The translations under genes and the position numbers were made by a program. This document shows positions 1 through 64,000 of a stretch of DNA of 64,000 bases, in pieces. Numbering within the stretch: the stretch's first letter is position 1; each line of letters begins with the position of its first letter. Source of the DNA: a virus (taxonomy: Duplodnaviria > Caudoviricetes); the IMG/VR virus record IMGVR_UViG_2895548450_000001, positions 1 to 64,000 of that record; one strand, written 5' to 3'. The notes under the pieces were generated by a model. That model was not told where the DNA came from and did no database searches. It saw only the letters and a list, made by a program, of their open reading frames with translations.

Positions 1-342
1 TTACTTTTCTTTTGTTGGTGGTTGAGGTTCTGGCTCTGGCTCTGGTGTTGGGTCTGGGGCCGGCTTCTCAGCTTCAGCTTCCTTACGCTTTGCTTCCGCC
101 TCTGCTTTCTCAGCTTCTCGCCTTTCCCTCAGTTCGATTTCCACTTCGTTCGATATCGCTTCGATATACCATTGCAGGGATTCGATATCACTTTTGAACC
201 CCGCCTCGATCAAACCAACAACGTTATCGTCGATTTTATTTTCAGTGAATTTTGCCGCAAGCTTTAACAAGAACAAAACCATATGTCGTGTCAGCAATGC
301 GGCACCAAAGTTTCTAAAAAGAAGTATTAGTGCGGCTTTCAT
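1..342 (-). CDS. Lysis-cassette-associated small protein (hydrophobic N-terminus, charged/Pro-rich tail)
   Basis: Follows the endolysin; GGAG RBS; hydrophobic N-terminal helix; stop at 1-3. Function inferred from position only. Confidence 0.5.
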   Translation of the reverse strand: MKAALILLFRNFGAALLTRHMVLFLLKLAAKFTENKIDDNVVGLIEAGFKSDIESLQWYIEAISNEVEIELRERREAEKAEAEAKRKEAEAEKPAPDPTPEPEPEPQPPTKEK

Positions 343-361
343 GTTGTAGCTCCAATTATCG

Positions 362-931
362 TCAATCTCTAAGCGTGATACGCTTGTTTATCCAACCAAA
401 CACGAACGTCTCGTCCGTCTCTCTGGATTCTGCCAGTTCTAAGTAATAGGCCCCCTGTAAACAATTGAGCGCTTTTAATATAACAGGTTCGGCTAAGGCT
501 TTACGATATGCGAAGTAAAGCTGCAAGGCCTTAAGTGTTTTGCTACCAAATACCCCATCTACCTTTATATCTATGTAGATGGTTTGCATCTTATTGAAAG
601 CATTCAACGCACGCTGTAAGAACTTAATCCCTGTCCCCGTGCCAAGGTTAACCCCAGCTTCAAATACCTCCCACGCTATCTCTGGGCTTACTGCAGCCAA
701 CTCCGAGATACGAGGACCAAACCAATAGGTCTGTAAGTATATTTCTCGGGCTTTGGATTGAGGCATATCTTTCATATCCCCAGTGTAACCGTGAGCGCGT
801 GCAACCTTTTCAGTAATCCCCCAGTTGGTGGGGCCACCTTTATCGTGAGGGTTATCGACATACCCCGCTTCTAGTTTCACGATTTGCGCCACGTAAGCCT
901 GAACTCGGGGGTCCGCTGAGTAGTTAGCCAT
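362..931 (-). CDS. Endolysin, glycoside hydrolase family 108 with C-terminal peptidoglycan-binding domain
   Basis: EAGYVDNPHDKGGPTNWGIT is the GH108 catalytic motif; VDGVFGSKT and FVFGWINKRI are typical of the PG-binding tail. Start set at ATG 931 (MANYS). Confidence 0.9.
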   Translation of the reverse strand: MANYSADPRVQAYVAQIVKLEAGYVDNPHDKGGPTNWGITEKVARAHGYTGDMKDMPQSKAREIYLQTYWFGPRISELAAVSPEIAWEVFEAGVNLGTGTGIKFLQRALNAFNKMQTIYIDIKVDGVFGSKTLKALQLYFAYRKALAEPVILKALNCLQGAYYLELAESRETDETFVFGWINKRITLRD

Positions 932-1382
932 TTTTAGCCTCTGAATTTCGTTGTTTTGAAATCTCATCCAACCTAGAAAGTATCTTCGTTTGCTGAGTGT
1001 TAGCGTTGGTTAGGTGTTGGATTATTAAACTTTGGTCCGATTCCAGTTTCGAAAGTCGGTGATTAATACCAGATAAGGCTTGGTCGATATGCTGCTTGTT
1101 GAATTCAAGCTTTTCATTGACGCGTTCTTCTCGAGGGTGGGCCAACGCAACGTGCTCTTTGAAAGCGGCGAGTTCACCAGATACTTTATTAACCGCGGAG
1201 GTTGCTGCAGTGTGATTACTGTTTACTGCGTCCCATAAATTTTTATTATTTTGTGAAGCGCTGTCTTTATCACTTTTAATATCAGACTTAAGACCCGAAA
1301 TTATAAACAGCGCTACAGTTACGGCTATACCCGTAACCGTTGCTACTACGCCTAAAAGCGCAAGCAAACTTGTTGAGTCCAT
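924..1382 (-). CDS. Membrane-anchored coiled-coil protein, possible holin/lysis accessory
   Basis: Single N-terminal TM helix then heptad-like coiled coil; overlaps endolysin start. Confidence 0.5.
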   Translation of the reverse strand: MDSTSLLALLGVVATVTGIAVTVALFIISGLKSDIKSDKDSASQNNKNLWDAVNSNHTAATSAVNKVSGELAAFKEHVALAHPREERVNEKLEFNKQHIDQALSGINHRLSKLESDQSLIIQHLTNANTQQTKILSRLDEISKQRNSEAKNG

Positions 1383-1383
1383 C

Positions 1384-1779
1384 TTAGTACCCCAGAAACT
1401 TCAAACATGAGAGATTTATACCAAGTGAACAACAAATAATTAGAACCCAAAGCCCAAAATAAGAAATACGGGCTTTGAGCGTTCTAATAGAAAAATAAGA
1501 TAAGTCTGTTGAGCGTGTTTTAAAATTCAGGAACTTCCTGTAATCACCGCTCTTTTCTGCCGCTAAAAAGGATTCAAGTATTTGAGAAACACTATCCTCG
1601 TAACTAACGTCTAACAGAACTGAAGTAAAAGGGTATCGGCCTTTCTTGACGGCCATAGGCGAACAGATGAATAAAGCGACAAGCTTCCGCCGTTCGTTGA
1701 AGATTTTTATAACTTCACTTTCGGTAGGGATTTGCTCAATTTTCAAATCGAGCTTAGAGGGATCGAGAATGCCCATCAT
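1384..1779 (-). CDS. Hypothetical protein with C-terminal TM segment
   Basis: ORF preceded by the AATTGACGAT motif and a sigma70-like promoter; hydrophobic C-terminus. Confidence 0.55.
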   Translation of the reverse strand: MMGILDPSKLDLKIEQIPTESEVIKIFNERRKLVALFICSPMAVKKGRYPFTSVLLDVSYEDSVSQILESFLAAEKSGDYRKFLNFKTRSTDLSYFSIRTLKARISYFGLWVLIICCSLGINLSCLKFLGY

Positions 1780-1817
1780 GCCGCCTAAGTATCGTCAATT
1801 AGCCTAATTTTCAATCA

Positions 1818-1846
1818 AGGATACTACCCTTATAGCTGAGTGTAAA
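1818..1846 (-). promoter_or_regulatory. Sigma70-like promoter for the lysis cassette
   Basis: TTTACA-17 nt-TATCCT on the minus strand, followed by AAAATT. Confidence 0.5.
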
Positions 1847-1875
1847 CTTACAATAGCCATCCTTGGCCAGTATTA

Positions 1876-4800
1876 TTAAACCCCTAAGCTTGGCTGAACG
1901 TAGGCACTCACCGAAGCGGCCCCTTGCGTAGATAAAGCTTCACTTGTGGAGTAAACCACTACACCTCGCCCATCCCCACTTATATATAGAACAACAGCTA
2001 CATCGAAAGGCTCCTTAGCGCTTTTAGGTTGGAAGTCTCCAAAGCGGCAATGGGCCTCGGAACCTTCGAACACAATAGCGGAACTATCAGAGTCTATTTT
2101 TGCTTTCTCCGTAGAACTATAAATAATGACTTCTAACTTACTAATATTGTTAGGGGCGGATTCGAAATCGATACATCCTTCAGCATCAACCACTAGGCCG
2201 AGATCACTTCCTGGGCGTAGCTTGATAATTTCACGGTTCGCCCTGCCAGGGTAAATCATAAGGTTCCCATCTGTAACCAGTTCGAATGGTACCGAGTCAA
2301 TCAACTCCAAGATACTACCGTCAAACGTGAAAGCAGCTACCGCGATAGAAACCGTTTTAGCTGTGCTTCGGTTCCCTTCAGTATCAATCGCTACAACACT
2401 AAAGGTTAGGGTCTGGGCGTCATTCTCACTCGGGGCAATAAATTCCGGCGTGGCCGTGGTGGAATTTACTAAAGTAACGGTGTCCCCCGCTGTCTGCGTC
2501 CACTCATAGCTGGCAATAGGATGAGACCCAGCCGTACTTTGTGACGCATCCAAGTAAACAGTCTCCCCCGACTGAACGGATTGATTTGGTCCTAGAACCA
2601 CGGTTGGGGGGGTTATTTCCAAAGGAAGAACTACAACGTCTACCTCTCGGCTTCCTACTGCTTGGTCATCGTCAGTAACTGTTACACGTAGTTTTGCAGT
2701 TTGCTGGTTACTACTGCTAAAGGCTGTGACGTTAGTTGTTGCAGAATTAGGATTAGATATTGTTACGCTACCAGCACCATTATTTACTTGCTCCCACAGA
2801 TAGCTACTTATTGTACCATCTGTATCTACGGCATTTGCGGTAACTGTGAACTGCTCCCCTGCCTCGACAGTGGTTTTAGAGGCGGTAATCGTTACCGTTG
2901 GGGCTGCGTTACTACCCTCGGTAATATAAAAAGTAGCACTTGCTATAACAGAGTCGGTTCCGTCAGAAACCGTACACCGAACCGCGATATTCGCGTCCTC
3001 GGCTTCGGCCAAAAAGCTTGTACTTGCAGAATTAGGATCAGCTATTGTAATTGCTGGCGCACCGTTGCTTAACTGTTCCCAAAAATAGGTCAGCGTATCA
3101 CCATCTAGGTCTTCCGCTTCACACACTAACGGAACAGTTGAGTTCGGCGCATAGTCAATGTTTGTACCTGTAATCGTAGCCGTTGGTCTATTGTTGCTTA
3201 CACTTAGCGTGTTGCTATAAGTAACGACTTCTGCAGATTCAATCCTAATTGAATCATCATTAACTGATGGGTTAGTAAACTTATAACCCACTTTCATGGG
3301 TGCAGTTAAGTCTACATCTGTTAAATAATGCTTTGTGGTTCTTGATACGCCATCTAACACATACGCTATTTTTTCTTTAGGTAAAATTCTTATGCCGTAA
3401 GTGTGAGCAGAGCGAACCGTTTCTTCACCATTATTTAAGTCACCTCGTCCTATAAAACCGATTACTTTACGAGACCATTCCTGCTCTATTGCCCCGCCAT
3501 CAGATTGACGTTGGAATAGCATACGGGTAGAAGGCTCGGCAGAATCGGGCCATAAAAGGCTGATTTGGTTTAGCGGAGCATCGATATTATCAAAGAAGCC
3601 GACCGCCCCCCTCAAATCTTCTGGCCCGTTTTTACCTTGCCGATGAAACACCAAATCCACTACGTCATGGTCTGATAACGTAATTGTGTCACCTTCCCAA
3701 ATTGCACTACCTAACGCCGGAACGGTCTGGTGAATTTGCCCTTCGATAAGGCTGGCCGCAGTATTTAAAGTGAAATCTGAAACTTCGCTATAAGAATGCA
3801 GAACATTTCGTGAGCTATGAGGGTAAAGTAATTGCCAATCGGCGCTAACGTCTTCAATTTGAGCGATAGCACAGGAAGTTACGTCACCTTGTTGCAACGC
3901 CTTGTAGACAGCGTATCTCTCTCCATTAGGCCCAGTGTAAGGCATTTCTTTAAAGTGATGAATTTCGAGTTGGTCATATTCACCGTCACCGCCTCGCTCT
4001 ATAAACGCGTTAGGTACAGAAACGATATTAAATTCGTCATCAACTAATACCTCTACCGGACGCGAATAGTTATCTTGGCCACCCCCTACTACGTCTGGAC
4101 GGGCCATAATTACCATGCGCCAGTAGCTGCCCGCTGGCTTGATAGACCCTACATCCCATAATATCCAAATCCATTCAGTTCCAGACGGAAAATCTGGAAT
4201 AAAATCATTAAGTTCTCCTTGAAATCTACCCCATATTTTAAGGCGCTCAAAATTAACAAAATCATCCGTGCCCCAAATAGCTTGCCCAGGTGAACGACCT
4301 AAATCACCACCGCCGTGCGTGCTGTTAGCTAAATACTGAAAAGGTATATGCGGCATCGGATTTACTGTTATATTTAAATAACCTGTATGACCATCGCCCT
4401 GCTCGTATTTAGGGTTGTAAGTAACGACAGACCGGTCAGATAGCGTAAAATCAATACCGTTTGTTGACGTTGCTGAATGTGTATTCTGAACCGCTACTGG
4501 GTACTCGTTGTTAGGGTTACTCTGTGTCGTGGTATGGTAGTACATATGTAATGTACCATTTAGCATATCTACGGTTGGCGTTTCTGTTTGGTTGTGGCTT
4601 GGGTCTTGGTATATGGGTTCGTTTTTTTGAACTATATGGTCAAACTCAGGACGATTTGAAATCTGATTCCACTCTAACCATGCGTTAGGGTCTGTAATTG
4701 GGCCAACATCGCTATCCCACAGCCTTGCAAACACACCGCCTTTGCCGGTTGCGTGGTCCGTAGACGAATAAATAATCATAGGGTATCGAGCACTAGGCCA

Positions 4801-5454
4801 CCCTACAATTCTCGATGTCTCAAAAGGATGGAACCAAAATTCTTCAGTCGCCCCCGCTGACGTTAATAAGCTGTGGTTATTAAATAAAATCCCCAGTTTA
4901 GTTAAGTTTAACTTGTTTGCATTAAATGTTTGAACCGGCTCACTCGGCGTAAGTACACGATTTGTTTCATACCCCGTAGCGTCAAATCTTACGCCAGAAA
5001 AGGTTCCATCCTCGTAAGTAGAATCTGTGTGCGTTTTAAATTTTTCATCATCTACATACGCGACGATTTCATCACCGAAAGCCCTGACTTTTAAGTTTAT
5101 AGTGTTAGAAAGCCCGTCTAAATTGCGCTCGTAAATAATATCACCGGAACCGTTTACGTATTTAACCAGCCTAGTCTTACCACTGGAAGATAGGTTAACT
5201 ATAAGTGCCCAATAATTTTGAGAATCAACGCCCCTAAATATTAAACCACAGTAACCGCTACTACCCCCTGTACGTGTAATGGTCGTTTCCCATACGTTTT
5301 CACTTAAACTAGGCCATACGATTCGACTGTTTGCTACATCAGTCGAGGTTTTTAATAACCCATTGGTAATATCAAAACTACCCGTCCAAACCTGCGAGTT
5401 TGGAATTGCGCTTAATGCTGGCCCATCAGGGTAACTAAATGTTTCTAAAGCCAT
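1876..5454 (-). CDS. Large virion-associated carbohydrate-binding/hydrolase protein (lectin-like, beta-propeller-like, PKD/Ig-like repeats)
   Basis: Three PKD/K319L-like repeats (DLDGDTLTYFWEQ, DTDGTISSYLWEQ, IASYEWTQTAG); central region resembles a GH43/32-like propeller (YSSTDH, TETPTV, LHMYYH). Confidence 0.6.
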   Translation of the reverse strand: MALETFSYPDGPALSAIPNSQVWTGSFDITNGLLKTSTDVANSRIVWPSLSENVWETTITRTGGSSGYCGLIFRGVDSQNYWALIVNLSSSGKTRLVKYVNGSGDIIYERNLDGLSNTINLKVRAFGDEIVAYVDDEKFKTHTDSTYEDGTFSGVRFDATGYETNRVLTPSEPVQTFNANKLNLTKLGILFNNHSLLTSAGATEEFWFHPFETSRIVGWPSARYPMIIYSSTDHATGKGGVFARLWDSDVGPITDPNAWLEWNQISNRPEFDHIVQKNEPIYQDPSHNQTETPTVDMLNGTLHMYYHTTTQSNPNNEYPVAVQNTHSATSTNGIDFTLSDRSVVTYNPKYEQGDGHTGYLNITVNPMPHIPFQYLANSTHGGGDLGRSPGQAIWGTDDFVNFERLKIWGRFQGELNDFIPDFPSGTEWIWILWDVGSIKPAGSYWRMVIMARPDVVGGGQDNYSRPVEVLVDDEFNIVSVPNAFIERGGDGEYDQLEIHHFKEMPYTGPNGERYAVYKALQQGDVTSCAIAQIEDVSADWQLLYPHSSRNVLHSYSEVSDFTLNTAASLIEGQIHQTVPALGSAIWEGDTITLSDHDVVDLVFHRQGKNGPEDLRGAVGFFDNIDAPLNQISLLWPDSAEPSTRMLFQRQSDGGAIEQEWSRKVIGFIGRGDLNNGEETVRSAHTYGIRILPKEKIAYVLDGVSRTTKHYLTDVDLTAPMKVGYKFTNPSVNDDSIRIESAEVVTYSNTLSVSNNRPTATITGTNIDYAPNSTVPLVCEAEDLDGDTLTYFWEQLSNGAPAITIADPNSASTSFLAEAEDANIAVRCTVSDGTDSVIASATFYITEGSNAAPTVTITASKTTVEAGEQFTVTANAVDTDGTISSYLWEQVNNGAGSVTISNPNSATTNVTAFSSSNQQTAKLRVTVTDDDQAVGSREVDVVVLPLEITPPTVVLGPNQSVQSGETVYLDASQSTAGSHPIASYEWTQTAGDTVTLVNSTTATPEFIAPSENDAQTLTFSVVAIDTEGNRSTAKTVSIAVAAFTFDGSILELIDSVPFELVTDGNLMIYPGRANREIIKLRPGSDLGLVVDAEGCIDFESAPNNISKLEVIIYSSTEKAKIDSDSSAIVFEGSEAHCRFGDFQPKSAKEPFDVAVVLYISGDGRGVVVYSTSEALSTQGAASVSAYVQPSLGV

Positions 5455-5465
5455 TCTTTGTCTCT

Positions 5466-8363
5466 CTATACTGTAATTGAAATTGTGTTAGACCATGCTC
5501 CTACGAGCGCACCGTTTAGGCATCGGCATCTGATCTGATATGTGCCTGAAGAAAAGTTAAGTGAACGTTTGAAACAACCAACTACACCAGGTAAACCAGT
5601 GTTAGGAACGTCTAAGGTTGACCAACTAGAGCCGCTATCGCTTGATATTTGAAATTCAATATCGGTCATAGCTGCACGGCAAAGGTCTTTCATTGTGGGG
5701 TAAGTTTTTAGAACGTGAACAAGCTTTGAGCGTATTCTTACAGGGCTATAAGTGCTGTAGGTACCAAACCCTTTAGGCTGATTTTGTAACTGCTCGGTAG
5801 AAACACAGCGAACACCATCAACCGCACAGTTCCATATTTCTATGTAAGGACTAGAGTGGCTTGGTGAAAATACTTCACGGACTCCCGAAGTTCTAACAAA
5901 CTCGGTATTAGCAACCGTAGCTGAACCTTTAGAGTGGGTACGAAGCATCTTACAAGCACCTTCGTAACGTGAGTAGTTTATTTCAGATCGTTTTTTTAAG
6001 TCGGTCACTGAGTCAGAACCGTTCTTCAAATCGCATCCGTAAATGTTTACAGAGTATTTGAACGCTTCTTCACCGTGATAATCGCCGTTAACAACAAAAC
6101 AATCAGAGTTACCAAACCGGCTGTTATAGTTTCCAAAATTAGACTCTAGCAGTAAGTCAACATCACAAAAATGTAGTTGCTGCTCTTTTACGAAAGGTCC
6201 ATACAAGTCACCTGCTACGGCTGTCTGCCATGTCTCGTGTCGGCCTTCATACCCACCAATGAAATCCATTTTGTAGACTTCTAATGATTTAGCGCCACGA
6301 AGGTTAATTCCGTTTCTACGGTCTCTAACGGTTACGTTTTCAGCCAGATAGTGAGCATTAGCATTTGAACCTCTATACCCGTCACGTTCATTCTGTTCGA
6401 GAACCCCAGATAAGTAAATATCAGCGGTATACAGGTCTTTTAGTCGTGTTACAGGCAACACATCAAACATCAAATTAACGTCGTTACCGTTAACCGTAGC
6501 ACTCAACTGCGGAACTGCGGGTGTTTCGGTTCTTAGTAGCTTTCGCACATATATGTTTTTTACGTTACCTTTGTAACCGTTGGCTGTAACTTGAACTTGT
6601 GTTGCGTTGGCTGGCGCACGAATAAGCCATACTTCTGTGCCTTCTAAACTATGGCTGTACTGTCCTACGGCACTACCGATTTTCGGTGTGACTGAACCAC
6701 TTTTTCTATCAACCAGTTTCAAAGAGATTTGATAGACTTCACCGACTTCAAAATTGTAGTTGGCGCTTAAAGAGTTACTTGTGCTGTTCGCATAGTAGTT
6801 ACTGCCGCTTTTAGTCCATCCTGTACCGCTAAACGCATCAGGTTGAACTACTTTCGCACCTACCTCTGGCGAAGGCAGTATTTTAAATCGGTGCATGTAG
6901 ATAAAGCTTTCAGTGCTGTATCTGAAATAATCAATGGCTTCTTCGCCTGGGTCTAAATGCAACCAAGCGTCTAAAGGCATATAGCGCAAAGAACCGTCTT
7001 CAGTAGGTACTATTCTCGCGCCGCTAGGTAGGTCAATCTGGCTAGAAAACGCATTTTCAGCACCCTGTACCGAAACTGCATTATCCATTTGAGGGATGTG
7101 CATATACGGTAGTGCAAGCGTTTTGTTAGCGTATACTGGCAACACATCGTCTGTAACGGTAGCCTTTACACCACGCCAGCTTTCTCCTTCTGTGAGAACT
7201 ACGGTTTCATTGTATAATTCACCGTTCACCGTAACGTTGTTTAAAATAAATGTACTCGCACCACGAGCGTACACAAACGGTAAAGGGGCAAGTGCTTTAT
7301 AGTCTCCACCGTTAATTGTGATGGTAGAACCCGCATGACCTACGATTACGCCTAAGCCACTGGTTTCATCTAAGTTGCAACCGCAGTTATTTAGTTCACC
7401 GTCTTTTTTAAATTCGTAGGCAAAACCATCACCCTGTATTCTTCGCGTCCATGAGACCATACAGTCACGGGCCGCAGAGGTTTCAGAGAAGTGAATACCT
7501 TTACAGTCGTAAGTTGACGTTAAACCCTTAACATCCACAGGACATTCAAACCTAAAACCTTCGTCACTAAAACCTTGAGTATCAACGTAACGAATAATAG
7601 CTTTAGAACCCTGCTCCAAGTGAACACCGATAAAAGGTATAGGATTTTCGGCAAAAAGATTATTCTCGTTTACAATCTTGCCGCCTACGATTTCTATTTC
7701 AGAGTGCCCGACCCTTACAGCAATGCCAATGTCACCTGATCCGGTAATATCGAACCCTTGCATTGATATATTGCTAGAGCCTAGGGGGATAATGAGTGCT
7801 TTAAGCTTTGTTTTAATCCACGTTAAGCTTCGTAAAACCCAATCAAACATACGATACCCGCCTGTATTTATCAGTCCTGCGTTACTTAAAATGGCACCGT
7901 GAATTTCAGTACCACGATTGTCTTTGGTGAGCGTTAAAAAGTTTTGTGAGTCTTTAAGCTTTACACTGTAAAAGCGGTGATAATCCGCACTAAGCAAAAT
8001 AAACTCAGACGGCGCATTAACGATCCACGGCGAGCGGTTTTCAAGGCTTGTATCAATTTCACTTTCGCCCACTTGTAGGCCGAAGTAAAACGAGAACCAT
8101 GCGCCCTCGGTTGCTTCATCAATGTCGAAATTCCAAGGTGCAGTTCTTGGTATCCAGTCGCGTATTTCAGACGGGTGAGACCCTATATAGAAATTATCAC
8201 CGCGCTCTATTCGATAGTTCGGGTTCTCCCCGTCACTATCGCTATATATGCGGTGATAAACTCCATTTATATCTTGAACAGGGTTACATTCCGCCCAGTC
8301 TTCACCTTGCGTCCACCCATCCGCAGTTTTTAAATTCACATCAAATAAACGATTAATACTCAC
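5466..8363 (-). CDS. Tailspike/depolymerase-like protein with parallel beta-helix regions
   Basis: Repeating beta-helix-like patterns (GFSDEGFRF, GSDSVTDLK, GACKMLRTH); located in the RBP cluster. Confidence 0.55.
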   Translation of the reverse strand: MSINRLFDVNLKTADGWTQGEDWAECNPVQDINGVYHRIYSDSDGENPNYRIERGDNFYIGSHPSEIRDWIPRTAPWNFDIDEATEGAWFSFYFGLQVGESEIDTSLENRSPWIVNAPSEFILLSADYHRFYSVKLKDSQNFLTLTKDNRGTEIHGAILSNAGLINTGGYRMFDWVLRSLTWIKTKLKALIIPLGSSNISMQGFDITGSGDIGIAVRVGHSEIEIVGGKIVNENNLFAENPIPFIGVHLEQGSKAIIRYVDTQGFSDEGFRFECPVDVKGLTSTYDCKGIHFSETSAARDCMVSWTRRIQGDGFAYEFKKDGELNNCGCNLDETSGLGVIVGHAGSTITINGGDYKALAPLPFVYARGASTFILNNVTVNGELYNETVVLTEGESWRGVKATVTDDVLPVYANKTLALPYMHIPQMDNAVSVQGAENAFSSQIDLPSGARIVPTEDGSLRYMPLDAWLHLDPGEEAIDYFRYSTESFIYMHRFKILPSPEVGAKVVQPDAFSGTGWTKSGSNYYANSTSNSLSANYNFEVGEVYQISLKLVDRKSGSVTPKIGSAVGQYSHSLEGTEVWLIRAPANATQVQVTANGYKGNVKNIYVRKLLRTETPAVPQLSATVNGNDVNLMFDVLPVTRLKDLYTADIYLSGVLEQNERDGYRGSNANAHYLAENVTVRDRRNGINLRGAKSLEVYKMDFIGGYEGRHETWQTAVAGDLYGPFVKEQQLHFCDVDLLLESNFGNYNSRFGNSDCFVVNGDYHGEEAFKYSVNIYGCDLKNGSDSVTDLKKRSEINYSRYEGACKMLRTHSKGSATVANTEFVRTSGVREVFSPSHSSPYIEIWNCAVDGVRCVSTEQLQNQPKGFGTYSTYSPVRIRSKLVHVLKTYPTMKDLCRAAMTDIEFQISSDSGSSWSTLDVPNTGLPGVVGCFKRSLNFSSGTYQIRCRCLNGALVGAWSNTISITV

Positions 8364-9645
8364 TAACAGGTATCCTTATTTTTATCGATTCAACCGTCAT
8401 ACTTCCAGTAATGCCGTTGTTTCTTCGTTTGAAATAAATACGCTCGGCGTTAGTAAGAAAACGATAAGGTTCGGCTGCGTAAACAACATTTGGAGCGCTG
8501 TTTGAAATAGTAATAGCCATATCGCGGTTTATGCTGTGAACAACTAAGATTATTTCAAAACTGTAATCATCATAATCGTCACCAAAAAACCTAAGCGCAT
8601 CGGTAGAACCCTCTGCGTTATTTACGGAATAGTTGCGAAAGTTATTAGAGTCTTGCGTCCAGCTAAGACCCATGTAATTAGGCGTTTGAGGTGTTATATC
8701 TTCGCTATACCAGTAACCGTCAGCTTTCTGGTAAAAGGTTCTGAATGGGCTTTTTAGTGTGCCAAACGCAACATCAAAATAGCCGTTTAAAGAACGATAG
8801 TAAGAACGGTCTGCATCTAATGTGGCCCATGAATTATCAAGTTCAATGTAGTCAATAATCCCTTCAAAATACTCGCTGTTGAACTCCCCTATTTTGTACA
8901 GCGGGTCTTCTTCGAGGATTGTAGTCTCATACTCATGCCACTGATGGTTAGTCAACGTTGGGTTGTTGGGTAAACCATTACCGCCTGCCCCCATAGGATA
9001 AACCCTAAGCTTTATGTCCCCTGAGTAAGCAGAGTTAAGGCGTATGATTGTACCCCTCTGAAATATCGCGAACTTTCGTGAGCCTATAACAGTCGGAATA
9101 GTTATCCATCTATCGGTTAGTGAAATATGCACCAATCCGCGCACATCATCGTAACGAATTTGAGGTTCGTTATTAGGGGAATCTTCGGGTAACACCTCGG
9201 TCTTTTTAAGCGTTGGGTAATCACTCAAAATATGCGTAAGGCTTGGGTTCTGGCGTACGGGAGGGCTTTCAGCTACTTGAGTATTCAAGTAAACAATAGC
9301 TTGCTCTATCGCCGCTTGTAGTGGCCCTGCGGGGTTATCAATCGAATCAATTAAGGTTTGGTACGCCAAACGGTTCGCCTCTACTGCGGAGAGGTAAGTA
9401 TCAGGGTCCCCTAGAGGTATTACCCGAGCAGCAACACCGTCAACGTTCGCGTGTGGCCATGGTTTCGTTAGTGTCAAGGTCCGCGCATTAGAATCACTTT
9501 CTAACACCGTGACCGGCACGGTGTAGCCCTCGATAAATAGCTGGCTGTTTTCTTTTACGGAGAAGTTAGATTCGCCAGCGTTGATCTGAACAACAGATTC
9601 ATTCTGATTTACCGTTACCGAAGTGAAATCTCGAATATAACTCAT
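8353..9645 (-). CDS. Tail fibre / receptor-binding protein
   Basis: Directly after the J-like gene; N-terminus (TLTLTKPWPH) resembles fibre attachment domains; FEGIIDYIEL is LamG-like. Confidence 0.6.
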   Translation of the reverse strand: MSYIRDFTSVTVNQNESVVQINAGESNFSVKENSQLFIEGYTVPVTVLESDSNARTLTLTKPWPHANVDGVAARVIPLGDPDTYLSAVEANRLAYQTLIDSIDNPAGPLQAAIEQAIVYLNTQVAESPPVRQNPSLTHILSDYPTLKKTEVLPEDSPNNEPQIRYDDVRGLVHISLTDRWITIPTVIGSRKFAIFQRGTIIRLNSAYSGDIKLRVYPMGAGGNGLPNNPTLTNHQWHEYETTILEEDPLYKIGEFNSEYFEGIIDYIELDNSWATLDADRSYYRSLNGYFDVAFGTLKSPFRTFYQKADGYWYSEDITPQTPNYMGLSWTQDSNNFRNYSVNNAEGSTDALRFFGDDYDDYSFEIILVVHSINRDMAITISNSAPNVVYAAEPYRFLTNAERIYFKRRNNGITGSMTVESIKIRIPVSEY

Positions 9646-12600
9646 TAGGAAGGTCTCCCTTCTACACTAATTAGACTTAACCGCTGACTATCTAAAAATT
9701 GCGTCATCAGTGCTCGACTCTGGTTTATAACTCTCAAGCGATACATGAAGGTACCTTGTGAGGTATTGGTATCGGTATAGGTGAACGAACCTCCTGAAAT
9801 TTCCAGAATCGTACACGTTGTTACGCCATTCTCGAAATCATCGAATTCGGTGTAGGTTACATTCCCTGTAAATGTTTGCCTTTGGAGTTCAGACCAGCCA
9901 CCCCCACCTAAACTACGCTCAAGAATAAGCGTGGCTTCGGGGACAAAAGTTGGGTTCGTCGGGCACGCGTTATTCTCAGTATACGTACCGCGCCATCCAA
10001 TACTGCAGTTAACCGTTTTAGGGTTACCGTTAGTTGTGAAAGGGCCAACTTCTATAGAAGGATTTAGGGTTAGTAATGTTGTGTCACCACCATTAATTAA
10101 TTCACCGGAGGTAATTGAGCCACCAAAATATTCATTACCATTCAGGTCGCGCCAACCCAGTGAAGCATTTTGCTTCGTTAGCGCGTTGTAGTTTGGTTCT
10201 GCCCCATTAAGGATTGGGGGGCCTTTCCATATCCAGAGATTGTCGGGGCCGAAACCCTCAGGGTCTTCAATCTCCATAACGAATTCAGTTATAGTAACTT
10301 TTCGCGTTGAAACTAACGTCCCTCTAACCTCAACGTCTGCGGTCATAACTAGCTTTTGAGACGATGAATCGTAGGTAAAGAAATCCTTTCCAGCTTTATT
10401 CGCGAACGTTAGGTTATCCATATAGAGCTTAATCGCGCTAACCCCACTCCCGCCTTTTATCTCTAGGCCCGTAAAGCTTTGTGTCTCATCAACTACCCCA
10501 AGCGTGAAGCTTGCCTCGAGTCCCCCAATAGCGTTCTCTAGCGCTTGCATATAGCTCACTACCGAGACGGAATCCCCTGCGGTGTTTACCACTTTTAATT
10601 CGTTGAAGGCTCGGGCCAGAGGAGCACCCATTATCCAATTACCGTTATCATCCTCGTAACCAATCTGAACAATATTGTTCTCGACAATCTGAGTCTGAAC
10701 GCTTTTATCCCCAACCTTCCCACGCAAAGCGATAACGTCTAGTTGCGTTATTTTGTTTGCATCATCGAGGGTTGACTGGGTAAGGATTAGGTTTTCGTAA
10801 GTTTCACCGAGGGCCGTGGTTCTCTCGTCCCAGACGGTCATATCTGCAAGCATCTGAGTGATACTATCGCTGAGTGATTTACCCCAGTCTGGGCCTTCGT
10901 GGTTAAGCACTTGGTCAATAATATCGCCAACGTCTACTTGGAAGGCTTCTGTTGCTATAACAACCTCATGAACCCACGCACCAAAACCCTCTTTTGACGC
11001 CAAGCGGTACCAGATATTGAATTCTTGCCCTTCCGAAGAGGAATAAAGCGTAATCGTGCTGCCGTTGGAGTAGTCCTTCGCCTCGGTGATCACGTTCTCA
11101 CCATGATATTTAAACTCATAGTAACTCGTGGTCTTATCTACCTTTGGTGGCGTAAGCGTAATAATGCCGCCTTCGTTGGTTATAGTAGGCTCTTCTGGTG
11201 GTGTTGGGGGCGCGGTAACCGTAAAGGTTAACGTTTTAGGCTTACCGTACTTAAGGGTATTGGTGAAACCTTTTACTTTTACGACATAGTTCTCTGCCGC
11301 TCGTAGGAATCCGAAAACTTGGCTACTGTCATAAATAGTGTAATGCGAGATAACGCTTCGGCCATCGGGCTTATACAGCGTCACTTCATACCCGTAGTTA
11401 TTGTCGTCCCACATTACCAAGTGTGGGTCCTCGTCTGAGAAAACGTACTGGTACGTTAAATTCTCTATCTCTGAAGCAGGGTTACTTACTTGATAAACTA
11501 AAGGGCTCTGGAATAGGTCTGGGTAAAAGTCCCCGACCAAATCAATAACCCTCGCCGTGATATACAAATCTGAAGGCAATTCCACATCATTCTCTGAAGC
11601 GGCAACTTCAAATTCGCTCTTTGGTATTATTAAAGAGGACCGAGCAGTTTTGGTAAGAAGGTGTACGCGGTTCTCAGGGTCAACATCGTCATATATTTTA
11701 AACTGAATACCCACGACGCCGTTTGTCTCAAGAAGGTTAACGCGATTAACTTGCGTAGACCCGAAATCAAACATTACGGTACTGTCTATCGTTAAGGCGT
11801 AGTTCTCATACTTAATAGCGATTTCAGGGACAATACCGGCGTCTCTAAGGTCATTGGCCGATACCATATTCGTAGACCACTCTAGCACTTCCCATGGGCT
11901 TGCGGTTTCACCGTGAGCGCTTCGAACCTCTATTTTGATATCCCCCAGTTTTACGTTCTGAATTTCAAAATAAAGGTTGTTCGTTTTGGTGGTGTACTCT
12001 CGGCCATTAACAGATTGTTCCGTGATACGCACTTCGAAATAACCGCCAGGGGGTAATGGGGCCTCTAGCTCCCACCCTATCCAAAGGTTTATTTGTTCAA
12101 TCCCGCGTACCTGAATATGCTCTTCATCAACGACCCGAAGGTTCTTAACCTTGCGAACTTGAGGGCGAAGAAGAAACGAGTATTTAGGAGCTTCCGAAAT
12201 AATTAGATTGTCAGCATCCCCATGTTTATTCAGGTTTACCTCTTGGCAAAAGAAATCGTAAAGCTCGGGGATACTATCATTTTCGTTAATGCTGATAATG
12301 CGCCATGGCTTAGGTAGGCCTACTAGCTGGCCGTTCCTAGAAGCGGAAACGACAACCGGTGCATATTTATTGAAAAGTGTAAGGTCCGGCATTGGCTGTT
12401 TTAGCTTTAACCTATAGATAGGTTTTGCAACTTCTGAAGAAAGTACATCCATCGTGAAGTCGAAGTTCTCAAACTTCCCCATCACCTTAACGTTGTAGGT
12501 ACCGGCCTCATCAAAATAAACAGGGTCTCGAAGTGTTACAGCTTTATTTTCTAGTTTTACCGCACGGCCTGAATAAGCATGACCTGTTTCAGGATCAACT

Positions 12601-14213
12601 ATATTGATGATATCCATAGGCTCGAACTCCATCCCCAATTGCGGAGCGGAGAACGAAACGGTTCTTACTTCTGTCGTCACCGAAGAGATATAAAACGTCA
12701 TACGGCGTTTTACTTCCCAGATATCCGTAGCCCCTTTAGCATCAAATTCATGTGTGTTTAGGCCGTATTTTAAAATAGACTCTTCATCACGAATCTCAGC
12801 GACGTATTGCTGTTGATAATCTAAAGATGCGTCAATATAGCTGGAAGTAACCGCATTGTGACGCTCGGATAAGGCCGAAAAGTTGTACGAGAAGGGCGAG
12901 GTACCTGTTTGGCTGAAACACATTTCAGGGGTTACCCACGCAACCGGTAAGTCGGGTAAATCAGCAATAAACTTTATTTCGCCCGTGTCTTGCTCTATTG
13001 GCCTAGCAAAAGCACTACCCAAAACATACCTAAGTACATCCCACCCATTTTGCGGGTCCGTTAGCACGGAATTAAAAGTATACCGTGGTGCGTTGTCTTG
13101 GCCAGTAATAGGATTGGTAAGATTCTTTTCATTAGTTTTTAAATCATAACCATCCGCATACTTAGCCATACGATAGACGTTATAGCGGTTTATCTTTACG
13201 CGGGGGTTAGCCTTTACGATCCCCCATATAGGGTTTGTAACCAGCTCGTGAGCTATCCAAAAAGGATTATCGGTAGTGTGTTTTTCGGCTTGAAACTGAC
13301 CATCCCACGCAGAGCTTTCTTCATACGTCTTGGTTTTAGGATCATAGTTAGAGGGTACCGCGCATTTTATACCGTCGTAGTTTGCGCTCACGGTGGGGAT
13401 TTTGGTGAGCTGCTGGCCCAATACCCCTACAACGTGCATCATGGCAAGCCCAGGGTGATATTCTAAGTCTGGGTCGTCATATTCAACACCATTTTCGGTG
13501 TAGGCATCCCCAGACTTAGTGAGCAATTCATAGCTGGTCCAAGCTACCTCGGCTACGTCTTCTTCGTTCGAATCTTCAGTTAAACGTGTGACTCGAATCT
13601 CGAACTGGTCTTCAGGCTTTGTGCGAGGGAATCGAATATTGTAAACCCTAACGAACGGGCTTACCGTGGTTTTACCCGTTATGGTTAGGTTCCTAGAAAG
13701 CCAAGCGCTATCTAAAAGGTTTTTATACTCAATAAGAAAACGCACGCTATGAGTCTTAGACCCATCATCGGTATATCTAACAAGCTGAGAAACGGTAAAG
13801 CGAAGCTCTATTTCATCAAAACCTGAAACAGTCTGCACCGTAGTTCGAGTAACCGGAGCCTGATAAGTAAGCAGAGCAGAAACAGATTGAATGACATTCT
13901 TTCCCCCAAGGCCAAACCAAATAGGCGTTTGTCCTTCTTCAGGGTCGTCTTTAGCAGATATCAATGTGCCTTGTTCGAAACGCAGCATTAAGCTGGCGTT
14001 ATCAAAGTTGGTTTCATTAATACTGTTAAAGACAGGGGTATCGTCTATAAAGATATTTTGAAGTTTTTCTTCTGGGGTATCCCCCACGACGCCGCCGATT
14101 GGCCCTTCGGAAATCCCGAGGACGAATTCAAATGCGTCGGTGGAAAATAAGTTGTCCGCAGCGTTAGAGGGTCCACCCCCACCACCACGGCCTTTAAATA
14201 CGCTTCGCGTCAC
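9645..14213 (-). CDS. Tail tip / host specificity protein J-like (central fibre)
   Basis: GISEGPIGG, TDNPFWIAHELVTNPIWG and PRYTFN are TipJ motifs; FN3-like middle; 1522 aa. Confidence 0.9.
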   Translation of the reverse strand: MTRSVFKGRGGGGGPSNAADNLFSTDAFEFVLGISEGPIGGVVGDTPEEKLQNIFIDDTPVFNSINETNFDNASLMLRFEQGTLISAKDDPEEGQTPIWFGLGGKNVIQSVSALLTYQAPVTRTTVQTVSGFDEIELRFTVSQLVRYTDDGSKTHSVRFLIEYKNLLDSAWLSRNLTITGKTTVSPFVRVYNIRFPRTKPEDQFEIRVTRLTEDSNEEDVAEVAWTSYELLTKSGDAYTENGVEYDDPDLEYHPGLAMMHVVGVLGQQLTKIPTVSANYDGIKCAVPSNYDPKTKTYEESSAWDGQFQAEKHTTDNPFWIAHELVTNPIWGIVKANPRVKINRYNVYRMAKYADGYDLKTNEKNLTNPITGQDNAPRYTFNSVLTDPQNGWDVLRYVLGSAFARPIEQDTGEIKFIADLPDLPVAWVTPEMCFSQTGTSPFSYNFSALSERHNAVTSSYIDASLDYQQQYVAEIRDEESILKYGLNTHEFDAKGATDIWEVKRRMTFYISSVTTEVRTVSFSAPQLGMEFEPMDIINIVDPETGHAYSGRAVKLENKAVTLRDPVYFDEAGTYNVKVMGKFENFDFTMDVLSSEVAKPIYRLKLKQPMPDLTLFNKYAPVVVSASRNGQLVGLPKPWRIISINENDSIPELYDFFCQEVNLNKHGDADNLIISEAPKYSFLLRPQVRKVKNLRVVDEEHIQVRGIEQINLWIGWELEAPLPPGGYFEVRITEQSVNGREYTTKTNNLYFEIQNVKLGDIKIEVRSAHGETASPWEVLEWSTNMVSANDLRDAGIVPEIAIKYENYALTIDSTVMFDFGSTQVNRVNLLETNGVVGIQFKIYDDVDPENRVHLLTKTARSSLIIPKSEFEVAASENDVELPSDLYITARVIDLVGDFYPDLFQSPLVYQVSNPASEIENLTYQYVFSDEDPHLVMWDDNNYGYEVTLYKPDGRSVISHYTIYDSSQVFGFLRAAENYVVKVKGFTNTLKYGKPKTLTFTVTAPPTPPEEPTITNEGGIITLTPPKVDKTTSYYEFKYHGENVITEAKDYSNGSTITLYSSSEGQEFNIWYRLASKEGFGAWVHEVVIATEAFQVDVGDIIDQVLNHEGPDWGKSLSDSITQMLADMTVWDERTTALGETYENLILTQSTLDDANKITQLDVIALRGKVGDKSVQTQIVENNIVQIGYEDDNGNWIMGAPLARAFNELKVVNTAGDSVSVVSYMQALENAIGGLEASFTLGVVDETQSFTGLEIKGGSGVSAIKLYMDNLTFANKAGKDFFTYDSSSQKLVMTADVEVRGTLVSTRKVTITEFVMEIEDPEGFGPDNLWIWKGPPILNGAEPNYNALTKQNASLGWRDLNGNEYFGGSITSGELINGGDTTLLTLNPSIEVGPFTTNGNPKTVNCSIGWRGTYTENNACPTNPTFVPEATLILERSLGGGGWSELQRQTFTGNVTYTEFDDFENGVTTCTILEISGGSFTYTDTNTSQGTFMYRLRVINQSRALMTQFLDSQRLSLISVEGRPS

Positions 14214-14245
14214 AAGAGCCCCAATATCGTCAATTTAACCAGATT

Positions 14246-15010
14246 TTAATTAATTTGTGTTTGTCTTATACCGTCGATTTCTCGACCCCAAGGACTCCAA
14301 GTGTTTTGGCCGACTTCTTGGGATTCACTATTGAAGAATAGAGTAGACCAAGAATCACGCTTGTTGTCACTAACTTCATCCCAAACAACATTGGTAAAGT
14401 TTCTAATATCCGCCGAGGAACGTCCAACACTTTCTATATTAAATTGAAATAAGTGGCCACCAAAGCGGTGTCGGCCAAAGATCATAGCTACGGGTGTGCC
14501 GGAACGTACAGTGTTGGGATACGAGGTTGCACTATTACTGCTTTCTTCTGAACTATCATTCTCGGGGGTGGGCATTAGTTCTTGGGCTAACCCCCCTACA
14601 ATAAGTGCAAAACCAATTTGAGCTAATACTAAATTTATACTCACCATCCCCGCCGAGGCTAAAGCCGTAAAACCCACCGCTACGGGAGGAAGAAACACCG
14701 CTACAGTGATTAACACTATCCCGACAACAACCTTAACCCAACCGTTAGAACCTCCGCTACCTTGAAAGCCTTTTAATGTCTGTAGGGTTTGTTTACGACG
14801 AAGTACCATAACACCATCTTGCACCGGCTCGTCTAAGTCTAACGTTGAATTTACCCCGTCAACCTCACAAACATAACGTACTTTAGCGGTTAGCGGATTG
14901 AACCCTTCCTGTAACTTTAGGGCTTCAAGCGCTTCTCTATAGTTGGCCGCGGCGGTCTTTACAGTCTTGGCTATTTTATTGCCAAAACCTACTAACTTAA
15001 TCGTTATCAT
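14246..15010 (-). CDS. Tail assembly protein I-like
   Basis: Ubiquitin-like N-terminus, hydrophobic middle, NTVRSGTPVAMIFGR motif; synteny. Confidence 0.8.
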   Translation of the reverse strand: MITIKLVGFGNKIAKTVKTAAANYREALEALKLQEGFNPLTAKVRYVCEVDGVNSTLDLDEPVQDGVMVLRRKQTLQTLKGFQGSGGSNGWVKVVVGIVLITVAVFLPPVAVGFTALASAGMVSINLVLAQIGFALIVGGLAQELMPTPENDSSEESSNSATSYPNTVRSGTPVAMIFGRHRFGGHLFQFNIESVGRSSADIRNFTNVVWDEVSDNKRDSWSTLFFNSESQEVGQNTWSPWGREIDGIRQTQIN

Positions 15011-15332
15011 GTGGGACTACCTCTTCTAATATTACACACTCCGATTTGACTGAAAACTTTACCGATTTGTGCTGGGAAACCACCCAATGATCCCACTCAG
15101 GGAGAGATAGAAAGGTATAGTAATCCGACAAACTAAGATTCGAAAAATCATTAGTGTGTGTATGCCATGACGCAACAGTGTCCGAGTAATACTTCTCAAA
15201 ATCAGACTCCGAGACTTCAAATTCTTCTTCGGGGGATTCAGCAATATTTTCTACTTCAACAACTTCCCCCGACTTGAGAATAAAGCCACAGCGTTCTTTT
15301 TCCGCGTTCCAAAAGTTACTCAACTGTCCCAT
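14997..15332 (-). CDS. JAB/MPN domain tail assembly protein (K N-terminal-like)
   Basis: ERCGFIL...WHTH...SLSD JAMM motif. Confidence 0.85.
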   Translation of the reverse strand: MGQLSNFWNAEKERCGFILKSGEVVEVENIAESPEEEFEVSESDFEKYYSDTVASWHTHTNDFSNLSLSDYYTFLSLPEWDHWVVSQHKSVKFSVKSECVILEEVVPHDND

Positions 15333-15813
15333 TCTTGGCCCCTCTAAGTTTGGCTCTAAGATGAATTGGTAAGCCTTTATGAAGGTTGTGCAACGTCATG
15401 GCCTCCGTGGTTTTCTCAACCTCGGGGTGTCTTACCACTCGGACAACCCTAATTCTCCACTTATCCGTGTAATCAACAATTTCACTCAAGCGGCCCTGTA
15501 AATGGTGGAGTATCTTTTGTCTCCCCACATAGATAGCAACATGATTGACGACTTGACTACCCGCAATACGCATCATTAACACATCCCCAAAACGAACCTT
15601 GTGTGGATTGTTATTTGTATCTTTGAAACCTTCTTTTTCAAATTTACTGGTGAAGAAATCTAAACTGGGGTCTTGTATCCAGTTATCCGGTCTCGCGTAG
15701 TTTGTGATCTCAATCTGGTAACGGGTCTTGTAGAAATCCCTGACCAACGAATAGCAATCCTGTATCCCTTGCTCGTAGTGGTGGTCACAAAAACTATTGA
15801 GTTCTTTAATCAT
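15316..15813 (-). CDS. NlpC/P60 tail assembly protein (K C-terminal-like)
   Basis: DCYSLVRDFY and NHVAIYVG...ILHH catalytic Cys/His motifs. Confidence 0.88.
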   Translation of the reverse strand: MIKELNSFCDHHYEQGIQDCYSLVRDFYKTRYQIEITNYARPDNWIQDPSLDFFTSKFEKEGFKDTNNNPHKVRFGDVLMMRIAGSQVVNHVAIYVGRQKILHHLQGRLSEIVDYTDKWRIRVVRVVRHPEVEKTTEAMTLHNLHKGLPIHLRAKLRGAKNGTVE

Positions 15814-16298
15814 ACAATTACCGTACTAAATTCAGGTTGCACATAGCGTCGAGGGGGGAACTTGGTTTTGTTCCCGTCGGAGAGCTTTCTTAACTGAAGG
15901 GTTAAAATAGAGGCACTAATATTACTGGCGTGAGAAACGTAAAAAACGTGCTTGGACGTTAGCGACCCGCCCTTTTCATGGGGTAGTGCTTTGTATCGAG
16001 TGACAATGGCGTCCTCTAACAGCCCTTGATTTAGATAATAGCTGTAGATACCCCCCTCGTTAGGGAGCGAAAGGCTCGGTCTGGTTTTCTCACCTGAAGA
16101 CTTGTTACCGATACCTGATATTTTAAACGGGGAGTGAGCCCAAGTGACGTCTTTCCAGTCGCGAGTTTCCCTATCCGTTAAGCGGATAATAACCGGTTGC
16201 CCGTCAGGGTCTTCAATAATAAGCTCTAGATAAGTGGTTAAGTCTTCAGGAGTCAGCGAGTGACGTTGGGACTGAATTTCTTGTGAAAGTTCTTTCAT
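15810..16298 (-). CDS. Minor tail protein L-like
   Basis: PFKISG...RPSLSLPN...FPPRRY pattern; synteny between M-like and K-like genes. Confidence 0.7.
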   Translation of the reverse strand: MKELSQEIQSQRHSLTPEDLTTYLELIIEDPDGQPVIIRLTDRETRDWKDVTWAHSPFKISGIGNKSSGEKTRPSLSLPNEGGIYSYYLNQGLLEDAIVTRYKALPHEKGGSLTSKHVFYVSHASNISASILTLQLRKLSDGNKTKFPPRRYVQPEFSTVIV

Positions 16299-16367
16299 CG
16301 TCAATTTCCCTCAATTTTCGCCTAGTATACCGAAAAGAGGAATAGATTGAATATTTTTCAATCGCCC

Positions 16368-16400
16368 AAAAACAGAACACCCCAGCAAGGCTGAGGCGTT
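16368..16400 (-). terminator. Intrinsic terminator of the candidate sRNA
   Basis: AACGCCUCAGC-CUU-GCUGGGGUGUU followed by CUGUUUUU; two G:U pairs form only on the minus strand. Confidence 0.7.
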
Positions 16401-16445
16401 GATTTGGAAATTGACGATAATTAGGAGCCACTTGGACTACTAACC
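16368..16445 (-). ncRNA. Candidate ~78-nt trans-acting antisense sRNA complementary to the shared translation-initiation motif
   Basis: Lies between a TTGACA-17-TAGTAT promoter and a terminator; contains GGCUCCUAAUUAUCGUCAAUUUCCAAAU, the reverse complement of the motif at ~40 gene starts. The 5' end is estimated. Confidence 0.7.
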
Positions 16446-16452
16446 GAGGCCA

Positions 16453-16481
16453 ATACTACGGCCTCACAATTTTATTGTCAA
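16453..16481 (-). promoter_or_regulatory. Near-consensus sigma70 promoter with AT-rich upstream element
   Basis: TTGACA (16481-16476), 17 nt, TAGTAT (16458-16453); almost pure A/T at 16482-16520; inverted repeat GAGGCC-N8-GGCCTC (16446-16465) spans the -10. Confidence 0.8.
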
Positions 16482-16518
16482 TAATATTGTTTAAATTAAT
16501 TAATAAATATTTTATTAA

Positions 16519-16905
16519 TTAAAGTGCTACTTCACGCAACATAACTTTAAACGGTTCAATTGCCCCGTCCCCCCCTGTAATACCTTGGGGTAGCTCAAGT
16601 GGCTGGTCAAACCGTACAACAACATTACCAAATTTATGATGCTGAAAGATAAACTCTTTCCACGTTTCGTGTCGTTGGTAAAACTCATCCAAATGATCAG
16701 CGCTATATCGTCTTTCTAAAGGACTAAGAAGCTGGGGGTTTTCAAAATACTTCATCACCGAATAATTTAAAGTAAATATCCGGCTTATTGGTGCGGTGGG
16801 CTTAGTTACATAATCCCACTGATTCCCCAACGACAAATGGGTGGAACGGTCTCGGTATCGGTGTGATACTTTGTGATAAATAAAATCAAATTGTTCGATA
16901 GACAT
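16519..16905 (-). CDS. Distal tail protein (lambda M-like)
   Basis: Immediately after tape measure; LDEFYQRHETWKEFIF pattern; 128 aa. Confidence 0.7.
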   Translation of the reverse strand: MSIEQFDFIYHKVSHRYRDRSTHLSLGNQWDYVTKPTAPISRIFTLNYSVMKYFENPQLLSPLERRYSADHLDEFYQRHETWKEFIFQHHKFGNVVVRFDQPLELPQGITGGDGAIEPFKVMLREVAL

Positions 16906-19900
16906 TATCTAGTCCTCATTGCTACAGATGCGATTAGTGACGCCAGTTCACCCTCTCTCGCGATATCATCACCAATTACCGCTTTAACATCATTTGGCCC
17001 CATCGGAGGTAACTGCTTCTCACTCACAACATACACATTTACGGTACCTGAATCTTCACTGTTCGTTGCTGCGGCTGCTTGGGCCGCGCTACTTGTCATC
17101 ATTTCTTTATCAGAAACACTATTAGGGTCTGCAGAATTGAGGGCCTTAACAGTCTCTAGACCAATAGCGTCAACGGCAGCTTTACGCAGAACGAATTCCC
17201 CTCGACTTACTTTGGCGTAAGTGGAATCACGGGTAGACATACCACTTGTGATTAATCCCCCAGTCTTATAGCTACCGGCTATTACTGGCCCCCCAGTAAA
17301 CATCCCTCCACCAAAGAAACCACCCATTCCGCCGCCCATTAAACCTAGACCCGAGAACAACGACATAATTAACTGATTAGCTAACGCTCGGGTGGCGATA
17401 TTGGCCATTTCCGTAAGAATACTTACCCCTAAGGCTCTAAACGCATCCTCAGACTCAGCGGCACCCGTTATAATATCTGCGAAGGTCGCTCCAAACGCGT
17501 CTCCCAGGCCCTGGGCTGCGCTTATCGCTTCGTTGGTCATTTGGGTTAACATATCAAAGTTTTCGTAACCCTTGTTAACCTCATCAACGACATAGGCCCC
17601 TGCGTTAGAGAGTTGCGAACCTAACGTTTTCCCGCCTTGGCCCCCATAGTTCTCATCGACCCCTTGTTCTCCTGTCGGAGAATATGACGTTCCATAAATA
17701 GCCGCTTGGGTTCTTCTAAACTCATCACTCTCGTAAACACTCTGGTTTATCCGGCGAACCGTATCCCCCATCTGGTCTCTGAATTCTATTAAGCCCCTAT
17801 CCGCTTCTTTTGTGGCTTGGGATAAATCTTTAAGGTCCCCATCCAGACTAATGTTTTGAGTCTCTAAGTCTTCAACCGACTTACGAGTTTTCGCTTTTGA
17901 ACGGCCATCTGTGAGCGCTTCGTTATCGATAATGGTTGTCTGAAGATATTCAGCAAAGTCCATTAACGATTCTTTCGCTTGCTTAACAGCCTGTTCTTCC
18001 AGCGCGAGAGCTTCTTTCTCAAGTTGTACCGCTTGGCTCTCTAACTCGTTGGCTATCCCTGCAGCACGTTCTCGGGTCTCATCGGTGTAACCGGTATTCG
18101 AAGCAATATTAAGGTAGCGCTGGGAGTCATAACGAATATCCCCTGCGTTGTTTCTAAGCGTCTCAGCGTTTTGTCTCGCTTTAGATAATTGGTTATTTAT
18201 CTCGGCCCGTTCCTCCCCTATTACATCCGAGAGTAAACGCGACAGCTCATCATCATCCCCTAGTAATTTGAAGTCTCTAACATCGAGGTCCTTTTGCTCA
18301 CCAATCGAACGTTCTAAACGGCTTCGCGCAAACGTCTTGGCTTGAATAGTGTCAAACTGTTGATTCCCCAGTGTTACGCGTGCATTTAACTCCCTATCTC
18401 GCTGGGCCACCGATACGGGGGAGTTCCCATCAATAGCCGCAAACAAGGTATCTTGCTCGTTGGCCACGCGCTCACGTTCGAGGTTTATTTCCTTAAGCTT
18501 AGCTTTTACTTCATCGGATTTATCGCGATCTGTAACTTGACGTAGTTGGTCGCGAAGCACATCGATTTCTTTATCTAACTCCGCCAGTCTCGCGGGGTAA
18601 TATAAGTTAGCGTCGGGTCTCGCATCTTTCGCAGCGGATTGTAGTGAACGTTCTAACTTGCCTCGGGCCTCCCCTGCCGCTTGGTAATAACCCTGTTCTT
18701 GCAAGACCAGTCGGGGGTTAGCAACGCCTTCAGCTTCTAATTCAGCTAAAGCGTTCTTCTCGTCTTCAAGTAACCCCTGTATTTGTTCTCGAACCAGTGT
18801 GTTTATATCTTTAAAGGTACCTAGATAATCGCTTGTCTCGTAGCTGGTGTTCTTTTCTGTGAGAGCATTTATTTCCTCACTCGTCTCAGCAATGTCGTTT
18901 AATAGTTCACGACGGTTCTTAAGAACAATCGCCGCGATTCGACGCTCTTCTTTCTTTAACTCAGGGTCTAACGAGTCATATTGCTCTTGGTTCTTCTCAA
19001 CTTGCAATAGAGTATTGGCGCGGTTCAACATTTCCGTAGCAAGGTTATTGATATACTCTTCGGCTTTATCCCTTGCCTCCCCCGATAAACCAAACTGTTC
19101 CATAAGGTTGTCAAGTTCTTGAGGGGATTGATTAAGAATGTTGAATAGCTGGCTTTGTAATTCCTGTGTTTGCGTGCGGGCCTCTTGTGCACGGCCAAAG
19201 GCCCCCGTTTCACTAGGCTTAATATTACGAATTAACTCGTTAATCCTTGCGAGGTCGTCGCCAAAGTTAGGTAGCGCGGTATCTATCAAGCTGCGATAAA
19301 CATTTCCTCGACTCGCGAACCGGCCACGAGAGGTTGCGGTCTTCCCGCTACCTACACTTACGTTAGGATTACCTTCATTCGCCAGAAGCTTACGCTCAGA
19401 TGAATCAAAGAAACCGATTGAAAACAACTCATCTAATTTAGCTTGTGAGTTATCTACGAAGTTATTTCGGTTCTGTGTTTGAAGATAGCCTACCCCGTCT
19501 CGAGTAGCGTCCTCAAACTCTTTCATCTTAGTAATAAGTTTGTCGTAGCTATCTATCGAATCATCGATATACAAGCCTTGTTGACGGAACTCATCATTAA
19601 GTCGACGTATCTCGCGCTGTAAGGATTTGTTATCGGTAAGATCATTTTGCTTTAAGATAAGGGTATCTATTGCGGAACCCACTTTCTTAAGCTGGTCCTC
19701 ATAAACCTTCGTTTCGGAAGAGCCACGGTTTAAAGCGGCTTGCGTGCTATCCACACGGTCGTTTGCACGGGCTCGGCCATCGAGGTACTGATAACCATAA
19801 ACCCCTGCGGTACCTACCGCAGTAGCAAGACCAACCCCAGGTATTGCTCGAGCTGCAAAACCGGCCGCAGTTCCTAAGCCTCTGCTCGAGGCAACCTTAG

Positions 19901-22889
19901 CAAGCCTAGAGATTGTACTGCCTTTACCTTTCCCGCCGGTCAGCATATCCACGCCGCCCAGTAGTCCGGCCCCTAAGCGAAGAACGCTTCGTGTGGCCAG
20001 CACGCCGCCCAATATTGAAGCTGGTACCGCTAATGCGCTGAGAATAGGGCCGAGGTCTCGCACTACGGAAAGGAAGTCAGCGGTTTTCTCTGTTAGCTTG
20101 GTAATAGTATCGAGTAAAGGCTCCATCGACTCATAGACAATCGATTTACTGATTGAGCCTAAGCGGTCTAGCTGGTTAGCTAAAGCTTCCATTTGCGTGT
20201 CGTTCGCACGGGCCGCAGAGCCACCAATACGCATTTGTTCGCTTAAGTCTTCCGCTACGCTAATGTTGTTAGCAAAAGCTCCGTATGCAGATGCCGCACG
20301 TACTTCCATACTCTCCATAGCGTCACGAACGGTAAAGCCACTCTCGGCCAGTGTTTTCATTACTGGTATCAAACCATGAGTGGTAATATCGAGGTCCGAC
20401 ATTGAAAGCCCGAGGTTATGTACGATCTCGGTAAAAGACTCAGAAGGCTTCTGCAGGGAAATAATAATCTGTCTAAGACCGGTACCAAGTGTAGAACCCG
20501 CTCGAATACCTGAGTTAGCCATGGCGCCAAGAGCCGATACCGTTTCTTCAAACGTCACATTCGACTGGGCCGCAAGGTTACCTGAATACTGTAGGCCTAG
20601 CGCAAGCTTATCGAGGTTCAATTTAGAGCTGTTCACAGCCGTAGTCATTTTGTCTACGATGTTGATCATCTGCGAACTGTCTTTATTAAATACCCCTAAT
20701 GTGGAGGTCGCTAGGTCCACGGCACTTTTTAAGTCCGACCCAACCGCTGTAGCGAAGAGCGTAACGCCCTCTATCGCGTTTTGGATATCATTTTGACCTA
20801 GGCCAGCCTGACCGAGCGTAATGGCCGCATCCGCGACGTCTGTGGCTGTAAACTTGGTTTTCTCTGATACATCGATTAGATTTTTAGAAAGTTCTTCCAT
20901 TTCCTCATTGGTGAGGTTCACAATGGATTGTAATTGTTTGAACTGTCTATCTAACTCGGTTGAGAACGTAGCGGACGTTGCAAGGCCACCCACACCGGCA
21001 CCCATTACCGCATAGTTACGCAGCAATTGTCCTTGGTTTCTAAATAGCTGGGCTCCGCCATCTAAGCGCTGGTTAGTTCTTGCTTGCTGTATTTGCTCAA
21101 TACGTCGCGCTACGCGTTGTTGTTCTGTAACTTGAGGCTTAGCTTGAGGTGTTTTCTTTGAATCCCTCTGAGCTGCTGCAGCGCGTTTCGCTTCTTCGCC
21201 CAGTAGTTTTATCTGGGCCTTAGCTTCTTGCGTACTTTTCTTAAGCTCTTTTAGCGCTTGGCTACTTTCCTTTCGTAATCTCGGGTTAGTATCCTGAGAA
21301 TCCCTACGAGCTTTATCCGCAGCACTCTTTAAGACTTTGTTTTTGTCTATCTCATCTTGTAACTGAGATACCGATAAACCTTTAAACTGGGTACCTCTTA
21401 ACGGGGCTGTGTTTGCCACCGTAGGATCGAGATAGCGTGCGCGTTTGTTGTAATCCTCAAGTGTCGCGTTCTCTATCTTTTTACGTGCAATATTGCTTTG
21501 TTTGTTTTGTTCTGCCGAGGCCTTGGCCGACTCTTCAAACTTTTTAAGCTGTTTTTCTGCCGCCGCAATACCCGCATCCAGTTTTTGTAGCTGCTTTCTG
21601 AATTTTTCGGTACTGGAACTATCACCAAATTTTTGCGCTTCTTTAAGCGCATCAGAGGCCCCTTTTCTTAAGAGCTTTTGACTAGCCAATGCGGATTGAA
21701 GGTCTTTCTGAGAAAAGTCCCCTACAGCATTAGGATTTATCTGGTTGCGTCGTTTTACGGTTGGGTTAGCTTCGAATTGTTTTTTATAGAACGAGTCTAA
21801 GGACCCTACACGCTTCTCTGCTTGCTGGGCTTGTTTTTTCTCGGCCTGTGCCGCGGCCTTTGCCGCTTCCCTTAATTCGGTAAGTCGTTTGGTTACAGCT
21901 AAGGTACTTTGCTCTAATTTCTCAAGCGCTTTTCCCGCATCTGTTTCAAGACGCTTATTGCCTGAGTTGTACCCTTCCTTAAGTGCATTGTTCGCCGCTT
22001 TAGTAAGAACTTTATTACGCTCAACTTCTTTTTCTAGTTGAGTGATCCCTAATTTGTTTACTCTAGAGGGGTCTACAACTTTATCTCTATTACGCGCAAC
22101 AGTGGGGTTAAGGCGGAACTCTTGTTCTCTAAAGGACCCCAGGCTTTTAGTTTGGGCTTTTACTTGTGCGGATTGTGCGGCTTCCGCTCTCTTAGCTTGC
22201 TCCGTAAATTTAGCTAGCTGCTTGTCGGCGGCATCTAAACCCGATTGAAGAGACCTAAGGGTGTTTTGGGCTTGTTTCTCAAGTTTGGTGTCCCCGAGCC
22301 TAATCGCATCTTTTAACGCATCTTTAGCACCTTTCTGGTAAAGCTTTTGGGATGCGATAGATTGTTGAAGCTGGTCGGCAGACAACCCCTTAACATTAGA
22401 CTTATATAGCCTACCCGCTTTAGGGATTGTTGGGTTGTTGCGGAACTGAAGATTATAGTAATCCTCTAATTGCTTAGCTTGTTTCTTGGCTTGCGCTTGG
22501 GCCTGTTTAGTGAAGCGACCTGTAATTTCCCCAAAGGCTTGATTGAGCCCCTTCAATAGTTCTTGCTGTTGCTGAGGATTAAGACCCTTCCCAACGGTTA
22601 AGGCTATTTGGTCTAGAAGCGCACGCGCATTCTTTTGGTTTTCATTTAAGATTTTGCGCTGGGTATTTACTTCATTTTTAGCATTCTGGGCTAATTCAGA
22701 GCGACCTTGGGGCGTGTCTTTTATAGCCTTTATGTTTGCCTGAAGTTGTTGGCTTGCCGCTTGTGTGACACGCTCGAGCTTTTCGAATTCCCGAGTAAGT
22801 TCTTCAATTACCTTTTTTGATTTCGGGTCTACCGTAAAGTTAAGTAACGTACTTCTAATGGTGTTGCCTGATCCAGTGCTGCCGGCCAT
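16905..22889 (-). CDS. Tape measure protein
   Basis: ~1994 aa, helical; TP901-type core (FTATDVADAAITLGQAG, GIRAGSTLGTGLR); C-terminal VSRGEFVLRKAAVDAIG. Confidence 0.95.
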   Translation of the reverse strand: MAGSTGSGNTIRSTLLNFTVDPKSKKVIEELTREFEKLERVTQAASQQLQANIKAIKDTPQGRSELAQNAKNEVNTQRKILNENQKNARALLDQIALTVGKGLNPQQQQELLKGLNQAFGEITGRFTKQAQAQAKKQAKQLEDYYNLQFRNNPTIPKAGRLYKSNVKGLSADQLQQSIASQKLYQKGAKDALKDAIRLGDTKLEKQAQNTLRSLQSGLDAADKQLAKFTEQAKRAEAAQSAQVKAQTKSLGSFREQEFRLNPTVARNRDKVVDPSRVNKLGITQLEKEVERNKVLTKAANNALKEGYNSGNKRLETDAGKALEKLEQSTLAVTKRLTELREAAKAAAQAEKKQAQQAEKRVGSLDSFYKKQFEANPTVKRRNQINPNAVGDFSQKDLQSALASQKLLRKGASDALKEAQKFGDSSSTEKFRKQLQKLDAGIAAAEKQLKKFEESAKASAEQNKQSNIARKKIENATLEDYNKRARYLDPTVANTAPLRGTQFKGLSVSQLQDEIDKNKVLKSAADKARRDSQDTNPRLRKESSQALKELKKSTQEAKAQIKLLGEEAKRAAAAQRDSKKTPQAKPQVTEQQRVARRIEQIQQARTNQRLDGGAQLFRNQGQLLRNYAVMGAGVGGLATSATFSTELDRQFKQLQSIVNLTNEEMEELSKNLIDVSEKTKFTATDVADAAITLGQAGLGQNDIQNAIEGVTLFATAVGSDLKSAVDLATSTLGVFNKDSSQMINIVDKMTTAVNSSKLNLDKLALGLQYSGNLAAQSNVTFEETVSALGAMANSGIRAGSTLGTGLRQIIISLQKPSESFTEIVHNLGLSMSDLDITTHGLIPVMKTLAESGFTVRDAMESMEVRAASAYGAFANNISVAEDLSEQMRIGGSAARANDTQMEALANQLDRLGSISKSIVYESMEPLLDTITKLTEKTADFLSVVRDLGPILSALAVPASILGGVLATRSVLRLGAGLLGGVDMLTGGKGKGSTISRLAKVASSRGLGTAAGFAARAIPGVGLATAVGTAGVYGYQYLDGRARANDRVDSTQAALNRGSSETKVYEDQLKKVGSAIDTLILKQNDLTDNKSLQREIRRLNDEFRQQGLYIDDSIDSYDKLITKMKEFEDATRDGVGYLQTQNRNNFVDNSQAKLDELFSIGFFDSSERKLLANEGNPNVSVGSGKTATSRGRFASRGNVYRSLIDTALPNFGDDLARINELIRNIKPSETGAFGRAQEARTQTQELQSQLFNILNQSPQELDNLMEQFGLSGEARDKAEEYINNLATEMLNRANTLLQVEKNQEQYDSLDPELKKEERRIAAIVLKNRRELLNDIAETSEEINALTEKNTSYETSDYLGTFKDINTLVREQIQGLLEDEKNALAELEAEGVANPRLVLQEQGYYQAAGEARGKLERSLQSAAKDARPDANLYYPARLAELDKEIDVLRDQLRQVTDRDKSDEVKAKLKEINLERERVANEQDTLFAAIDGNSPVSVAQRDRELNARVTLGNQQFDTIQAKTFARSRLERSIGEQKDLDVRDFKLLGDDDELSRLLSDVIGEERAEINNQLSKARQNAETLRNNAGDIRYDSQRYLNIASNTGYTDETRERAAGIANELESQAVQLEKEALALEEQAVKQAKESLMDFAEYLQTTIIDNEALTDGRSKAKTRKSVEDLETQNISLDGDLKDLSQATKEADRGLIEFRDQMGDTVRRINQSVYESDEFRRTQAAIYGTSYSPTGEQGVDENYGGQGGKTLGSQLSNAGAYVVDEVNKGYENFDMLTQMTNEAISAAQGLGDAFGATFADIITGAAESEDAFRALGVSILTEMANIATRALANQLIMSLFSGLGLMGGGMGGFFGGGMFTGGPVIAGSYKTGGLITSGMSTRDSTYAKVSRGEFVLRKAAVDAIGLETVKALNSADPNSVSDKEMMTSSAAQAAAATNSEDSGTVNVYVVSEKQLPPMGPNDVKAVIGDDIAREGELASLIASVAMRTR

Positions 22890-22908
22890 CGTCAATTTCC
22901 CCTAATTG

Positions 22909-23280
22909 TTACCCAAAAACGGCTCTTGCTCGGGCCTCAGCTTCTATTTCATCTTTTGGTACCGTGCTCGTAGTTTTGCGTCTGGGTGTGCCTGAACCAC
23001 TTTCTTTTTTCCCGAAGATAGTCCCAGCGGCATTTAATAACGTCACATACTCTTGAGTCATTGTGACAGTCTTTAAGCCAAGCATAAGCTTGGTTTTAAC
23101 CTTTATATCTTGGTTACTGTAGGACCAAAATATCTTTTGAAGCTGACTTGGTACGGTCTCAAAAACAAAGCACAACTGTTCTTCGAAAGACAGCTTTAGG
23201 TACCAAGTGTTGAAGACCTCTAAATGGTCTGCTTCTTTTTCATCCTTTGCTTGGCCCGTTGGAGAGCCTTCATAAAAAAA
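22909..23280 (-). CDS. Tail assembly chaperone, frameshifted extension (GT-like)
   Basis: The -1 frame is open from the T7 run at 23274-23280 to the stop at 22909. Confidence 0.7.
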   Translation of the reverse strand, partial: FFYEGSPTGQAKDEKEADHLEVFNTWYLKLSFEEQLCFVFETVPSQLQKIFWSYSNQDIKVKTKLMLGLKTVTMTQEYVTLLNAAGTIFGKKESGSGTPRRKTTSTVPKDEIEAEARARAVFG

Positions 23281-23567
23281 TTCTCAACGTGCTCCGCTAC
23301 CCATTCTAACAAGTCGAGAACTTCATCGTGGTCAACGACCATTTTTGTCGTATCAAAGTTCTTAGTGATACGACCATTCTCATTTCTTTCAGAAAGTAAT
23401 TCCGTAATGATGCTGTTGCGAATTTCGGGGTTTAATAGGATTTGGTCTAGCTCTTCAGCGCTTCGGAAATACCCCGTGATAGTGTTTAATAGCGCAAAGC
23501 TCATAAAGACTTCTTTATCTTCATCATTAACGCGTAGATTAAATCTTGTGGCGGGATTATCGCTCAT
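23220..23567 (-). CDS. Tail assembly chaperone (G-like)
   Basis: Between tail tube and tape measure genes; contains slippery T TTT TTT. Confidence 0.75.
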   Translation of the reverse strand: MSDNPATRFNLRVNDEDKEVFMSFALLNTITGYFRSAEELDQILLNPEIRNSIITELLSERNENGRITKNFDTTKMVVDHDEVLDLLEWVAEHVENFFMKALQRAKQRMKKKQTI

Positions 23568-23581
23568 CGTCAACTTCCTTT

Positions 23582-23605
23582 AAAAAAGGCCTCCGAAGAG
23601 GCCTT
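23582..23605 (-). terminator. Intrinsic terminator after the major tail gene
   Basis: AAGGCCTC-TTCG-GAGGCCTT followed by a T run. Confidence 0.8.
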
Positions 23606-23631
23606 CTAACCAGTTTTTAAACGCTTACAGT

Positions 23632-24462
23632 TTACGCTAGTTCACTTTTCACTGAATCATGAACGAGTTTACCTGACGTACCTTTAAATGGTGCGTAGTA
23701 AGTATCCGAAGGAGTAACTTTAAGTGGAGTAAACTCGAACGGCGTATTACCAAAGTTATCGGTACCAAACGCCATAGTAAGACCTGAAGATACACGCATC
23801 TTAGGAATAAGAAGTGTGATCCACTTACCATTAGCTAACTGGCCTTGAACCTTCGCCGCGAAATCACGGTCAACATCCGTAGAACCTACATCAAGTACCG
23901 TAACGATAGACACATACGAACCCGCCGGAACCGACCATGCCATAGTGCTGTCTGGAACTTCCACTTCGATAGTAGCGGAGGTAGCGGTACCTGAAGTTAG
24001 GCCTGAGATTGTTTTTACCGTACCCAAAACAATATTTTCAGAAATAGGGTCGCGAACACTAACCCAACTTCCAACTTCAATATTTTGTCCCAGACCGTCA
24101 TTCAGGTCGAGAGACACCGTTCCGGCTGAAAACGACGCAGTAGTCTTAACAACATGAGCGTCACCTTCAGGAGATACTAACTCACCACCGTCTAGGCCCA
24201 ACGCATACGCAAGGTTCTTTTCAGTGTACTCGTACATTTCGAACGTGCCTCGGGTCGTGGCACCGGTTGTTAGCGTGAAAACAACGTCGTTAGTTCTACC
24301 TTGGGTAAGGTCCGAACGTTCCTTCGTTGCTTCGATTGTGAAATTCTTAACTAGGCCCACAGAATGTTCTTCTGGGTTAAGTTTATAGAGGTCTTCTGGG
24401 TTACCAATCATTACAGTGGCAGTACCCAACATAAAATCAGTTGTTTTAGCTTCACCAGCCAT
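23632..24462 (-). CDS. Major tail tube protein
   Basis: Size, synteny, beta-rich with C-terminal FGNTPFEFTPL; followed by a terminator. Confidence 0.8.
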   Translation of the reverse strand: MAGEAKTTDFMLGTATVMIGNPEDLYKLNPEEHSVGLVKNFTIEATKERSDLTQGRTNDVVFTLTTGATTRGTFEMYEYTEKNLAYALGLDGGELVSPEGDAHVVKTTASFSAGTVSLDLNDGLGQNIEVGSWVSVRDPISENIVLGTVKTISGLTSGTATSATIEVEVPDSTMAWSVPAGSYVSIVTVLDVGSTDVDRDFAAKVQGQLANGKWITLLIPKMRVSSGLTMAFGTDNFGNTPFEFTPLKVTPSDTYYAPFKGTSGKLVHDSVKSELA

Positions 24463-24517
24463 CGTCAATCTCCAAATTTTAGGTTATTATTGATACCTTG
24501 CTGAAGGAGGATGAAGC

Positions 24518-24859
24518 ATGGCAAACTTAACACCAATTTCAATCATCACACCAACGAACATTTTTGCAACCGTCTCGAGGTCCCAAATTGAAGGAAACTC
24601 AGATGCGGATAAGTTACGTTGCCTATTAGACCACTTTTTACGCAACAACTTAAGCCCTATCGATATGAGAACGGTACCTAAATCGGCATCATCAAAAAGC
24701 TTTACTTTAAGACTCCCCAAAAAGGTTCTGAATCGTCTTGACCAGTATTGCCAGAGAACACTATACACCCGTCAACAAGCTTTTCAAATTGCCGTTTGTA
24801 CCAGCTTAAAATCTTTAGGGGTAAATTACTTCGTTCTTCCGTCTAAAGCGGCGGCCTGA
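24518..24859 (+). CDS. Ribbon-helix-helix DNA-binding protein (putative)
   Basis: Strong AAGGAGG RBS; SKSFTLRLPKKVLNRLDQYCQRTLYTRQQAFQIAV fits the Arc/CopG pattern. Confidence 0.65.
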   Translation: MANLTPISIITPTNIFATVSRSQIEGNSDADKLRCLLDHFLRNNLSPIDMRTVPKSASSKSFTLRLPKKVLNRLDQYCQRTLYTRQQAFQIAVCTSLKSLGVNYFVLPSKAAA

Positions 24860-25284
24860 AATACGACGGATTGAAAAACCCGCCCCTTCTTTCCGTCTTG
24901 AACGGGAAGAATTTGGGACATTCTCACGCATTTTATTTCCCCGATTCGATTACCCGTCCCTTCATCAAACAATGTAAGGGACTTATCGGGTCGGACACAC
25001 TCATAAATATGATCTACAACTTTAGTTAGACGCATATTATTTACGTCTGATACCGTGCTTATGGTTACAGCTACCGACATTGAATCTAAGGGACTCGAAT
25101 CGGAAGCGGACTGTAAGGCTAAATCCTCTATCCCAATAAAGTCCCCCGCTGGTAACTCATCTTCATTTGAAAAGGCATCGAGGTTAAGACTCTCGAAGTC
25201 TTTGCCTGTAAGCGTTCGCATAAGCTTAGCGTTGTCGCTGCAGAACCTAAGAAGAGAAGCTTGGATATTTATGTACTGGGCCAC
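24826..25284 (-). CDS. Tail terminator-like protein
   Basis: Size and position upstream of the tail tube gene. Confidence 0.5.
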   Translation of the reverse strand: MAQYINIQASLLRFCSDNAKLMRTLTGKDFESLNLDAFSNEDELPAGDFIGIEDLALQSASDSSPLDSMSVAVTISTVSDVNNMRLTKVVDHIYECVRPDKSLTLFDEGTGNRIGEIKCVRMSQILPVQDGKKGRVFQSVVFQAAALDGRTK

Positions 25285-26192
25285 TAGAGAACACCTTCTT
25301 TTTGTAAGAAATTAGTCAGCGAGTCTTTGCCATTGCTTGATAGCAATGCGCCGAAATAAGGTAATAGGATTGCGTGTTTGTGTTTGTGTAAATGACCTAT
25401 CTTCTTTTGGTCTCTCTCCCCAATAATCCCAACCTCTTTGAGTAAGTCCGCAAGATCATCGTAACTCGAATTAGCACCCGAGAAACTATTGAGCTTGGAA
25501 AGAAAACTGACGTTGATACCCGCACTGGCCAACCCTTCAACTAACGCACGCTGAATAGATATCTGGCCTCTTCGTCCTTCTACTGAAACTCTATTATTAG
25601 CCCCGACTCTAGCCCCTGAGTTAGCTTTTACCGCCCCTTGTCTCAAGTAGTGGTTTACTGCAGGAATAACAGCGTCCTTCCAAGATACATATTCCTTGGT
25701 TCTCGGGTTATAAGGTTTACCCGTCCATTTTGAGAAAACGAGCCCTGGCTTTAAGGCATTAGAGCCCGAGGCTACTGAAGATAAAGAAAGGCCCCCTAAA
25801 CCCGTATAAAGTTTAGCACCCACATCCGAATCGTCCCCTAAGTCAGTTAGCAAATCCAACAAAGACGTTTTTCCCTGACTACGGCTTAAACCTCTAAATA
25901 GTCGAGGTTCCTGAGTTAAAGGCTTTAAACCTAATCCACGGTTTTTTCTTATTTGCCAATTAGACGTAATACGTTTGGTCGTTCCGCTGTAACCAAAGGC
26001 ATTTGGCGCGTAGTTTACGACTTCAGCCTTTACCGACATTCTACGAATTAAACCCGCAAGCGAGTTAAAAAAATTATTTAGAAACGCTACCGTCGCGGTC
26101 TCAATCTCACTTCTTACAAATGCGGTCTCGCCATCTGTTAGCCCCGTAACAAGGGCCTCAAACTGGGCTTGGAAGTCTGCGGTAACTGACAC
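25284..26192 (-). CDS. Neck/tail completion protein (putative)
   Basis: Synteny only. Confidence 0.45.
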   Translation of the reverse strand: MSVTADFQAQFEALVTGLTDGETAFVRSEIETATVAFLNNFFNSLAGLIRRMSVKAEVVNYAPNAFGYSGTTKRITSNWQIRKNRGLGLKPLTQEPRLFRGLSRSQGKTSLLDLLTDLGDDSDVGAKLYTGLGGLSLSSVASGSNALKPGLVFSKWTGKPYNPRTKEYVSWKDAVIPAVNHYLRQGAVKANSGARVGANNRVSVEGRRGQISIQRALVEGLASAGINVSFLSKLNSFSGANSSYDDLADLLKEVGIIGERDQKKIGHLHKHKHAILLPYFGALLSSNGKDSLTNFLQKEGVL

Positions 26193-26194
26193 GG

Positions 26195-26674
26195 TTATAG
26201 CTCCACACGGTAGATACCTGAGACGATTGTAATTTTGCTAATAGCGCGACCATTAACCTTTGCATTCTTAGGTATTTCGACACCGAAATAAAATACCTCT
26301 TGGGAGACGCTGAGACCTTTTATCTCTGTGGGGGTTTCAATCTCCTGAACACAATCCAGCATTTCCGTTTCAGGAGAAAAGCCATTGGTTTCTAGCCCCG
26401 TTACTGGATGGCGAACTCTAACGTTATAGGTAACTTCCGCTTGGCCATTGATAGCCAAACCTAAAAAAACGTTATTTAGTCCGTAAGCATGGTGTTCGGC
26501 CAGTAGAAACGCACTACGTTTTCTTCGAATAATATCCCCAGCTTTAACACGGAAACGTTTGGGGATATGAACCAAAACCCTAACGGGTACCAAGCTGCGA
26601 AAACTTTCGCTCGGTTGAGTCGTCCGTGCAACAAGCCTAAGATTACCCGTGGTATATCCTGTAAAAACGTTCAT
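26195..26674 (-). CDS. Head closure protein (putative)
   Basis: Synteny; beta-rich; coupled to the upstream gene. Confidence 0.45.
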   Translation of the reverse strand: MNVFTGYTTGNLRLVARTTQPSESFRSLVPVRVLVHIPKRFRVKAGDIIRRKRSAFLLAEHHAYGLNNVFLGLAINGQAEVTYNVRVRHPVTGLETNGFSPETEMLDCVQEIETPTEIKGLSVSQEVFYFGVEIPKNAKVNGRAISKITIVSGIYRVEL

Positions 26675-27357
26675 GCGTCTTCACCTGTGAAGGGGTCTGT
26701 TCGGCTAATAAATTCCAGTAGTGGGTCTTGTGGGAAATCCTCCACGGCGTCAAACGTGAGTTTGTGCGCCCAATACTGGGAGGTAATAGAGTCCTGCACG
26801 GCTTTTATATCTATGTTTGAGAGTCGGGACTTTTTAGTGTCGTCTATTTCATTCGACTTTAACGTTTTCAGTCCTAACGCAGGAAGGTGTCGCACGGCTT
26901 CATGTAGCAAAATTAGCTTGTTGACACGAGCATTCGTGTCCTCAAGTAGCTCAAGGCCTATTTCATCTACCAGCTCATTAAACGAGTAGAGGAAATCAAT
27001 CTCGGTGTCGGGTAACTCTTCCTCATATAACCCTAGTAGATTTCTAAGATTAGCTGGGGTCGAGGTGATCATAAAGTCATTGTGAACCCGAACGATATCG
27101 GTATAGATACGTTGACGGTTCTCACTGGTAAACTTCACGGTTAGCTTAAAAAAGCTCAAGATATCACCGCTGCTGACATTCAGGATATCTTGAGGGATGC
27201 TATAGTCAGCATCAAAAGGAACATTCATAGAATGCACCTCAACGCCCTCATGGTCCTTGAGGGAGACACTTACGGTCCCAAAGTCCGGCACATAGGTATA
27301 ATCACCTATATGAAACTCTGTCAGCATTAACATTTCGTTATTTGGGACACTTAACAT
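26671..27357 (-). CDS. Head-tail adaptor (putative)
   Basis: Synteny; LRNLLGLYEEELPD resembles adaptor helices. Confidence 0.5.
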   Translation of the reverse strand: MLSVPNNEMLMLTEFHIGDYTYVPDFGTVSVSLKDHEGVEVHSMNVPFDADYSIPQDILNVSSGDILSFFKLTVKFTSENRQRIYTDIVRVHNDFMITSTPANLRNLLGLYEEELPDTEIDFLYSFNELVDEIGLELLEDTNARVNKLILLHEAVRHLPALGLKTLKSNEIDDTKKSRLSNIDIKAVQDSITSQYWAHKLTFDAVEDFPQDPLLEFISRTDPFTGEDA

Positions 27358-27366
27358 TGTTGTTCC

Positions 27367-27723
27367 TTAAGACTTCGCTTTAGTCGTGCGAGTCGTTGTT
27401 TTCTTTGGCGCCGGAGCTTCAGACTCGGGTTCCTTCTCTGGGTCCTTCTCACCCTCGCCAGTTTCTTCCACACCCTCAAGGCTTAACTTGAAGTTCTCAA
27501 GTGCGGTTTCCCAGTCACCATCGTGTGAATCCAAGAACTTCTTAAACTCTTCATCCGTGGCGTTATCTGGCAAGTCGTTATCCAGCACTTTTACTTGCTG
27601 CTGTGAGACGAACTGGTCTACTTCCGTGCAATGGCCAATTACTGAAGGGCGAAACGCTTCAATAGTTCCGAAACGCGTCATTAGCATAAAAGCTTTAGTG
27701 GTTTTAGCTAAAATCATTTTCAT
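27367..27723 (-). CDS. Hypothetical head-region protein
   Basis: GGAG RBS; after capsid; low-complexity C-terminus. Confidence 0.6.
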   Translation of the reverse strand: MKMILAKTTKAFMLMTRFGTIEAFRPSVIGHCTEVDQFVSQQQVKVLDNDLPDNATDEEFKKFLDSHDGDWETALENFKLSLEGVEETGEGEKDPEKEPESEAPAPKKTTTRTTKAKS

Positions 27724-27737
27724 TGGTATTCTCCAAC

Positions 27738-27760
27738 TAGCCCCCTTAAAAAGGGGGCTA
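27738..27760 (-). terminator. Stem-loop after the major capsid gene
   Basis: TAGCCCCCTT/AAGGGGGCTA inverted repeat; weak U tail. Confidence 0.55.
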
Positions 27761-27767
27761 TCTTTGG

Positions 27768-28970
27768 TTAGGCCGCAGTATCGAAGATTACGCGAGTATC
27801 ACCGTAAACTAGGCGATAGCCTGAGTTCTCAGTTTTCACATACGTAATTGACTGGTTCTTAATTGCTGTCTCAGACTCAGACAGTACAGAACCCGCTTCG
27901 ATAAGTTCTTCCAGCGTGTCAGCCTTCGAATAACAAATCAGCTTACCGGCTGGGGCTGAGCTTGAAATATGGAAGTTAACACCGCTTAAGAAGTCCATGG
28001 CCAGAGCCACACGAGGACCACCGTTCTCCTGAAGAATTTCAGAGGTAGACTTACCGTTAGGCTGAGTTGGTAAGAACATTAGGAACAGTTCTAACCACAT
28101 ATCGTAGTTACCTACGATAGTATCAACCGGTACACCTTTACGCGCACGCTGGGCCAAGAAGTCAGCCAGAGCAACGTAGTTACCTTTAAGACCTTTAGCC
28201 GCATCCCAGTCTTTATAGCTTGAGGCTGCGACCACTTCTGCCGCTTCGTGAACACCATCACCATTGATCAATAGCGAGGTAGCCATCTTCACTTTGCTGA
28301 TTTCTTTGTTACGCGCAATACGGGCCGCATATGGCGTAAGAATATCTAGGCTCACACGACGTTCGAATTCGTATGAGGTACGGATACCAGAACCATGCTT
28401 GAAGAACTTAACCGACTTATCAGAGCTTTTGATAGTCTGCATCGGAATGTTGGCAAGTTCCGCGATAGGCGAAGTATTTAGCTGGCCTTGGTCGTCAAAA
28501 ATTGCGGTGGTAATAAGCTCGTTACCAGTGATAGTACGTGTCTGTGCCACCATAGGGGCCGTTGATTCGTACATATCTTGGCGCGTATTCCACTGAAGCA
28601 TATCGTCGATAACTTCAGGGAAAAGTGCGCGAGAGCCTGGGCGAGCACTGAAAGTGTCCGCTGCCGCTTGAAGGGTAATACCTTGCTCAAACGCGTTTTT
28701 GAACGGTAGGTTCAACTCTACGATAGCGGCTTGGTAGCCGGTCATAAAGTTACCGTTTTCCAAACGGAAGTTTTTACCCGACTCAGCATCATTTGACGCA
28801 CGAACGTCAACCGCTAAGTTTAGGTAATCACGAACATTAATACCGTATTGTTTTGCTGCTTGAACCAGCTTTACGCCAGCGCGAATTGAATCGTCGCTGT
28901 GTTCACTATCGATACCCGCTAGAACTACTTTAAGCGGGGCTCGTTTGATCTGACTAAGATTTGTTTGCAT
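27768..28970 (-). CDS. Major capsid protein
   Basis: ~400 aa after protease and decoration genes; HK97-like (IAELANIP, KFFKHGSGIRTSYEF, LLINGDG). Confidence 0.88.
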   Translation of the reverse strand: MQTNLSQIKRAPLKVVLAGIDSEHSDDSIRAGVKLVQAAKQYGINVRDYLNLAVDVRASNDAESGKNFRLENGNFMTGYQAAIVELNLPFKNAFEQGITLQAAADTFSARPGSRALFPEVIDDMLQWNTRQDMYESTAPMVAQTRTITGNELITTAIFDDQGQLNTSPIAELANIPMQTIKSSDKSVKFFKHGSGIRTSYEFERRVSLDILTPYAARIARNKEISKVKMATSLLINGDGVHEAAEVVAASSYKDWDAAKGLKGNYVALADFLAQRARKGVPVDTIVGNYDMWLELFLMFLPTQPNGKSTSEILQENGGPRVALAMDFLSGVNFHISSSAPAGKLICYSKADTLEELIEAGSVLSESETAIKNQSITYVKTENSGYRLVYGDTRVIFDTAA

Positions 28971-29012
28971 CGTCAATCTCCAAATTTTTATTTGCGGTGC
29001 GAATCTTCCGAA

Positions 29013-29405
29013 TTAACGGAAGATTACAGATACCAAGTTGTTTGTGGTATCAACGGCAGTAACAACCACGTTGCGACCTAGGCCAGCTCCGGCAACTTTT
29101 ACCTTACCATCACCGTTTGATACTACGTGGCCACCCACCGTTGGAGCGGTACCCGCGTATTCAAACTCGGCGCACATATGCCATGAGACCGCGCCCATTT
29201 TTACGTTTTCAACTTCGCGGTCTTCGTATGACTCTAGGTAGCCGATGATCTCAGCATCCGCAGAACCAAAACCCACCTCAAAGTTACCTGTGATACACAC
29301 AGGTTTACCAACGTCCGCAAAACCCGTGATTGACGCATCTAGATAGAATGATGCTGCCGCGGATTCAGTGCGGATACCCTTATGTTGTAAATCGCCAATT
29401 TGCAT
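29013..29405 (-). CDS. Capsid decoration/cement protein
   Basis: 130 aa, beta-rich, between scaffold and capsid. Confidence 0.65.
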   Translation of the reverse strand: MQIGDLQHKGIRTESAAASFYLDASITGFADVGKPVCITGNFEVGFGSADAEIIGYLESYEDREVENVKMGAVSWHMCAEFEYAGTAPTVGGHVVSNGDGKVKVAGAGLGRNVVVTAVDTTNNLVSVIFR

Positions 29406-29416
29406 GACTCTTCCCC

Positions 29417-30583
29417 TTATCGATTAGAAACAAACGCACTGTTATGCGCGGCAGAAAGCACCAGAACGTCGTCAGCTTCTGGTGCGTCCGCACCTTTACC
29501 AACACCACCTCTTGGGATTGCTGCCAGTTTAATTTGAGCCTGTTTTAGAAGCTCAATTTTATCGTCCGCGCTGGCGTCGTCTGCCAACGTCAAACCCGCT
29601 GCAACGACAGCTAGTTTTAGTTGCTCATCGAACACGCCGACAATTTTGTTCGCCGTTGCAAGTTTCGCTTCAGCGGCTGAAAGATCAGATTGAAGTTTGG
29701 TATCTGAACCATTCTCAATCTTCGTATTTAGTTCTTCTACTTGTCCTTTCAGCGCGGCTACTTCCGACTGAGACGCGGTAAGCGCGGCCTCTGCCGTTTC
29801 GAGTTTAACTTCTAGCTTGCCGTTAGCTGCGGACAACGTAGAAACTTGGTTTGTTAAAGCTGATAAATCCATAGTTTCACCTGTTGTTTCACTTTGAGTG
29901 GGGGAGCAAGTCATATACCCATACTGTACGGCTTCATGCGAACTCGAAGCGGCAAGCTGGTTATATGCGTCTTTGCCCAGACGTTGCTTGGCAGAGCCAA
30001 GTATCTTCGGTTTATTACTCGCGCCTTTGTTCACGAGTGATAATTCTTTCCAAGCACGGAGGTCGGTTAAGCGAAGGTGGGTACCATCTACCCCTATTTG
30101 GTGACCGTTATCACACTCACGGAACCAAAAACTCATTTCGTTACCTTCGGCCATATAGTCAAAACCACATTCAGAACAAAAAGCGTGGTTGGGCGCGGCA
30201 CCGACAGAAACTTCATCAAGAATAGAAAGGTCAATATCTCGGGCGTAAGGGCCTTCAGCATCAACGTAGAAAAGTACATTCAGGTCGGTATGGCCTTCGT
30301 CCGCGGCATACGTCTCCGCCGCAAAGACTTTACCAACAGGCAACATTTGGCCGTTGTGCATAACCTGAATAGGCACACTTTCATCTTTGTAGTATCCGGC
30401 CATCTGGTTAAGAAAGCCTTCCGTCATTTGAGCGCCGTGATAGGCTGTGCTTGGTTGGTTGATTGGACGAGTAGATGCCGCAACGCTTTCATACGCTGCT
30501 ATCTGCGAAAAGTCTATTTCATCACCCGCGGCTGCGGTGATAAGCGATTTAATACGCTCAGTGAGGGTTAGCCGTTTAGCCAT
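29417..30583 (-). CDS. Prohead protease fused to scaffold
   Basis: MH...PVGK, EVSVG and ELSLVNKGA protease motifs; CSECG; C-terminal coiled coil. Confidence 0.8.
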   Translation of the reverse strand: MAKRLTLTERIKSLITAAAGDEIDFSQIAAYESVAASTRPINQPSTAYHGAQMTEGFLNQMAGYYKDESVPIQVMHNGQMLPVGKVFAAETYAADEGHTDLNVLFYVDAEGPYARDIDLSILDEVSVGAAPNHAFCSECGFDYMAEGNEMSFWFRECDNGHQIGVDGTHLRLTDLRAWKELSLVNKGASNKPKILGSAKQRLGKDAYNQLAASSSHEAVQYGYMTCSPTQSETTGETMDLSALTNQVSTLSAANGKLEVKLETAEAALTASQSEVAALKGQVEELNTKIENGSDTKLQSDLSAAEAKLATANKIVGVFDEQLKLAVVAAGLTLADDASADDKIELLKQAQIKLAAIPRGGVGKGADAPEADDVLVLSAAHNSAFVSNR

Positions 30584-30610
30584 CGTCAATTTCCATCCAA
30601 ATTTTCGATT

Positions 30611-30639
30611 ATCTTAGGGCTTTTCAATCGTGTTGCCAA
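30611..30639 (-). promoter_or_regulatory. Sigma70-like promoter for the head genes
   Basis: TTGGCA-17-TAAGAT followed by AAAATT. Confidence 0.55.
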
Positions 30640-30658
30640 GCCCGTTTAAAAATTAACC

Positions 30659-32119
30659 TTAAGACTGGTTAGCCTTAGACTTCGCGCTTTTGTCTGAAGC
30701 TCGACTAACCGAACGTCCTTGAGGGTCCGAATTAGGGCTAACTTTCTCAGCGTCTACTTCCATTGCGCCACCCACAAAACCGGTGCCGCTTAACTCAGGA
30801 ACCGCGTCAGGGCGAATACGTCTGTACATTGCAATATGGTAATCGTCGTCTGTAATCAGACCATCACTTAAATCGGTGCGTAAACGATTAGACTTAAGGT
30901 TTAATTGTGCTTCTAATTCTAGCTCAGAACGTAAATCAATATTGGGGAATCTCACAATTACTCGACTTTCTGAACCTTGAAGTCGTAAGGCCATCGTCAA
31001 CATACTGCCTAGAATTTCCCCAATAGGCTCGTTCAAGCTGTCCGCGTTTTTGGCAAAGAGGTTGGCTTCCACCGTCGCGGTATTAACGCCGGATTCCCCG
31101 CGCCCTAGAACGGTAGCCATCGTCTTAAGACCGGCTTGGTTCTGTGCGTTGAGGGTATCGATTACTTCTTGAATCTTTATCCCCGTCGCAGGGTTCTTTT
31201 CATTGAGCATTGACACTTCAGCGCTATCCGTGTGGACCATTGCTTGGTCTGGGCGGAGTGTAGCAAAAGCACTGCCGATATCTTGTCTACGCTGAGAAAT
31301 ATACGTCCTCATCTTTTGAGGGTCAGCTTTAACGTCTGCAGGGGCATTTTTGACTAACACTTCCTCAAGAACCTTAATAGCGATTCTCGGGAAACCCGTA
31401 ACTTGCATGATTCGGTACAGGTCGTTAATTACCTGTTGTCGCGCTGCCATGGTATTTATCGCACTGATAAACGGACTATGGCCATAAGCCTCAACAGGAG
31501 GTTTTCTATACCATGCAACGAAGAAAGACGGGATATCCATTTTAATAGGGTCCCCGCCCCCTTGGTCTTGCCACGGTACCATTTTCCCAGGCTCTTTTTC
31601 TTGCCAGCGAATACTTGCCATATCGATATTGCGAAGTTCCGTTAATTCAAGCTGGTCCCCAAATACGGTTTCACACCCAATACCCCCACGGGCCAATAGC
31701 ATGTAACGAAACTCTTCAGAAAGCTCTCTTAAGGTTTTACGCCTCAGGTAACCCTTGGAATAATCTCGACGGGTCTCGAGCGCTTCAATAAGTTCATTAA
31801 CAATCTTCGCTCCGTCGCGGTCTATCGCCCCGTCAGGGTCTTTTACGACAATATAGGGGACAGAGCTACCCGCTGTCGTTAAGTACGCCCCTAATGCCGC
31901 TGACGCGTCAGGATCGGACTTAACCAATTTGAGAATTATTTCTTGGGAGGTATCCGACGTTCTTGTCGAATAGATATCTTCAAGGTGTTCCCGATAGTCT
32001 GGGAGAGAGAGGACTTCGGTGTTATTTTCTGCGTTATAGGTCGCAGTTTGTGTACTCCCCTTCGGCTTAAACCGATTAGGCACAATTACCTTAAGTTTGC
32101 TGAGTATCGTTCCGGCCAT
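30659..32119 (-). CDS. Portal protein
   Basis: ~486 aa between terminase and protease; YGHSPFISA motif. Confidence 0.85.
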   Translation of the reverse strand: MAGTILSKLKVIVPNRFKPKGSTQTATYNAENNTEVLSLPDYREHLEDIYSTRTSDTSQEIILKLVKSDPDASAALGAYLTTAGSSVPYIVVKDPDGAIDRDGAKIVNELIEALETRRDYSKGYLRRKTLRELSEEFRYMLLARGGIGCETVFGDQLELTELRNIDMASIRWQEKEPGKMVPWQDQGGGDPIKMDIPSFFVAWYRKPPVEAYGHSPFISAINTMAARQQVINDLYRIMQVTGFPRIAIKVLEEVLVKNAPADVKADPQKMRTYISQRRQDIGSAFATLRPDQAMVHTDSAEVSMLNEKNPATGIKIQEVIDTLNAQNQAGLKTMATVLGRGESGVNTATVEANLFAKNADSLNEPIGEILGSMLTMALRLQGSESRVIVRFPNIDLRSELELEAQLNLKSNRLRTDLSDGLITDDDYHIAMYRRIRPDAVPELSGTGFVGGAMEVDAEKVSPNSDPQGRSVSRASDKSAKSKANQS

Positions 32120-32138
32120 CGTCAATTTCCCAAATTAT

Positions 32139-33920
32139 CTAGTACCGACGAATTATTTTCGTCGGGTTATTGCTGGAAGAATAACCGATTAAATCGCTCG
32201 TGCCAAAGATATCGTTGTCTTGCTGGCCTAAGATTATTCCCCCTCCGTGTCCGGCATTTGAAAAGTCCGTGTTCACGTTGACCCAACCCTCAAGACCGTC
32301 TTTCACGATTTTGTACGATACCGCTGAAGCGAGATAGGCCATGGCGTGGAAAAAGTGGTCCTTGCCCGAGAGCTTGACCCACACGGCTTGTTCCTCATCA
32401 ACTTCCTCTCGGATCATATCTTGAAGGTGAGACTCGATTTTATCTTGGTTGCTGGTGTAACCCTCGATAGACCATGTTAGGTTTCTTACCCCCGTAGCAA
32501 CATGGTCTAGCATATCAGTACGGTTTACCTTGATATAATCAACCTCACCTAACGCGTTCTTTTCCTCGGCCACTTCCTTGCTCTTGGTGTAATGCACCGG
32601 CATTATTCGGCCTAAACTCCCATTACGTATATCGTTACTGGTTGGCGTGTAAGGGTACCTATCTAAGCCCCCACCAACAAAGTGATATTGCTCATCTAGC
32701 TTATTAACCAGCCCTCGTAATTGGTCTATATGACAGAATGTTGCCAAAATAATACGCATCTTTCTCGGGTCGGTCCCACAGCCCACAACGATATAACAGG
32801 TTACGCCCATATCAATACCGATAAAGTGGGGTTCGCCTTGCCTTGGTTCTGGTATGGCTGGACTCCCCATGGCGAGTTTTATCTGGCTCAAAGATAGCTT
32901 TTGGTCTTCGTTGTTGTAGGGCTCACCCTTAACCGTATTGTAAAAGCCCTTAAGATTGTCGTTAGCTTTGTAGTCGAAAAGCTGGGCAAAACAATACTGG
33001 GGATCAAGTCTGTGGGTTGAGAACGTGCGGATTCGATAACCTCTATTCAGAACGCGGCTTGGATATTTGGCCACCCATTCTCGGTTTTCATAATCCGAAA
33101 GGTCTAATGGCTTACGACACTTCTCACATACCACGCGTGCCGACTGAATATCTATCTGGCCCGAGTCAATCAAGTTATCCGAGATATCTTCGAATTTCTC
33201 TAAATCGTCGGGTAGGCCATCAACCTCAACAAACGTTCGACTGAAAACCGGTATCTGGTAATGATTGCAGCAACGGCACTTAATAACATACTCATGCTGG
33301 TCGCTACGCCGATAACCCCTATCCACCCCAACACCTTCGTAGGTGGGCGTGCTAAAGCGCTGGTTTACACGATGGTCCGAGCCCTGAAGACGCGAGTTAA
33401 AAAGCGATAGCATCGAAGGGTCCGTCAAGTCTATCTCATCGTTAAATACAAAGTCCGCGTTGATACTGGTGGCATCGGCTTCTGCAGAACCGGTTACGTA
33501 AAGGAAGCTGGTACCAATTCGCATAAGGTCCATAGACTGTTTAGTCTTGTCCCCGTTGTCTTGACGAAAGGCTTTATCGAAGTTGATTAACGGCTGGATA
33601 CGCGCTTTTGAAATACGCTTAAACATTCGCTCGTTAGGCATGGTGTATATCAACGAAGTGTTTGGGGTTCGGCTAAGTATAGCCAGCGCTTTACGTATCT
33701 GTATTTCGGTAAGACCAACCTGTGACGGTTTAATACAGTCCAGACTCGGGTGCATATCATCTGCGATTTGCTTCTGAAAAGGGTAACGCTCAAAACTGAA
33801 GGGACGCTTATTCAAAGAGGTGTTCACGCACATCCAGTCCCCATGCGTCATATCTTTTGAATCTTTGTTGTACCTACCTTCAGCGGTTGAATACAAATCC
33901 ATTAGGAACTGGTTGGCCAC
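32139..33920 (-). CDS. Terminase large subunit (lambda GpA-like)
   Basis: KPSQVGLTE Walker A, FNDEID Walker B, FSTPT, CxxC Zn motifs, GIDMG nuclease, DHFFHA. Start set at GTG 33920 after a GAGG RBS. Confidence 0.92.
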   Translation of the reverse strand: MANQFLMDLYSTAEGRYNKDSKDMTHGDWMCVNTSLNKRPFSFERYPFQKQIADDMHPSLDCIKPSQVGLTEIQIRKALAILSRTPNTSLIYTMPNERMFKRISKARIQPLINFDKAFRQDNGDKTKQSMDLMRIGTSFLYVTGSAEADATSINADFVFNDEIDLTDPSMLSLFNSRLQGSDHRVNQRFSTPTYEGVGVDRGYRRSDQHEYVIKCRCCNHYQIPVFSRTFVEVDGLPDDLEKFEDISDNLIDSGQIDIQSARVVCEKCRKPLDLSDYENREWVAKYPSRVLNRGYRIRTFSTHRLDPQYCFAQLFDYKANDNLKGFYNTVKGEPYNNEDQKLSLSQIKLAMGSPAIPEPRQGEPHFIGIDMGVTCYIVVGCGTDPRKMRIILATFCHIDQLRGLVNKLDEQYHFVGGGLDRYPYTPTSNDIRNGSLGRIMPVHYTKSKEVAEEKNALGEVDYIKVNRTDMLDHVATGVRNLTWSIEGYTSNQDKIESHLQDMIREEVDEEQAVWVKLSGKDHFFHAMAYLASAVSYKIVKDGLEGWVNVNTDFSNAGHGGGIILGQQDNDIFGTSDLIGYSSSNNPTKIIRRY

Positions 33921-33958
33921 GCTACCTCTTTTATCGTCAATTAGTCTAATTTTGGGGT

Positions 33959-33987
33959 AGATTACGCCGCACTGTGTATACAAGCAA
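33959..33987 (-). promoter_or_regulatory. Sigma70-like promoter for the terminase operon
   Basis: TTGCTT-17-TAATCT followed by AAAATT. Confidence 0.5.
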
Positions 33988-34033
33988 TCTTTCGGTATGA
34001 TATTTAACCTATTACAACTTGGAATTGACGATT

Positions 34034-34516
34034 ATGAGCGAACGATACTACCCAGAGCTGACCCCTGCCCTTTTCACAACTCTTAACACATGGAAAAAAC
34101 TAGTCCAAGACGACCCTACGTACTTAGACGATGAGAGTTGCCCCTACGAGCAAAATGAGATTGAACTACTTCATTTCATGTTTGCTACTCCCGACGCTGG
34201 TACACAGATTGCACCAACAAACTATGAAGACCCTGATGAAATTCCTGATTTTGAGAAAGAGGCCTTACGCCTTTATCGCGATATGAAGGATTTTAAAAGT
34301 AAGCTTAGCACTTCAGACACGAGCGAAATGGCCAGTACCTTTAGAACCATGGTTTCACTTATGGAAAAGATACTCGACGTTCAGGAAAGAGCTTCAGGGA
34401 TAAAGCAGTTTGGCGGGTTCAAAACATTCATCCTCGATAGCATGGAACGCTATTTATCGCCGCAGCAAAAATCTGAGTTTATTGAAGAAATGAAACTTAT
34501 CCTGAATCGGGAGTAA
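34034..34516 (+). CDS. Hypothetical helical protein (possible small terminase)
   Basis: Divergent from terL; motif before ATG; function is a guess from position and size. Confidence 0.5.
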   Translation: MSERYYPELTPALFTTLNTWKKLVQDDPTYLDDESCPYEQNEIELLHFMFATPDAGTQIAPTNYEDPDEIPDFEKEALRLYRDMKDFKSKLSTSDTSEMASTFRTMVSLMEKILDVQERASGIKQFGGFKTFILDSMERYLSPQQKSEFIEEMKLILNRE

Positions 34517-34519
34517 CCT

Positions 34520-37018
34520 ATGTATAGCTTGTTATCTAAATCACTTTTTGCTGTTGGGATACCAACCATCCCGTTATTCAAAACCTCTAAGCTTCCGGCT
34601 ATCCCGAAGGATAAGATACAGCACGCGGCTCAAGAGCTACATCAAAAGAACTGGCAAGTCGCTCATGCGGATAAACTGTGTGGTATCGCACTGGGCCAAG
34701 CGCTGATAAACGAAGCGGAGTCGTGCTTAGTGGCGTTAAAACTTGATCACAAGCAAGCTGATTTGAAGCTGGCCCTCTCCCAAAAACTTCCCTCTAACCT
34801 TTGGGTCGTTTCGGAAGGGAACAATCATTACTTAATATTTAAAGCACCGGCCCCATCACCCTGCAGCGAATCGCTAAAGTCATTTACCCTTTTCGCTTCA
34901 GGGGAAGAGTCCGCGCTTTTATCATTCCTTTGCGAAGATACGTTTGTTGTACTGAGTTCTCCAACCCAAACACCAACTGAAGAGGTAATTCAAAATCTGC
35001 CGGTGTTCGAACCGCATCACATCATGGACCTCGTTCAGGAGATAAAGCCAGAATCCGAGCTACAGAAAGAAGCCTACAGCGCCGAAACTAAGACAAAATT
35101 ACACACCTTAGGACAATTAGACGTAATTATACGTTCTTATCTGGCGCATTTTTGCTACGATTTTTTGCTAAATTGTGACAAAAACACCTCGATTCTTCCG
35201 GTTTTGCAGGAAATTGAAGCGCTTTATGACAGTTTTTCGGCCAATTTTGTCAATATAACGCCAAATCATCAAAAAGAGGCCTATTTTCAAGGTTTCTACT
35301 CCCTCATTCACCAAGTCCGTATGTACTACAACCTTCGCCTCCCACCTAACTGGGACGACCATATTGGGGCTAAATTAAGGGACCGGTACCAAATACCGTT
35401 CACTTCAAAGGACACCCAGTATACTTATGAGCGTCTTCAACAGTTCGTTTTTGAAAAAATGTCCGAGGCCATCGGCAATGAAACCCAAATGTTGGAAGCT
35501 TGCCAGTCGGCCATGGAAGAAATTGCACGTTCGTTCACGGTAACGAAACTCGAGGTCGACCAACTTAAACGATATATCTCGCGTCAGTCCGGCATGAAGC
35601 TAAACATGACCAAAATGGATAGCCAGATAACGAACCTTCGCAAACAAGCTAAAGGTGTCTTGGATTTACCTTCGATAGTCTCGGTAGTTATTCAATTCTT
35701 AAGCGCTCAAACCGAACACCGCTTTGATTCAAGTATCGACCCAAATCGACTGTTCCGCTGGATGGGTACCCATTGGGAGCCGGTTGAGGACCATGAGATA
35801 AGCAACATCATAAACACGTACTTCCCGTCTAATTTCACGGACAAGGGTACGCGTAACGTCAAAGCAATACTGACAGCTATCAAAAATAAATTGTCGCTGC
35901 CACTAAGACGCGTAAGCGCTACGGGCGTGAACTTCAATAACGGCTTTGTAAACCCGCATCTTCAATTACTACCCCATGACCCAGATATGGGGTTGACCTA
36001 TACGCTGCCGTTTACGTTTAAGCCCGAGCAGATATTCCCGCCAGAGAAATTAGAAAACTTCCTGTCGGAGATTTGGGAAAACGAGCCCGATAACATCCTC
36101 GCTTTGCAAGAGGCTATGGCGGCAACGTTCTTCAACACCGGCACACTTTTCCAACGGGCCATACTGCTTCACGGCGCATCAAAGTCGGGAAAAAGCCAGG
36201 TGCTAAATATTATCCGCGGACTAATCCCCCCTCAAAAGCGCGTGTCTTTGGCGCCGAACAAATGGGGTGATAACGACGCACTGGCCGCACTTTCAAACAA
36301 GCTGCTTAACCTGTGTGGCGAACTGTCAGAGAACGAGCACATTAACAGCCAGCGCTTCAAGGATATCGTTGATGGGAATGAAGTCACACTTAAGCGAAAC
36401 ATAAACCAGCATAACACCCTGCAGCCCATGGCCACCCATTGGTTCGCATCAAACCATCTTCCTAAAACGAAAGACTTCACCGAAGGCTTTACTCGACGTT
36501 GGTTAATACTGGGACTGGAAAAACCTATTCCGCCCGAGAAAAGAGAGTTGGACCTTGGCAACAAAATTGTCGCGGAAGAGAAAGATAAAATTATCTCTTG
36601 GGCCATCCAAGCGTACCCAAGACTGGTTAATAATCGAGACTATACCCTCTCGAACTCACATCACGAGTTGGTAAGTCAGCTTGGCCAGATGAACAATAAC
36701 GTTCGTCACTTCTTTGAGGCCTCGGGCTACATTGAGCTATCAGACGATTCAATGATAGCGGTATTGAAGTCATTACCCAAAGAAGAGTTGATTGAAGAGC
36801 TTAAGCAGCTCCCTTCAATCTCAGGCAGGGACCTTTACACGCTCTACGCCACCGCAGTAAAGGAATTCAAAAACGGGGCTGTTGTGGATGAAGGTGAGTT
36901 CTATCGAAGAACGAAAGAACTCAGTGGGATATACCAATTCCTTCAAGTCGTGGGTCGTGATTCAAAAAATAGATTAGTTATTCAGTATTACGGACTAGAT
37001 ATTCTCTTAAACGGTTAA
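34520..37018 (+). CDS. D5/P4-family primase-SF3 helicase
   Basis: VNFNNG D5_N motif, Walker A GASKSGKS, FASNHLP and FTRRWLIL SF3 motifs. Confidence 0.88.
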   Translation: MYSLLSKSLFAVGIPTIPLFKTSKLPAIPKDKIQHAAQELHQKNWQVAHADKLCGIALGQALINEAESCLVALKLDHKQADLKLALSQKLPSNLWVVSEGNNHYLIFKAPAPSPCSESLKSFTLFASGEESALLSFLCEDTFVVLSSPTQTPTEEVIQNLPVFEPHHIMDLVQEIKPESELQKEAYSAETKTKLHTLGQLDVIIRSYLAHFCYDFLLNCDKNTSILPVLQEIEALYDSFSANFVNITPNHQKEAYFQGFYSLIHQVRMYYNLRLPPNWDDHIGAKLRDRYQIPFTSKDTQYTYERLQQFVFEKMSEAIGNETQMLEACQSAMEEIARSFTVTKLEVDQLKRYISRQSGMKLNMTKMDSQITNLRKQAKGVLDLPSIVSVVIQFLSAQTEHRFDSSIDPNRLFRWMGTHWEPVEDHEISNIINTYFPSNFTDKGTRNVKAILTAIKNKLSLPLRRVSATGVNFNNGFVNPHLQLLPHDPDMGLTYTLPFTFKPEQIFPPEKLENFLSEIWENEPDNILALQEAMAATFFNTGTLFQRAILLHGASKSGKSQVLNIIRGLIPPQKRVSLAPNKWGDNDALAALSNKLLNLCGELSENEHINSQRFKDIVDGNEVTLKRNINQHNTLQPMATHWFASNHLPKTKDFTEGFTRRWLILGLEKPIPPEKRELDLGNKIVAEEKDKIISWAIQAYPRLVNNRDYTLSNSHHELVSQLGQMNNNVRHFFEASGYIELSDDSMIAVLKSLPKEELIEELKQLPSISGRDLYTLYATAVKEFKNGAVVDEGEFYRRTKELSGIYQFLQVVGRDSKNRLVIQYYGLDILLNG

Positions 37019-37040
37019 TAATCAACCATTAGTCCCTCTA

Positions 37041-37074
37041 GGCGAAAAAACTTTAAACTTTTTTCGCCTTTTTT
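37041..37074 (+). terminator. Intrinsic terminator after the primase
   Basis: GGCGAAAAAA...TTTTTTCGCC followed by a T run. Confidence 0.7.
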
Positions 37075-37289
37075 ATTCCCCCTGTATCACACTTAAAATG
37101 TGTTCAAAAAACTTTCCGATTCACTTTTACCCGTATACAAAAACACACTTTTATTGTGTTTTTTATACGTATGAAAACGCTTACCTAAACGCTCCTAATT
37201 CATTGTCTTGTTTAATTTACACCCTTGACCGACCACTAAATATTTTATACTTTAGTCGACGTTGACAGCGAACAACGTCTTGTATATGC

Positions 37290-37485
37290 ATAGACACCTT
37301 GCCGCTTATCAACCGAGTGGAGGCTCGACACTATCCACTCCTACAATTTGGAAATTGACGATAAAGCCTGTTCTAATTTTAATGCTCGTCCGCATACCTA
37401 GTTTCAAGCTTATCTAACGACAACGACCTCTGATTACGTTGAACGTCTCAAACCCCGAGTGGCCCAACCCTCGGGGTTTTATTTT
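37290..37485 (+). ncRNA. Candidate decoy/sponge RNA carrying a 19-nt perfect target site for the sRNA
   Basis: Hairpin 37315-37340, site 37346-37364, no SD-led ORF, terminator at 37450-37485. The 5' end is uncertain. Confidence 0.35.
37450..37485 (+). terminator. Intrinsic terminator
   Basis: AAACCCCGAG...CTCGGGGTTT then TATTTT. Confidence 0.75.
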
Positions 37486-37662
37486 ATTACTCGCTTTTTA
37501 TTCCTAAGGTTTAGTTTTGGGTCTAGGTTCTCGGGTCTAGTATCTCGTTTTTTGTGTGGAGTTCTCGGGCCTAGGTTCTAGGGTAGTTAGTATAACCTTC
37601 CAAAATCCCAAAAATTTTTCAGGTGGAGTGAGAGGGCCACCCCACTATATCACCTCGTTTTC

Positions 37663-37692
37663 TTGCATAAAAACCACCCCCCCTTATATAGT
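37663..37692 (+). promoter_or_regulatory. Sigma70-like early promoter
   Basis: TTGCAT-18-TATAGT upstream of the first early gene. Confidence 0.45.
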
Positions 37693-37780
37693 GAATGCAA
37701 CTCGGGACACCTACCACGAAACACGGACCGAGGGGGGAACATTCCCCCACCGACAAATTAACTTTTAAGGATTGACGATT

Positions 37781-38500
37781 ATGACTACTACTACCACTTT
37801 CAACGCTTCAGTGTTTGCATCGGCTCTTGTTACTGCTGATAAAAATGATCTACGTGTGCCAGCCGTTAAAATGGCTATCGCTTGCTATGCCGTAGCACAC
37901 AACATGGAAAAAGGCGCTAACATTGCGCTTTGTTGTGACTTGTATGGCGTGCCAGCTAACCAACGTACAAAAGCCAACCGTGACAGCTCACGCCTATACA
38001 ATCAGGCGAAAGGCTATTGGAAAACGTACGTGAAATTCGTAAATGATAACCGCCAATATCTAACCAAGTTTTTCGACGCTATAAAAACGATTGAGTTAAA
38101 CGGCACATTCGCGCAAATCGGTGACAAGGTATTAAACGCGGATATTTACGGCGAAAATGGCGCTCCTCAAGGCCGCGTTGAATGGCTTAACTTCCTAGGC
38201 GAATACTTGCCTAAGGAAGCGAAAGAAGAAAAGCCTAGCAAGGACGCGAAAAGCGAGCCGGTAAAAGGTAAAGATAAGGAAGGCGGAGCAGCTAAGCGTG
38301 CCGCGGATGATAACGTTACAAGTGCTGTTCAGGCCCTTGTTTCTAAGCTTGAAGATCATACTCAAGCGCTGATCAATCATCAGCTTGAGGCCCTAGACGC
38401 GGCCGGTTTACCTAAGGCACACCGCGCAAAAGTGAGTAAAGCCATGCTCGCACTATCGCTTGAGATTCAAAAGGATCTCGAAAAGCAACTAACCAAGTAA
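37781..38500 (+). CDS. Hypothetical early protein
   Basis: Long ORF with motif-linked ATG and its own terminator. Confidence 0.8.
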   Translation: MTTTTTFNASVFASALVTADKNDLRVPAVKMAIACYAVAHNMEKGANIALCCDLYGVPANQRTKANRDSSRLYNQAKGYWKTYVKFVNDNRQYLTKFFDAIKTIELNGTFAQIGDKVLNADIYGENGAPQGRVEWLNFLGEYLPKEAKEEKPSKDAKSEPVKGKDKEGGAAKRAADDNVTSAVQALVSKLEDHTQALINHQLEALDAAGLPKAHRAKVSKAMLALSLEIQKDLEKQLTK

Positions 38501-38540
38501 GCCCAGCGGGGGGAACATTCCCCCCTCAATTCGAGAAACG

Positions 38541-38584
38541 AAAAACCGATTAGCACGGCTAGTGCTAATCGGTTTTTTCTTTTT
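38541..38584 (+). terminator. Intrinsic terminator
   Basis: AAAAACCGATTAGCAC...GTGCTAATCGGTTTTT then a T run. Confidence 0.85.
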
Positions 38585-38661
38585 CGCAAAGCTATTAAGC
38601 GCGTGCCTACATCATGTGTGTACCCGTGTGGGTGTGTGCTGGTGGATGTGTGTACCAGTGC

Positions 38662-38695
38662 CTAGGCTCTAGGCTCTAGGCTCTAGGGTCTAGGC
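38662..38695. repeat. CTAGGCT heptamer tandem repeat
   Basis: CTAGGCT x3, CTAGGGT, CTAGGC; related degenerate copies at 37521-37584 and 39367-39380. Confidence 0.8.
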
Positions 38696-38807
38696 TGGTG
38701 GATTGTGATAGCAATTCGCGTGAAGGGAATTTGGAGAAACTGGGGGCCGTGACTGTCGCGGCGATTTTAGGGGGGAACATTCTCCCCCAATATGAGGGAA
38801 TAATATT

Positions 38808-39068
38808 ATGAAAATACCAATGCGAATTTTGAGACAGAACAAGGGTTTGAATCTGGGGACCACAGAATATATAAACGACAAGAAAGTTTGGTTCCATAAA
38901 CTTGAGTTGGTAGGTACAACCGCTCAGCTTGAGCGCTGGTGGCGAATGCGCCAGCGTAGACCTAATCCACTTAAAGACTTGGATGAGGTTGTTATGTACA
39001 ACGTTGAGCATGAAGGCGTGCTTGAGTGTGCAGAGGTTCAGGAAATAATTGCTCGTTACGAGCGCTAA
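38808..39068 (+). CDS. Hypothetical protein
   Basis: GAGGG RBS; flanked by two palindromes. Confidence 0.7.
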   Translation: MKIPMRILRQNKGLNLGTTEYINDKKVWFHKLELVGTTAQLERWWRMRQRRPNPLKDLDEVVMYNVEHEGVLECAEVQEIIARYER

Positions 39069-39106
39069 TTAAGGGGGGAACATTCCCCCCAGATACAAGG
39101 AAATTG

Positions 39107-39370
39107 ATGATGATTACACGTTCTGATTTAGCTTTATTTATCGCGTTTATGGTTCACTTTATGTTGCTGGTGGCTGGGTTCACGGTCCTCATTTCGAGTC
39201 CCGAGGTCCTGGGATTGGGGGGCGTTACGTGTTGGGCCAGTATACCGCTCTTTTGTATCTCTATCGTGAGTCTCTACGGCGAAAAACTAGACAAAAGAAG
39301 TAACTTGGCGCGGGTGGTATTTCGCTTCAATTGGTGGAAGCTGGCTTTCGTTCTAAAAAATAGAATCTAG
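39107..39370 (+). CDS. Small membrane protein (2 TM)
   Basis: GGAAATTGATGATG start; two hydrophobic segments. Confidence 0.65.
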   Translation: MMITRSDLALFIAFMVHFMLLVAGFTVLISSPEVLGLGGVTCWASIPLFCISIVSLYGEKLDKRSNLARVVFRFNWWKLAFVLKNRI

Positions 39371-39604
39371 AGTCTAGGCTGGTGGTTTTTGGTTCGAGAA
39401 AAAAGGATAAAAAACTCGAATCGAGGCTTGACAGCGAGGAAATTGGAGCAGGTCCGACTTCGACCCAAGGGCCTCTATCCAAGCTTCTCGCATGAGATTA
39501 TGGGACGATTAAAAAGCGTCTGTAAAGCATTTTAAAAACTCGGGTATTCACACATACCCTAAAAAAGGGGGGAACATTCCCCCCCCAATTACGGGAAATT
39601 GACG

Positions 39605-39913
39605 ATGGAATTTAAAAATGTACGTATTCAATTTGGCTGGAATAAGCCGGTTGTTGTCCTCCAATATGGCACCCTGCAATACGAGATTGGCACGCTAGAA
39701 TTGAAGGGCGTAACACTCATGCAGCTAGGCAGTTTGAACCCAGAACACGTAGCAAAGCATCACCAAATGTTGTTAGTTTGCGAAATGAGCACAACAATAA
39801 GACTGGCAAAAACCGATGTTCCCGAGCCAGTTAATACGTGTTCCCGTAAACTTTTTGATGAAACCGCTCTGGAACAGCCAAAAGTAGCACTCAACACCAA
39901 TTTAAGCGCCTAG
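39605..39913 (+). CDS. Hypothetical protein
   Basis: GGAAATTGACGATG start. Confidence 0.65.
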   Translation: MEFKNVRIQFGWNKPVVVLQYGTLQYEIGTLELKGVTLMQLGSLNPEHVAKHHQMLLVCEMSTTIRLAKTDVPEPVNTCSRKLFDETALEQPKVALNTNLSA

Positions 39914-40369
39914 ATTCAAGCACTTAGATTTTGTGTTCCCATAAACTTTCTTGGCCTTTTTTCGCAAATCGTGAAACGGTAGAATGCGGGTTGTAGCTGT
40001 GCAAATTTTGTACAGTTACGCGTAACCGGCACTGCTGCGAAATATCCACGCAATGGCGTGGTTTACAAGGGCTGAAGACGCAGTGGCAAAAATGTTCCCA
40101 CAAACTTTCGTTATTATATGTACATTTATATACTCAACTGAGAACATTTTTTAAGAAGTATACTTTTAAAAACTTTGCTTTCGTTTTAATTCGTACCTAA
40201 GGTTTATTTACACACAATGTTCTCGTTCCTCCTTGTGACTTGCTGCTAGTCGCAGTGATCGGGCAAACGACCTTTGAGTGACGCGCTGTAACCTTTGCGC
40301 GTTTGGGATTTTGGCTTGGCCCTCTCGTCTCACTGTCGCAACGAGCAACAACCCCTAAAAAACGTGAGC

Positions 40370-40440
40370 CACACCCAAATTGTGTTTTTTGGCCTTAACA
40401 GGCCATTGCAATTGACTCGGGCATTTTGCCCTTGTATAAC
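40370..40440 (+). promoter_or_regulatory. Sigma70-like promoter with upstream CACA-N7-TGTG site
   Basis: TTGACT-17-TATAAC (40412-40440); palindrome at 40370-40384. Confidence 0.6.
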
Positions 40441-40501
40441 TGAAATCCGCCCTTCGGGGTGTTACGGCGTGAGCCGATTAATTAACTAGGAAATTGACGA
40501 T

Positions 40502-40888
40502 ATGACTAAATCCATTCCCCAACCTGTAAACCAGACTGCGCCCTCCCCTCACGAACTCATGCGCCAAACCCAGCGCGAGATTGCTGAAGCTGTCATGAAC
40601 ATGAAAGCCAAGCAAATCGAATGTCTCATTGGCCTGTACAGAAAATCGGATGCCTTGGAAGGTACCGACGACCTAGGCGAAATGTATCGTCGTACTCAAA
40701 TGCTCAGTCAAGAACTCGACCTGGACTTTTCCGTCGTCCAAAAACTCGTCGATTTTGGCTTCAATTGTGGTGTTGAATGCGCGGCCTCTATCGCATCCTC
40801 AGCGGGTGCAATGGAAAAGGTGCTAGGTAAGGACGAATCTTGCGAGAAGTCTCCGTGTAGTGACGCTGCGGCGCGAGAATCGGCATAG
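40502..40888 (+). CDS. Hypothetical protein
   Basis: Motif-linked ATG. Confidence 0.7.
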   Translation: MTKSIPQPVNQTAPSPHELMRQTQREIAEAVMNMKAKQIECLIGLYRKSDALEGTDDLGEMYRRTQMLSQELDLDFSVVQKLVDFGFNCGVECAASIASSAGAMEKVLGKDESCEKSPCSDAAARESA

Positions 40889-40919
40889 TAAACACCAACA
40901 ATTAGTGAGATTGACGATT

Positions 40920-41225
40920 ATGAGTGTAAAAGTGACTAAAAGTTCGAATCTAAATTCGATGCTTATGAAACATTGTGTGCGGGTTATTTCTCTTTTGGAT
41001 GAATTGAAAAAGTTGTGTGATTTACAAGGCACGGTTCATCTTGACGGCGATTATCCGTTGGCTATTACGGGGACGGATAGAACGTGTGTTGGCCCTTTCA
41101 ATGTAAGTGGTGGATGGTTTCAGACAATTATCGCCCGTCGTAAAGCCGAAATTATCGATGAGCTCTTCGATATGGGGCATGATCTTACTTCCTTCGAAGA
41201 GCCTGAGGAAGCGGACGATGAGTAA
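40920..41225 (+). CDS. Hypothetical protein
   Basis: Motif-linked ATG at 40920. Confidence 0.65.
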   Translation: MSVKVTKSSNLNSMLMKHCVRVISLLDELKKLCDLQGTVHLDGDYPLAITGTDRTCVGPFNVSGGWFQTIIARRKAEIIDELFDMGHDLTSFEEPEEADDE

Positions 41226-41712
41226 AAACCTCCCTATTTTTCGCCGGATGATTGCCGTTGCACACACGGCTCGAAACTGTGGTCGTTTGGCTATGACGCT
41301 TGAAGGTGAAGATGAGGGCTCTCGGGCCTCAATTGATAACCTCAAGCCGATAACCAAAGACACGCCGCACACGACAATCGAGGGTTACTGTGTCCGTGAC
41401 GAGAAGATTCGGTCCTTGATGGGCTGGAAGTATACGCACTGGATGTTAATTGAATCGGCGTTTATCTGTGCCTTGGTGGAAGAAGTGAGTATCGCGTTGG
41501 AGGATTTTGAAGCGGGGTCGTTGCTGATTGACTCGCTCTTGGGTGTGAATATCCACATTCGCCGGTATTCGGCCGAAGGTATAGGGATTGACCGCGATAA
41601 AATCAAAAGCTTTGCGTGGTTGTATCTGGGCAGTGAATACCTTGATGATTTTATCAGCTATGCCGATTACCTTCTGGCCATGCTTGAGGTGAGAGCCCAA
41701 GACGCTGCGTAA
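41218..41712 (+). CDS. Hypothetical protein
   Basis: ATG overlapping the upstream stop region. Confidence 0.65.
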   Translation: MSKNLPIFRRMIAVAHTARNCGRLAMTLEGEDEGSRASIDNLKPITKDTPHTTIEGYCVRDEKIRSLMGWKYTHWMLIESAFICALVEEVSIALEDFEAGSLLIDSLLGVNIHIRRYSAEGIGIDRDKIKSFAWLYLGSEYLDDFISYADYLLAMLEVRAQDAA

Positions 41713-41780
41713 GATGCGAAGGGGGAGAATGTTCCCCCCCTGATTTGGTAATTAACTTTTAAAAATTGGAAATTGACGTT

Positions 41781-42269
41781 ATGACTAGACTAACTGATTG
41801 TGGTCCTTACACCCCTACTGAGAAACGCGCTATCACTCGAGCGCTAAACATCATTCGTGAGAAACAGCCTAACTTCTATGGGCGCTCAAAGATAACCAAC
41901 GTTGACGCATGTAAAACCTACTGTGCACTACAACTGGCCGATGGTTCTCGCGAACGTTTTCTTTGTCTGTTCCTAGATTCCCAGCATGGTTTGATTGCCG
42001 GTGAAATTCTGTTTGAAGGCACGATAAACTCGGCCTCGGTTTTCCCTCGTGAAATTATTCGTCGTGTTTTAGAGCTGAATGCTGCGGAGGTAATAATCGC
42101 ACATAACCATCCTTCGGGCCATCCTGAGCCAAGCACAGCGGATATTCGTTTGACACAAGAAATTAAACAGGCGTTGTCGGCTATCGATGTGCCGTTACTA
42201 GACCATATCATCGTAGGCAACGGCCAAGGATGCCCAACCATTTCTCTTTCACAACGAGGTGACTTATGA
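41781..42269 (+). CDS. RadC-like JAB-domain protein (UPF0758)
   Basis: RERFLCLFLD, GTINSASVFPREI, AHNHPSGHPEPSTAD and LLDHIIVG signatures. Confidence 0.93.
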   Translation: MTRLTDCGPYTPTEKRAITRALNIIREKQPNFYGRSKITNVDACKTYCALQLADGSRERFLCLFLDSQHGLIAGEILFEGTINSASVFPREIIRRVLELNAAEVIIAHNHPSGHPEPSTADIRLTQEIKQALSAIDVPLLDHIIVGNGQGCPTISLSQRGDL

Positions 42270-42763
42270 GTACCGGTAATTTTCCACTGTTAGAACTGTT
42301 AATCGAGACCATGGAACAAGTGGTTGCGTCTAACCTAGATTTTCGGATGGATGATTTCTATTTGGATAGGGATACCGCAGACCAAGCTACAGATATTCAC
42401 ACTTGTGGTACGGCAGCGTGTGTTGCTGGGTATGGTGCGGTTAACCCTAAAATTCAGAAATTCTTGGAAGTAGATATGCCCTACTTCCGAGCGGCAGAAA
42501 CGGCTGAGGATATTGCGGACTATTTGTTAGAAGAAATCGGCTATTTAGGCTACTCCGTTTTTGCAAGTAAAGCTTACGAAAGATATCAACATGCCGCTGA
42601 TTATCTACCAGAAACCGACCTTGAGTTTGAGCACTTGCACAAAGATGAGCCCGAGGCCAAGGAAACCCTGAAGTACATGAAGCATGTGCTGGCCTTCAAA
42701 GAGCGTGAGCTTAAGCGCTGGGAGCGTGAGGAAGCGGAAGAGGAAGCGGAAGATGAAAAATGA
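42266..42763 (+). CDS. Hypothetical protein (HTCGTAACVAG family)
   Basis: Paralogous to the N-terminal half of 43980-44876. Confidence 0.75.
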   Translation: MSTGNFPLLELLIETMEQVVASNLDFRMDDFYLDRDTADQATDIHTCGTAACVAGYGAVNPKIQKFLEVDMPYFRAAETAEDIADYLLEEIGYLGYSVFASKAYERYQHAADYLPETDLEFEHLHKDEPEAKETLKYMKHVLAFKERELKRWEREEAEEEAEDEK

Positions 42764-43085
42764 GCATGGAATTGAAATTGAACTAGGTACCGTGAGCCGC
42801 GCTACGCACCGGACTCAGGATTTAATCCCGACGTTTCTGGATGTTGTCCGTCAGTATGCCGACGCGGAGTATACCCAGATAATGGCCGCACCTTTCAGCT
42901 TTGTTCCAGCATGGGTAACCGATGAAGGTGACGACTGCGATTGGTGGGACAGTGAAGAGGCCGGTTACAAGCTTGAAGAACTGTTCGATATTTTAGATAA
43001 CCAAGCCCCCGAAGGATATTATTTTGGGGCTCACGAGGGTGATGGTTCTGATTTTGGCTATTGGCCTCTCCCTGATGAGAACTAA
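42753..43085 (+). CDS. Hypothetical acidic protein
   Basis: Coupled start; APEGYYFGAHEGDGSDFGYW. Confidence 0.7.
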   Translation: MKNEHGIEIELGTVSRATHRTQDLIPTFLDVVRQYADAEYTQIMAAPFSFVPAWVTDEGDDCDWWDSEEAGYKLEELFDILDNQAPEGYYFGAHEGDGSDFGYWPLPDEN

Positions 43086-43132
43086 ACGATAACGAGGGTG
43101 GGAACATTCCCCCCCTCTTTTGGAGATTGACG

Positions 43133-43288
43133 ATGCGCCAAGTGTGCAAAAAGTGTGGTGGCACCATGCTAGGAGACGGGTATAAAACGGTTGAGCACTG
43201 CGAGTTTTCTACCGACCCAGAAATTGACTTTATGGCCCCTGATGAAGGGCCAGTTTATTGTGACTTTAAGGAAATTGACGATGAGTGA
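43133..43288 (+). CDS. 51-aa Cys-containing protein (possible zinc ribbon), not in the ORF track
   Basis: GGAGATTGACGATG start; MRQVCKKCGG...HC...YCDFKEIDDE. Confidence 0.7.
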   Translation: MRQVCKKCGGTMLGDGYKTVEHCEFSTDPEIDFMAPDEGPVYCDFKEIDDE

Positions 43289-43769
43289 TTTAAAAGAATT
43301 CAAAATTGTTCTCGAAGAGAGCGATACGGGCCGACAGCTAGTTTTACCTAACGTCATGGCCAGCGATTATGACGTTGCTGAAGCGTATGGTAACCATGTT
43401 GCGGCGGACCTACCGGTTTCTGACATTGACCGACAACAAGGCTTTGGCATGAGTGAAACGTCGTGGTCTTGTTACCCTGAAGAAGTGAAGCCCGAACCTG
43501 AAAAAATGCGTCGTATGGAGTGGAACACGGGTCGTCACTATGGTCCAGAGGGTCAGATTATTCGAGCAGTTGAATATAAAAACGTTGTAGATGAAACCCT
43601 CACGCTGTCGGGCGTCTTGTTGCAGGATATGACTCGAAAGCTTTGCTATCAGATTGAGGACTGTGCTTTCACCCAAACCGCGATCTTACATCGTTACGAC
43701 TTTGGTGGGCATCGTAACTATTCCACAGCCGAGTTCGAAAAAGCCTGGGCGGAGGCCGTAGACGTATGA
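43281..43769 (+). CDS. Hypothetical protein
   Basis: Motif-linked ATG at 43281. Confidence 0.7.
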   Translation: MSDLKEFKIVLEESDTGRQLVLPNVMASDYDVAEAYGNHVAADLPVSDIDRQQGFGMSETSWSCYPEEVKPEPEKMRRMEWNTGRHYGPEGQIIRAVEYKNVVDETLTLSGVLLQDMTRKLCYQIEDCAFTQTAILHRYDFGGHRNYSTAEFEKAWAEAVDV

Positions 43770-43987
43770 GTGAAGACACCCCGAAGATAAAGCGTCCCAG
43801 AAACAAGACGCTTATTGAAGTTATCACTTACCTTGAGTCGATAAACCTAAATGTTTACGGCCCTGCGCTTTGTTTAGAAACGGGTAAAAAGTCCTTTGGT
43901 TTTATGGACTATTCCCCCGAGAACGTACTTAAGTACCGCAAGTTACTGGAAGCGAGAAAAATTGCTGAGGAAATTGACGATGAATAA
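43766..43987 (+). CDS. Hypothetical protein
   Basis: GGAGG RBS, ATGA overlap. Confidence 0.65.
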   Translation: MSEDTPKIKRPRNKTLIEVITYLESINLNVYGPALCLETGKKSFGFMDYSPENVLKYRKLLEARKIAEEIDDE

Positions 43988-44876
43988 CCAACCACCAAAA
44001 GTAAACCCGCGTTTTCCCCTACTCCGCATGTTAATTGCGACGATGGAGGAAGTCGTTAAGGCTGAGTTGCCTTTGAAAATGACTGTCTACTTTGATAGTC
44101 CTGCGGTGGCTAAGGACGCGAAAGATATTCACACCTGTGGAACTCCGGCTTGTGTCGCTGGCTATGGTGCGGTCACGCCAGAAATTCAGAAATTAGTGGG
44201 TGTAGATACCGAGGATTTTCGAAGCCAAATCGCAGCGGAGCAAGTTTTTTGGGCCTTACACCATGAAATAGGCAATCTTGCGGAGTCAATCGTCGCAGGG
44301 TCACTTTATCTAAGACGCTCGGCAGCAGAAACCTATCTCCCCCCTGAGTCCAAACGTTTCCAGCATCTATTAGTGGAGGAACCTACCGCGCTGGACGCGT
44401 TGGAGTTTATGAAGCATGTGCTGGACCTGTTGTTAAATGGCCGTGTTGGAGTGAATGAAAGAAGACAGCCACACCCTCACAGATACACCTCAGAAGAGAT
44501 TTTGGCGGATAAGGATATTGCGTTCTACAACATCCCCGAAAGAGTCAGTTCCGGTATGCCTATTCACTACATAATAGCGGATGAGGAATGGGGCTGGATG
44601 AACTTCGTTGAAGGTAAGTACAGCATTCACGACTACATCATGAAAAACCTTGAGTGGGTTGACCCTGATGATCCTGAAGCGGAAAACCAAGTGCCGGTTC
44701 TCACTATCACTTGTGCCGATGAATTGAGTCGAGCGCTCGATGCCGATTGTGGAGGGGCGGGTAAAGCCGCGTGCTTGGCGGACGATACCGCGCTACAGGC
44801 TATTTTCTTCTCGCTGTATCAAGAAGACTGGAACGAACGTTTGGAGGACTTTGACGATGCCAAAGAAGAAGAATAA
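43980..44876 (+). CDS. Two-domain hypothetical protein (HTCGTPACVAG domain plus acidic domain)
   Basis: Motif-linked ATG; N-half paralogous to 42266-42763. Confidence 0.75.
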   Translation: MNNQPPKVNPRFPLLRMLIATMEEVVKAELPLKMTVYFDSPAVAKDAKDIHTCGTPACVAGYGAVTPEIQKLVGVDTEDFRSQIAAEQVFWALHHEIGNLAESIVAGSLYLRRSAAETYLPPESKRFQHLLVEEPTALDALEFMKHVLDLLLNGRVGVNERRQPHPHRYTSEEILADKDIAFYNIPERVSSGMPIHYIIADEEWGWMNFVEGKYSIHDYIMKNLEWVDPDDPEAENQVPVLTITCADELSRALDADCGGAGKAACLADDTALQAIFFSLYQEDWNERLEDFDDAKEEE

Positions 44877-45117
44877 AAACGTCCACATGATTGTGTGCCG
44901 TAGGCCGAATTCGGAGGAATTTAGTTTCTGGCCTCCGAAGATATTTCATGGTCGCGTTGAAGCTATTGCTGAGTTCGACAGCACGTTTATTAAGTGTGAT
45001 TCCTTTGAGGAAACGGGGAGAAAAGAATACTGCGACCAAACAGGCCAGTTATTGTTTTTTGTAACGTCGGCGGGTTTCCGCTGGCAATTGTATTTAGACC
45101 TAGAACCTAACGATTAA
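44857..45117 (+). CDS. Hypothetical protein
   Basis: GGAGGACTTTGACGATG start. Confidence 0.6.
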   Translation: MPKKKNKNVHMIVCRRPNSEEFSFWPPKIFHGRVEAIAEFDSTFIKCDSFEETGRKEYCDQTGQLLFFVTSAGFRWQLYLDLEPND

Positions 45118-45140
45118 AATTGACGATAAGGAGAAAAGCC

Positions 45141-45368
45141 GTGAGTAAGATTGGATTAATGACCGCTATTGTGGCGGGTATGGGGGCCTCGGTCTCTGGG
45201 GCGTGGGGTGAGAAAGTAAAAGCTTCACACCTCGAGTCTATCAACCTAGCTAAGAAGTACGCGCCGAAGGTCGACCACTTGGGACGAAAGAAGCCTAAAG
45301 GTAGCGCTGCGGTCCAGCGTCGTGAAGCGAAAAAGCGAAAAGCGCTTCGAGCGCGTTCGAAGAAATAG
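45141..45368 (+). CDS. Small basic protein with hydrophobic N-terminus
   Basis: AAGGAG RBS, GTG start; K/R-rich tail. Confidence 0.6.
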   Translation: MSKIGLMTAIVAGMGASVSGAWGEKVKASHLESINLAKKYAPKVDHLGRKKPKGSAAVQRREAKKRKALRARSKK

Positions 45369-45377
45369 GGGTTTTTG

Positions 45378-45563
45378 ATGCAATCCAAGCTATTTAAAAA
45401 CCTCACCCCTGCAAAGGCTGACACGAACTGTTCAAAGTGTCAGTCAGTGATAAGTGACTCAAGACGCCGTGCGATAGAAATGGAACTTGAGTTGATGGGT
45501 TCGAGCAAGAATATCTGCTCGGAGTGTTATGGCCGTGAAGCAGTAATACTTAGCGTGGTTTAG
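45378..45563 (+). CDS. Small CxxC...CxxC protein (DksA/TraR-like Zn finger possible)
   Basis: CSKCQSVISDSRRRA...ICSEC resembles the C4 finger spacing. Confidence 0.5.
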   Translation: MQSKLFKNLTPAKADTNCSKCQSVISDSRRRAIEMELELMGSSKNICSECYGREAVILSVV

Positions 45564-45610
45564 GGGGGAATGTTCTCCCCCCTTTGGAATTAACTTTTTG
45601 GAGATTGACG

Positions 45611-45796
45611 ATGAAAGACGATTTAAAAGATATTGTTCTTAAAAATCTTCTTAAAAAGATTGAGGCTATAAAAATTGAACCTGAAAGATTCGTTGGATAT
45701 CGAGGGGTCAATGAGTGTTATGAACCATCTACCGCGGATGGGGAGAAAGTCAAAGAAGTAAAAAAGCTGGCTAAAAAACTACGCAAGTTAGTTTAG
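45611..45796 (+). CDS. Hypothetical protein
   Basis: Motif-linked ATG. Confidence 0.6.
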   Translation: MKDDLKDIVLKNLLKKIEAIKIEPERFVGYRGVNECYEPSTADGEKVKEVKKLAKKLRKLV

Positions 45797-45826
45797 AAAA
45801 TTAACTCTTAAATTTGGAAATTGACG

Positions 45827-46726
45827 ATGCAAATAAACGTAAACAGTTACTTTAGTGGTGCTGGCCTGATGGATGTTGGGCTGATAAACGCGGGTTTAAC
45901 GATAAACCAAGCGTTTGAAATTGATAAAGACGCGGTTAAGACGTACCGCGAGAATATTGGTTCCCACGTTCAACAGTGCGACTTGACCGAAGAACTGGTG
46001 TTAAATCAAGAAGAGTGTGACGCTATGATCTTCACCTACCCTTGCACCAAGTATTCAACGATTGGTGATATCCACGGGGTTAGAACGGGTGACGAGTTGT
46101 TCCTTCATGCTTTACGCCACTTGGCCATTCGCAAGCCCGATGCTTATGTTGTGGAAAATGTGCCAGGAATGAGAGCGTTCCCGCTGGTAATGGAAGCTAT
46201 GACAAAATTACCAGATTACTACGTTCACGTTTTCTGTCCGGTCCAGTCGCAGCATTGGCTACCCCAGCGTAGAGACCGTTTGATTATTTTTGGTACCCGC
46301 CGACCTTTTGAAGTTCGCCCACCGAAGAACTGTCGTCCGGTCACGCTGGCTGAGATTGTCGAGCACGACCCTGACGTAACGTTACCCAGTGCTATCAAAG
46401 CGCGAATGACGGGTAAGTATCGCGACCTACCAATAATCAGCGACCCGAGCAAAGGTGACTTAGCACCAACCTGTGTTGCTCACTATGCGAAGGACAAATC
46501 AACACGATTACTGGCGGACAAGCGATTCCCCATGGGTGTTCGTCCTTACTCAGTGCGTGAATATGCACGGCTTCAAGGGGTACCAGATTGGTTTACGTTC
46601 CCTGTCTCGGCAACAGCCGCATACCGCCAGATTGGTAATGGTGTATCGGTACCGAAAGGTGAATGGGTAGGCGGCGAGTTGTACCGCTATTTTCAACAAA
46701 GTAAAAAATTAGACAAGGTGGCTTAA
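45827..46726 (+). CDS. C5-cytosine DNA methyltransferase
   Basis: FSGAG motif I, PC catalytic motif (YPCT), ENV, QRRDR, REYARLQG, YRQIGNGV. Confidence 0.95.
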   Translation: MQINVNSYFSGAGLMDVGLINAGLTINQAFEIDKDAVKTYRENIGSHVQQCDLTEELVLNQEECDAMIFTYPCTKYSTIGDIHGVRTGDELFLHALRHLAIRKPDAYVVENVPGMRAFPLVMEAMTKLPDYYVHVFCPVQSQHWLPQRRDRLIIFGTRRPFEVRPPKNCRPVTLAEIVEHDPDVTLPSAIKARMTGKYRDLPIISDPSKGDLAPTCVAHYAKDKSTRLLADKRFPMGVRPYSVREYARLQGVPDWFTFPVSATAAYRQIGNGVSVPKGEWVGGELYRYFQQSKKLDKVA

Positions 46727-47062
46727 ATGAAAGTTGAAGAACTCTTAGACATTGTGGCGAGTCAGGAATGTTTATTTGGAAGTAGTACAAGACTAACTTT
46801 GTTAAGAGAAAAAGCCCTCGTTTCTAAAGTTGAACTTTATGCTGCGGGATGCCGATTAGGGGTTTTTAGGGGTTATGGCTTGGAATCTCGGATAAATCTT
46901 CAAACCTTGAGAGCCCGACTAAATAGTTGCAACCCTCAGACAATAATAACCTCAACACATAAGTCGTTCCCAAGATTCAAAATCGGTTTCTTAGACTACG
47001 AAGAGGGTTGGGTTGAAACTGTGACGTCTGAAGAACTGGGGCTAAGTGAGGACCCGAAATGA
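46727..47062 (+). CDS. Hypothetical protein
   Basis: ORF abutting the MTase stop. Confidence 0.55.
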   Translation: MKVEELLDIVASQECLFGSSTRLTLLREKALVSKVELYAAGCRLGVFRGYGLESRINLQTLRARLNSCNPQTIITSTHKSFPRFKIGFLDYEEGWVETVTSEELGLSEDPK

Positions 47063-47301
47063 AATACGAACTGGTATATCACGATAGGTTTACTCACGAA
47101 CGTCGGACGCAAAATTTCTTTGCCCCGAACCCAGATAAGGCAAAAGAGCACGCTGACCGTATGTGTGAGCGACGTAATGTGTCTTACTGTTTAGTAGATG
47201 CAAATGGTAGAACGTGGGAGCGAGATTATAGTCGAGATACTATGAAGCTCTACGATTGGTTTGAAGTAACAACACAAAGCCCGATACGGGTTGCAAGCTA
47301 A
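47059..47301 (+). CDS. Hypothetical protein
   Basis: GAGG RBS; ATGA-type overlap. Confidence 0.6.
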   Translation: MKYELVYHDRFTHERRTQNFFAPNPDKAKEHADRMCERRNVSYCLVDANGRTWERDYSRDTMKLYDWFEVTTQSPIRVAS

Positions 47302-47309
47302 GGAAATTG

Positions 47310-47591
47310 ATGATGTGTAACTGTTTTGAAGAAACAATGGAAAAAGTAACCGAGCATGTTAAAGAGCAATTGCCGGACAACGTGGAAGAATTTAAAGCCG
47401 AATGGCAGGGCCGAGCTTATATGCTTGCGGAAGGTCAGTATGCTCCAACCAGCCCTAAAATTGAATACGAGTATCGGCCTATGAAGCGAGACGGTACCCC
47501 GCAAAAGAATCTTAAGAAAGATTCAATAACGATACTAGCAAGCCATTGCTGCTATTGTGGTGAGAAGTTCGAACGACCTCAAACGTCGTAA
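47310..47591 (+). CDS. Small Cys-containing protein
   Basis: GGAAATTGATGATG start; MCNC...HCCYCG. Confidence 0.7.
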   Translation: MMCNCFEETMEKVTEHVKEQLPDNVEEFKAEWQGRAYMLAEGQYAPTSPKIEYEYRPMKRDGTPQKNLKKDSITILASHCCYCGEKFERPQTS

Positions 47592-47649
47592 CTCTCGGGG
47601 GAGAATATTCCCCCCTCTTAATTAACTTTTAAATTGGAAATTGACAATT

Positions 47650-48453
47650 ATGACTGATGTTAAACGTATCAATAAACAGGCTACGGCCACGATGCTATTT
47701 GTAATTGCTGACGCGATCACACAACCACGCTTCGTAAAGTTCTTAGAAGATAACACCTCGCGCTTTGGCTCAGATGGTACCGGTACCGTTGAAGAGCTTC
47801 ACGACAAACTACGCCACAATTTTGATTTTCAACTCAAGCAAGCCGTGAGTGTGTTTTCAGAACACTATTCAGTTTTAAGCTGGGAAGAAAAGCTGCAAAT
47901 GATAAGCGAAAAGCTTATCGACTTAGGCAACCGAACGTCTCTTAAGTGGCGCGTAAAGCTACACCAAAGCAGCAAGAAATTTATTGTCCCTCGAGGGGTG
48001 AGTGTATCGAAAGCCCTAACGGACTTAATGTTAAGTGCTCAACCTCACCGAATTATTTTAGCCCAGTCTAGAACCCCTACTCACCCAGACCACGACTGGC
48101 GTTGGGGTGGTGATATTGCCAAGGTCGATATTTTTCTAGCCTCGCTATATAGTTTCGTTATTGCCAAAGACACGCTGGCCTACGACACAGGCATGGTGTT
48201 CTTTGAAGACGTATTAACCGAGTTTGGCAATAAAATCGAATGGTTCGTGAAGGGCTACCCCCACGACTTATTGGTTGTTGACCGCATGATAAACGCGGGG
48301 GCACAGCGTAAAGACTATCAAGGTATAGGATTACGCACGGAGTTCTGTTCTACGTGGTCTATCACTTCCGAAACTAAAAATATCTTGGTTAGTAACGGGT
48401 ATCGAGAACTACGCCATAAAACGTATGGCCGAACTAAACAGGTGGCCGCATGA
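47650..48453 (+). CDS. Hypothetical protein
   Basis: Long ORF after a palindrome and a motif variant. Confidence 0.75.
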   Translation: MTDVKRINKQATATMLFVIADAITQPRFVKFLEDNTSRFGSDGTGTVEELHDKLRHNFDFQLKQAVSVFSEHYSVLSWEEKLQMISEKLIDLGNRTSLKWRVKLHQSSKKFIVPRGVSVSKALTDLMLSAQPHRIILAQSRTPTHPDHDWRWGGDIAKVDIFLASLYSFVIAKDTLAYDTGMVFFEDVLTEFGNKIEWFVKGYPHDLLVVDRMINAGAQRKDYQGIGLRTEFCSTWSITSETKNILVSNGYRELRHKTYGRTKQVAA

Positions 48454-48680
48454 AGAACAACTGTGAAAACCCAGAGTATGACAATTCTCTAGGTGAAGCT
48501 ATTTGCGCGGAATCCCCGACCTTCAACCAAATTGTGGGCGAAGCTTTAAACGACGACTTTTTTGATGAGTCTTTTGTGGATGTTGAGTTTTGGCTTTCTT
48601 CACTCACTCACAAAGGCAAGCGTGTTCAAGTGCAATTGAAAGTAACCGCTGACCCTGAAGACTTTATAGACGAGAACTAA
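48450..48680 (+). CDS. Hypothetical acidic protein
   Basis: ATGA overlap. Confidence 0.6.
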   Translation: MKNNCENPEYDNSLGEAICAESPTFNQIVGEALNDDFFDESFVDVEFWLSSLTHKGKRVQVQLKVTADPEDFIDEN

Positions 48681-48683
48681 ATT

Positions 48684-49835
48684 ATGATGGATAAAATTGA
48701 ATACAAACTCCTGGCCTCTCGAGGCGTGCAAGGTTCAAGACCTTTTTACCAAGTGCTTATCCCTTTGCGCCAGTTGAGTTCGCTTTTGAAACTAGATGAT
48801 CATTGGGATATCACTAAACGTAGCCAACGATTAGTAAATGTCCCGCGTGCTAAGAAGTTCGCAAAGTATCTAATTGAGAATCACAAAAACGATACGATGT
48901 TTGTCGTTCCCCCTCTAGTGGGCTCGTTGGAAGGAGACTTTGACTTCGTTGAAGTGCAAATGGACCAGTATCGAAACATAGGCCATCTGCGTGTGGACCT
49001 CGATGCTCAAATGCTTTTGTTTGATGGCCAGCACCGAGCAAAAGGGGTTCAACTGGCTTTGCAAGAATATCCGATGCTTCAAAACAGCCAAGTATCGATT
49101 ATGCTTTTCCCGATGCTGGATTTATCTGAAAGACAACAAGCATTCCACGATATTAATTCGATGCAAAAGGTACCGGTTGACTCTATCCGCATTGCATACA
49201 ACAACGCGGACCCGATAGCGTCGACATTGATGGATACGGTACAAGCTTCAGATATTCGTGCTGTGGTTGAGTATGAGAAGAACAGTTGTACGGGGGACTC
49301 AGATAAATTCTGGGCACTAAAACAGCTCAATGAGTTTGCCAAGCTATTTTGTGGTAAAGACAACTCACCGGAGCGCATGGCGGAATATTTAAAAGTCTTC
49401 TTAGACAAAATGTTTATCAGCCAAAAACTACGGCAGTTATATACGTCACACCCACATGCTTGTAAGGAATATATACACCCGTCGGCCCAGTTCACGAGAC
49501 AACTCTATATTCTTCCTTTCACCGTGACACTGAAGGCGTTAGCCCTGCTTTTTCGAAAAGCGGAGGAACTTGAAATTGGCCCTGAAGTGCTAAGTAACTT
49601 CTTAGAAGAAAGTAGCCCCAGTAATCATAAAAACTGGCACTACTTCGACAAAGACAACGGCAAGTGGGAACATCGTTGTGTATCTCATGACTACAAAATG
49701 AAGAGTAATGCGGTTGCGGTGCGAATGACGTACTATCAACTGGCTAAAGACGCGGGGATTGAGTTGTCTGAAGAAGAACTCGCGGAAGAAGAAAAGGTCC
49801 TGGCTGAAGCAAAAGCGATTGCTGCAGCCGTTTAA
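48684..49835 (+). CDS. DGQHR-domain (DndB-like) protein
   Basis: RGVQGSRPFY, RSQRLVNVPRA, LFDGQHR and QQAFHDIN match DndB-family motifs. Confidence 0.88.
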   Translation: MMDKIEYKLLASRGVQGSRPFYQVLIPLRQLSSLLKLDDHWDITKRSQRLVNVPRAKKFAKYLIENHKNDTMFVVPPLVGSLEGDFDFVEVQMDQYRNIGHLRVDLDAQMLLFDGQHRAKGVQLALQEYPMLQNSQVSIMLFPMLDLSERQQAFHDINSMQKVPVDSIRIAYNNADPIASTLMDTVQASDIRAVVEYEKNSCTGDSDKFWALKQLNEFAKLFCGKDNSPERMAEYLKVFLDKMFISQKLRQLYTSHPHACKEYIHPSAQFTRQLYILPFTVTLKALALLFRKAEELEIGPEVLSNFLEESSPSNHKNWHYFDKDNGKWEHRCVSHDYKMKSNAVAVRMTYYQLAKDAGIELSEEELAEEEKVLAEAKAIAAAV

Positions 49836-49894
49836 CTTAGGGGGGAATGTTCTCCCCCTTCAATTAACTTTTAACAATTTGGAAATTGACGATT

Positions 49895-51280
49895 ATGACT
49901 AATCAAACTATTGCTACAAAACACGAAGATATCGAACGCGCCACTTACTCACCAGAAGATAACAAGCTTCGTATTTATCCGCTCTGCCGCTTAGACACCG
50001 ACCTTTATAACGAGCTTAAGGAACTGGGCTTTGGTTGGGCGCCAAAACAAGAACTCTTCGTTAAACCCTCTTGGTCCCCTGAAGCGGAAGATTTATGTAT
50101 TCGCTTGGCCGGCACGATTGAACCTGAAGACACGACGATGGCCGAACGTGCAGAAGTGAAGGCTGAGCGTCTAAGAGCCCTTGCTGAAAAGCGTGCTGAC
50201 CAAGCACGAGGTTTTAGTGCCGCTGCGAACAGTATGGAGTTTGGTGATCAACCTATTCTCATGGGCCATCACAGCCAGCGTAAAATGCAGAAAGCGCAAG
50301 AAGCCCAAGAGCGTAACGAAGAACGCGCCAAGGAAGCCAGCTCAGCGGTTCGCTATTGGAACTGGCGCATGATGGGTACCATTGCTCATGCTAACCACAA
50401 AAATCGCCCTGACGTTATCTACCGTCGCATTAAAACTCTACTTACTGATTTGCGTAAGCAACAGCGTTATTTGCACGCTGCTGGCGATTGTCTATCTCTT
50501 TGGGAACGCTGCAAAGGTATGGAGGATGCCGAGAAGCAAAAAGGTTTTGCGTTAATGATTGCCAATTACCGTTGGGATATCTGTGTTTCAGACAGTCACC
50601 GCGACATTAAGGAAGATAGAAAGCCTTTAAACGAAATCATCGACGCCAATATTGAGTTAGGTACCAAGCGTAAGAACGACCAGAACCTACACCGCAAGAT
50701 AAACCATATCTTGAACCGTCTTACTTACGAACGGGCTCAACTGGGCGAAGTCGAATACTACACAGGGAAAATTACCGGCCCCGTATTACAAACGTTTCTT
50801 AGAACGCACGGTGCAGATAAACCGAAGGCTACCAAGTCGGACTTTGGCTGGATTGTGGAGTGTGACAACGACCTACCTATCCATATTGGGTCGGGTTCTA
50901 CCTTAGAGCTTGAAGAAATTGAATGGCGAGACTTGATGATGGATGTTGGTTATGAAGTACCGGTCTCTAAACCTAAGGCTCCACCAATTCTTAACCTGTC
51001 ACCGGAAGAAGTAAAAAGCGTGACGGTGAAAATGTGGGGCAACGTGAACAAGTATTCTATCGTCTCAATGACGAAAGCAGAGTATTCGGCTACGCATAGT
51101 GAACAGCGAGGCGTGAAGCCGAGCATCTGTGGCCAGTTCCGAGTAAAAGTTTGTCGAATTGTCCCCAAAGGCCAGGATTATTGGAAAGGCGAATGGTCGG
51201 CAGTTTACCTAACTGACTCGAAGACGCACGCCGCGCCGAATTCAACCGCTCTTGAGTATGTGGAAGTGGAGACAGCCTAA
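49895..51280 (+). CDS. DUF3560-like protein
   Basis: ATYSPEDNKLRIY, ERAEVKAER, QPILMGHHSQR; followed by an MTase, as in mobile elements. Confidence 0.75.
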   Translation: MTNQTIATKHEDIERATYSPEDNKLRIYPLCRLDTDLYNELKELGFGWAPKQELFVKPSWSPEAEDLCIRLAGTIEPEDTTMAERAEVKAERLRALAEKRADQARGFSAAANSMEFGDQPILMGHHSQRKMQKAQEAQERNEERAKEASSAVRYWNWRMMGTIAHANHKNRPDVIYRRIKTLLTDLRKQQRYLHAAGDCLSLWERCKGMEDAEKQKGFALMIANYRWDICVSDSHRDIKEDRKPLNEIIDANIELGTKRKNDQNLHRKINHILNRLTYERAQLGEVEYYTGKITGPVLQTFLRTHGADKPKATKSDFGWIVECDNDLPIHIGSGSTLELEEIEWRDLMMDVGYEVPVSKPKAPPILNLSPEEVKSVTVKMWGNVNKYSIVSMTKAEYSATHSEQRGVKPSICGQFRVKVCRIVPKGQDYWKGEWSAVYLTDSKTHAAPNSTALEYVEVETA

Positions 51281-51897
51281 TGGACTCATCTGTTTATGTA
51301 AGACCGAACAAACCAAAGCATGTTACCGCGCCTGAAAAAGTAGAACTCGAGCCTATCGAGTTCTCCGAGGCCCCTAAACCTGTTGTGGTTCATGCCTCAA
51401 CGGAATGCCACGTTACGCCTCCGGCGGTAGCTGCGCGTATGGCCGAACTCTTAGAGCTGGAACCGGACGATAAGGTTCTCGAACCTTCAGGTGGTACCGG
51501 TAATTTGGTTCAGGCTGTTATAGCTAAGGGTCACGATGCGGACCGAATAAACGTTGTGGAGCGAGACTACTCCTTAATTCAAGCGTTGTTGTCTCGTTTT
51601 AGTATGGCGGATAGTGACGGGGTTACCCCTTTGATTTACCACGAAGACTTTCTTACCTGGGCAGAGGCCCGTTACAACGCAGGGTATCGTTATGAAAAGA
51701 TCATAATGAATCCACCATTCAAACAGGTAAAAGCGCACATGGAAGCCGCACGTAAGTTACTTCGCTTCACTGGGGTTCTTGTTGCAGTGGTACCCACGAC
51801 GTTCGACCACCCCAGTTATGAGGAAGTTGAGACGTTACCTAGTGACACGTTTAGCACCTGTAAGGTGTTTACTAAAATCGTGCGGTACGAGGCGTAA
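51280..51897 (+). CDS. Amino (N6-adenine-type) methyltransferase
   Basis: VLEPSGGTG SAM-binding and IIMNPPF catalytic motifs. Confidence 0.85.
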   Translation: MDSSVYVRPNKPKHVTAPEKVELEPIEFSEAPKPVVVHASTECHVTPPAVAARMAELLELEPDDKVLEPSGGTGNLVQAVIAKGHDADRINVVERDYSLIQALLSRFSMADSDGVTPLIYHEDFLTWAEARYNAGYRYEKIIMNPPFKQVKAHMEAARKLLRFTGVLVAVVPTTFDHPSYEEVETLPSDTFSTCKVFTKIVRYEA

Positions 51898-51899
51898 TC

Positions 51900-52091
51900 A
51901 TGGCAATACTTAAAGTTGAATGGGTGATAAAGAAGCACCCCAAACGAAAGGTATCCGCCGATGTTGACCGGCTACTAACATGCCGGTGTTTACCTGAAAT
52001 CACAAATTATATTTGTGAAGACCATATGGAGGGCCGAGTCGAAACCGAGTACGACGGTGAAGCCTATTATGGGGTTTGGATGTTGGTCTAA
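51900..52091 (+). CDS. Hypothetical protein
   Basis: GAGG RBS. Confidence 0.5.
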   Translation: MAILKVEWVIKKHPKRKVSADVDRLLTCRCLPEITNYICEDHMEGRVETEYDGEAYYGVWMLV

Positions 52092-52147
52092 ACCTTAACG
52101 GGGGGAATGTTCTCCCCCCCTTTTAATTAACTTGTTGGAAATTGACG

Positions 52148-52594
52148 ATGAAACGTATTAGTAATTTTGATTTTGAATTAAACCTATCCCATGCCGGAGA
52201 AGCTACCGACGACACGACTAAGATGAAGCGCGAGATTATTCGTGTTTTAAAAGCCACTATTGCAGAACTTGAGGGAGGTGTGGGCGATAGCGAGGAATTC
52301 TGGAAGAAGTCTTTCAACGATATTAACGGACGTCCCTTTGGTAATGCGTATCTTAATGTTGAAGAAATGGACTGGATTTCAGACTGGGACGAATGGATTG
52401 AACACTGCAAAGAATATATCAAAGAGCACGGCTTCTACCTAGAGCAGGAAAGCACCACTATCTATGAGTGGGACACGTTAGCAGAACTTGACGAAACGGC
52501 TTTAGCGGAGTGGTTCAGTAATTACACGGACAGTTCAGTAACAAGCGAGATAGTTTGCCCTGAAGCGCGTAACTGGGGATGGGATAGCGAATGA
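52148..52594 (+). CDS. Hypothetical acidic protein
   Basis: Motif-linked ATG. Confidence 0.7.
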   Translation: MKRISNFDFELNLSHAGEATDDTTKMKREIIRVLKATIAELEGGVGDSEEFWKKSFNDINGRPFGNAYLNVEEMDWISDWDEWIEHCKEYIKEHGFYLEQESTTIYEWDTLAELDETALAEWFSNYTDSSVTSEIVCPEARNWGWDSE

Positions 52595-52803
52595 GTGATA
52601 AAGACTTAGGCACCCTGCTTCGAGCTAAAGAGATTCTTAACGGTTACTTTCTCCCTCGACCTTTCGAGTCGGCGGAGAAAGCCTTGAACCGCGCTAAGAA
52701 TGAAGCTATTCAAAATCTACAAAAGCAAATTGTAGATATCCGTAATTTAACCAGTGAAGAGTTCTACACTTCTTCAGAGAAGGAAATTGACGATGCCTGT
52801 TAG
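52591..52803 (+). CDS. Hypothetical protein
   Basis: ATGA overlap. Confidence 0.6.
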   Translation: MSDKDLGTLLRAKEILNGYFLPRPFESAEKALNRAKNEAIQNLQKQIVDIRNLTSEEFYTSSEKEIDDAC

Positions 52804-53140
52804 TGAAAAAGACAAGCAAGCTATTCTTGAAGAAATAAACGCGGCATTCATAGGCCATTGCGTTAGAGCGTACATTAGTTTGCTAAACCCGAGCCTTAAA
52901 GCTTTTATAGAAGCGAACCTCGATGAGATAGACCCCCCGGTTGTGTTTATTGATAACGATATCGATATGGGGGCCGCGTCCCGAGCTAGAAACTCTTTGA
53001 AGCCTACCTTGTTCGTGTTTACCGAGAACATGAGAGCCGACTCATATATAACGAGTTGTGCAGACAAAGTAGAAATTCCTGAAGAGCTTCGATTGCGGGT
53101 TCTTGATGCGTGGTATGAAGCACAAAAAGCCACAGCGTAG
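52793..53140 (+). CDS. Hypothetical protein
   Basis: Motif-linked ATG. Confidence 0.65.
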   Translation: MPVSEKDKQAILEEINAAFIGHCVRAYISLLNPSLKAFIEANLDEIDPPVVFIDNDIDMGAASRARNSLKPTLFVFTENMRADSYITSCADKVEIPEELRLRVLDAWYEAQKATA

Positions 53141-53199
53141 TAACACATTCAAGGGGGGGAATGTTCTCCCCTTTTTAATTAACTTGTTGGAGATTGACG

Positions 53200-54039
53200 A
53201 TGCACCCTGAATTAACAAAACAACTGAAAGCAAACTGCCAAAAACTAGGTCTAGATTTCAACGCACTTGACTTGATTGGCGAATCTGAAACCCAGATTAG
53301 AGATATCACAATTAAGATTGAGCGTGATGAGGATGCGGAGAGCCCTCGAGAGTGGGACAACGTAGGAAAAATGGTGTGCTGGCACCGTAATTATAGATTA
53401 GGTGACGAACAGCCTTCAGGGAGCCACGAAGATTATCGTATTGGCATGGTAGAAGCGGTTGAGCCAGGGTTTGAAGATATGCTTCAACGTCTAGAGCATA
53501 ACTGGCCCTCAACAAACTGGGATGCCGCGGGGACTAAAGAGTATCAAGAGCTGGTTGAAGCGAAGATAGCGGCGAGACTTGAGAAATATTACTTTATGCT
53601 GCCGCTTTATCTATATGACCATTCAGGCATTACTATGAATACAAGTGGGTTCTCGTGCTCTTGGGACTCGGGCCAAGTAGGTTTCATCTATGTGTCGAAA
53701 GAAAGAGCCCGTGAACAGTATGGATTTAAGCGGTTAACTAAAGAGCGCGTCCAAAAGGTTTATGATTACTTAGACAGTGAAGTTAAGACCTATGCTTCTT
53801 ATCTTGAAGGTAATGTTTATGGCTACGTTATTGAAGGTGGTGATATCGATGATTCGTGCTGGGGATATGTCGGCCCAGATGGTGAAGGTTGGGCATTGTC
53901 CGAAGCCTTAGCTATTTTGGCCACCCACAAAAAACAGCGTGTGGAAAGCCGAGTTGACAAAATTAAGACTTGGATCAAAAACCAAGTACCCTTGCTAAAA
54001 CGTCGCGAACTGGCAACAGACCTACCAATATTGTTATAG
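53200..54039 (+). CDS. Conserved-looking phage hypothetical protein
   Basis: SPREWDN, LPLYLYDHSG, WDSGQVGFIY and DSCWGY motifs. Confidence 0.75.
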   Translation: MHPELTKQLKANCQKLGLDFNALDLIGESETQIRDITIKIERDEDAESPREWDNVGKMVCWHRNYRLGDEQPSGSHEDYRIGMVEAVEPGFEDMLQRLEHNWPSTNWDAAGTKEYQELVEAKIAARLEKYYFMLPLYLYDHSGITMNTSGFSCSWDSGQVGFIYVSKERAREQYGFKRLTKERVQKVYDYLDSEVKTYASYLEGNVYGYVIEGGDIDDSCWGYVGPDGEGWALSEALAILATHKKQRVESRVDKIKTWIKNQVPLLKRRELATDLPILL

Positions 54040-54045
54040 TGATCA

Positions 54046-54077
54046 CGAAATGTTGCCGTAGCTTAGGCAACATTTCG
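54046..54077 (+). terminator. Stem-loop ending the early region
   Basis: CGAAATGTTGCC-N8-GGCAACATTTCG, 12-bp stem, no clear U tail. Confidence 0.5.
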
Positions 54078-54192
54078 CCTCTTAGATCACTCTATTTCGC
54101 CTTAAACCGTCTAAAAACCTTAGACTTTAGTTTTAGGCATACGCTTTGCAATTGACTCCATATAAACAAAACAATCCAAATGGAGAAACACA

Positions 54193-54345
54193 ATGAAGAA
54201 GTTAGGATTTGCAATCGCGCTAGTATTAGGAATGGGTTCTACAATGGCTATGGCAGACGTTGAGAGCAACGTAGTGGTCCCTAAACCGTCGGATACACCA
54301 AAGACTAAATCGCTCAAGCCAAAGAAGCCTACCGTAGGTTTTTAA
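54193..54345 (+). CDS. 50-aa secreted peptide precursor, not in the ORF track
   Basis: GGAG RBS; MKKLGFAIALVLGMGSTMAMA|DVESNVVVPKPSDTPKTKSLKPKKPTVGF has a classic Sec signal with an A-M-A site. Confidence 0.8.
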   Translation: MKKLGFAIALVLGMGSTMAMADVESNVVVPKPSDTPKTKSLKPKKPTVGF

Positions 54346-54353
54346 AGCAGAAC

Positions 54354-54380
54354 AAAAAAGAGCGGCTAAGCCGCTCTTTT
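54354..54380. terminator. Bidirectional terminator
   Basis: AAAAAAGAGCGGC-TAA-GCCGCTCTTTT between convergent genes. Confidence 0.75.
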
Positions 54381-55124
54381 AAATAGAACCTCGAGTTTTC
54401 TTGGAATAGACCCCGCGAGGTCTTTAACGTAGCACTCTTGAATACTGGCATGAAACAATAAAGCTAAAAGCATAAGCGTTTGAGTTACAAAGACCACGTT
54501 AAACAAGAAATAGAAGCTCGGTAAATGCAACGCATACTCGATATCTACTAAACGGTAATCATAGAGCAAAGGCCCAGTCTCATGAATACCAAAATGTATC
54601 GTAAAGATATGATAGTAAGCCGCGACACAAAAACAAACGTACCACCCCGCTTTGTAAATAAGCGTTAAGGCTGTACCTAAATTGGTGTCCTCTGTCTTAT
54701 CTAGAAGATATAAACCCGCGCTACGAAATTTTTCTGTTTTAATTAATTGCTCCCCTAACCAGAACTGGAACTTAACTCGGTAAGAGTATATAAGCACCGT
54801 AATAATGCCTGGGGCGTAAGTCATAGCAATCGCCGTATGAAGCGTTGGCGAAAGCGAAAACATAAAACTGGAAATCACTTGCTCGAAAATCGAGGCCAGA
54901 ACAATTAACCCGAGTACGGCGCGATTATTAAAACCACGAATCATGATGCCAGCGAGTATCACACAAGTGAACATAACAGAGTAGTAGCTGACAAGATCAG
55001 AAATGGAGTTTAATGCCCACTGTCCGTTGTCTAGAAAATTATTGAGCACCGCTACAAATATGAGAAGTGATGATACAAAGAGTGAGAATCTTAACCCGTA
55101 GGTTTTGAAGAAATGTCGATACAT
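54366..55124 (-). CDS. Polytopic membrane protein (~6 TM)
   Basis: Multiple hydrophobic ~20-aa segments; GGAG RBS. Confidence 0.8.
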   Translation of the reverse strand: MYRHFFKTYGLRFSLFVSSLLIFVAVLNNFLDNGQWALNSISDLVSYYSVMFTCVILAGIMIRGFNNRAVLGLIVLASIFEQVISSFMFSLSPTLHTAIAMTYAPGIITVLIYSYRVKFQFWLGEQLIKTEKFRSAGLYLLDKTEDTNLGTALTLIYKAGWYVCFCVAAYYHIFTIHFGIHETGPLLYDYRLVDIEYALHLPSFYFLFNVVFVTQTLMLLALLFHASIQECYVKDLAGSIPRKLEVLFKRAA

Positions 55125-55128
55125 TGAC

Positions 55129-55497
55129 TTACTCCCAGAACGTTGTCAGAAAACGTCTAAAGTCCGAAAACGGGATATCAGATAACGTTATCTTACTAAC
55201 TACAGACCCTAAGCTCTTTTTCATGTGAGCACGCTTAGCGATTTGTTGGTACCAGTAAAATTCTTCGGTGGGGATTTTTCCGTATCGTTCAGCGTTAGAT
55301 ATCGTGTTCTTGTGTACGTCAGCAGCGATAGCTAACTCTTCTTGGGTTAACCGATAGTTCTGACGCATTTGCTTAAACTTTCGAGCCATAATGCGGCGTC
55401 TTTCGAGTTCCCAAGGGGGTTCTAAATTATCGTCAATTTTTCTAGACAAGGCGTGTACTCCATCAAGGCCATATTGTAAATCTTTTACTACAGACAA
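55129..55497 (-). CDS. XRE-family HTH regulator
   Basis: FKQMRQNYRLTQEELAIAADVHKNTISNAERYG; start may instead be ATG 55389. Confidence 0.85.
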   Translation of the reverse strand: MSVVKDLQYGLDGVHALSRKIDDNLEPPWELERRRIMARKFKQMRQNYRLTQEELAIAADVHKNTISNAERYGKIPTEEFYWYQQIAKRAHMKKSLGSVVSKITLSDIPFSDFRRFLTTFWE

Positions 55498-55557
55498 AAA
55501 CGGACAAATAATAACCTATTAAATTAATTAAATAAAGTTAATTTATTTAATATTTAT

Positions 55558-55633
55558 AAAAACACAAATTGATTGTGTTTTTACAAAATAACTGCGTTTC
55601 TGACTTGATATACGAAAGTTGAAAGCGTAGTTT
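55558..55633 (+). promoter_or_regulatory. Sigma70-like promoter with upstream AAAAACACA-N7-TGTGTTTTT site
   Basis: TTGATA-17-TAGTTT (55605-55633); palindrome 55558-55582. Confidence 0.55.
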
Positions 55634-55678
55634 TATCTCTGCCTACGGGCTTAACTTTAAAATTTGGAAATTGACGAT

Positions 55679-56854
55679 ATGAATATCCCCGCTAATACAG
55701 CAAACACTACCTCTTTAGATACCGACGTTCGCTTCGAACAAACCCTTTTCAAGGTTCACTCTGGTGGTAAAGTCGGCTCATGGCATATCAAGGTTACGCT
55801 TAACCCAGATGATACCGCCAGTACACTTGTTACGTCTCGAAAGGTCTTAGGTGGTAAGGGTGTTGAAACCCCCACGGATTACACGGAAGGCAAGAATATC
55901 GGCCGCAGCAACGAAACCACCCCAATTATGCAAGCGGTGTTCGAAGCCCAAAGCAAAGTCAAAAAGCAGCTAGATAAAGGCTATGTTGAAGAACAGCCGG
56001 AAGAAGGTGCAGCGGTAACGAACTCCCTCGGACTAGTTAAACCTATGCTGGCCCAACCTATCGAGAAAGTAAAAAGCTGGGAATTCCCAGTCTTTGTGCA
56101 GCCTAAGATGGATGGGCACCGATGCTTAGCCACTATCAAAGACGGTAAAGTATTCCTTTACTCTCGAGGCGGCAAACCTATTACTGTGGTCCATATCATG
56201 GAACGTTTACAGGCTCTCTACGATAAAGGTATTTGGGATGGTACGACGTTGGATGGTGAGCTTTACTGTCATGGTAAAGCCTTTGAAAATATTTCTAGCC
56301 TCATCAAGAAGCCCCAAGAAGACAGTAAACACCTGTCGTACAATATCTATGATGTTGTTATGGATGCTCCTTACGTGGATCGATTTGATTACTTGGACGC
56401 TCGTATAACTGAAAGCTCTTACCCTACCCTCTGTCTAACGGCCTGTTACAAAGTTTCAGACCAAGCGAGTATTGACCACTATCATGCTTCTTGGACCTCT
56501 AACGGCTATGAAGGCACGATGATTCGCCAAGGGGATGCCCCCTATGAAACGGACAAGCGCAGCGCTTCTTTGATGAAGAGAAAGGACGAAGAAGACGCGG
56601 AGTTTGAGATTATCGGTATTCGCAAAGGTAAGCCTAATAAGCGTCTAGGTACCGAAGTCGGTATTTATGTTTGTCAAACCGCGGATGGTAAAACGTTTGA
56701 TGTTACGGCGCCTGGGGATGCGAACGAGAAACACGACCATGCTATGAATGGTCATAAGAATATCGGTAAAAAGCTCACCGTGTTCTCATATGGCTACACC
56801 CAAGAAGGTAAGCCATGCCATATCACAAATTCTCGTATTCGTGAGGACCTGTAA
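55679..56854 (+). CDS. ATP-dependent DNA ligase
   Basis: KPMLA, QPKMDGHR motif I, LDGELY, YEGTMIR, LMKRK; OB-fold C-terminus. Confidence 0.95.
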   Translation: MNIPANTANTTSLDTDVRFEQTLFKVHSGGKVGSWHIKVTLNPDDTASTLVTSRKVLGGKGVETPTDYTEGKNIGRSNETTPIMQAVFEAQSKVKKQLDKGYVEEQPEEGAAVTNSLGLVKPMLAQPIEKVKSWEFPVFVQPKMDGHRCLATIKDGKVFLYSRGGKPITVVHIMERLQALYDKGIWDGTTLDGELYCHGKAFENISSLIKKPQEDSKHLSYNIYDVVMDAPYVDRFDYLDARITESSYPTLCLTACYKVSDQASIDHYHASWTSNGYEGTMIRQGDAPYETDKRSASLMKRKDEEDAEFEIIGIRKGKPNKRLGTEVGIYVCQTADGKTFDVTAPGDANEKHDHAMNGHKNIGKKLTVFSYGYTQEGKPCHITNSRIREDL

Positions 56855-57489
56855 TGGCCCAGCTACGTCGTGATAATGTATTTCGATTACAACGTAGCTT
56901 GTTCTACTGGGATAAGTCTTTTGACGCACCATTCGTGCATCTTATCTACAAAAAGCTTCGAGCTTACATTGACGATAAGTTCCCTGATTTTGACTGGGAT
57001 AGCGAATTAAAGTTAGCGAGGGAAGACTTTTCCCATGTTAAGACTTGGGGGGACTTAGATACAGGTCTTGAAAAAGACCGCGTAGTCATTCGGTTCAAAG
57101 GCCAGAGTATAGATATCACACTCACTAAAATGATGTGGTGTTTACTTTACCCTGATTACTTACTGATAACCTACCCTATCTGGCCCCCAGGAAAAGTAAA
57201 GACGATGGACCCAGTGACACGACGTTGGGCTAACCCTATGTATCACTATCCGTCTCGTTACTGGCACCTACCGGATCACGTTTACACCTATTTCGAGAGT
57301 GTTTATGGTGAACGTAGGTTGGAGGATATTAAAAGTAACAATTATCACAGGTACCTAGAAAAGCGTGATGAGTATTGCCGATACTTTGCTCGTAAGTATA
57401 AGTTACCCGAGTCACATTTTGCGGCGGTAACCGGTACTAAAGTACAGGCAAGAAAGTTAGATTTACAAAGTATCTTATCTGTTTATTGA
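56854..57489 (+). CDS. Hypothetical protein
   Basis: TAATG coupling with the ligase. Confidence 0.7.
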   Translation: MAQLRRDNVFRLQRSLFYWDKSFDAPFVHLIYKKLRAYIDDKFPDFDWDSELKLAREDFSHVKTWGDLDTGLEKDRVVIRFKGQSIDITLTKMMWCLLYPDYLLITYPIWPPGKVKTMDPVTRRWANPMYHYPSRYWHLPDHVYTYFESVYGERRLEDIKSNNYHRYLEKRDEYCRYFARKYKLPESHFAAVTGTKVQARKLDLQSILSVY

Positions 57490-57509
57490 CTTAGGAGGAC
57501 CTATATAGA

Positions 57510-57779
57510 ATGGCTCAAAATATGAGAGCGGATTACCTATTAAAGTTAAGAAGGGTGCAAGCCCAGCTTTCTAAAATTAGGGACTTAGGTTCGAGCGCGA
57601 ACTTTGAGACTTTACTTAAAGATATCGACGAAGCTAACACCATAGCGGGAGCTTTAGGGATTGAGGAACCTTACCCTGATAACCTAATAGGTGAAATTAA
57701 GGCCATGCAAGACCGTTTAACGCGTTATCAACAAACCGGCTTAGACGTCCCGAGTTTAGGTAATGTCGTCAAACACTAA
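57510..57779 (+). CDS. Hypothetical protein
   Basis: AGGAGG RBS. Confidence 0.65.
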   Translation: MAQNMRADYLLKLRRVQAQLSKIRDLGSSANFETLLKDIDEANTIAGALGIEEPYPDNLIGEIKAMQDRLTRYQQTGLDVPSLGNVVKH

Positions 57780-58041
57780 ACCCCAACCCAAGTTGGAGCC
57801 TATAACGCTCCAACTTGAGGTTGTATCCTCGCTTCACAAAGCGATTGGGATGCGAATAGATTTCCATACGACTTTTACGTTTGAAGATAACGGAGAGGCC
57901 TTACGGAAGAAATTAGATATGGCTGAGAGTAGCTTCAGCCGATTACGACGCGGTACTAAAGAAATAACTTTGACAGACTTACAAATTCTGGCAGAATTCT
58001 TTAATACTAGGGTAATAAATATTATTAAAGCTAATTTTTAA
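57763..58041 (+). CDS. XRE-like HTH protein
   Basis: LRKKLDMAESSFSRLRRGTKEITLTDLQILAEFFN. Confidence 0.75.
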   Translation: MSSNTKPQPKLEPITLQLEVVSSLHKAIGMRIDFHTTFTFEDNGEALRKKLDMAESSFSRLRRGTKEITLTDLQILAEFFNTRVINIIKANF

Positions 58042-58067
58042 TTACTCAAACAATCAGGAAATTGACG

Positions 58068-58760
58068 ATGCAACTGCACAAAGACCCCGCACCCCTCGGG
58101 CACTACGGTATCCATGAGGACGACGGTGTAAATTATCTCTATCAAGATATTTGTCCCCACGGCTGGAACTTTATCGGCCTAAGTACAAAATCAAATCTCA
58201 CTGTAAAACCGCTTAAAAACCAGTGCTCACATAATATCAATGTGAATCTGGCCACGCGTAAACTCAGTAAAATCCATTTGGCTAAGTTCAACAACATCGT
58301 GGCCGATCCTTTGGTTCAAGCAATGTTACCGGTCCCTAATGGTAAGACTTACTTTCTGGATGCGAATAAGTTCCCCGACGCTGCGGTATGGCTTGCGTGT
58401 CTTGAGCGTTTGAATTCTCCACTTCATACATGGGTTAAGCCTTTGTTTGCGGTGAGCATGAACCATGCGCTGAAGCATATTGATAAGACCAACATTCACC
58501 CTATGGTCTTTGTCGACCTTAAGGGCACTGACACGGAAGAGGTTCTTAAGCTTGCAACTGCAGCTCGTACTTCACCCCGCACGGTTATCTTTTGTGGTGA
58601 TCCCTCAATGGTGCTTCCTAAGCATATTGAACGCTTGGATACGAAGCTCGATGAGCTTACGACGTTGCAAGATTTGATTAGCCTTCCACTGGAACACCTA
58701 GGGAGCTATATCCTTTCGGAATACTGCAAAGGAACACGTTCCTTTTCGAAAGTCGCGTAA
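58068..58760 (+). CDS. Hypothetical protein
   Basis: Motif-linked ATG. Confidence 0.7.
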   Translation: MQLHKDPAPLGHYGIHEDDGVNYLYQDICPHGWNFIGLSTKSNLTVKPLKNQCSHNINVNLATRKLSKIHLAKFNNIVADPLVQAMLPVPNGKTYFLDANKFPDAAVWLACLERLNSPLHTWVKPLFAVSMNHALKHIDKTNIHPMVFVDLKGTDTEEVLKLATAARTSPRTVIFCGDPSMVLPKHIERLDTKLDELTTLQDLISLPLEHLGSYILSEYCKGTRSFSKVA

Positions 58761-58804
58761 CAATAAGAGCAACTAATAAATTGACGATAAGAGACACGAA
58801 AGCC

Positions 58805-59146
58805 ATGTTGAAATTTTCAGAAAGACTCGCGCTAATCAAGAATGCCCTAAAAGAGAAAGGGCTTAGCCAGAAGGACGTAGCCCAAGCTTTAAACAGCAAC
58901 CAAGCTAAAGTCTCTCTGGCGTTATCTGGCACTAAAGAAATCCCTATGGAGTTTCTTCTAGAGCTGTTACGTGAGTCTGAATACCCCATTGAAAAGGTCT
59001 TCCCCACTTTGCAACGTGATTTGAAGGATATTGTCACTTTGCTCGAGAAAGGGGCCAGTCAACAGGCAACGGTAAATTTACTTAATTTGATGAAATTGAC
59101 TAACCACTATGACAGACCTCAAGAAGATACCAAAGCAGCCAGCTAA
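58805..59146 (+). CDS. XRE-family HTH protein
   Basis: LKEKGLSQKDVAQALNSNQAKVSLALSG. Confidence 0.85.
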   Translation: MLKFSERLALIKNALKEKGLSQKDVAQALNSNQAKVSLALSGTKEIPMEFLLELLRESEYPIEKVFPTLQRDLKDIVTLLEKGASQQATVNLLNLMKLTNHYDRPQEDTKAAS

Positions 59147-60587
59147 CGAAATTTGGTTCGATATGAATGACGTATATGACAGACGCGATTCACTGTCATT
59201 GCGTGATTATCAAATCGAGCACTTAGGTTTCTCACTGGCGAACCCTCGTTCTATGGACCTCTCAGAGGCCGGTACCGGTAAAACGCCGGCTGGGTGCCTC
59301 TGGGTTTATCACCACACTAAAGATGGTCGCGTTATCTGGACCATGCCTAAGTCTTTACTGGTAAAAAACTACCATGAATTATTACTGTGGTCAGACTTAG
59401 AGCCCCACCAAATTATGGTGATTGATGGTACGCCAGCGCAACGGGCCAAGCAGTTCGCTAACAAAGAAACCAAAGTATTTATGATGGGGTTCGATGCCTT
59501 CGCTAATAATCACAAGGAGATTGTTGAACGATACCCCGACACGTATCACCTATGTGGTGATGAATGGCACTTAGGGTTTAGCACCCACGGAGAACCGCAT
59601 TACCGAAAGCCTAATACTTTTATAGGCCCCCAGCGCACCCACAAAATGTACCAGTATATGAAACGTGGCGGGGACTTATTGATTATGACGGGTACATTTA
59701 TCAATGGCCGGTTGTGTTCAGCATACCCAGGGTTGAAGTTGATTAACCCTCTGTACTATCCAACGTACAACAACTTCATGATGTGGCACGCTATGTTGGA
59801 TGAGTATGGAAAGCCTTTCATGTGGAAGAACCACGACAGGCTGCAAGAGCTTATCGACAAACACAGTAAGCGGGTTACGTATGAAAAAGCTTACGGCAAG
59901 GAAAAGAAAGTTATCGTTGCCGAAATGTGTACTATGTCTAAGTCTCAGGCCAAAGCGTTCAACGATATTAAGCAAAAAGGTATCACTGAACTTGAAGATG
60001 ATTTCTTAGAAGCAGAGAACGAAGCGGTAACTCTGCAGCGGTGCTTTAAGATCATGCAATGCCCTGAAGAGTATGGGTTGAAACATAACGATTCGGACGG
60101 TAAAGACGCTCACCTCATACAGCATCTTGAGACGCACAAGTTCAACGAAGAGCCTTTGATTATCTTCGAAACAGTTGTTGCGGCCCATGTGCGCTATAAG
60201 AAGATATGCGAAAAAATGGGGCTTCGTGCTGAGTATATAAATGGCAGCATAACGAGTCGACGCGGGGAAATAGACCACAAGTTCCGCCATGGTGAAATTG
60301 ATGTGTTGATTTGTAGCCCTGAAGTTGCCGGTGTGGGTTTTAACTGGGGTCACGTAGACCACATGATATTTACCTCGTTTGACTGGCAAGACACTACGTT
60401 TATTCAGAACTATCGAAGAGCGCTTCGTGGTGTTCGTGAGAAAGCCGTGCGAATTACCTTGCTTGTCTATCGTGGTGGCCTAGAGCTTCACGTAGCTAAA
60501 AAACTACTAAATAAATCGAATGACCGTACACAAGTTGAAGAAGGTGTGACGGTTGACCTTGTAACCCCAATAATGCAAGCCGCTTAA
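59109..60587 (+). CDS. Superfamily 2 (SNF2-like) helicase
   Basis: LRDYQ, AGTGKT, DEWH, MTGT, AGVGFN and QNYRRALR motifs. Confidence 0.9.
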   Translation: MTDLKKIPKQPANEIWFDMNDVYDRRDSLSLRDYQIEHLGFSLANPRSMDLSEAGTGKTPAGCLWVYHHTKDGRVIWTMPKSLLVKNYHELLLWSDLEPHQIMVIDGTPAQRAKQFANKETKVFMMGFDAFANNHKEIVERYPDTYHLCGDEWHLGFSTHGEPHYRKPNTFIGPQRTHKMYQYMKRGGDLLIMTGTFINGRLCSAYPGLKLINPLYYPTYNNFMMWHAMLDEYGKPFMWKNHDRLQELIDKHSKRVTYEKAYGKEKKVIVAEMCTMSKSQAKAFNDIKQKGITELEDDFLEAENEAVTLQRCFKIMQCPEEYGLKHNDSDGKDAHLIQHLETHKFNEEPLIIFETVVAAHVRYKKICEKMGLRAEYINGSITSRRGEIDHKFRHGEIDVLICSPEVAGVGFNWGHVDHMIFTSFDWQDTTFIQNYRRALRGVREKAVRITLLVYRGGLELHVAKKLLNKSNDRTQVEEGVTVDLVTPIMQAA

Positions 60588-60677
60588 GGACTATTATGCA
60601 AAAGACAAAAGTTGCACTCGCTGTACAACTTGCGCTGTATACAGACGCATTTCATCAAACCGTTATGGAGAATAAAA

Positions 60678-60947
60678 ATGCCGGAGTTTAAGCCTACGGA
60701 AATGAGAGTTATTCCCGCGCTTTTGAAGTCCAATTTGGATTTTATATCTAAGTCTTTGAAAAATCCTGTGGACCAAGACGAGCATATAATGGAGTACGGC
60801 ATACTCAAAATGCAGCAAAAAATTCAAACTCTCAACAGTAAGGAATTAGAAACCTTCCTAGCTGAATCAAAGGACAATATAGCGACACTAAGAATGGTTT
60901 TAGATGCCGCTGAAAAAGAAATAGCAACATTAGTTGACGAAGGTTAA
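60678..60947 (+). CDS. Hypothetical coiled-coil protein
   Basis: GGAG RBS before ATG 60678. Confidence 0.55.
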   Translation: MPEFKPTEMRVIPALLKSNLDFISKSLKNPVDQDEHIMEYGILKMQQKIQTLNSKELETFLAESKDNIATLRMVLDAAEKEIATLVDEG

Positions 60948-61081
60948 TTAATAAGCTAAGGTTATCATCTATACCTCTTTAAAGGCCGGTATAGCGATAC
61001 TTCGGAGCAAACCGAAGGGCGAAAGCCGAACAAACAGTAATTAATCAAAATGTAATTAATCAAAAAATTAGGAAATTGACG

Positions 61082-62137
61082 ATGAACAATATCGAACAAA
61101 TGATCGCGGCTGCTCAAAATAACGCAGCTCAAGCTACTACTGCTCAACAGGAAACTCAAGTTACCCAGCAAGCCGCGGGTCAAGACTTCCAGCAAGCTAA
61201 CACGGTTCAAGCTAATACTACGCAGCAACAAGCTACGCAGCAACAAGCGAACCCACAGGTTGTGAACCAGACTGAAACTTATACTCAGACTGCGGAAGCC
61301 GCCCCCCAGCAAGCTACCCCACAGGTTGTAAATCAACAAGCTAATACTGCTCAGGTTAACACCCAGCAAGCGAGTGCAATCCCACAGCACTTGCAACAAC
61401 AAGCACAAGCTCAGCAAGCAGCACAAGCTCAACCACAACAGCAAGCTCCAATGGCGGTGAACCCCGTAGGTAATATGAGTATGGATATCCCTGCGAACTT
61501 ACCGCCCGAGTTGGCTAAGTTTATCGGTCAGCGCGAAATGTCGATGGATACCATGTCTAACTCTGACCTATTGGTTCAAGACTGGTTGAAGCCAAGCTAC
61601 CACGGTATGGTTTTAGGTAGCGCTCCTGCAACACTTCTTAACCCGTTCCAGGTTGAAATTGATATGACTGAGAACGTTGGGTATATGCTTTGCCAAATGG
61701 TTCGCTGGACGGTGCCAACACCAACAGGAGACCAAACCAACTATGTTCACACCTACGACGGTTTGACAGGTTCAGATGGTCAACCTTGGGCGAATGCTGT
61801 AATAACAGCTTACCGCGCCCCCACTACGGACCCTAAAAAGCCAAACGTACCGTTCCCAAGTGTTCAGTTACCAATGCGTTTACTTAACGACATTGCTAAC
61901 CAGCAAGGCGCGGTTATCGCTCAGGCAGGGATCATGATTGGTCACACTACGGCCAAGACTGGCTGGCAGAACTGGCAGAACTTCCACAATGCGTGTAAGC
62001 AAGCTGGGTTACTAGGTCAGAAAGTGATTGTTGAAGTGTCTAACCAACCAGTGGCACCAAAAGGTATCACGTATAAGTGGGGGACTCTAGAGTTCAAATT
62101 GATTGGTCCGGCACAAGGCCAAATCGCAGCACAATAA
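61082..62137 (+). CDS. Replication-region protein with Q/A/T-rich N-terminus (possible SSB/annealing protein)
   Basis: About 120 aa of low complexity then a globular domain; between helicase and exonuclease; own terminator. Function is a guess. Confidence 0.55.
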   Translation: MNNIEQMIAAAQNNAAQATTAQQETQVTQQAAGQDFQQANTVQANTTQQQATQQQANPQVVNQTETYTQTAEAAPQQATPQVVNQQANTAQVNTQQASAIPQHLQQQAQAQQAAQAQPQQQAPMAVNPVGNMSMDIPANLPPELAKFIGQREMSMDTMSNSDLLVQDWLKPSYHGMVLGSAPATLLNPFQVEIDMTENVGYMLCQMVRWTVPTPTGDQTNYVHTYDGLTGSDGQPWANAVITAYRAPTTDPKKPNVPFPSVQLPMRLLNDIANQQGAVIAQAGIMIGHTTAKTGWQNWQNFHNACKQAGLLGQKVIVEVSNQPVAPKGITYKWGTLEFKLIGPAQGQIAAQ

Positions 62138-62155
62138 CCTTTTAATTAACTTAAG

Positions 62156-62180
62156 AAGGGTCGGCTTGTCCGGCCCTTTT
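62156..62180 (+). terminator. Intrinsic terminator
   Basis: AAGGGTCGG...CCGGCCCTT then TT. Confidence 0.65.
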
Positions 62181-62199
62181 ACTCTCGGAAATTGACGAT

Positions 62200-63003
62200 A
62201 TGACAAAGCTAAAACTACACGTTTGTGATGGTAATAACCTTCTTCGCCGCAAGTTTGAAAGTGAGGGTCCTAGCTGGGCTATCCTTGCCTACGTTCAGGC
62301 TTGTGCAAATAATTCTCCTAACGGCTCACTCATCTGGGTTTGGGATGGCGCTAACGCTAAAAAGCCTCGCCAAGAAATTCACCCAGCCTATAAAGCCGGT
62401 TCAGATTCTACCGACGAATTCTATCTCTTCATGGATAAGTTCCGTGAATTGCTTACACACTCTGGCTGTATCCAGATTCGATGCGAAGGCCGAGAAGCCG
62501 ATGATGTTATTGCTGAATTGGTAAATACCAAATCGCCTGAAACTGAAATCTTTATCGACAGTAACGACCAAGATTTTCGCCAACTGCTTAGCGACACGGT
62601 AACTATGGACTACGTGAGCGAGAAGCTTAAAGAATTCAAGCCTGATGATATGCGCCTCTACAAAACACTGGTTGGCGATAAATCGGATGCGATTACGGGC
62701 CTCGCACGTTTCGGCCATGGCACGTACCAGAAACTAAATGATTCCGCGAAGTGCTTTCTAGAAGATGCTTTGCAAAGTGATGAGCCTATCACAGCGGAGC
62801 AAGTTGAAGCTGAAGCGGGATTCACAAAAGCTATGGCTGCTCGATTTGTTGAGAGCCGTGATGAGCTGAAGAAGTTCTGGAAGATCATCGGTTTCTTCCA
62901 CGTACCTCAAAGCGAAATTCACGCTGGTACGATTATCGGTAAGCAAGATACCGTAGCGGCCAAAGCTGTCTTCGACGCTTTAGCAATTCCTATCAACTTA
63001 TAG
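62200..63003 (+). CDS. 5'-3' exonuclease / flap endonuclease (PolI N-terminal-like)
   Basis: DGNNL, WDG, YKAG, EADDVIA, SNDQDFRQL and LVGDKSDAITG motifs. Confidence 0.93.
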   Translation: MTKLKLHVCDGNNLLRRKFESEGPSWAILAYVQACANNSPNGSLIWVWDGANAKKPRQEIHPAYKAGSDSTDEFYLFMDKFRELLTHSGCIQIRCEGREADDVIAELVNTKSPETEIFIDSNDQDFRQLLSDTVTMDYVSEKLKEFKPDDMRLYKTLVGDKSDAITGLARFGHGTYQKLNDSAKCFLEDALQSDEPITAEQVEAEAGFTKAMAARFVESRDELKKFWKIIGFFHVPQSEIHAGTIIGKQDTVAAKAVFDALAIPINL

Positions 63004-63034
63004 TGGTTGGGGCTTCGGCCCCTCGAGAACGATT

Positions 63035-63664
63035 ATGAGTAGCACAAATAAAAAGGTCGCTGAGTTCGAAGACTACCCCACCCCTAGAGAACTTGTCGAA
63101 GCCTTATTCAAACATATTGACTGGGACGCGCTTAGGCACTTTGCGTCCTACGACAACCGGCCAGCTCGGTTCCTAGAGCCGTGTCGGGGCCTGAAAAGAA
63201 ATATCTACGACTTGGTACCACCGGACTTTGAAAAGTATTACTGCGAAATTCAAGAAGGTTTGGACTACCTAGAAGCGGAGTTCGACCCAATAAACTTCGA
63301 TATTATTGTAACGAACCCCCCTTTCTCACTCTTTGAAGAATTCGTCACCAAAGCACGAAGCGAAGCTGCAGACCACGGGTTCGTATGCTTCTTAATGCGG
63401 ATTAACGCTTTAGGTACGAAGAAACGAGAACAGTTCTGGGCGGATAACCCGCCGGATAAAATTATTGTCGCTGTACCACGCCCAGACTTTAGTGGTGGAG
63501 GTGGGGATAGCTGCGAGTATGCGTGGTTCTGCTGGGACCCCACAGGGATACTCTTAGTGGACTCTAACGTTGGGCGCCTTAACTGGGATAAACCATCAAA
63601 GCGCAGAAGCAAGAAGATAGACAACCGGAAATTGACTGATGAAAAAGAAAGCCAAACGCAATAA
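63035..63664 (+). CDS. Amino (N6-adenine-type) DNA methyltransferase
   Basis: DYPTP, FLEPCRG, IVTNPPF, EYAWFCW. Confidence 0.88.
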   Translation: MSSTNKKVAEFEDYPTPRELVEALFKHIDWDALRHFASYDNRPARFLEPCRGLKRNIYDLVPPDFEKYYCEIQEGLDYLEAEFDPINFDIIVTNPPFSLFEEFVTKARSEAADHGFVCFLMRINALGTKKREQFWADNPPDKIIVAVPRPDFSGGGGDSCEYAWFCWDPTGILLVDSNVGRLNWDKPSKRRSKKIDNRKLTDEKESQTQ

Positions 63665-64000
63665 GAAATACAACCCTCGAAAGTATATGGACCTAGTTGT
63701 TCGCGACAGGGTGAAGAACTTTGCTATCGCAATGGTTTTAGGTGAAACAAAATATTGCACACTTATTGACTATAAGACCGGCGAGGAACTTAACGTAACG
63801 GTTGATGTGGCCGAGAGTGTTGAGAAGGGTTGTTTCAATTGGTATTACGAATGTTCAGTAGTTTGTCGCGATCAGACAGGTAAAGAATACGTCGTTAGTG
63901 AACCACATTATTTCCAATCGCGTTACCGCCAGTCGGATAAGCGTCTAAATAAGTACCTCAACCAAGTACATGCTGCTTTCAAAGAAAAACAAAATCCCCT
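63639..64000 (+). CDS. Hypothetical protein, truncated by the window end
   Basis: GGAAATTGACTGATG start; MKKKAKRNKKYNPRK... open to the end. Confidence 0.65.
   Translation, partial: MKKKAKRNKKYNPRKYMDLVVRDRVKNFAIAMVLGETKYCTLIDYKTGEELNVTVDVAESVEKGCFNWYYECSVVCRDQTGKEYVVSEPHYFQSRYRQSDKRLNKYLNQVHAAFKEKQNP

Follow-up and report, generated by a model that had tools for sequence, protein, structure and literature searches.

A start-codon tag shared by many genes of a marine prophage and its exact complement in an sRNA-like gene suggest a single RNA switch

Small phage RNAs that pair near ribosome-binding sites, block phage genes and contribute to lysogeny or immunity include the P4 CI RNA, P22 sar and lambda oop, each with one or two targets beside its own gene. 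In phage T4, the RegA protein is a translational repressor whose operators overlap the start codons of numerous mRNAs, which are thereby under joint translational control, and in the RocC/RocR system of Legionella a FinO-domain chaperone acts with a terminator-bearing RNA that pairs over the ribosome-binding site. FinO/FinP/traJ of F-like plasmids and FopA/Inc/repZ are further FinO-domain chaperone systems (PMC9977716), and the C4 RNA of P1 and P7 provides phage immunity by antisense RNA (PMC8198154), as far as the sections of these articles available to us go. The closest analogue of the element described here is the still unexplained start-associated sequences (SAS) of mycobacteriophages, reported for Cluster K (Pope et al., 2011; PMC3203893) and followed in a survey of 188 genomes (PMC12699233); in the accessible portions of that 2025 survey their function is still given as unknown.

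The window that we analysed, a stretch of 64,000 nt, is part of an ~81-kb temperate siphovirus, a marine prophage in which about 4 in 10 genes start with a common 13-letter tag. A preliminary description had counted some 34 exact copies of the core by eye, with roughly one expected by chance, and these figures hold: ATTGACGAT has 34 exact matches in the 64-kb window compared with a mean of 0.44 in dinucleotide shuffles, and this count was reached in 0/100 shuffles, the highest being 3. Of the 39 positions listed, 31 carry the exact core, six have one mismatch, one has two (59095) and one has only GGAAATTGAC (63626), and three exact plus-strand copies (16410, 37354 and 56968) had been missed. 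The whole record contains 41 exact copies (30 on the plus and 11 on the minus strand), all within the prophage. The final copy, at 80113, is directly ahead of the integrase gene (80334-81572), and a search of the whole record found none in the 9-kb foreign island past the prophage end. As the tag stops where the prophage ends, "genome-wide" must be read as phage-wide. Nor is the core simply non-palindromic, as had been stated, being a near-palindrome (ATYG-A-CGAT).

The motif is strand-specific and co-oriented with genes, as first described: 40 of the 41 copies share the strand of the genes around them. We also observe the reported enrichment at starts, with 31 of the 41 copies fused to an ATG or at most 3 nt from one and GGA(A/G) immediately upstream; core and ATG overlap (ATTGACG-ATG) in 23, and in four copies each the ATG comes 2 nt or 3 nt after the core. 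Such a start is found in the same 6-nt window at only 4.3% of 20,000 random positions. In six copies the start is 13-18 nt downstream, behind a separate Shine-Dalgarno (SD) site, and four have no ORF start. Table 1 distinguishes class 1 tags (GGAA and core, with the ATG overlapping the core; variants are core + ATG, core + TATG and GGAG) from class 2 tags (core, then a separate SD, then the start). Seven variants at starts carry one mismatch, only three of them wobble-compatible. The many ORFs beginning MTM or MTI were rightly taken for TTG miscalls: TTG is called as the start in 21 of 45 ORFs of at least 150 aa, and in 14 of these 21 it is the TTG within the core, in frame and 6 nt before the ATG. 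Some tags are inside the final part of the preceding ORF (43973, 44850 and 52786), so the tag tracks start codons and not transcript starts. The median upstream gap is 44 nt for tagged genes, with a gap of at most 5 nt in 10 of 47, and 3 nt for untagged genes, with such a gap in 28 of 49. The tag may mark phage genes that initiate translation independently and are not coupled to the upstream gene.

Table 1. Tag copies and parts of the sRNA-like unit in the window.
Feature	Position	Strand	Remarks
Tag, class 2	358..366	-	ATG at 342, 17 nt downstream; 13-nt perfect seed match
Tag, class 2	1791..1799	-	ATG at 1779
Tag, class 2, central tail fibre J-like gene	14226..14234	-	GTG at 14213
Tag, class 1 (GGAA + core), gene next downstream of sRNA unit	16297..16305	-	Pairs in cis with anti-tag in MFE fold
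Predicted ~80-nt sRNA: 5' stem-loop, unpaired seed, terminator	16367..16447	-	Fold z -4.09
Intrinsic terminator stem of sRNA unit, then T run	16376..16400	-	Compensatory changes
Seed (anti-tag), exact complement of GGAAATTGACGAT	16406..16418	-	Same DNA as plus-strand orphan copy 16410-16418
Sigma70-like promoter of sRNA unit	16453..16481	-	TTGACA, 17 nt, TAGTAT; 10/12
Tag, class 1, tape measure gene	22888..22896	-	
Tag variant GTTGACGAT, class 1	23566..23574	-	
Tag, class 1 (GGAG)	24461..24469	-	
Tag, class 1, major head protein gene	28969..28977	-	
Tag, class 1, phrog_37797 gene	30582..30590	-	
Tag, class 1, portal gene	32118..32126	-	
Tag, class 2, large terminase gene	33933..33941	-	GTG at 33920
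Tag, class 1 (core + TATG)	34024..34032	+	
Sense tag copy without ORF, in apparently non-coding unit	37346..37364	+	19-nt perfect seed match, the longest; possible sponge or prime target of anti-tag
Tag, class 1 (core + TATG)	37771..37779	+	
Tag variant ATTGATGAT, class 1	39103..39111	+	Wobble-compatible
Tag, class 1	39598..39606	+	
Tag, class 1 (core + ATG)	40493..40501	+	
Tag, class 1 (core + TATG)	40910..40918	+	
Tag variant ATTGACGTT, class 1	41772..41780	+	
Tag, class 1	43126..43134	+	
Tag, class 1	43274..43282	+	
Tag, class 1	43973..43981	+	Overlaps upstream ORF's end
Tag variant TTTGACGAT, class 1	44850..44858	+	Within upstream ORF's end
Tag, class 2	45119..45127	+	GTG at 45141
Tag, class 1	45604..45612	+	
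Tag, class 1, DNA methyltransferase gene	45820..45828	+	17-nt seed match
Tag variant ATTGATGAT, class 1	47306..47314	+	
Tag variant ATTGACAAT, class 1	47640..47648	+	
Tag, class 1	49885..49893	+	17-nt seed match
Tag, class 1	52141..52149	+	
Tag, class 1	52786..52794	+	Within upstream ORF's end
Tag, class 1	53193..53201	+	
Core copy in 5' part of leftward HTH_3 (repressor-like) ORF	55429..55437	-	15-nt seed match
Tag, class 1, DNA ligase gene	55670..55678	+	18-nt seed match
Core copy inside ORF, no SD context (Ile-Asp-Asp codons)	56968..56976	+	Probably incidental
Tag, class 1	58061..58069	+	
Tag, class 2	58780..58788	+	ATG at 58805
Tag, class 1	61075..61083	+	
Tag, class 1, exonuclease gene	62191..62199	+	

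The sole antisense copy, which had escaped notice, is the key to an RNA-level reading, as it is the seed of an sRNA-like unit. On the structural-gene strand it is flanked by a sigma70-like promoter and an intrinsic terminator, and 0/200 shuffles fold as well as the predicted structure. The seed is perfectly complementary over at least 13 nt to 28 sites in this phage (G000), five of which match over 17-19 nt, compared with 13 nt for the cis neighbour. We observe the same architecture in 10 genomes, drawn from 6 lineages, at the syntenic gap among the tail genes, and the consensus structure has compensatory changes in 10 of 20 pairs and leaves the seed unpaired. A scan tool placed the terminator on the correct strand in 6/6 lineages; by its criteria a promoter-like site was present in only 4/6, with a background of 0.5-0.8 per shuffled region of equal size, and the relatives have hexamers equivalent to the promoter of the unit. 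Rfam returned no match, neither to C4 nor to another family. Since the unit is within the late structural operon, the anti-tag would also be part of the polycistronic late mRNA.

The tag occurs in a clade of marine relatives at 22-43 copies per genome, and Pseudoalteromonas phage KB12-38 has it in degenerate form. Seed and tag co-vary: in each of six lineages the seed complements that lineage's own tag exactly, for example ATCGTCAATTTCC for GGAAATTGACGAT in G000 and G007, ATATCGTCAATCC for GGATTGACGATAT in G005 and TTGTCAATCC for GGATTGACAA in KB12-38. Among windows at translation-initiation regions (TIRs), those that pair with the own seed at -14 kcal/mol or better numbered 47/98, 42/85, 35/94, 36/80, 52/109 and 38/86 in six genomes, compared with 5/98, 6/84, 14/94, 8/80, 13/109 and 4/86 internal gene windows and 3-9 with shuffled seeds, and the own seed scored best in 6/6 rows of the seed-versus-genome matrix. 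Where the seed has an A, no C variant is present among tags in SD context (T in 31 tags of G000, 19 of G005, 20 of G006, 26 of G007, 35 of G003, 36 of G004, 34 of G011 and 35 of G012). Only where it has a G, which pairs with U and C, are the tags mixed (15 T/12 C in G002, 19 T/11 C in G001), as wobble pairing predicts; this evidence is weakened by coming from one evolutionary lineage only (G001/G002). In G007 the neighbouring TIR is the variant GGAAACTGACGATG and the seed still complements the genome-wide consensus, and in G006 the neighbouring TIR differs by a wobble-compatible change; these mismatches speak against a role in cis alone.

An RNA chaperone with a FinO/ProQ domain is encoded in the clade as well (75667-76173 in this phage, outside the window), with 47.1 bits in Pfam against a cut-off of 27 and an E-value of 1.5e-5 to E. 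coli ProQ (5nb9). Its gene is present in G001, G003, G004, G011, G012, G005-G007 and KB12-38, the last being the sole match among 50,697 phage records, and was not found in the tag-less Achromobacter phage JWF. The link between this gene and the tag is phylogenetically confounded, as it compares one clade with one outgroup.

Together, the tag and its exact complement in an sRNA-like gene suggest a single RNA switch that could shut off much of the phage's protein production. We give even chances to the proposal that the tag is the translation-start target of a phage anti-tag sRNA, for which there are no expression data. The tag would be the core of a stereotyped TIR (A/U-rich run, GGA(A/G), ATTGACG, ATG) and would be read as RNA, most likely by a putative phage sRNA of ~80 nt (about 16447 to 16367, minus strand) in which a 5' stem-loop is followed by the unpaired seed and by a terminator hairpin that ends in a U tail. 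A duplex of 13-19 bp over the SD bases and start codon is proposed to block 30S binding and so repress translation, and a second seed stretch, CUCCU, would cover the separate SD of class 2 sites. By analogy with FinO/FinP and FopA/Inc, the FinO/ProQ-domain protein is the likely chaperone. In the absence of expression data, repression and the chaperone's role are only inferred, as are the production of the RNA, its action in trans and its binding by the FinO protein. The earlier inference of an RNA-level regulon tag thus gains support from a unit whose seed is complementary to the tag and co-varies with it, on computational grounds alone and without expression or binding data. If the proposal is true, most of the phage's independently translated units could be curbed by one RNA, which might, for example, keep leaky lytic genes silent in the lysogen, shut out a superinfecting relative or set the timing of expression. 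Against the sRNA reading, an anti-tag that did no more than copy a typical TIR would be expected to give such complementarity statistics and such a matrix result too, the 13-nt perfect identity at 23 sites exceeds known sRNA seed needs, and tags are on early-type and structural genes alike, with no obvious temporal logic. The place of the anti-tag in the late operon, its cis pairing in MFE folds and the small share of wobble-compatible variants at starts count against this reading as well.

Alternatively, the tag could be the clade's optimal ribosome site, read by the host ribosome alone, with the anti-tag as a local cis device, a leader or attenuator masking the TIR of the tail gene that follows, without targets in trans. 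An SD-like GGA at the normal 8-9 nt (GG to ATG) in every lineage, though the core moves by 0-2 nt, fits this, as do the A/U-rich run upstream of the tag, MFE folds pairing the anti-tag in cis with the adjacent TIR in 5/5 genomes tested, and the order of promoter, leader and terminator. We nevertheless hold it to be unlikely, as it leaves unexplained a 9-13-nt spacer that is identical at 20-40 genes in phages whose terminases are only 51-63% identical. E. coli 16S rRNA, taken as a proxy, has no special complementarity to the tag (76% of shuffled motifs match or exceed its pairing), and untagged genes of the same phage manage with ordinary SD sites and unrelated spacers; nor does it agree with a G007 seed that fits the consensus and not the cis neighbour, or with T/C relaxation limited to genomes with G in the seed. 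The numerous identical start-proximal sites suggest one trans factor, which might also be a phage RNA-binding protein with the tag as its operator, be it a RegA-like repressor, an activator or the encoded FinO/ProQ protein binding single-stranded tag RNA. The tag presumably resembles the T4 RegA consensus, and there are several clade-conserved proteins without a known family (58068-58760 and 61082-62137). We consider a protein reader improbable, since it has no role for the conserved anti-tag unit or the wobble pattern. No RegA-like protein was identified in this phage, and no further RNA-binding family was found in comparisons of 50 proteins with PHROGs and 40 with Pfam (partly overlapping sets). 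FinO domains, according to the available parts of PMC9977716, recognise terminator-type hairpins and not a single-stranded word.

That tags are kept alike by recombination and gene conversion, as short boundary sequences for cassette swaps with no regulatory reader, would suit a phage with an exonuclease, a RecU-like resolvase and SbcCD, whose relatives are mosaic in gene content and have a GC-rich palindromic hairpin that is also homogenised, each genome its own. This seems to us quite improbable: the hairpins differ between genomes, whereas the core is common to lineages without detectable nucleotide similarity, and the fixed orientation, the ATG fusion and the single conserved inverted copy with its terminator call for more than conversion. 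We attach very little probability to a DNA-level signal, namely a promoter or -35-like element (TTGAC) or a dsDNA-binding protein site, even though TTGACG matches the -35 consensus at 5/6 positions, the core is near-palindromic and the G001/G002 variant ATCGACGAT is palindromic about one central base. Nothing is conserved at -10 distance (0.0-0.3 bits from 2 nt past the core onward), tags are found in tight operons, no phage RNA polymerase was seen among the large ORFs, and the copies oriented with genes include class 2 sites, which do not need the ATG overlap. Where the ATG does overlap the core, a promoter would be unable to serve that gene.

The sRNA reading, which we prefer, differs from T4 RegA in that the reader of RegA sites is a protein and the sites are degenerate. 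In the portions of the C4 literature available to us, C4 RNA resembles the proposed anti-tag as a small phage RNA that pairs near the ribosome-binding site, blocks phage genes and aids lysogeny or immunity, but C4 RNA has 1-2 targets adjoining its own gene, whereas the anti-tag would control a phage-wide regulon. FinO/FinP/traJ and FopA/Inc/repZ likewise combine a FinO-domain protein of a mobile element with a terminator-bearing antisense or trans RNA that pairs over the ribosome-binding site. As far as the accessible text goes, the known FinO-domain systems act on one or a handful of mRNAs, in contrast to 35-52 TIRs per genome with a homogenised target in this clade; here, moreover, almost every target is in trans to the gene for the RNA, the element is a tailed phage and FinO binding to the RNA is inferred. 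SAS, from the parts of the published descriptions at hand, share with the tags that they are short, asymmetric, multi-copy repeats a few nucleotides before starts (mostly ATG), in one orientation, overlapping the ribosome-binding position and conserved beyond what rRNA pairing explains. Their sequence, GGGATAGGAGCCC, is unrelated, the SD is in mid-repeat whereas in the tag it is the spacer, with part of the start codon, that forms the conserved core, and they are confined to the non-structural arm of phages of another host phylum, whereas tags are in both arms. Unlike SAS as so described, the tag system has a complementary sRNA-like unit that can be named and a FinO-domain gene.

We find that ATTGACGAT is by a wide margin the most over-represented word of this phage, and the preliminary description, which had counted about 34 exact cores by eye, was right on this point: the window holds 34, against 0.44 expected and a maximum of three in 100 shuffles. 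In the whole record (G000) there are 41 copies, all within the phage part and the last at 80113. Of the 39 positions that had been listed, 31 carry the exact core, six have one mismatch and one has two, and one retains only GGAAATTGAC; the list was also incomplete, with exact copies at 16410(+), 37354(+) and 56968(+) missed. The motif had further been described as strand-specific and placed at gene starts, which holds true, as 40 of 41 copies are co-oriented with the local genes and 31 of 41 lie within 0–3 nt of an ATG; in the same window of 6 nt, a comparable start is found for just 4.3% of random positions. The consensus of the tag is here GGAAATTGACGAT, and it occurs in two arrangements. 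In class 1, usually with GGAA or GGAG just upstream, the ATG overlaps the core (ATTGACG-ATG) at 23 of the 41 copies and starts 2 nt further on at four and 3 nt further on at another four. In class 2 (6/41) the core is found 13–18 nt ahead of a start that has its own SD, and the last four copies are without an ORF start. Because GGAA lies only one base ahead of the TTG of the core, the ATG is inferred to be the true start, which bears out the earlier suggestion that many TTG starts are miscalls: TTG was called in 21 of 45 ORFs of at least 150 aa, and in 14 of these it is the core's own TTG, in frame.

Tagged genes, among which are the structural genes for terminase, portal, major head and tape measure proteins and tail genes, have a median gap of 44 nt upstream (5 nt or less in 10/47), whereas those without a tag are mostly contiguous with, or overlap, the gene before them (median gap 3 nt; 5 nt or less in 28/49) and have ordinary SD sites with unrelated spacers. 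The tags at 43973, 44850 and 52786 fall within the ends of upstream ORFs, and the tags therefore follow translation starts and not transcript starts.

The IMG/VR 'provirus' record behind the window has 90,777 bp, of which the window takes in the first 64 kb, and a temperate siphovirus occupies its bases 1 to about 81,600. The separate island next to the prophage encodes a second integrase (tyrosine), a UvrD-like helicase, two reverse transcriptases, a serine resolvase and a third integrase-like protein; tags are absent from it, and it may be a defence island. The phage has at least three DNA methyltransferase genes (window 45827–46726, 51280–51897 and 63035–63664), and no tRNA or tmRNA was found in searches. 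Measured by terminase identity, the phages with a name that come closest to it are Pseudoalteromonas phage KB12-38 (50%) and Achromobacter phage JWF (46%), followed by Caulobacter phage Seuss (40%) and Acinetobacter phage EAb13 (39%). When 12 kb were compared by megablast with 50,697 phage records, nothing matched; the portal protein searched against genome contigs matched solely a distant Mesorhizobium prophage, and the host was not identified.

Coordinates of the features discussed in the text
Feature	Position	Strand	Remarks
Structural module	1–34 kb	-	large terminase, portal, major head protein, tape measure, tail fibre J-like protein, endolysin
Sigma70-like promoter (TTGACA, 17 nt, TAGTAT)	16481 to 16453	-	predicted, upstream of the antisense copy
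Intrinsic terminator, then T run	16400 to 16376	-	predicted, just downstream of the antisense copy
Replication/recombination module	34–81 kb	+	primase, several DNA methyltransferases, ligase, helicase, DNA polymerase, SbcCD
Apparently non-coding unit, primase gene to next tagged gene	37216–37488	+	weak promoter-like site; terminator 37461–37478
GC-rich hairpin, examples	window 37731–37748, 39575–39592, 43100–43117, 45575–45592, 52112–52129		
TTAATTAA(C), examples	window 40476–40484, 52123–52131		
FinO/ProQ-domain protein, 168 aa	G000 75667–76173, outside window		PF04352 47.1 bits, cut-off 27
Integrase	80334–81572	+	closes the 34–81 kb module
Separate island next to the prophage	G000 81.7–90.8 kb (L044 2736–11777), outside window		past the phage integrase

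A search with the portal protein retrieved 34 viral loci. The relatives that carry the tag in its regular form have 22–43 copies per genome. Close relatives (95% portal identity) have the identical tag, and an 88% group (G001, G002) mixes ATTGACGAT and ATCGACGAT. In the more distant G005 (60% portal and 51% terminase identity) the register is GG-ATTGACGAT-ATG, with 22 copies, and G006 and G007, with terminases 59–63% identical, have 27 copies of GGA-ATTGACGATGA and 29 copies of GGAA-ATTGACGATGA, respectively. The distance from GG to ATG is constant at 8–9 nt, with the core displaced by 0–2 nt between lineages. A degenerate GGATTGAC(A) is found ahead of many starts in KB12-38, and the tag is absent from the high-GC relatives, JWF included. 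In JWF (L180/L181) the top repeated 10-mers, with 11 counts each when strands are pooled, overlap to give GTTCGTAACGAAC together with its reverse complement. In an exact 14-mer scan of viral contigs the matches listed were dominated by single chance ones, and the scan was useful solely for leading to G006 and G007. One record (G008, 8 copies) was considered as an unrelated tag-bearing phage and dropped as chance or coding matches in AT-rich DNA, because its copies are without SD or start context and the record is without a terminase or capsid homologue. The large terminase gene of G006 (G006:C1:34138–36351) matches in two pieces, query residues 71–593 and 3–71, about 440 bp apart, which suggests an intervening element (intron, intein or homing endonuclease).

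On the minus, structural-gene strand there is a single antisense copy of the tag (16406–16418), the exact complement of GGAAATTGACGAT, flanked by the predicted promoter and terminator. The 80-nt RNA between these is predicted to have a stem-loop at its 5′ end, followed by a seed left unpaired and by the terminator (z −4.09; 0 of 200 shuffles fold as well). G001, G002, G004, G005, G006, G007, G011, G012 and KB12-38 have the unit too, in the tail module and at the syntenic gap, and the copy in G003 is identical. In KB12-38 its counterpart occupies 13.82–13.90 kb (minus strand), corresponding to window 16447 to 16367. The consensus fold of ten sequences has the same architecture, with compensatory changes at 10 of 20 pairs and a near-invariant, unpaired seed; a terminator is predicted in six of six lineages, and a promoter-like site in four of six, not being found for G002 and G005. 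A covariance model locates one sRNA-like locus per genome; JWF, the high-GC relatives, G008 and mycobacteriophage Anaya gave no match to it. Rfam 15, which includes C4 and other sRNA families, gave no window match at gathering score, the best match within 16250–16560 having 17.2 bits, below the cut-off of 50. Complementarity, architecture, conservation and co-variation of the anti-tag unit are observed, and its expression is inferred.

In every lineage the seed is complementary to the tag in the register that this lineage itself uses. The numbers of translation-initiation regions (TIRs) that form a duplex of −14 kcal/mol or stronger with their own seed are 47/98, 42/85, 35/94, 36/80, 52/109 and 38/86 in six genomes, against 4–14 per genome for internal windows and 3–9 for shuffled seeds; the own seed gives most strong duplexes in six of six genomes, in two of them by a narrow margin. 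Duplex energies were used instead of ungapped runs of at least 12 pairs with G-U, which were too noisy. In G000, 28 sites match the seed perfectly over at least 13 nt; the match at 37346 is the longest (19 nt), those at 55662 and 80105 reach 18 nt, and those at 45812 and 49877 reach 17 nt. Class 2 sites have a separate SD, to which another stretch of the seed, CUCCU, is complementary, and the seed therefore accounts for both classes of tag. A weak hairpin that would display the SD (CAATT, a loop with GGA, AATTG) was considered and set aside, since pairing with CCAAAU of the seed already explains these upstream bases. The integrase gene is without a tag, and the small gene just before it (80122–80370) has an 18-nt seed match. 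An HTH_3 (XRE-type) gene (window 55129–55497, minus strand), possibly a repressor gene, has a core copy within its 5′ coding part and a 15-nt seed match.

These complementarity and duplex statistics would be equally expected if the anti-tag just copies a typical TIR. The tag could then be an intrinsically optimal TIR and the anti-tag act purely in cis, a reading that we consider unlikely, without dismissing it, as MFE folds pair the anti-tag with the TIR of the next gene in five of five genomes. It leaves unexplained, however, why the sequence of the spacer is conserved phage-wide, and the 16S rRNA of E. coli, our proxy, has no special complementarity to the tag, its pairing being no better than with shuffled motifs. 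The pattern of G-U wobble bears on the same question. With a seed A opposite core position 3, there is no C at that position among SD-context tags of eight genomes (T counts: G000 31, G005 19, G006 20, G007 26, G003 35, G004 36, G011 34, G012 35), and with a seed G, which pairs with both U and C, the tags are 15 T/12 C in G002 and 19 T/11 C in G001; since G001 and G002 form one lineage, this amounts to one evolutionary event. In G007 the neighbouring TIR mismatches the seed, which still complements the genome-wide consensus, and in G006 the neighbouring TIR differs by a wobble-compatible change. Judged from sequence comparison, the wobble pattern and the mismatch of the neighbouring TIR speak for action in trans over a purely local role.

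That the tag is read by a protein appears improbable to us, and that the tags are boundaries of recombination even more so. For a DNA-level signal we see hardly any room: read as a −35 box, the tag shows no conservation downstream of the core and no −10 hexamer 16–18 nt downstream, and the overlap of ATG and core at 23 of 41 sites counts against a sigma70 promoter. A T7-type promoter was rejected because every large ORF has another assignment, no phage RNA polymerase being found among them.

All tag-bearing genomes that cover the region (G001, G003, G004, G005–G007, G011, G012 and KB12-38) have the FinO/ProQ gene, whose product in G000 matches E. coli ProQ (5nb9, E 1.5e-5); G002 is an 81%-complete record without this region. 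KB12-38 is the only match to the gene among 50,697 phage records, and its depositors' own note reads 'PFAM-ProQ'. JWF is without the gene, the tag and the intergenic gap. We regard the co-occurrence of tag and FinO domain as weak evidence, because one clade is set against one outgroup. According to a review, phages are among the carriers of FinO-family proteins, which bind to structures of the terminator type and help antisense RNAs to pair with ribosome-binding sites (PMC9977716). The FinO/ProQ-domain protein is a candidate chaperone of the anti-tag RNA, although its RNA binding and the need for it in regulation are inferred.

The earlier proposal of a tag at the level of RNA is supported, in that the tags track translation starts and a candidate anti-tag RNA exists; that this phage sRNA does read the tag at translation starts we put, in the absence of expression data, at roughly even chances. 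The tag would be the target at the translation start, the sRNA would pair across SD and start codon and so block initiation, and the FinO-domain protein would stabilise the sRNA or accelerate pairing; that the sRNA acts in trans, that it represses and that the chaperone binds it are all inferred. One RNA could in this manner throttle most of the phage, because the tagged genes head independent translation units. The non-coding unit downstream of the primase gene has a sense tag without an ORF (37346–37364), whose 19-nt seed match is kept in G004, G011 and G012, and might be a sponge or prime target of the sRNA. We are more doubtful of the further-reaching proposal of an RNA master switch, with the sRNA of about 80 nt and the FinO-domain chaperone silencing nearly all independent translation units via the tag, which would be common to some 40–50% of the phage genes and owe its specificity to co-evolution of seed and tag. 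If true, it would mean RNA-based lysogenic silencing or superinfection immunity.

Other repeats are found near the tags. A GC-rich palindromic hairpin (12-mer GAACATTCCCCC, nine copies on either strand) lies upstream of many tagged genes and is homogenised per genome, as GGGGGCATGTGCCCCC in G007, GTGGGGACTCCCCAC in G006 and CGGGGTAACGTTACCCCG in KB12-38. This has the appearance of concerted evolution among terminator-like hairpins, and such hairpins could be FinO/ProQ ligands. Between hairpins and tags, a variable 2–12 nt upstream of GGAA, the palindromic TTAATTAA(C) is found at about 12 sites, and a related word, AATTAAACTAAAA, in G005 and KB12-38. We presume a resemblance of TTAATTAA(C) to the 'epsilon' enhancer of T7 gene 10.

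Start-fused repeat motifs of phages have been known since 2011 without a mechanism, and here a candidate reader, a conserved anti-tag RNA together with a FinO-domain gene of the same clade, can be named from sequence alone. Nowhere in the literature searched, supplementary material excluded, did we see a phage-wide start tag described together with an anti-tag sRNA as its partner. The mechanistically nearest systems, FinO/FinP, FopA/Inc, RocC/RocR and the C4 RNA of P1, differ in that they are described as acting on one or few targets. Pseudoalteromonas phage KB12-38 and its host are in culture, and an unexplained class of phage motif becomes a mechanism that this pair would make testable. Should the model hold, this would be the first phage-wide translational regulon under one phage sRNA; it would give phage-borne FinO/ProQ proteins a wider role and provide an annotation rule, namely that the TTG within the tag is not the start in these genomes.

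The closest counterparts in form are the start-associated sequences (SAS) of Cluster K mycobacteriophages, the function of which is described as still unknown (PMC3203893, PMC12699233). SAS and tag are alike in being short asymmetric repeats and in copy number (at least 10 per genome), position, orientation and preference for ATG, and differ in where the SD lies relative to the repeat and in that SAS are confined to the non-structural arm, whereas tags occur in structural genes too. The SAS consensus GGGATAGGAGCCC is not met, with up to two mismatches allowed, by the tag consensus. Since sequence, SD position and the restriction to one arm differ, we consider the tag an analogue and not a member of the SAS. 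The two further share one inverted copy off gene starts, at 16410(+) for the tag and at 59870 in Mycobacterium phage Anaya. This last copy, the sole inverted SAS of that phage (59870–59882; L192 9870–9882), lies in a 385-nt non-coding gap, in which no promoter-like site was found, and in the gene-strand reading it is the predicted 10-nt loop of a GC-rich hairpin. This modelled fold hints at an anti-SAS RNA, which we offer as a lead and not a result. An arrangement of many sense tags and one inverted copy that makes an anti-tag RNA may also explain the SAS of Cluster K and, if our model holds, one inverted copy would be worth seeking wherever such tags occur.

Follow-up and report, generated by a model that had tools for sequence, protein, structure and literature searches.

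A predicted small RNA in a tail-gene gap of a provirus, and its complementarity to a sequence tag at translation starts across the phage genome

Start-associated sequences and antisense RNAs in other systems

Cluster K mycobacteriophages carry start-associated sequences (SAS), which are asymmetric and include the Shine–Dalgarno core, and which lie in one orientation near many gene starts, save for a single unexplained reverse copy in each K1 genome (Pope et al. 2011, PMC3203893). In the part of that paper that treats these elements, the authors left undecided whether their reader is an RNA or a protein (PMC3203893). Within the 40.8 kb of phage Anaya examined herein, SAS occur 16 times in forward and once in reverse orientation, with the reverse copy placed in a conserved 385-bp gap that is devoid of genes. 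No proposal of an antisense RNA for SAS was found in the literature searched.

Antisense regulation of phage genes is described for the c4 RNA of P1 and P7, which blocks translation around the ribosome-binding site and, via its complementary sequences, sets the immunity specificity of related phages (PMC12197685), and for STnc6030 of the Salmonella prophage BTP1, which arises from the structural region and excludes superinfecting kin by pairing, leaving induction unhindered (PMC12197685). In Legionella pneumophila, RocR and its FinO-domain chaperone RocC provide the example of one trans-acting small RNA that recognizes a sequence shared by the 5′ regions of several messages (PMC7973641, PMC9674577). 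An asymmetric, repeated site is also known from mycobacteriophage L5 in the form of its stoperators (named in PMC3203893). No description of a phage RNA directed at a start tag shared across a genome was found in the literature searched. Phage T4 RegA is a protein translational repressor that acts on many phage genes, and the P4 CI RNA has one or few targets.

In the window, i.e. the whole stretch of 64,000 nt of viral DNA that was analysed, which belongs to a 90,777-bp provirus record (G000), a gap between two tail genes harbours a candidate small RNA. Its middle is an exact mirror of a tag found at gene starts, and hence one small RNA probably masks all of the tagged translation starts. That the gap encodes a trans-acting antisense small RNA hiding these starts genome-wide is, from the sequence, given a probability of roughly 0.55.

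Like SAS, the tag is sense-oriented at gene starts, contains a Shine–Dalgarno core and has a lone reverse copy away from gene starts. The two nevertheless differ in sequence (the SAS consensus being GGGATAGGAGCCC), in host phylum and in phage family, and, as reported, SAS are confined to the non-structural half of the genome, whereas the present tag occupies both arms. The tag therefore appears to resemble SAS in logic, not in descent. With regard to RocR, its terminator hairpin is gripped by a FinO-domain protein, and the window phage likewise has a FinO/ProQ gene and a terminator hairpin on its predicted RNA, to which the encoded protein may bind. RocR is, however, chromosomal and addresses a handful of competence genes, whilst in the present case a single phage encodes the RNA, the candidate chaperone and about 35 targets, and the tag lies directly on the ribosome-binding site. 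The c4 RNA, as characterized in the source above, acts on one operon (ant) compared with the tens of targets predicted here, and STnc6030 is a cis-encoded antisense to one tail-spike region rather than, as predicted here, an RNA acting in trans on a shared tag. Stoperators and RegA share with the present case one regulator for many phage genes and a short asymmetric site repeated throughout the genome, but their readers are proteins, and stoperators, which control transcription, show no phasing relative to start codons. A marine host resembling Pseudoalteromonas is suggested by TARA contigs and by the nearest phage in culture.

The predicted small-RNA gene between two tail genes

Positions 16305–16518 of the window form the gap separating the genes for a 128-aa and a 162-aa tail protein, with the following features.

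16453..16481, minus strand: sigma-70-type promoter of the predicted small RNA, TTGACA-17-TAGTAT (consensus scan, 10/12)
16368..16445, minus strand: predicted small RNA of ~78 nt (promoter, terminator and fold)
16419..16445, minus strand: 5′ hairpin, RNA nt 1–27, with 10 pairs
16401..16418, minus strand: unpaired seed AUCGUCAAUUUCCAAAUC, RNA nt 28–45, mirror of GAUUUGGAAAUUGACGAU (MFE and centroid structures)
16368..16400, minus strand: intrinsic terminator with an 11-bp stem, loop CUU and a U tail (scan and fold)
16345..16363, no strand assigned: conserved inverted repeat GATTGAA-N5-TTCAATC (read from the sequence and from relatives)

The start of the RNA was placed 7 nt past the −10 hexamer and its end within the U run, which yields window:16368-16445:-, the very molecule spelled out in an initial annotation of this DNA. 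The minus-strand TTGACA-17-TAGTAT promoter described there was recovered by the consensus scan (16481..16453, 10/12), and the terminator scan gave a minus-strand hit at 16400..16376 with the tail CTGTTTTTGG. Likewise confirmed is the claim that the terminator contains G:U pairs valid on the minus strand only; in both this element and the 5′ hairpin, such pairs become A·C if read on the opposite strand. Folding of the 78-nt minus-strand RNA (−22.6 kcal/mol, z −3.75) produces the order 5′ hairpin, unpaired seed of 18 nt and terminator, whilst the plus-strand fold of the locus is weaker (−15.2, z −1.27). The plus strand at 16402–16429, corresponding to the middle of the RNA, reads ATTTGGAAATTGACGATAATTAGGAGCC, as had been annotated, and the 3′ arm of the 5′ hairpin, CUCCUAAUU, is a mirror of the extension found at class II tag sites.

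Across the whole window no Rfam family reached the gathering score, the c4 antisense RNA family (P1/P7) included, and at E-values up to 10 the gap returned only four weak and unrelated matches. A scan for tRNA and tmRNA found none, and a near-identity DNA search of GenBank phages with positions 15000–19000 gave 0 matches. Relatives' units were located in IMG/VR with a long RNA pattern, the 17-mer seed having mostly matched unrelated conserved coding sequence. In comparison with the G002 lineage, the RNA is identical at 66 of 80 positions (82.5 %) and the 69 nt from the terminator to the next start are 80 % identical, whereas the third codon positions of the flanking genes retain identity at 49/129 and 56/163 (34–38 %). 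As these third positions are near saturation and yet the RNA unit is kept, the conservation of the region is far above neutral. Both promoter hexamers (−35 and −10) and a spacing of 16–17 nt are maintained in 8 distinct versions, with the spacer itself unalignable in L025 and L026; in the latter lineage, the −10 element (TAATCT) places the promoter below the scan's criteria.

Four variants of the RNA fold alike (z −4.7 to −4.9). Among six distinct sequences, all 21 of 21 pairs (10 in the 5′ hairpin) are 100 % paired and two seed positions vary. Changes in the 5′ hairpin are confined to U:G>C:G and G:C>G:U, and those in the terminator comprise one compensatory pair (C:G > U:G > U:A), one U:G>C:G and a loop indel. 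The structural covariation is thin, as the six sequences are 93 % identical and 85 of 500 shuffles scored at least as well as the real sequences. Beyond these lineages, the unit is absent from the distant relatives JWF, in which gp021 and gp022 overlap, and L028, because neither has a gap at this place. No mirror unit was seen at the 5 of 7 loci of ≤37 % identity that were inspected (L181–L185, L185 being ambiguous), and species-representative genomes gave 0 matches by protein alignment or RNA pattern. From its sequence, a conserved minus-strand small-RNA gene with its own promoter and terminator is a supported reading of the gap.

It is highly improbable that the gap copy is due to chance or is a functionless stump left by a lost plus-strand gene start. 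In 5 of 6 RNA versions the plus strand does possess the tag, AGGAG and then TTG, ATG or GTG, with a TAA stop after two further codons; a start codon on that strand is, however, expected anyway, as the RNA mirrors the AUG of its targets. Moreover, L025 has GGG at the place of the start codon, for which reason the plus-strand mini-ORF of 3 codons was rejected as a candidate gene, conservation far exceeds that of neutral sites, and there is no conserved plus-strand promoter upstream. A GAGGCC/GGCCTC hairpin, considered as a plus-strand terminator, was also discarded: it is not conserved and falls within the spacer of the promoter and the initial bases past the −10 hexamer.

The inverted repeat at 16345..16363 has the terminator on one side and, on the other, a possible second promoter (TTCAAT-16-TATACT) that would serve the next gene.

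The start tag and its predicted pairing with the seed

The unpaired stretch of the RNA is the reverse complement of the start tag GGAAATTGACGAT(G), which is asymmetric, runs in sense orientation, contains the Shine–Dalgarno core and is found no more than a few bases away from the start codon. Class I sites number 35 at gene starts of the 90,777-bp record, with 28 of these in the window, to which can be added seven class II sites in the window (366, 1799, 14234, 33941, 45119, 55437 and 58780). The initial figure of ~40 genes is thus about right, and the four class II examples given with it read as stated. Tagged ribosome-binding sites account for about a third of the phage genes and occur on both genome arms, in early and late genes. 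With at most one mismatch, ATTGACGAT is present 57 times in the window, against a mean of 14.27 and a maximum of 24 in 100 shuffles. Only 1 of 41 exact core copies in the 90,777-bp record has no ORF on the same strand at or beside it; this is the gap copy, which upholds the claim that it alone is antisense to local transcription. The same holds for each of the four genomes compared, in which the lone copy without a same-strand gene (1/41, 1/40, 1/36 and 1/34) is always found in the syntenic gap.

Examples of targets, together with the tagged start next to the RNA gene, are listed below.

28968..28985, minus strand: class I target at the capsid gene start, TTTGGAGATTGACGATG; predicted duplex with the seed −24.5 kcal/mol
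32117..32134, minus strand: class I target at the portal gene start; predicted duplex −20.9 kcal/mol
45812..45829, plus strand: class I target in the early arm, AATTTGGAAATTGACGATG; predicted duplex −24.4 kcal/mol
16296..16309, minus strand: start of the adjoining gene, which encodes the 162-aa minor tail protein, with the tag as GGAAATTGACGATG; predicted to pair with the seed in cis in a read-through RNA

Computed seed duplexes at the 35 class I sites range from −15.8 to −24.9 kcal/mol. Scoring of the RNA against start regions, a check advised in the initial annotation, revealed an enrichment of starts: duplexes of −20 or better were obtained for 26 of 108 ORF starts, compared with 3 of 243 internal control windows. 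The RNA is thereby predicted to display what characterizes the seed of a trans-acting small RNA, i.e. an unpaired stretch complementary to many distant translation-initiation regions.

It had also been argued that common variants of the tag retain G:U pairing. This is true in that, of 17 departures counted over core positions −4..+8 in the 35 sites, 11 are A>G or C>T, but the argument is weak, as 7 of these 11 are GGAA>GGAG, a change that also improves the Shine–Dalgarno sequence; with this variant set aside, the transitions in the G000 tag are 4 wobble-tolerated versus 1 untolerated. Two further explanations of the tag were tried and rejected. A T7-type promoter is at odds with the 832-aa early protein being a primase, not an RNA polymerase, and for a −35/−10 promoter or an extended Shine–Dalgarno sequence no conserved partner element was seen in a by-eye inspection.

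A purely local function, in which the mirror, as part of the tail-operon message or of a read-through transcript from the gap promoter, acts as an anti-ribosome-binding site by folding onto the tagged start of the 162-aa minor tail protein gene and so keeps its translation low, and in which complementarity to the many other starts is a by-product of the shared tag, is considered unlikely. The MFE structure of window:16270-16445:- pairs the seed with this downstream start (−57.3 kcal/mol, z −5.55), the read-through fold of Pseudoalteromonas phage KB12-38 pairs likewise (−46.3, z −5.12), and the neighbour's tag also tracks the change between lineages, reading ATCGACGATG in L026. It follows from this pairing in the read-through RNA of both phages that a local role is possible. 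A hairpin of this kind, however, needs neither a dedicated promoter upstream nor a terminator between its partners. Furthermore, the invariant seed part CCAAAU finds nothing to pair with at the start of the neighbouring gene, whichever lineage is considered, yet fits the consensus AUUUGG of many tags, which favours action in trans over action in cis. The best match of the KB12-38 seed is similarly a site on the other arm (record position 39408), the neighbour's start being poorer, with a bulge and a mismatch.

Covariation between lineages and the proposed mechanism

In KB12-38 the tag takes the form GGATTGAC(A/T)nnATG, and the RNA encoded at the syntenic locus carries UGUCAAUCC, with UGUCAAUCCAAAUAGU as its unpaired stretch. 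A TTGACT-17-TACTAT promoter and a 13-bp terminator are found at the same place in its gap, giving the same RNA architecture. The hairpins of the two RNAs share no sequence, and the reverse copy is central and unpaired in both. No close relatives of KB12-38 were found in IMG/VR. A further change separates G000 from its relatives G001 and G002, the seeds of which have G in place of A. The tag position opposite the A is T in 35 of 35 sites of G000, and in G001 and G002 is a mixture of C and T (C15:T17 and C14:T14, respectively). Either C or U can pair with G, and U alone with A; this A>G/T>C case would favour RNA pairing, by about two to one only.

When duplexes of −18 kcal/mol or lower were counted for the seeds of G000, G001 and KB12-38, in that order, the numbers were 27, 26 and 2 of 108 G000 starts, 19, 31 and 1 of 102 G001 starts, and 1, 2 and 11 of 91 KB12-38 starts. 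The co-variation of seed and start motif that was to be sought in related phages is therefore present, with the seed tracking its own tag in three lineages, and the reading that seed and tag change together is supported by these sequences. Covariation alone cannot separate an antisense RNA from an extra copy of a protein-read site, and that between an inverted and a sense copy is also expected under one protein reader or recombinational homogenization.

A protein that reads the tag, either as a stoperator-like DNA site or as a RegA-like RNA site, is regarded as quite unlikely; the gap copy would then be one more site, and its RNA-like features the end of one operon and the start of the next. 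The asymmetry of the tag, its invariable sense orientation and its presence on both arms are compatible with such a reader and recall the L5 stoperators named in PMC3203893, and both the covariation and the T/C mixture of G001 and G002 fit a changed protein tolerance too. A protein reader provides, however, no reason for a lone reverse copy in the unpaired centre of a hairpin–seed–terminator fold in two lineages, nor for the strand-specific G:U pairs. In 35 of 35 sites the start codon lies at an offset of 7, 9 or 10 from the tag core, a fixed phase that points to the RNA level rather than to a protein-read DNA site, albeit one that follows from the rule used to select class I sites.

A small RNA that pairs with the tags, but which, instead of simple repression for immunity, serves as a processing guide, in early-to-late timing of lytic growth with FinO/ProQ or mainly against host messages, is deemed decidedly unlikely. 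The FinO/ProQ gene is located in the replication arm, an arm expressed during lytic growth, and early and late genes are tagged alike, both of which would suit a role of this type. Nothing specific speaks against it. The predicted duplex lies over the Shine–Dalgarno sequence and the start codon, and in known cases a duplex in that position represses translation.

In the favoured antisense reading, the small RNA would be made from its own sigma-70-type promoter and stopped by its own terminator, and its 18-nt seed would pair with the private tag (AAUU)UGGARAUUGACGAU(G) at about 35 gene starts. As the tag spans the Shine–Dalgarno sequence, the spacer and the start codon of genes in the lysis, virion, early and replication modules, pairing would hide the ribosome-binding site, leading to a joint fall in the translation of tagged genes; the long duplex may also attract RNase III. 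The moron layout, with a promoter and terminator of its own within a late operon, makes production of the RNA during lysogeny likely; lytic messages that leak through, and the messages of incoming kin, would then be silenced by it. Specificity would be set by the seed/tag pair, and phages with another tag, such as KB12-38, would thus be hetero-immune. Counting against the antisense reading, the escape of lytic growth from a constitutive repressor is unaccounted for. With regard to the master antisense sRNA of the initial annotation, three elements stand: a conserved gene on the minus strand, an unpaired centre complementary to the tag, and joint change of the two between lineages. Its production as a discrete transcript, repression by pairing and a role in immunity, carrier state or timing are inferences.

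If true, one third of a phage genome is controlled at the level of translation by a single RNA of ~78 nt via a self-written tag, which would add to lysogeny control and immunity an RNA layer whose scale has no described precedent in phages; the targets of P1 c4, P4 CI and STnc6030 number, by contrast, one or a few. It would also account for the conserved Shine–Dalgarno-to-start spacer in such phages, supply a testable hypothesis for the mycobacteriophage SAS and assign a job to phage-borne FinO/ProQ genes. As KB12-38 is a cultured phage with a cultured Pseudoalteromonas host, the proposal can be tested at the bench, and tag/seed pairs could possibly serve as orthogonal translational switches. 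A more general form of the idea is tentative and somewhat doubtful: phages may have an undescribed means of self-control, comprising a private tag on the ribosome-binding sites of independently translated genes and a mirror small RNA, joined here by a chaperone of the FinO/ProQ type and a decoy transcribed early, with the seed/tag pair as a drifting RNA immunity specificity (GGAAATTGACGAT, its T>C form with the wobble-tolerant G seed, and GGATTGAC in KB12-38), and which would also explain the 15-year-old puzzle of the SAS reverse copy.

The FinO/ProQ-domain ORF (PF04352; score 47.1 bits, cut-off 27) encodes 168 aa and lies outside the window, at 75667–76173 of G000. It is present in 3 of 4 genomes (G000, G001 and KB12-38) and was not found in G002, the record of which is estimated to be 81 % complete. 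The encoded protein may load or stabilize the small RNA through its terminator hairpin. A second element that may bear on the RNA is found in the early region.

37216..37490, plus strand: gene-less unit, candidate decoy, with a promoter-like site, a 19-nt perfect target (37346–37364) and a terminator

That its transcript is a decoy, which might titrate the small RNA during lytic growth, is speculative and based on the perfect target. The unit is kept in at least four window-type contigs, and the syntenic gene-less unit of G002 retains the promoter and a C-type copy of the tag, with a different terminator and the remainder diverged.

Gene layout and the start tag

The window covers the initial 64 kb of a provirus record 90,777 bp long, in which genes at 1–33983 (lysis, tail, head and terminase) are carried on the minus strand and those from 34019 onwards on the plus strand, except for a small minus-strand island at 54120–55497. 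The tail region is lambda-like, running in the order 1996-aa tape measure, 128-aa protein (phrog_34212), gap, 162-aa protein, minor tail, tail-assembly and J-like proteins. Its closest cultured relative is Pseudoalteromonas phage KB12-38 (portal identity 59.8 %), with Achromobacter phages JWF and 2-1, Xylophilus phage Lumi, Caulobacter phage Seuss and Acinetobacter phages being more remote. As KB12-38 encodes both an integrase and an excisionase, and TARA contigs are found among the relatives, the phage family is therefore marine and temperate.

A short tag at gene starts, ATTGACGAT, occurs 57 times in the window when up to one mismatch is allowed, compared to a mean of 14.27 and a maximum of 24 in 100 shuffles, and its orientation always follows the sense of the local genes. 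Class-I sites, in which the tag reaches the start codon (no more than two mismatches to GGA[AG]AT[TC]GACGAT, plus an ATG, placed at offset 7, 9 or 10, with an open frame of 40 codons or more), number 35 in the whole record, with 28 of these lying within the window. Seven further window sites (class II) display ATTGACGATA, with their own Shine–Dalgarno sequence and start codon both lying 10–20 nt further on. The tag core is retained despite ATG shifts of 2 or 3 bases, and is thus more than a fixed-length spacer. Genes that overlap or tightly trail the preceding gene mostly lack the tag, and possess ordinary Shine–Dalgarno sequences instead.

Two further arrangements involve the tag. A class-II copy at 55429–55437 (minus strand) lies inside the longest-ORF call of a 122-aa ORF (55129–55497), which is the first in the right arm's only minus-strand island. 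At several sites of the early arm (37730–53190), G-rich/C-rich palindromes (GGGGGGAACATTCCCCCC and variants), AATTAACTT and the tag stand in that order, forming composite intergenic modules that look like terminator or boundary cassettes.

A predicted small RNA unit in the tail gap

The initial annotation proposed that a single antisense sRNA from the tail gap (16305–16518) occludes the ribosome binding sites of some 40 phage genes. Its statements on sequence (promoter, terminator, RNA and motif copies) were all borne out on re-examination, so that the observation is confirmed; the interpretation is partly supported. The elements of the gap are, in order:

Minus strand: promoter, TTGACA, 17 nt, TAGTAT
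16368–16445, minus strand: predicted 78-nt RNA, beginning seven bases past the promoter
16345–16363: conserved inverted repeat GATTGAA-N5-TTCAATC, between the RNA terminator and the next gene
Beside the inverted repeat: possible second promoter, TTCAAT-16-TATACT
Minus strand: tagged start of the 162-aa gene

The TTGAA-N5-TTCAA core of the inverted repeat is present in all lineages with a window-type RNA, and the repeat, next to the possible second promoter, may represent an operator or a hairpin. The RNA is predicted to fold into a 5′ hairpin (nt 1–27), an unpaired stretch, AUCGUCAAUUUCCAAAUC (nt 28–45), which mirrors the class-I tag, and an 11-bp terminator followed by a U tail; as modelled, it would be built as bacterial trans-acting small RNAs usually are. 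Folding energy is −22.6 kcal/mol (z −3.75) for the minus strand versus −15.2 kcal/mol (z −1.27) for the opposite strand, and the gap matches no family in Rfam.

Copies of the unit were gathered from relatives by protein and pattern searches of IMG/VR and metagenome contigs, yielding 35 that include many repeats of the same contigs, and which reduce to eight distinct promoter-plus-RNA versions and six distinct RNA bodies. Across versions, the −35 (TTGACA or TTGACC), the −10 (TAGTAT, TAATAT or TAATCT) and a spacing of 16–17 nt are retained, with the spacer sequence itself being unalignable in the lineages of relatives L025 and L026. Judged from sequence, hexamers kept amid a diverged spacer appear to be the trace expected of a working promoter; the TAATCT version falls outside the criteria of a simple consensus scan. 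Both RNA helices form all 21 pairs in each of the six sequences, compared to no more than 51 % of cells paired in slid controls. G:U pairs occur several times, a single pair is compensatory (C:G, U:G, U:A), and a loop carries an indel; with little divergence among the six sequences, the covariation score was matched by the shuffle control in 85 of 500 trials. Between the window phage and the lineage of relative G002, the RNA is identical at 66/80 positions and the 69 nt beyond it at 56/70, versus 49/129 and 56/163 for third codon positions of the two flanking genes; strong purifying selection acts on the tail gap. The more remote relatives JWF, L028 and L181–L184 have no gap at all.

That the gap copy is a relic plus-strand gene start is unlikely. 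Opposite the RNA, the plus strand at 16420–16431 harbours the tag, followed by AGGAG and a 3-codon ORF, the start codon of which is TTG, ATG or GTG in five of the six RNA versions and GGG in L025. On the reading adopted here, this ORF arises incidentally, since the RNA mirrors its targets' start region.

The strongest rival to an RNA acting in trans is a role in cis, whereby the seed (the unpaired centre mirroring the tag) pairs, within a read-through RNA, with the next gene's start. Such pairing is present in the MFE structure of the read-through RNA from both the window phage and KB12-38, and would prevent expression of the tail genes by transcription reading through from the gap promoter. 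A purely cis role is, however, at odds with the dedicated promoter, with the terminator that separates seed from next-gene start, and with the invariant seed part CCAAAU, which fits the consensus of distant tags and not the neighbour's start. Cis and trans roles may exist together.

Predicted target pairing and covariation of seed and tag

With regard to trans-acting pairing, the 30-nt seed region gives duplexes of −20 kcal/mol or better at 26 of the 108 ORF starts in the full record (G000), compared to 3/243 internal sense windows, and to none of the starts (0/108) when the seed was reversed. Within the predicted duplex lie the Shine–Dalgarno sequence, the spacer and the opening bases of the start codon. 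The suggestion that tag variants preserve wobble pairing proved weak: setting aside GGAA>GGAG, the G000 site cores display four tolerated transitions versus one untolerated.

KB12-38 shares its gene order with the window phage and has a gap of 167 nt; its gene starts bear a different tag, AATT(T/A)GAGGATTGAC(A/T)nnATG. On the tail-gene strand, this gap contains TTGACT-17-TACTAT and a 13-bp terminator, delimiting a predicted RNA that is alike in fold to that of the window but has no hairpin sequence in common with it, and in which the stretch left unpaired, UGUCAAUCCAAAUAGU, is the mirror of the tag that KB12-38 itself uses. Seeds of G000 (G0), of the lineage of relative G001 (G1) and of KB12-38 (KB) were applied in turn to the starts of each phage.

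Starts with a predicted duplex of −18 kcal/mol or better, by seed
G000 starts (n = 108): G0 27; G1 26; KB 2
G001 starts (n = 102): G0 19; G1 31; KB 1
KB12-38 starts (n = 91): G0 1; G1 2; KB 11 (at −14 kcal/mol: 5, 7 and 33)

A finer difference concerns one seed position, which is G in G001 and G002 versus A in the window phage. G pairs with C and U, whilst A pairs with U only. Opposite this seed position, the tag has C at 15 sites and T at 17 in G001, C at 14 and T at 14 in G002, and T at 35/35 in the window's genome; the odds that this A>G/T>C case gives in favour of RNA pairing are only about two to one. Tagged starts in G001 and G002 are approximately half ATCGACGAT and half ATTGACGAT, with the C form concentrated in the structural arm, which might stem from the arms being mosaic in ancestry, or from escape from A-type seeds.

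Core copies without a same-strand gene at or beside them number 1/41, 1/40, 1/36 and 1/34 in four genomes, each being the syntenic gap copy. An inverted DNA copy would track its sense copies under any homogenising force, for which a protein reader or recombination would suffice, and the tag may be read by a stoperator-like or RegA-like protein. A protein reader leaves unexplained, however, both the RNA anatomy and the phasing of the tag with start codons. The argument for an RNA draws on three features in combination: the strand giving the mirror has both a promoter and a terminator that are conserved; the G:U pairs are strand-specific; and the mirror occupies the unpaired centre in each of two lineages, the flanking hairpins of which are unrelated in sequence. 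On sequence grounds, the locus is best filed as a predicted multi-target antisense small RNA; what would set it apart from familiar RNAs of this kind is its target, a private tag borne by a third of the ribosome-binding sites of the phage itself.

Related systems, a candidate chaperone and a possible decoy

In the literature searched, no phage RNA targeting a genome-wide start tag was found. Closest in mechanism are RocR/RocC, c4 of P1/P7 and STnc6030 of BTP1. The start-associated sequences of Cluster K mycobacteriophages follow the same logic as the tag, and PMC3203893 describes one unexplained reverse copy of them per K1 genome. The right-hand 40.8 kb of Mycobacterium phage Anaya (L188) contains 16 forward copies and one reverse, the latter at 39871–39883 (record 59870–59882), inside a 385-bp gene-less gap and past a terminator, where the mirror occupies the loop of a GCGCGG/CCGCGC hairpin. 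In 182 Cluster K records this gap is conserved, most of the matches listed being without annotation there.

Outside the window, G000 encodes a 168-aa FinO/ProQ-domain protein (75667–76173; L168 1366–1872; PF04352, 47.1 bits, cut-off 27), the gene for which has an off-type tag, AAATTGACGAG, at its own start. Such a protein is likewise encoded in G001 and KB12-38, and was not found in G002, the record of which is 81 % complete. It is a possible chaperone of the predicted RNA; FinO-domain proteins are described in PMC9977716 and PMC9674577 as gripping the terminator hairpins of small RNAs and promoting pairing.

Past the primase gene, a gene-less unit at 37216–37490 comprises a promoter-like site, a 19-nt perfect target (37346–37364) and a terminator; that it produces a decoy RNA, releasing tagged messages during lytic growth, is speculation. 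The unit is retained in four window-type contigs, and its syntenic equivalent in G002 keeps the promoter and a C-type tag copy, with a different terminator and a diverged remainder.

Follow-up and report, generated by a model that had tools for sequence, protein, structure and literature searches.

A predicted non-coding RNA that carries the gene-start motif of a temperate marine phage, and its possible role as a mimic for a phage sRNA

Gene layout and the gene-start motif

The stretch of DNA that we analyzed, called the window below, covers the first 64 kb of a virus record that is 90.8 kb long. Siphovirus structural genes (terminase, portal, major head protein, tape measure, and central tail fibre) lie on the minus strand of the window, and the plus strand carries replication genes from 34 kb on; these include the gene for an 832-aa primase (34520-37018). 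The record is classed as a provirus and has three tyrosine-recombinase matches. An integrase is encoded in all six genomes, i.e., the record and five related records, and its presence in the five relatives as well indicates that the phage family is temperate. Among isolates, the closest is KB12-38, a temperate phage of Pseudoalteromonas in which an integrase and an excisionase are annotated and whose capsid protein is 58.5% identical; that the host is Pseudoalteromonas-like is a guess based only on this phage. No tRNA or tmRNA genes were found, and a search of deposited phages with positions 36900-37900 gave no similar DNA.

The primase gene is closed by a terminator on the plus strand (37040-37075), which consists of an 11-pair stem (37040-37069) and a T-run and is conserved in relatives. 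Downstream of it lies the element that we call B (about 37258-37485, plus strand), a predicted non-coding RNA of about 200 to 230 nt, with ends placed by prediction and a 5′ end uncertain by several nt. The terminator of the primase gene separates B from upstream transcription, in agreement with the original prediction that the unit is isolated from the primase. B is preceded by a promoter-like element on the plus strand (37226-37257), in which TTGACC (37226-37231) and TATACTTTAGT (37247-37257) are separated by a 15-nt spacer; the element can alternatively be read as TTGACC-17-TACTTT. It was not among the matches of a simple sigma-70 scan. The original prediction had pointed to a TTGACA that lacked a well-placed -10 sequence. 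This hexamer (37263-37268) does lack a good -10, but the conclusion that B has no promoter was wrong, given the conserved element at 37226-37257: its two blocks are identical in all 12 of the distinct B sequences described below, which fall into three types, and the spacer between them varies in sequence and is constant in length at 15 nt.

Within B, a 5′ hairpin (37315-37340, plus strand) is formed by GAGTGGA (37315-37321) pairing with TCCACTC (37334-37340), and the motif considered below follows directly. The 3′ end (37445-37485, plus strand) consists of a tag, GTCTCAAACCC, a terminator hairpin, and a U-tail; the stem of the hairpin is CCCCGAG (37453-37459) paired with CTCGGGG (37470-37476), and the T-run extends to 37485. 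In the five whole genomes scanned the tag is found once each, and it is also present in L158, which represents a third, more diverged type of B. The 19-mer, the 5′ hairpin, and the strong terminator after the site had all been described in the original prediction, and each is present where it had been placed.

The 19-mer ATTTGGAAATTGACGATAA is at 37346-37364 on the plus strand, and its sole other exact copy is at 16402-16420, also on the plus strand. When up to three mismatches were allowed there were 13 matches, compared to 0.03 expected, and 13 was reached in 0 of 100 shuffles. The 19-mer in B contains the core GGAAATTGACGAT (37350-37362, plus strand), which, judging from its placement across the genome, is the stereotyped translation-initiation motif of this phage and precedes about 40 phage genes. 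The sequence TTGACGAT is found at 44 sites in the 90.8-kb record, all but a few of which run in the same sense as the genes around them, and ATTGACGAT is found 34 times in the window versus 0.44 expected. At 34 of 42 motif sites (two orphan copies left out), an ATG or GTG lies inside the final GAT or 1 to 3 nt past it. Because start codons abut the motif, its GGA(A/G) is placed as a Shine-Dalgarno sequence would be, and ATTGACG forms a conserved spacer. The other 8 sites have no start codon at that distance; at several of them TAA comes next, and a start codon is reached only after another Shine-Dalgarno-like sequence. We also considered the TTGAC within the motif as the -35 sequence of a promoter and rejected this reading, as the motif abuts start codons and nothing is conserved at the distance of a -10. 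In B, the core is followed by ATA instead of ATG.

Conservation and non-coding character of B

Nine IMG/VR loci have primases that are 72 to 84% identical to that of the record, and in all nine a B-related unit is directly downstream of the primase gene. Six of these units were identified by motif scan plus alignment; those in the three loci with 72% identity have a diverged form and were identified by reading the sequence. A gapped pattern scan of metagenome contigs added further variants of type 1 and a third, more diverged type, L158, whose contig is only 2.3 kb long. In all, the 288 loci scanned yielded 12 distinct B sequences, of which nine belong to type 1, two to type 2, and one to type 3. 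Scanning with a 16-base promoter pattern gave 22 stretches, 13 of them new, and none of the new ones was B-like; a 14-base promoter pattern gave at least 112 stretches, most of which were chance matches.

All 12 B sequences have a hairpin just upstream of (T/C)ACAAT. Hairpins at this position were thus found in every type, including the one (GAGTGGA/TCCACTC) that the original prediction had placed just 5′ of the site, and their stems are of four unrelated sequences (GAGTGGA/TCCACTC, GGAGC/GCTCC, CCCC/GGGG, and GGGAATC/GATTCCC). The core GGAAAT(T/C)GACGA is kept in all 12. So is the order of GTCTCAAACCC, terminator hairpin, and T-run at the 3′ end, the hairpin being one of three different sequences. 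The stretch from the core to the terminator is unrelated between the three types. Because the body of B differs wholly between types and the motif is kept, the motif appears to be the functional core of the unit.

Conservation within one type is also high. Among six type-1 sequences, identity is 97% in the motif, 90% in the body, and 94% in the terminator, compared to 52 to 57% in the spacers that flank B and 76% (nucleotide) in the primase gene. As judged by these identities, B is under stronger selection than its neighbours. The stem of the terminator has undergone compensatory changes, and two loci (L005 and L163) have G-U variants that are valid on the plus strand only; such U-G pairs fit an RNA read from the plus strand.

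A single B sequence folded with a z of -2.87. RNAalifold, applied to an alignment of 8 sequences, paired UGGAA with UUCUA and left AUUGACGAU in the loop, and the folds predicted around the motif from single sequences vary between types. At gathering thresholds Rfam 15 gave no matches in the whole window; at permissive thresholds the best scores were 18.8 bits for B (threshold, 55) and 17.2 bits for A, the sRNA described below (threshold, 50).

The codon that follows the core is ATA, AAC, or ATT in the three types, and never a start codon. An 11-codon frame is opened by the ATG at 37382, but in relatives this ATG is changed to GTG, the stop codon is lost, and indels of 1 nt and 2 nt are present, all of which exclude the 11-codon ORF. 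There is no conserved ORF in the three types for which the B site could be used, and the original prediction that no gene follows the site thus held. The frame-breaking indels and the lack of a start codon after the motif in any type mark B as non-coding. On these comparative grounds, we take B to be a real, conserved, non-coding transcription unit.

The predicted partner sRNA and its possible pairing with B

The second element, A, is a predicted sRNA of about 80 nt on the minus strand (about 16368-16446), located in a conserved intergenic region between two minus-strand tail genes. It has a 5′ hairpin, a single-stranded seed, AUCGUCAAUUU, which is an anti-motif, and a terminator. Its promoter-like element is TTGACA-17-TAGTAT (16453-16481, minus strand). 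The -35 sequence is invariant in the six of six aligned sequences, and the -10 sequence is TAGTAT, TAATAT, or TAATCT, each of which keeps T1, A2, and T6. The terminator is AACGCCUCAGC-CUU-GCUGGGGUGUU followed by a U-run, and A folds with a z of -3.60. Several pairs in A are G-U pairs, which become C-A if read on the plus strand, and in the G005 type one terminator pair has changed from C-G to U-A, i.e., compensatorily. The promoter, the hairpin, the unpaired seed, and the terminator with its strand-specific and compensatory pairs make A a credible trans-acting sRNA with a seed complementary to the gene-start motif. Because A is 21 kb from B and far from nearly all of the motif sites, it would act in trans. 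On the plus strand, 16447-16466 can form a hairpin that might be taken for a terminator; we discarded this reading, as relatives do not retain the hairpin and its position is that of the minus-strand promoter. An alignment-based search for more lineages of A, made with the neighbouring tail protein, returned known contigs only (12 loci). A 17-mer scan of genome contigs, directed at the host, gave at least 120 stretches, and nhmmer detected neither A nor B in those listed.

The seed of A and the motif vary together. In genome G005 the seed has a G where the other genomes have an A, and G pairs with both C and U. G005 is also alone in using a mixture of TCGACGAT (14 sites) and TTGACGAT (18 sites); in each of the other four, there are 36 to 38 sites of TTGACGAT and 0 or 1 of TCGACGAT. 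In KB12-38 the motif is TTTGGATTGACA, a shorter motif, TTTGGATTGACAnnATG, is found ahead of many genes, and the complement of the motif is present at the same tail intergenic position; there the plus strand reads CTATTTGGATTGACAATAT, and the minus strand has a TTGACT-17-TACTAT promoter and a terminator. The seed of A thus appears to change together with the motif; there are two independent changes only, both in the direction that pairing predicts. The B of the G005 type carries the C variant of the motif. We had considered this three-way T-to-C covariation as proof of pairing and downgraded it, because the same C is present at 14 of the 32 consensus motif sites of G005, which makes its occurrence in B weak evidence.

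Two more distant phages were compared. In Achromobacter phage JWF, a distant relative, no k-mer was dominant within the 50 kb examined, and the genes leave no gap where A would be expected. In KB12-38 a B-like unit was not found; as A is present there, B is evidently dispensable for the A system.

B was predicted to pair well with A. The complementarity in the window is 19 nt, without mismatch, and the seed duplex has an energy of -25.7 kcal/mol. Two ordinary gene starts, at 55661 and 80104, have 18 nt of complementarity, and the next-best duplex energy is -24.9 kcal/mol, 0.8 weaker than that of B. In genomes G000, G001, and G004, B is the best trans site, listed second after A's own locus (-25.7 versus -24.9 kcal/mol for the next). 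In contrast to these three, B ranks 10th of 38 trans sites in G003 and 26th of 32 in G005, where 12 contiguous nt are matched. The original prediction had called the B site the longest perfect complement of the seed; this is true here, by 1 nt over the 18-nt sites, but B is the top trans site in only three of the five genomes.

Cofolding A with B gave a ddG of -17.4 kcal/mol and an 18-bp duplex, compared to -2.1 to -9.3 for 20 controls with scrambled motifs and -14.2 to -26.7 for ten real gene-start contexts. Two of the ten contexts outbind B when local structure is included (-22.2 and -26.7 versus -17.4). According to these models, B is a competent site for A, of ordinary strength, and not a privileged binder. 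What is unusual about B, as far as its sequence indicates, is that the site is inside a conserved RNA that cannot be translated. Because B has a single site, titration of A would need abundant B. Outside of the motif family, no complementarity of at least 14 nt was found between B and the genome.

The record also encodes a ProQ/FinO-domain ORF of 168 aa. PF04352 matched with 47.8 bits in the genome search (G000:75802-76032) and with 47.1 bits when the ORF was scanned alone (cut-off, 27 in both cases). Such an ORF is present in five of five relatives, i.e., in six of six genomes in all, and is annotated in KB12-38. FinO-family proteins encoded by phages exist, and FinO and FopA assist the pairing of antisense RNAs with the ribosome-binding sites of their own plasmids (PMC9977716). 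The FinO domain requires a terminator hairpin and at least four 3′ U's, and RNAs specific for ProQ have an A-rich 5′ flank (PMC7367173). The 3′ end of B (a conserved CAAA, the stem, and UUUUAUUUU) fits this description, as does that of A (CCAAAUCAA, the stem, and a U-run). The evidence that A and B may be ligands of the phage's ProQ/FinO protein is thus circumstantial. That a temperate phage encodes such a protein makes an RNA switch plausible.

Possible functions of B and related systems

The sequence conservation and the architecture of B, its complementarity to A, and the co-variation of the seed of A with the motif are what we observed. From these sequences we infer that A and B are transcribed and that they pair in vivo, as well as the direction and timing of the effect and any link to the decision between lysis and lysogeny. 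The four sequencing runs listed as holding this DNA are all DNA runs. The reading that we prefer is that B is a target mimic of A, i.e., a sponge or anti-sRNA. Transcription of B would start from its sigma-70-like promoter (37226-37257) and stop at its terminator (37453-37485). A would pair with ribosome-binding sites that bear the motif, covering the Shine-Dalgarno sequence and the start codon, and B, as a target that cannot be translated, would compete for A and so relieve the block. The phage's ProQ/FinO-domain protein would be the likely chaperone for one or both RNAs. We hold this reading of B tentatively and put it somewhat short of an even chance. It retains much of the original prediction, in which B was a decoy RNA: B is a conserved, self-contained, non-coding unit, and its motif lacks a start codon and complements the seed of A. 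The best match, on which the decoy was also based, is not conserved.

The larger proposal is a three-part RNA circuit in which A clamps the almost identical start regions of about 40 early and late genes and so serves as an RNA operator system across the genome, B is an anti-repressor, and the ProQ/FinO protein is a matchmaker. This proposal as a whole is possible but doubtful. If it is true, the circuit would be an RNA-level master switch for the maintenance of lysogeny or for the timing of the lytic programme.

B may instead be a decoy for another reader of the motif, a translational regulator protein of the phage or the 30S subunit, in the manner of CsrB for CsrA. CsrB and RsmZ are protein sponges that have many GGA hairpins for one protein, and B resembles them in being a non-coding RNA that shows a GGA-containing mimic of ribosome-binding sites; it differs in having one 13-nt site and an RNA partner. 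B keeps exactly the 12-nt core that gene starts have in common, the flanks that would lengthen the pairing with A are not conserved, and the GGA within the core is spaced from the start codon like a Shine-Dalgarno sequence, all of which would suit such a reader. However, no such protein was identified, and B has the single site. In addition, the unpaired seed of A is the exact complement of the motif and co-varies with it, so that recognition of RNA by RNA is simpler than a decoy for a protein. We consider the protein or ribosome decoy unlikely.

We give no better chance to a function of B itself, for example, at the adjoining repeat array, a candidate origin or operator, with A controlling B as one of its targets. 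B has the primase gene on one side and, on the other, iteron-like GGGTCTAGGTTCTC repeats that are variable in copy number among relatives, and the body of type 1 is 90% conserved over about 100 nt, which is not required of a sponge. These points are countered by the three types, across which the motif is conserved and the body is not, by the end of B, which comes before the repeats, and by the lack of the 14-nt complementarity to the genome outside of the motif family mentioned above.

The third alternative turns on the tail gene next to A. The motif and start codon of this gene (15810-16298) are at 16296-16309 on the minus strand and can pair in cis with the anti-motif if transcription reads through the terminator of A. 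The late transcript's anti-motif would then block the start of the tail gene, and B would pair with the anti-motif and free the site. DsrA and RprA are anti-antisense activators of rpoS of this kind. StxS also acts on rpoS as an anti-antisense RNA (PMC12197685). The likeness, which applies to this alternative only, is of an sRNA that resembles the strand of the ribosome-binding site and pairs with an inhibitory leader strand. Unlike in those cases, the inhibitory strand here is also the seed of an independently terminated sRNA.

The 170-nt read-through leader is predicted to fold with a 13-bp closing helix between the anti-motif and the start site of the tail gene (z = -4.67). In the window B offers 19 bp versus these 13 bp in cis, and in G005 the anti-motif, the start of the tail gene, and B all share one variant. 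But there is a strong terminator of A between the seed and the tail gene, and A is preceded by a promoter of its own; this alternative therefore presupposes read-through. In G005, the comparison is of 12 bp with B versus 13 in cis; in KB12-38 other gene starts fit the seed better than the cis site does; and the genome-wide motif is left unexplained. We judge an anti-antisense activator to be improbable. Pairing of B with an anti-motif element is common to this alternative and to the sponge reading.

That B is a leader or attenuator, with conditional read-through of its terminator into the rightward early operon, is quite improbable. B is co-oriented with the genes that follow it, and its arrangement, in which a promoter, a structured leader, and a terminator succeed one another, is like that of an attenuator. 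However, there is a separate conserved promoter-like block (TTGCAT-18-TATAGT, near 37665-37695) before the next gene, and the terminator of B is strong and conserved. A small protein gene, for which the 11-codon ORF and a 51-aa TTG frame (37262-37417) are the candidates, or a functionless, decayed gene start is hardly credible, because the frames and the stop are not conserved and are broken by indels, and the conservation of B is too high for a decaying relic.

As a target mimic of A, B would belong among the sRNA sponges. AgvB and AsxR of EHEC are prophage-encoded anti-sRNAs. Like sponges, B would be a non-translated mimic of an mRNA site that pairs with the seed of an sRNA, and for this there is prophage-encoded precedent. 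Known sponges soak up host sRNAs, whereas here the sRNA and the mimic are both phage genes; unlike known sponges, B mimics the phage's own gene-start motif (about 40 genes); and it has its own predicted promoter and terminator, in contrast to sponges that are cut from mRNA. SroC is a sponge for the sRNA GcvB (PMC4474525).

The FinP/FinO/traJ and Inc/FopA/repZ systems resemble the present one in that a mobile element has a FinO-domain protein and an antisense RNA directed at its own ribosome-binding site (PMC9977716). FinP and Inc act in cis as antisense RNAs, each on one target, and have, in the covered part of that source, no known dedicated mimic; A would act in trans on a repeated motif, with B as a third RNA. 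A is not encoded in cis opposite a single target, unlike the FinO-dependent antisense RNAs.

The c4 RNA of P1 and the CI RNA of P4 are phage immunity or antisense RNAs. The sar RNA of P22 and the OOP RNA of lambda are small phage RNAs that block phage gene expression, at translation or at transcription, in lysogeny decisions (PMC12197685). Phage immunity and antisense RNAs have one or few targets, and the sections of PMC12197685 covered here describe neither a target at start sites across a genome nor an RNA decoy. Literature searches on the motif, on phage sponges, and on phage FinO-domain proteins, together with passages of two reviews (PMC9977716 and PMC12197685, the latter a 2025 review of phage sRNAs), gave no system that joins a shared start motif, a matching sRNA, a mimic, and a ProQ/FinO protein. 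Table S1 of PMC12197685 contains 38 phage sRNAs without described function, which might bear on novelty. Regulation by sponge RNAs, by prophage anti-sRNAs, and by antisense RNAs with the help of FinO is of kinds already known; what is new is that an sRNA and its mimic are paired within one phage and that a start-site motif is common to the whole genome.

If the system works as proposed, it would account for the genome-wide conservation of the spacer from the Shine-Dalgarno sequence to the start codon, and it would provide the first RNA partners for phage-encoded FinO-domain proteins. It would also be a compact, portable, three-part system of global translational control, easily tested by reporters.

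The start-site motif and its candidate sRNA

A stereotyped start-site motif, (A)ATTTGGA(A/G)ATTGACGAT(G), precedes about 40 genes in the whole record, and 34 ATTGACGAT sites fall within the window. At several sites (e.g., 365, 14233, 33940, 45120, and 58781), the motif is followed by TAA, then by a second Shine-Dalgarno sequence, and only then by the start codon. The conserved candidate gene for A, an sRNA of ~80 nt, lies on the minus strand within the tail operon (window 16368-16481), where it has a promoter-like element, TTGACA-17-TAGTAT. The predicted parts of A are a 5' hairpin, an unpaired seed complementary to the motif, and a terminator whose G-U pairs are specific to the minus strand. 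Both in the related genome G005 and in the nearest isolate, Pseudoalteromonas phage KB12-38 (MF098558.1), the seed of A tracks the variant of the motif.

Genes with departing start sites

All six genomes encode a ProQ/FinO-domain protein, which in the record under study is 168 aa long and is encoded outside the window (G000:75667-76173, corresponding to L291:1366-1872). Because the start site of this gene is a degenerate motif, TAAATTGACGAG, with a computed duplex with A of only -11.5 kcal/mol, the gene might escape control by A. The first gene downstream of B, the predicted noncoding RNA unit, has the start site AAGGATTGACGATTATG (window 37770-37783), which lacks the consensus AA and for which we computed a duplex with A of -12.8 kcal/mol. 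This shorter form, whose spacing is that of the KB12-38 motif, is retained in five of the six aligned sequences of type 1, the sequence type of the window's B; the exception, L009, has GGAATTGACGAT.

DNA flanking B and an orphan motif in KB12-38

Between the primase terminator and the B promoter are two conserved ACACA-N-TGTGT palindromes (window 37088-37106 and 37140-37166), which could form hairpins, act as additional terminators, or serve as operators. Shortly past the B terminator are iteron-like GGGTCTAGGTTCTC repeats (window 37505-37575), possibly an origin or operator array, that differ among relatives in both copy number and sequence; KB12-38 has similar repeats, GGTTCTGGG. The adjoining block (window 37575-37700), 95% identical among relatives, carries TTGCAT-18-TATAGT together with a GGTGG...CCACC hairpin; it is probably the rightward early promoter. 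In KB12-38, which has no B-like unit, an orphan copy of the motif comes after a hairpin (41440-41570); the gene at 41568 has its real start-site motif 53 nt farther downstream. This copy may be a decoy inside a 5' UTR.

Intergenic hairpins, a leftward gene pair, and recombination

Intergenic hairpins of a second family, GGGGAAYRTTCCCC, occupy 12 plus-strand sites between 37734 and 53169 of the window (0.02 matches expected), mostly 15 to 30 nt upstream of a start-site motif. Within the rightward arm is a leftward, minus-strand gene pair (window 55129-55497 and 54366-55124), possibly a repressor module; the product of the former gene has an XRE-type helix-turn-helix domain, and inside that gene, at 55436, is a motif copy followed by TAA.

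The related genome G003 (L010) is 99% identical to the window over the 1.3-kb tail-region stretch compared (window 15700-17000), but their primase genes are only 76.6% identical. As judged from these sequence identities, the disparity indicates recent recombination between lineages.
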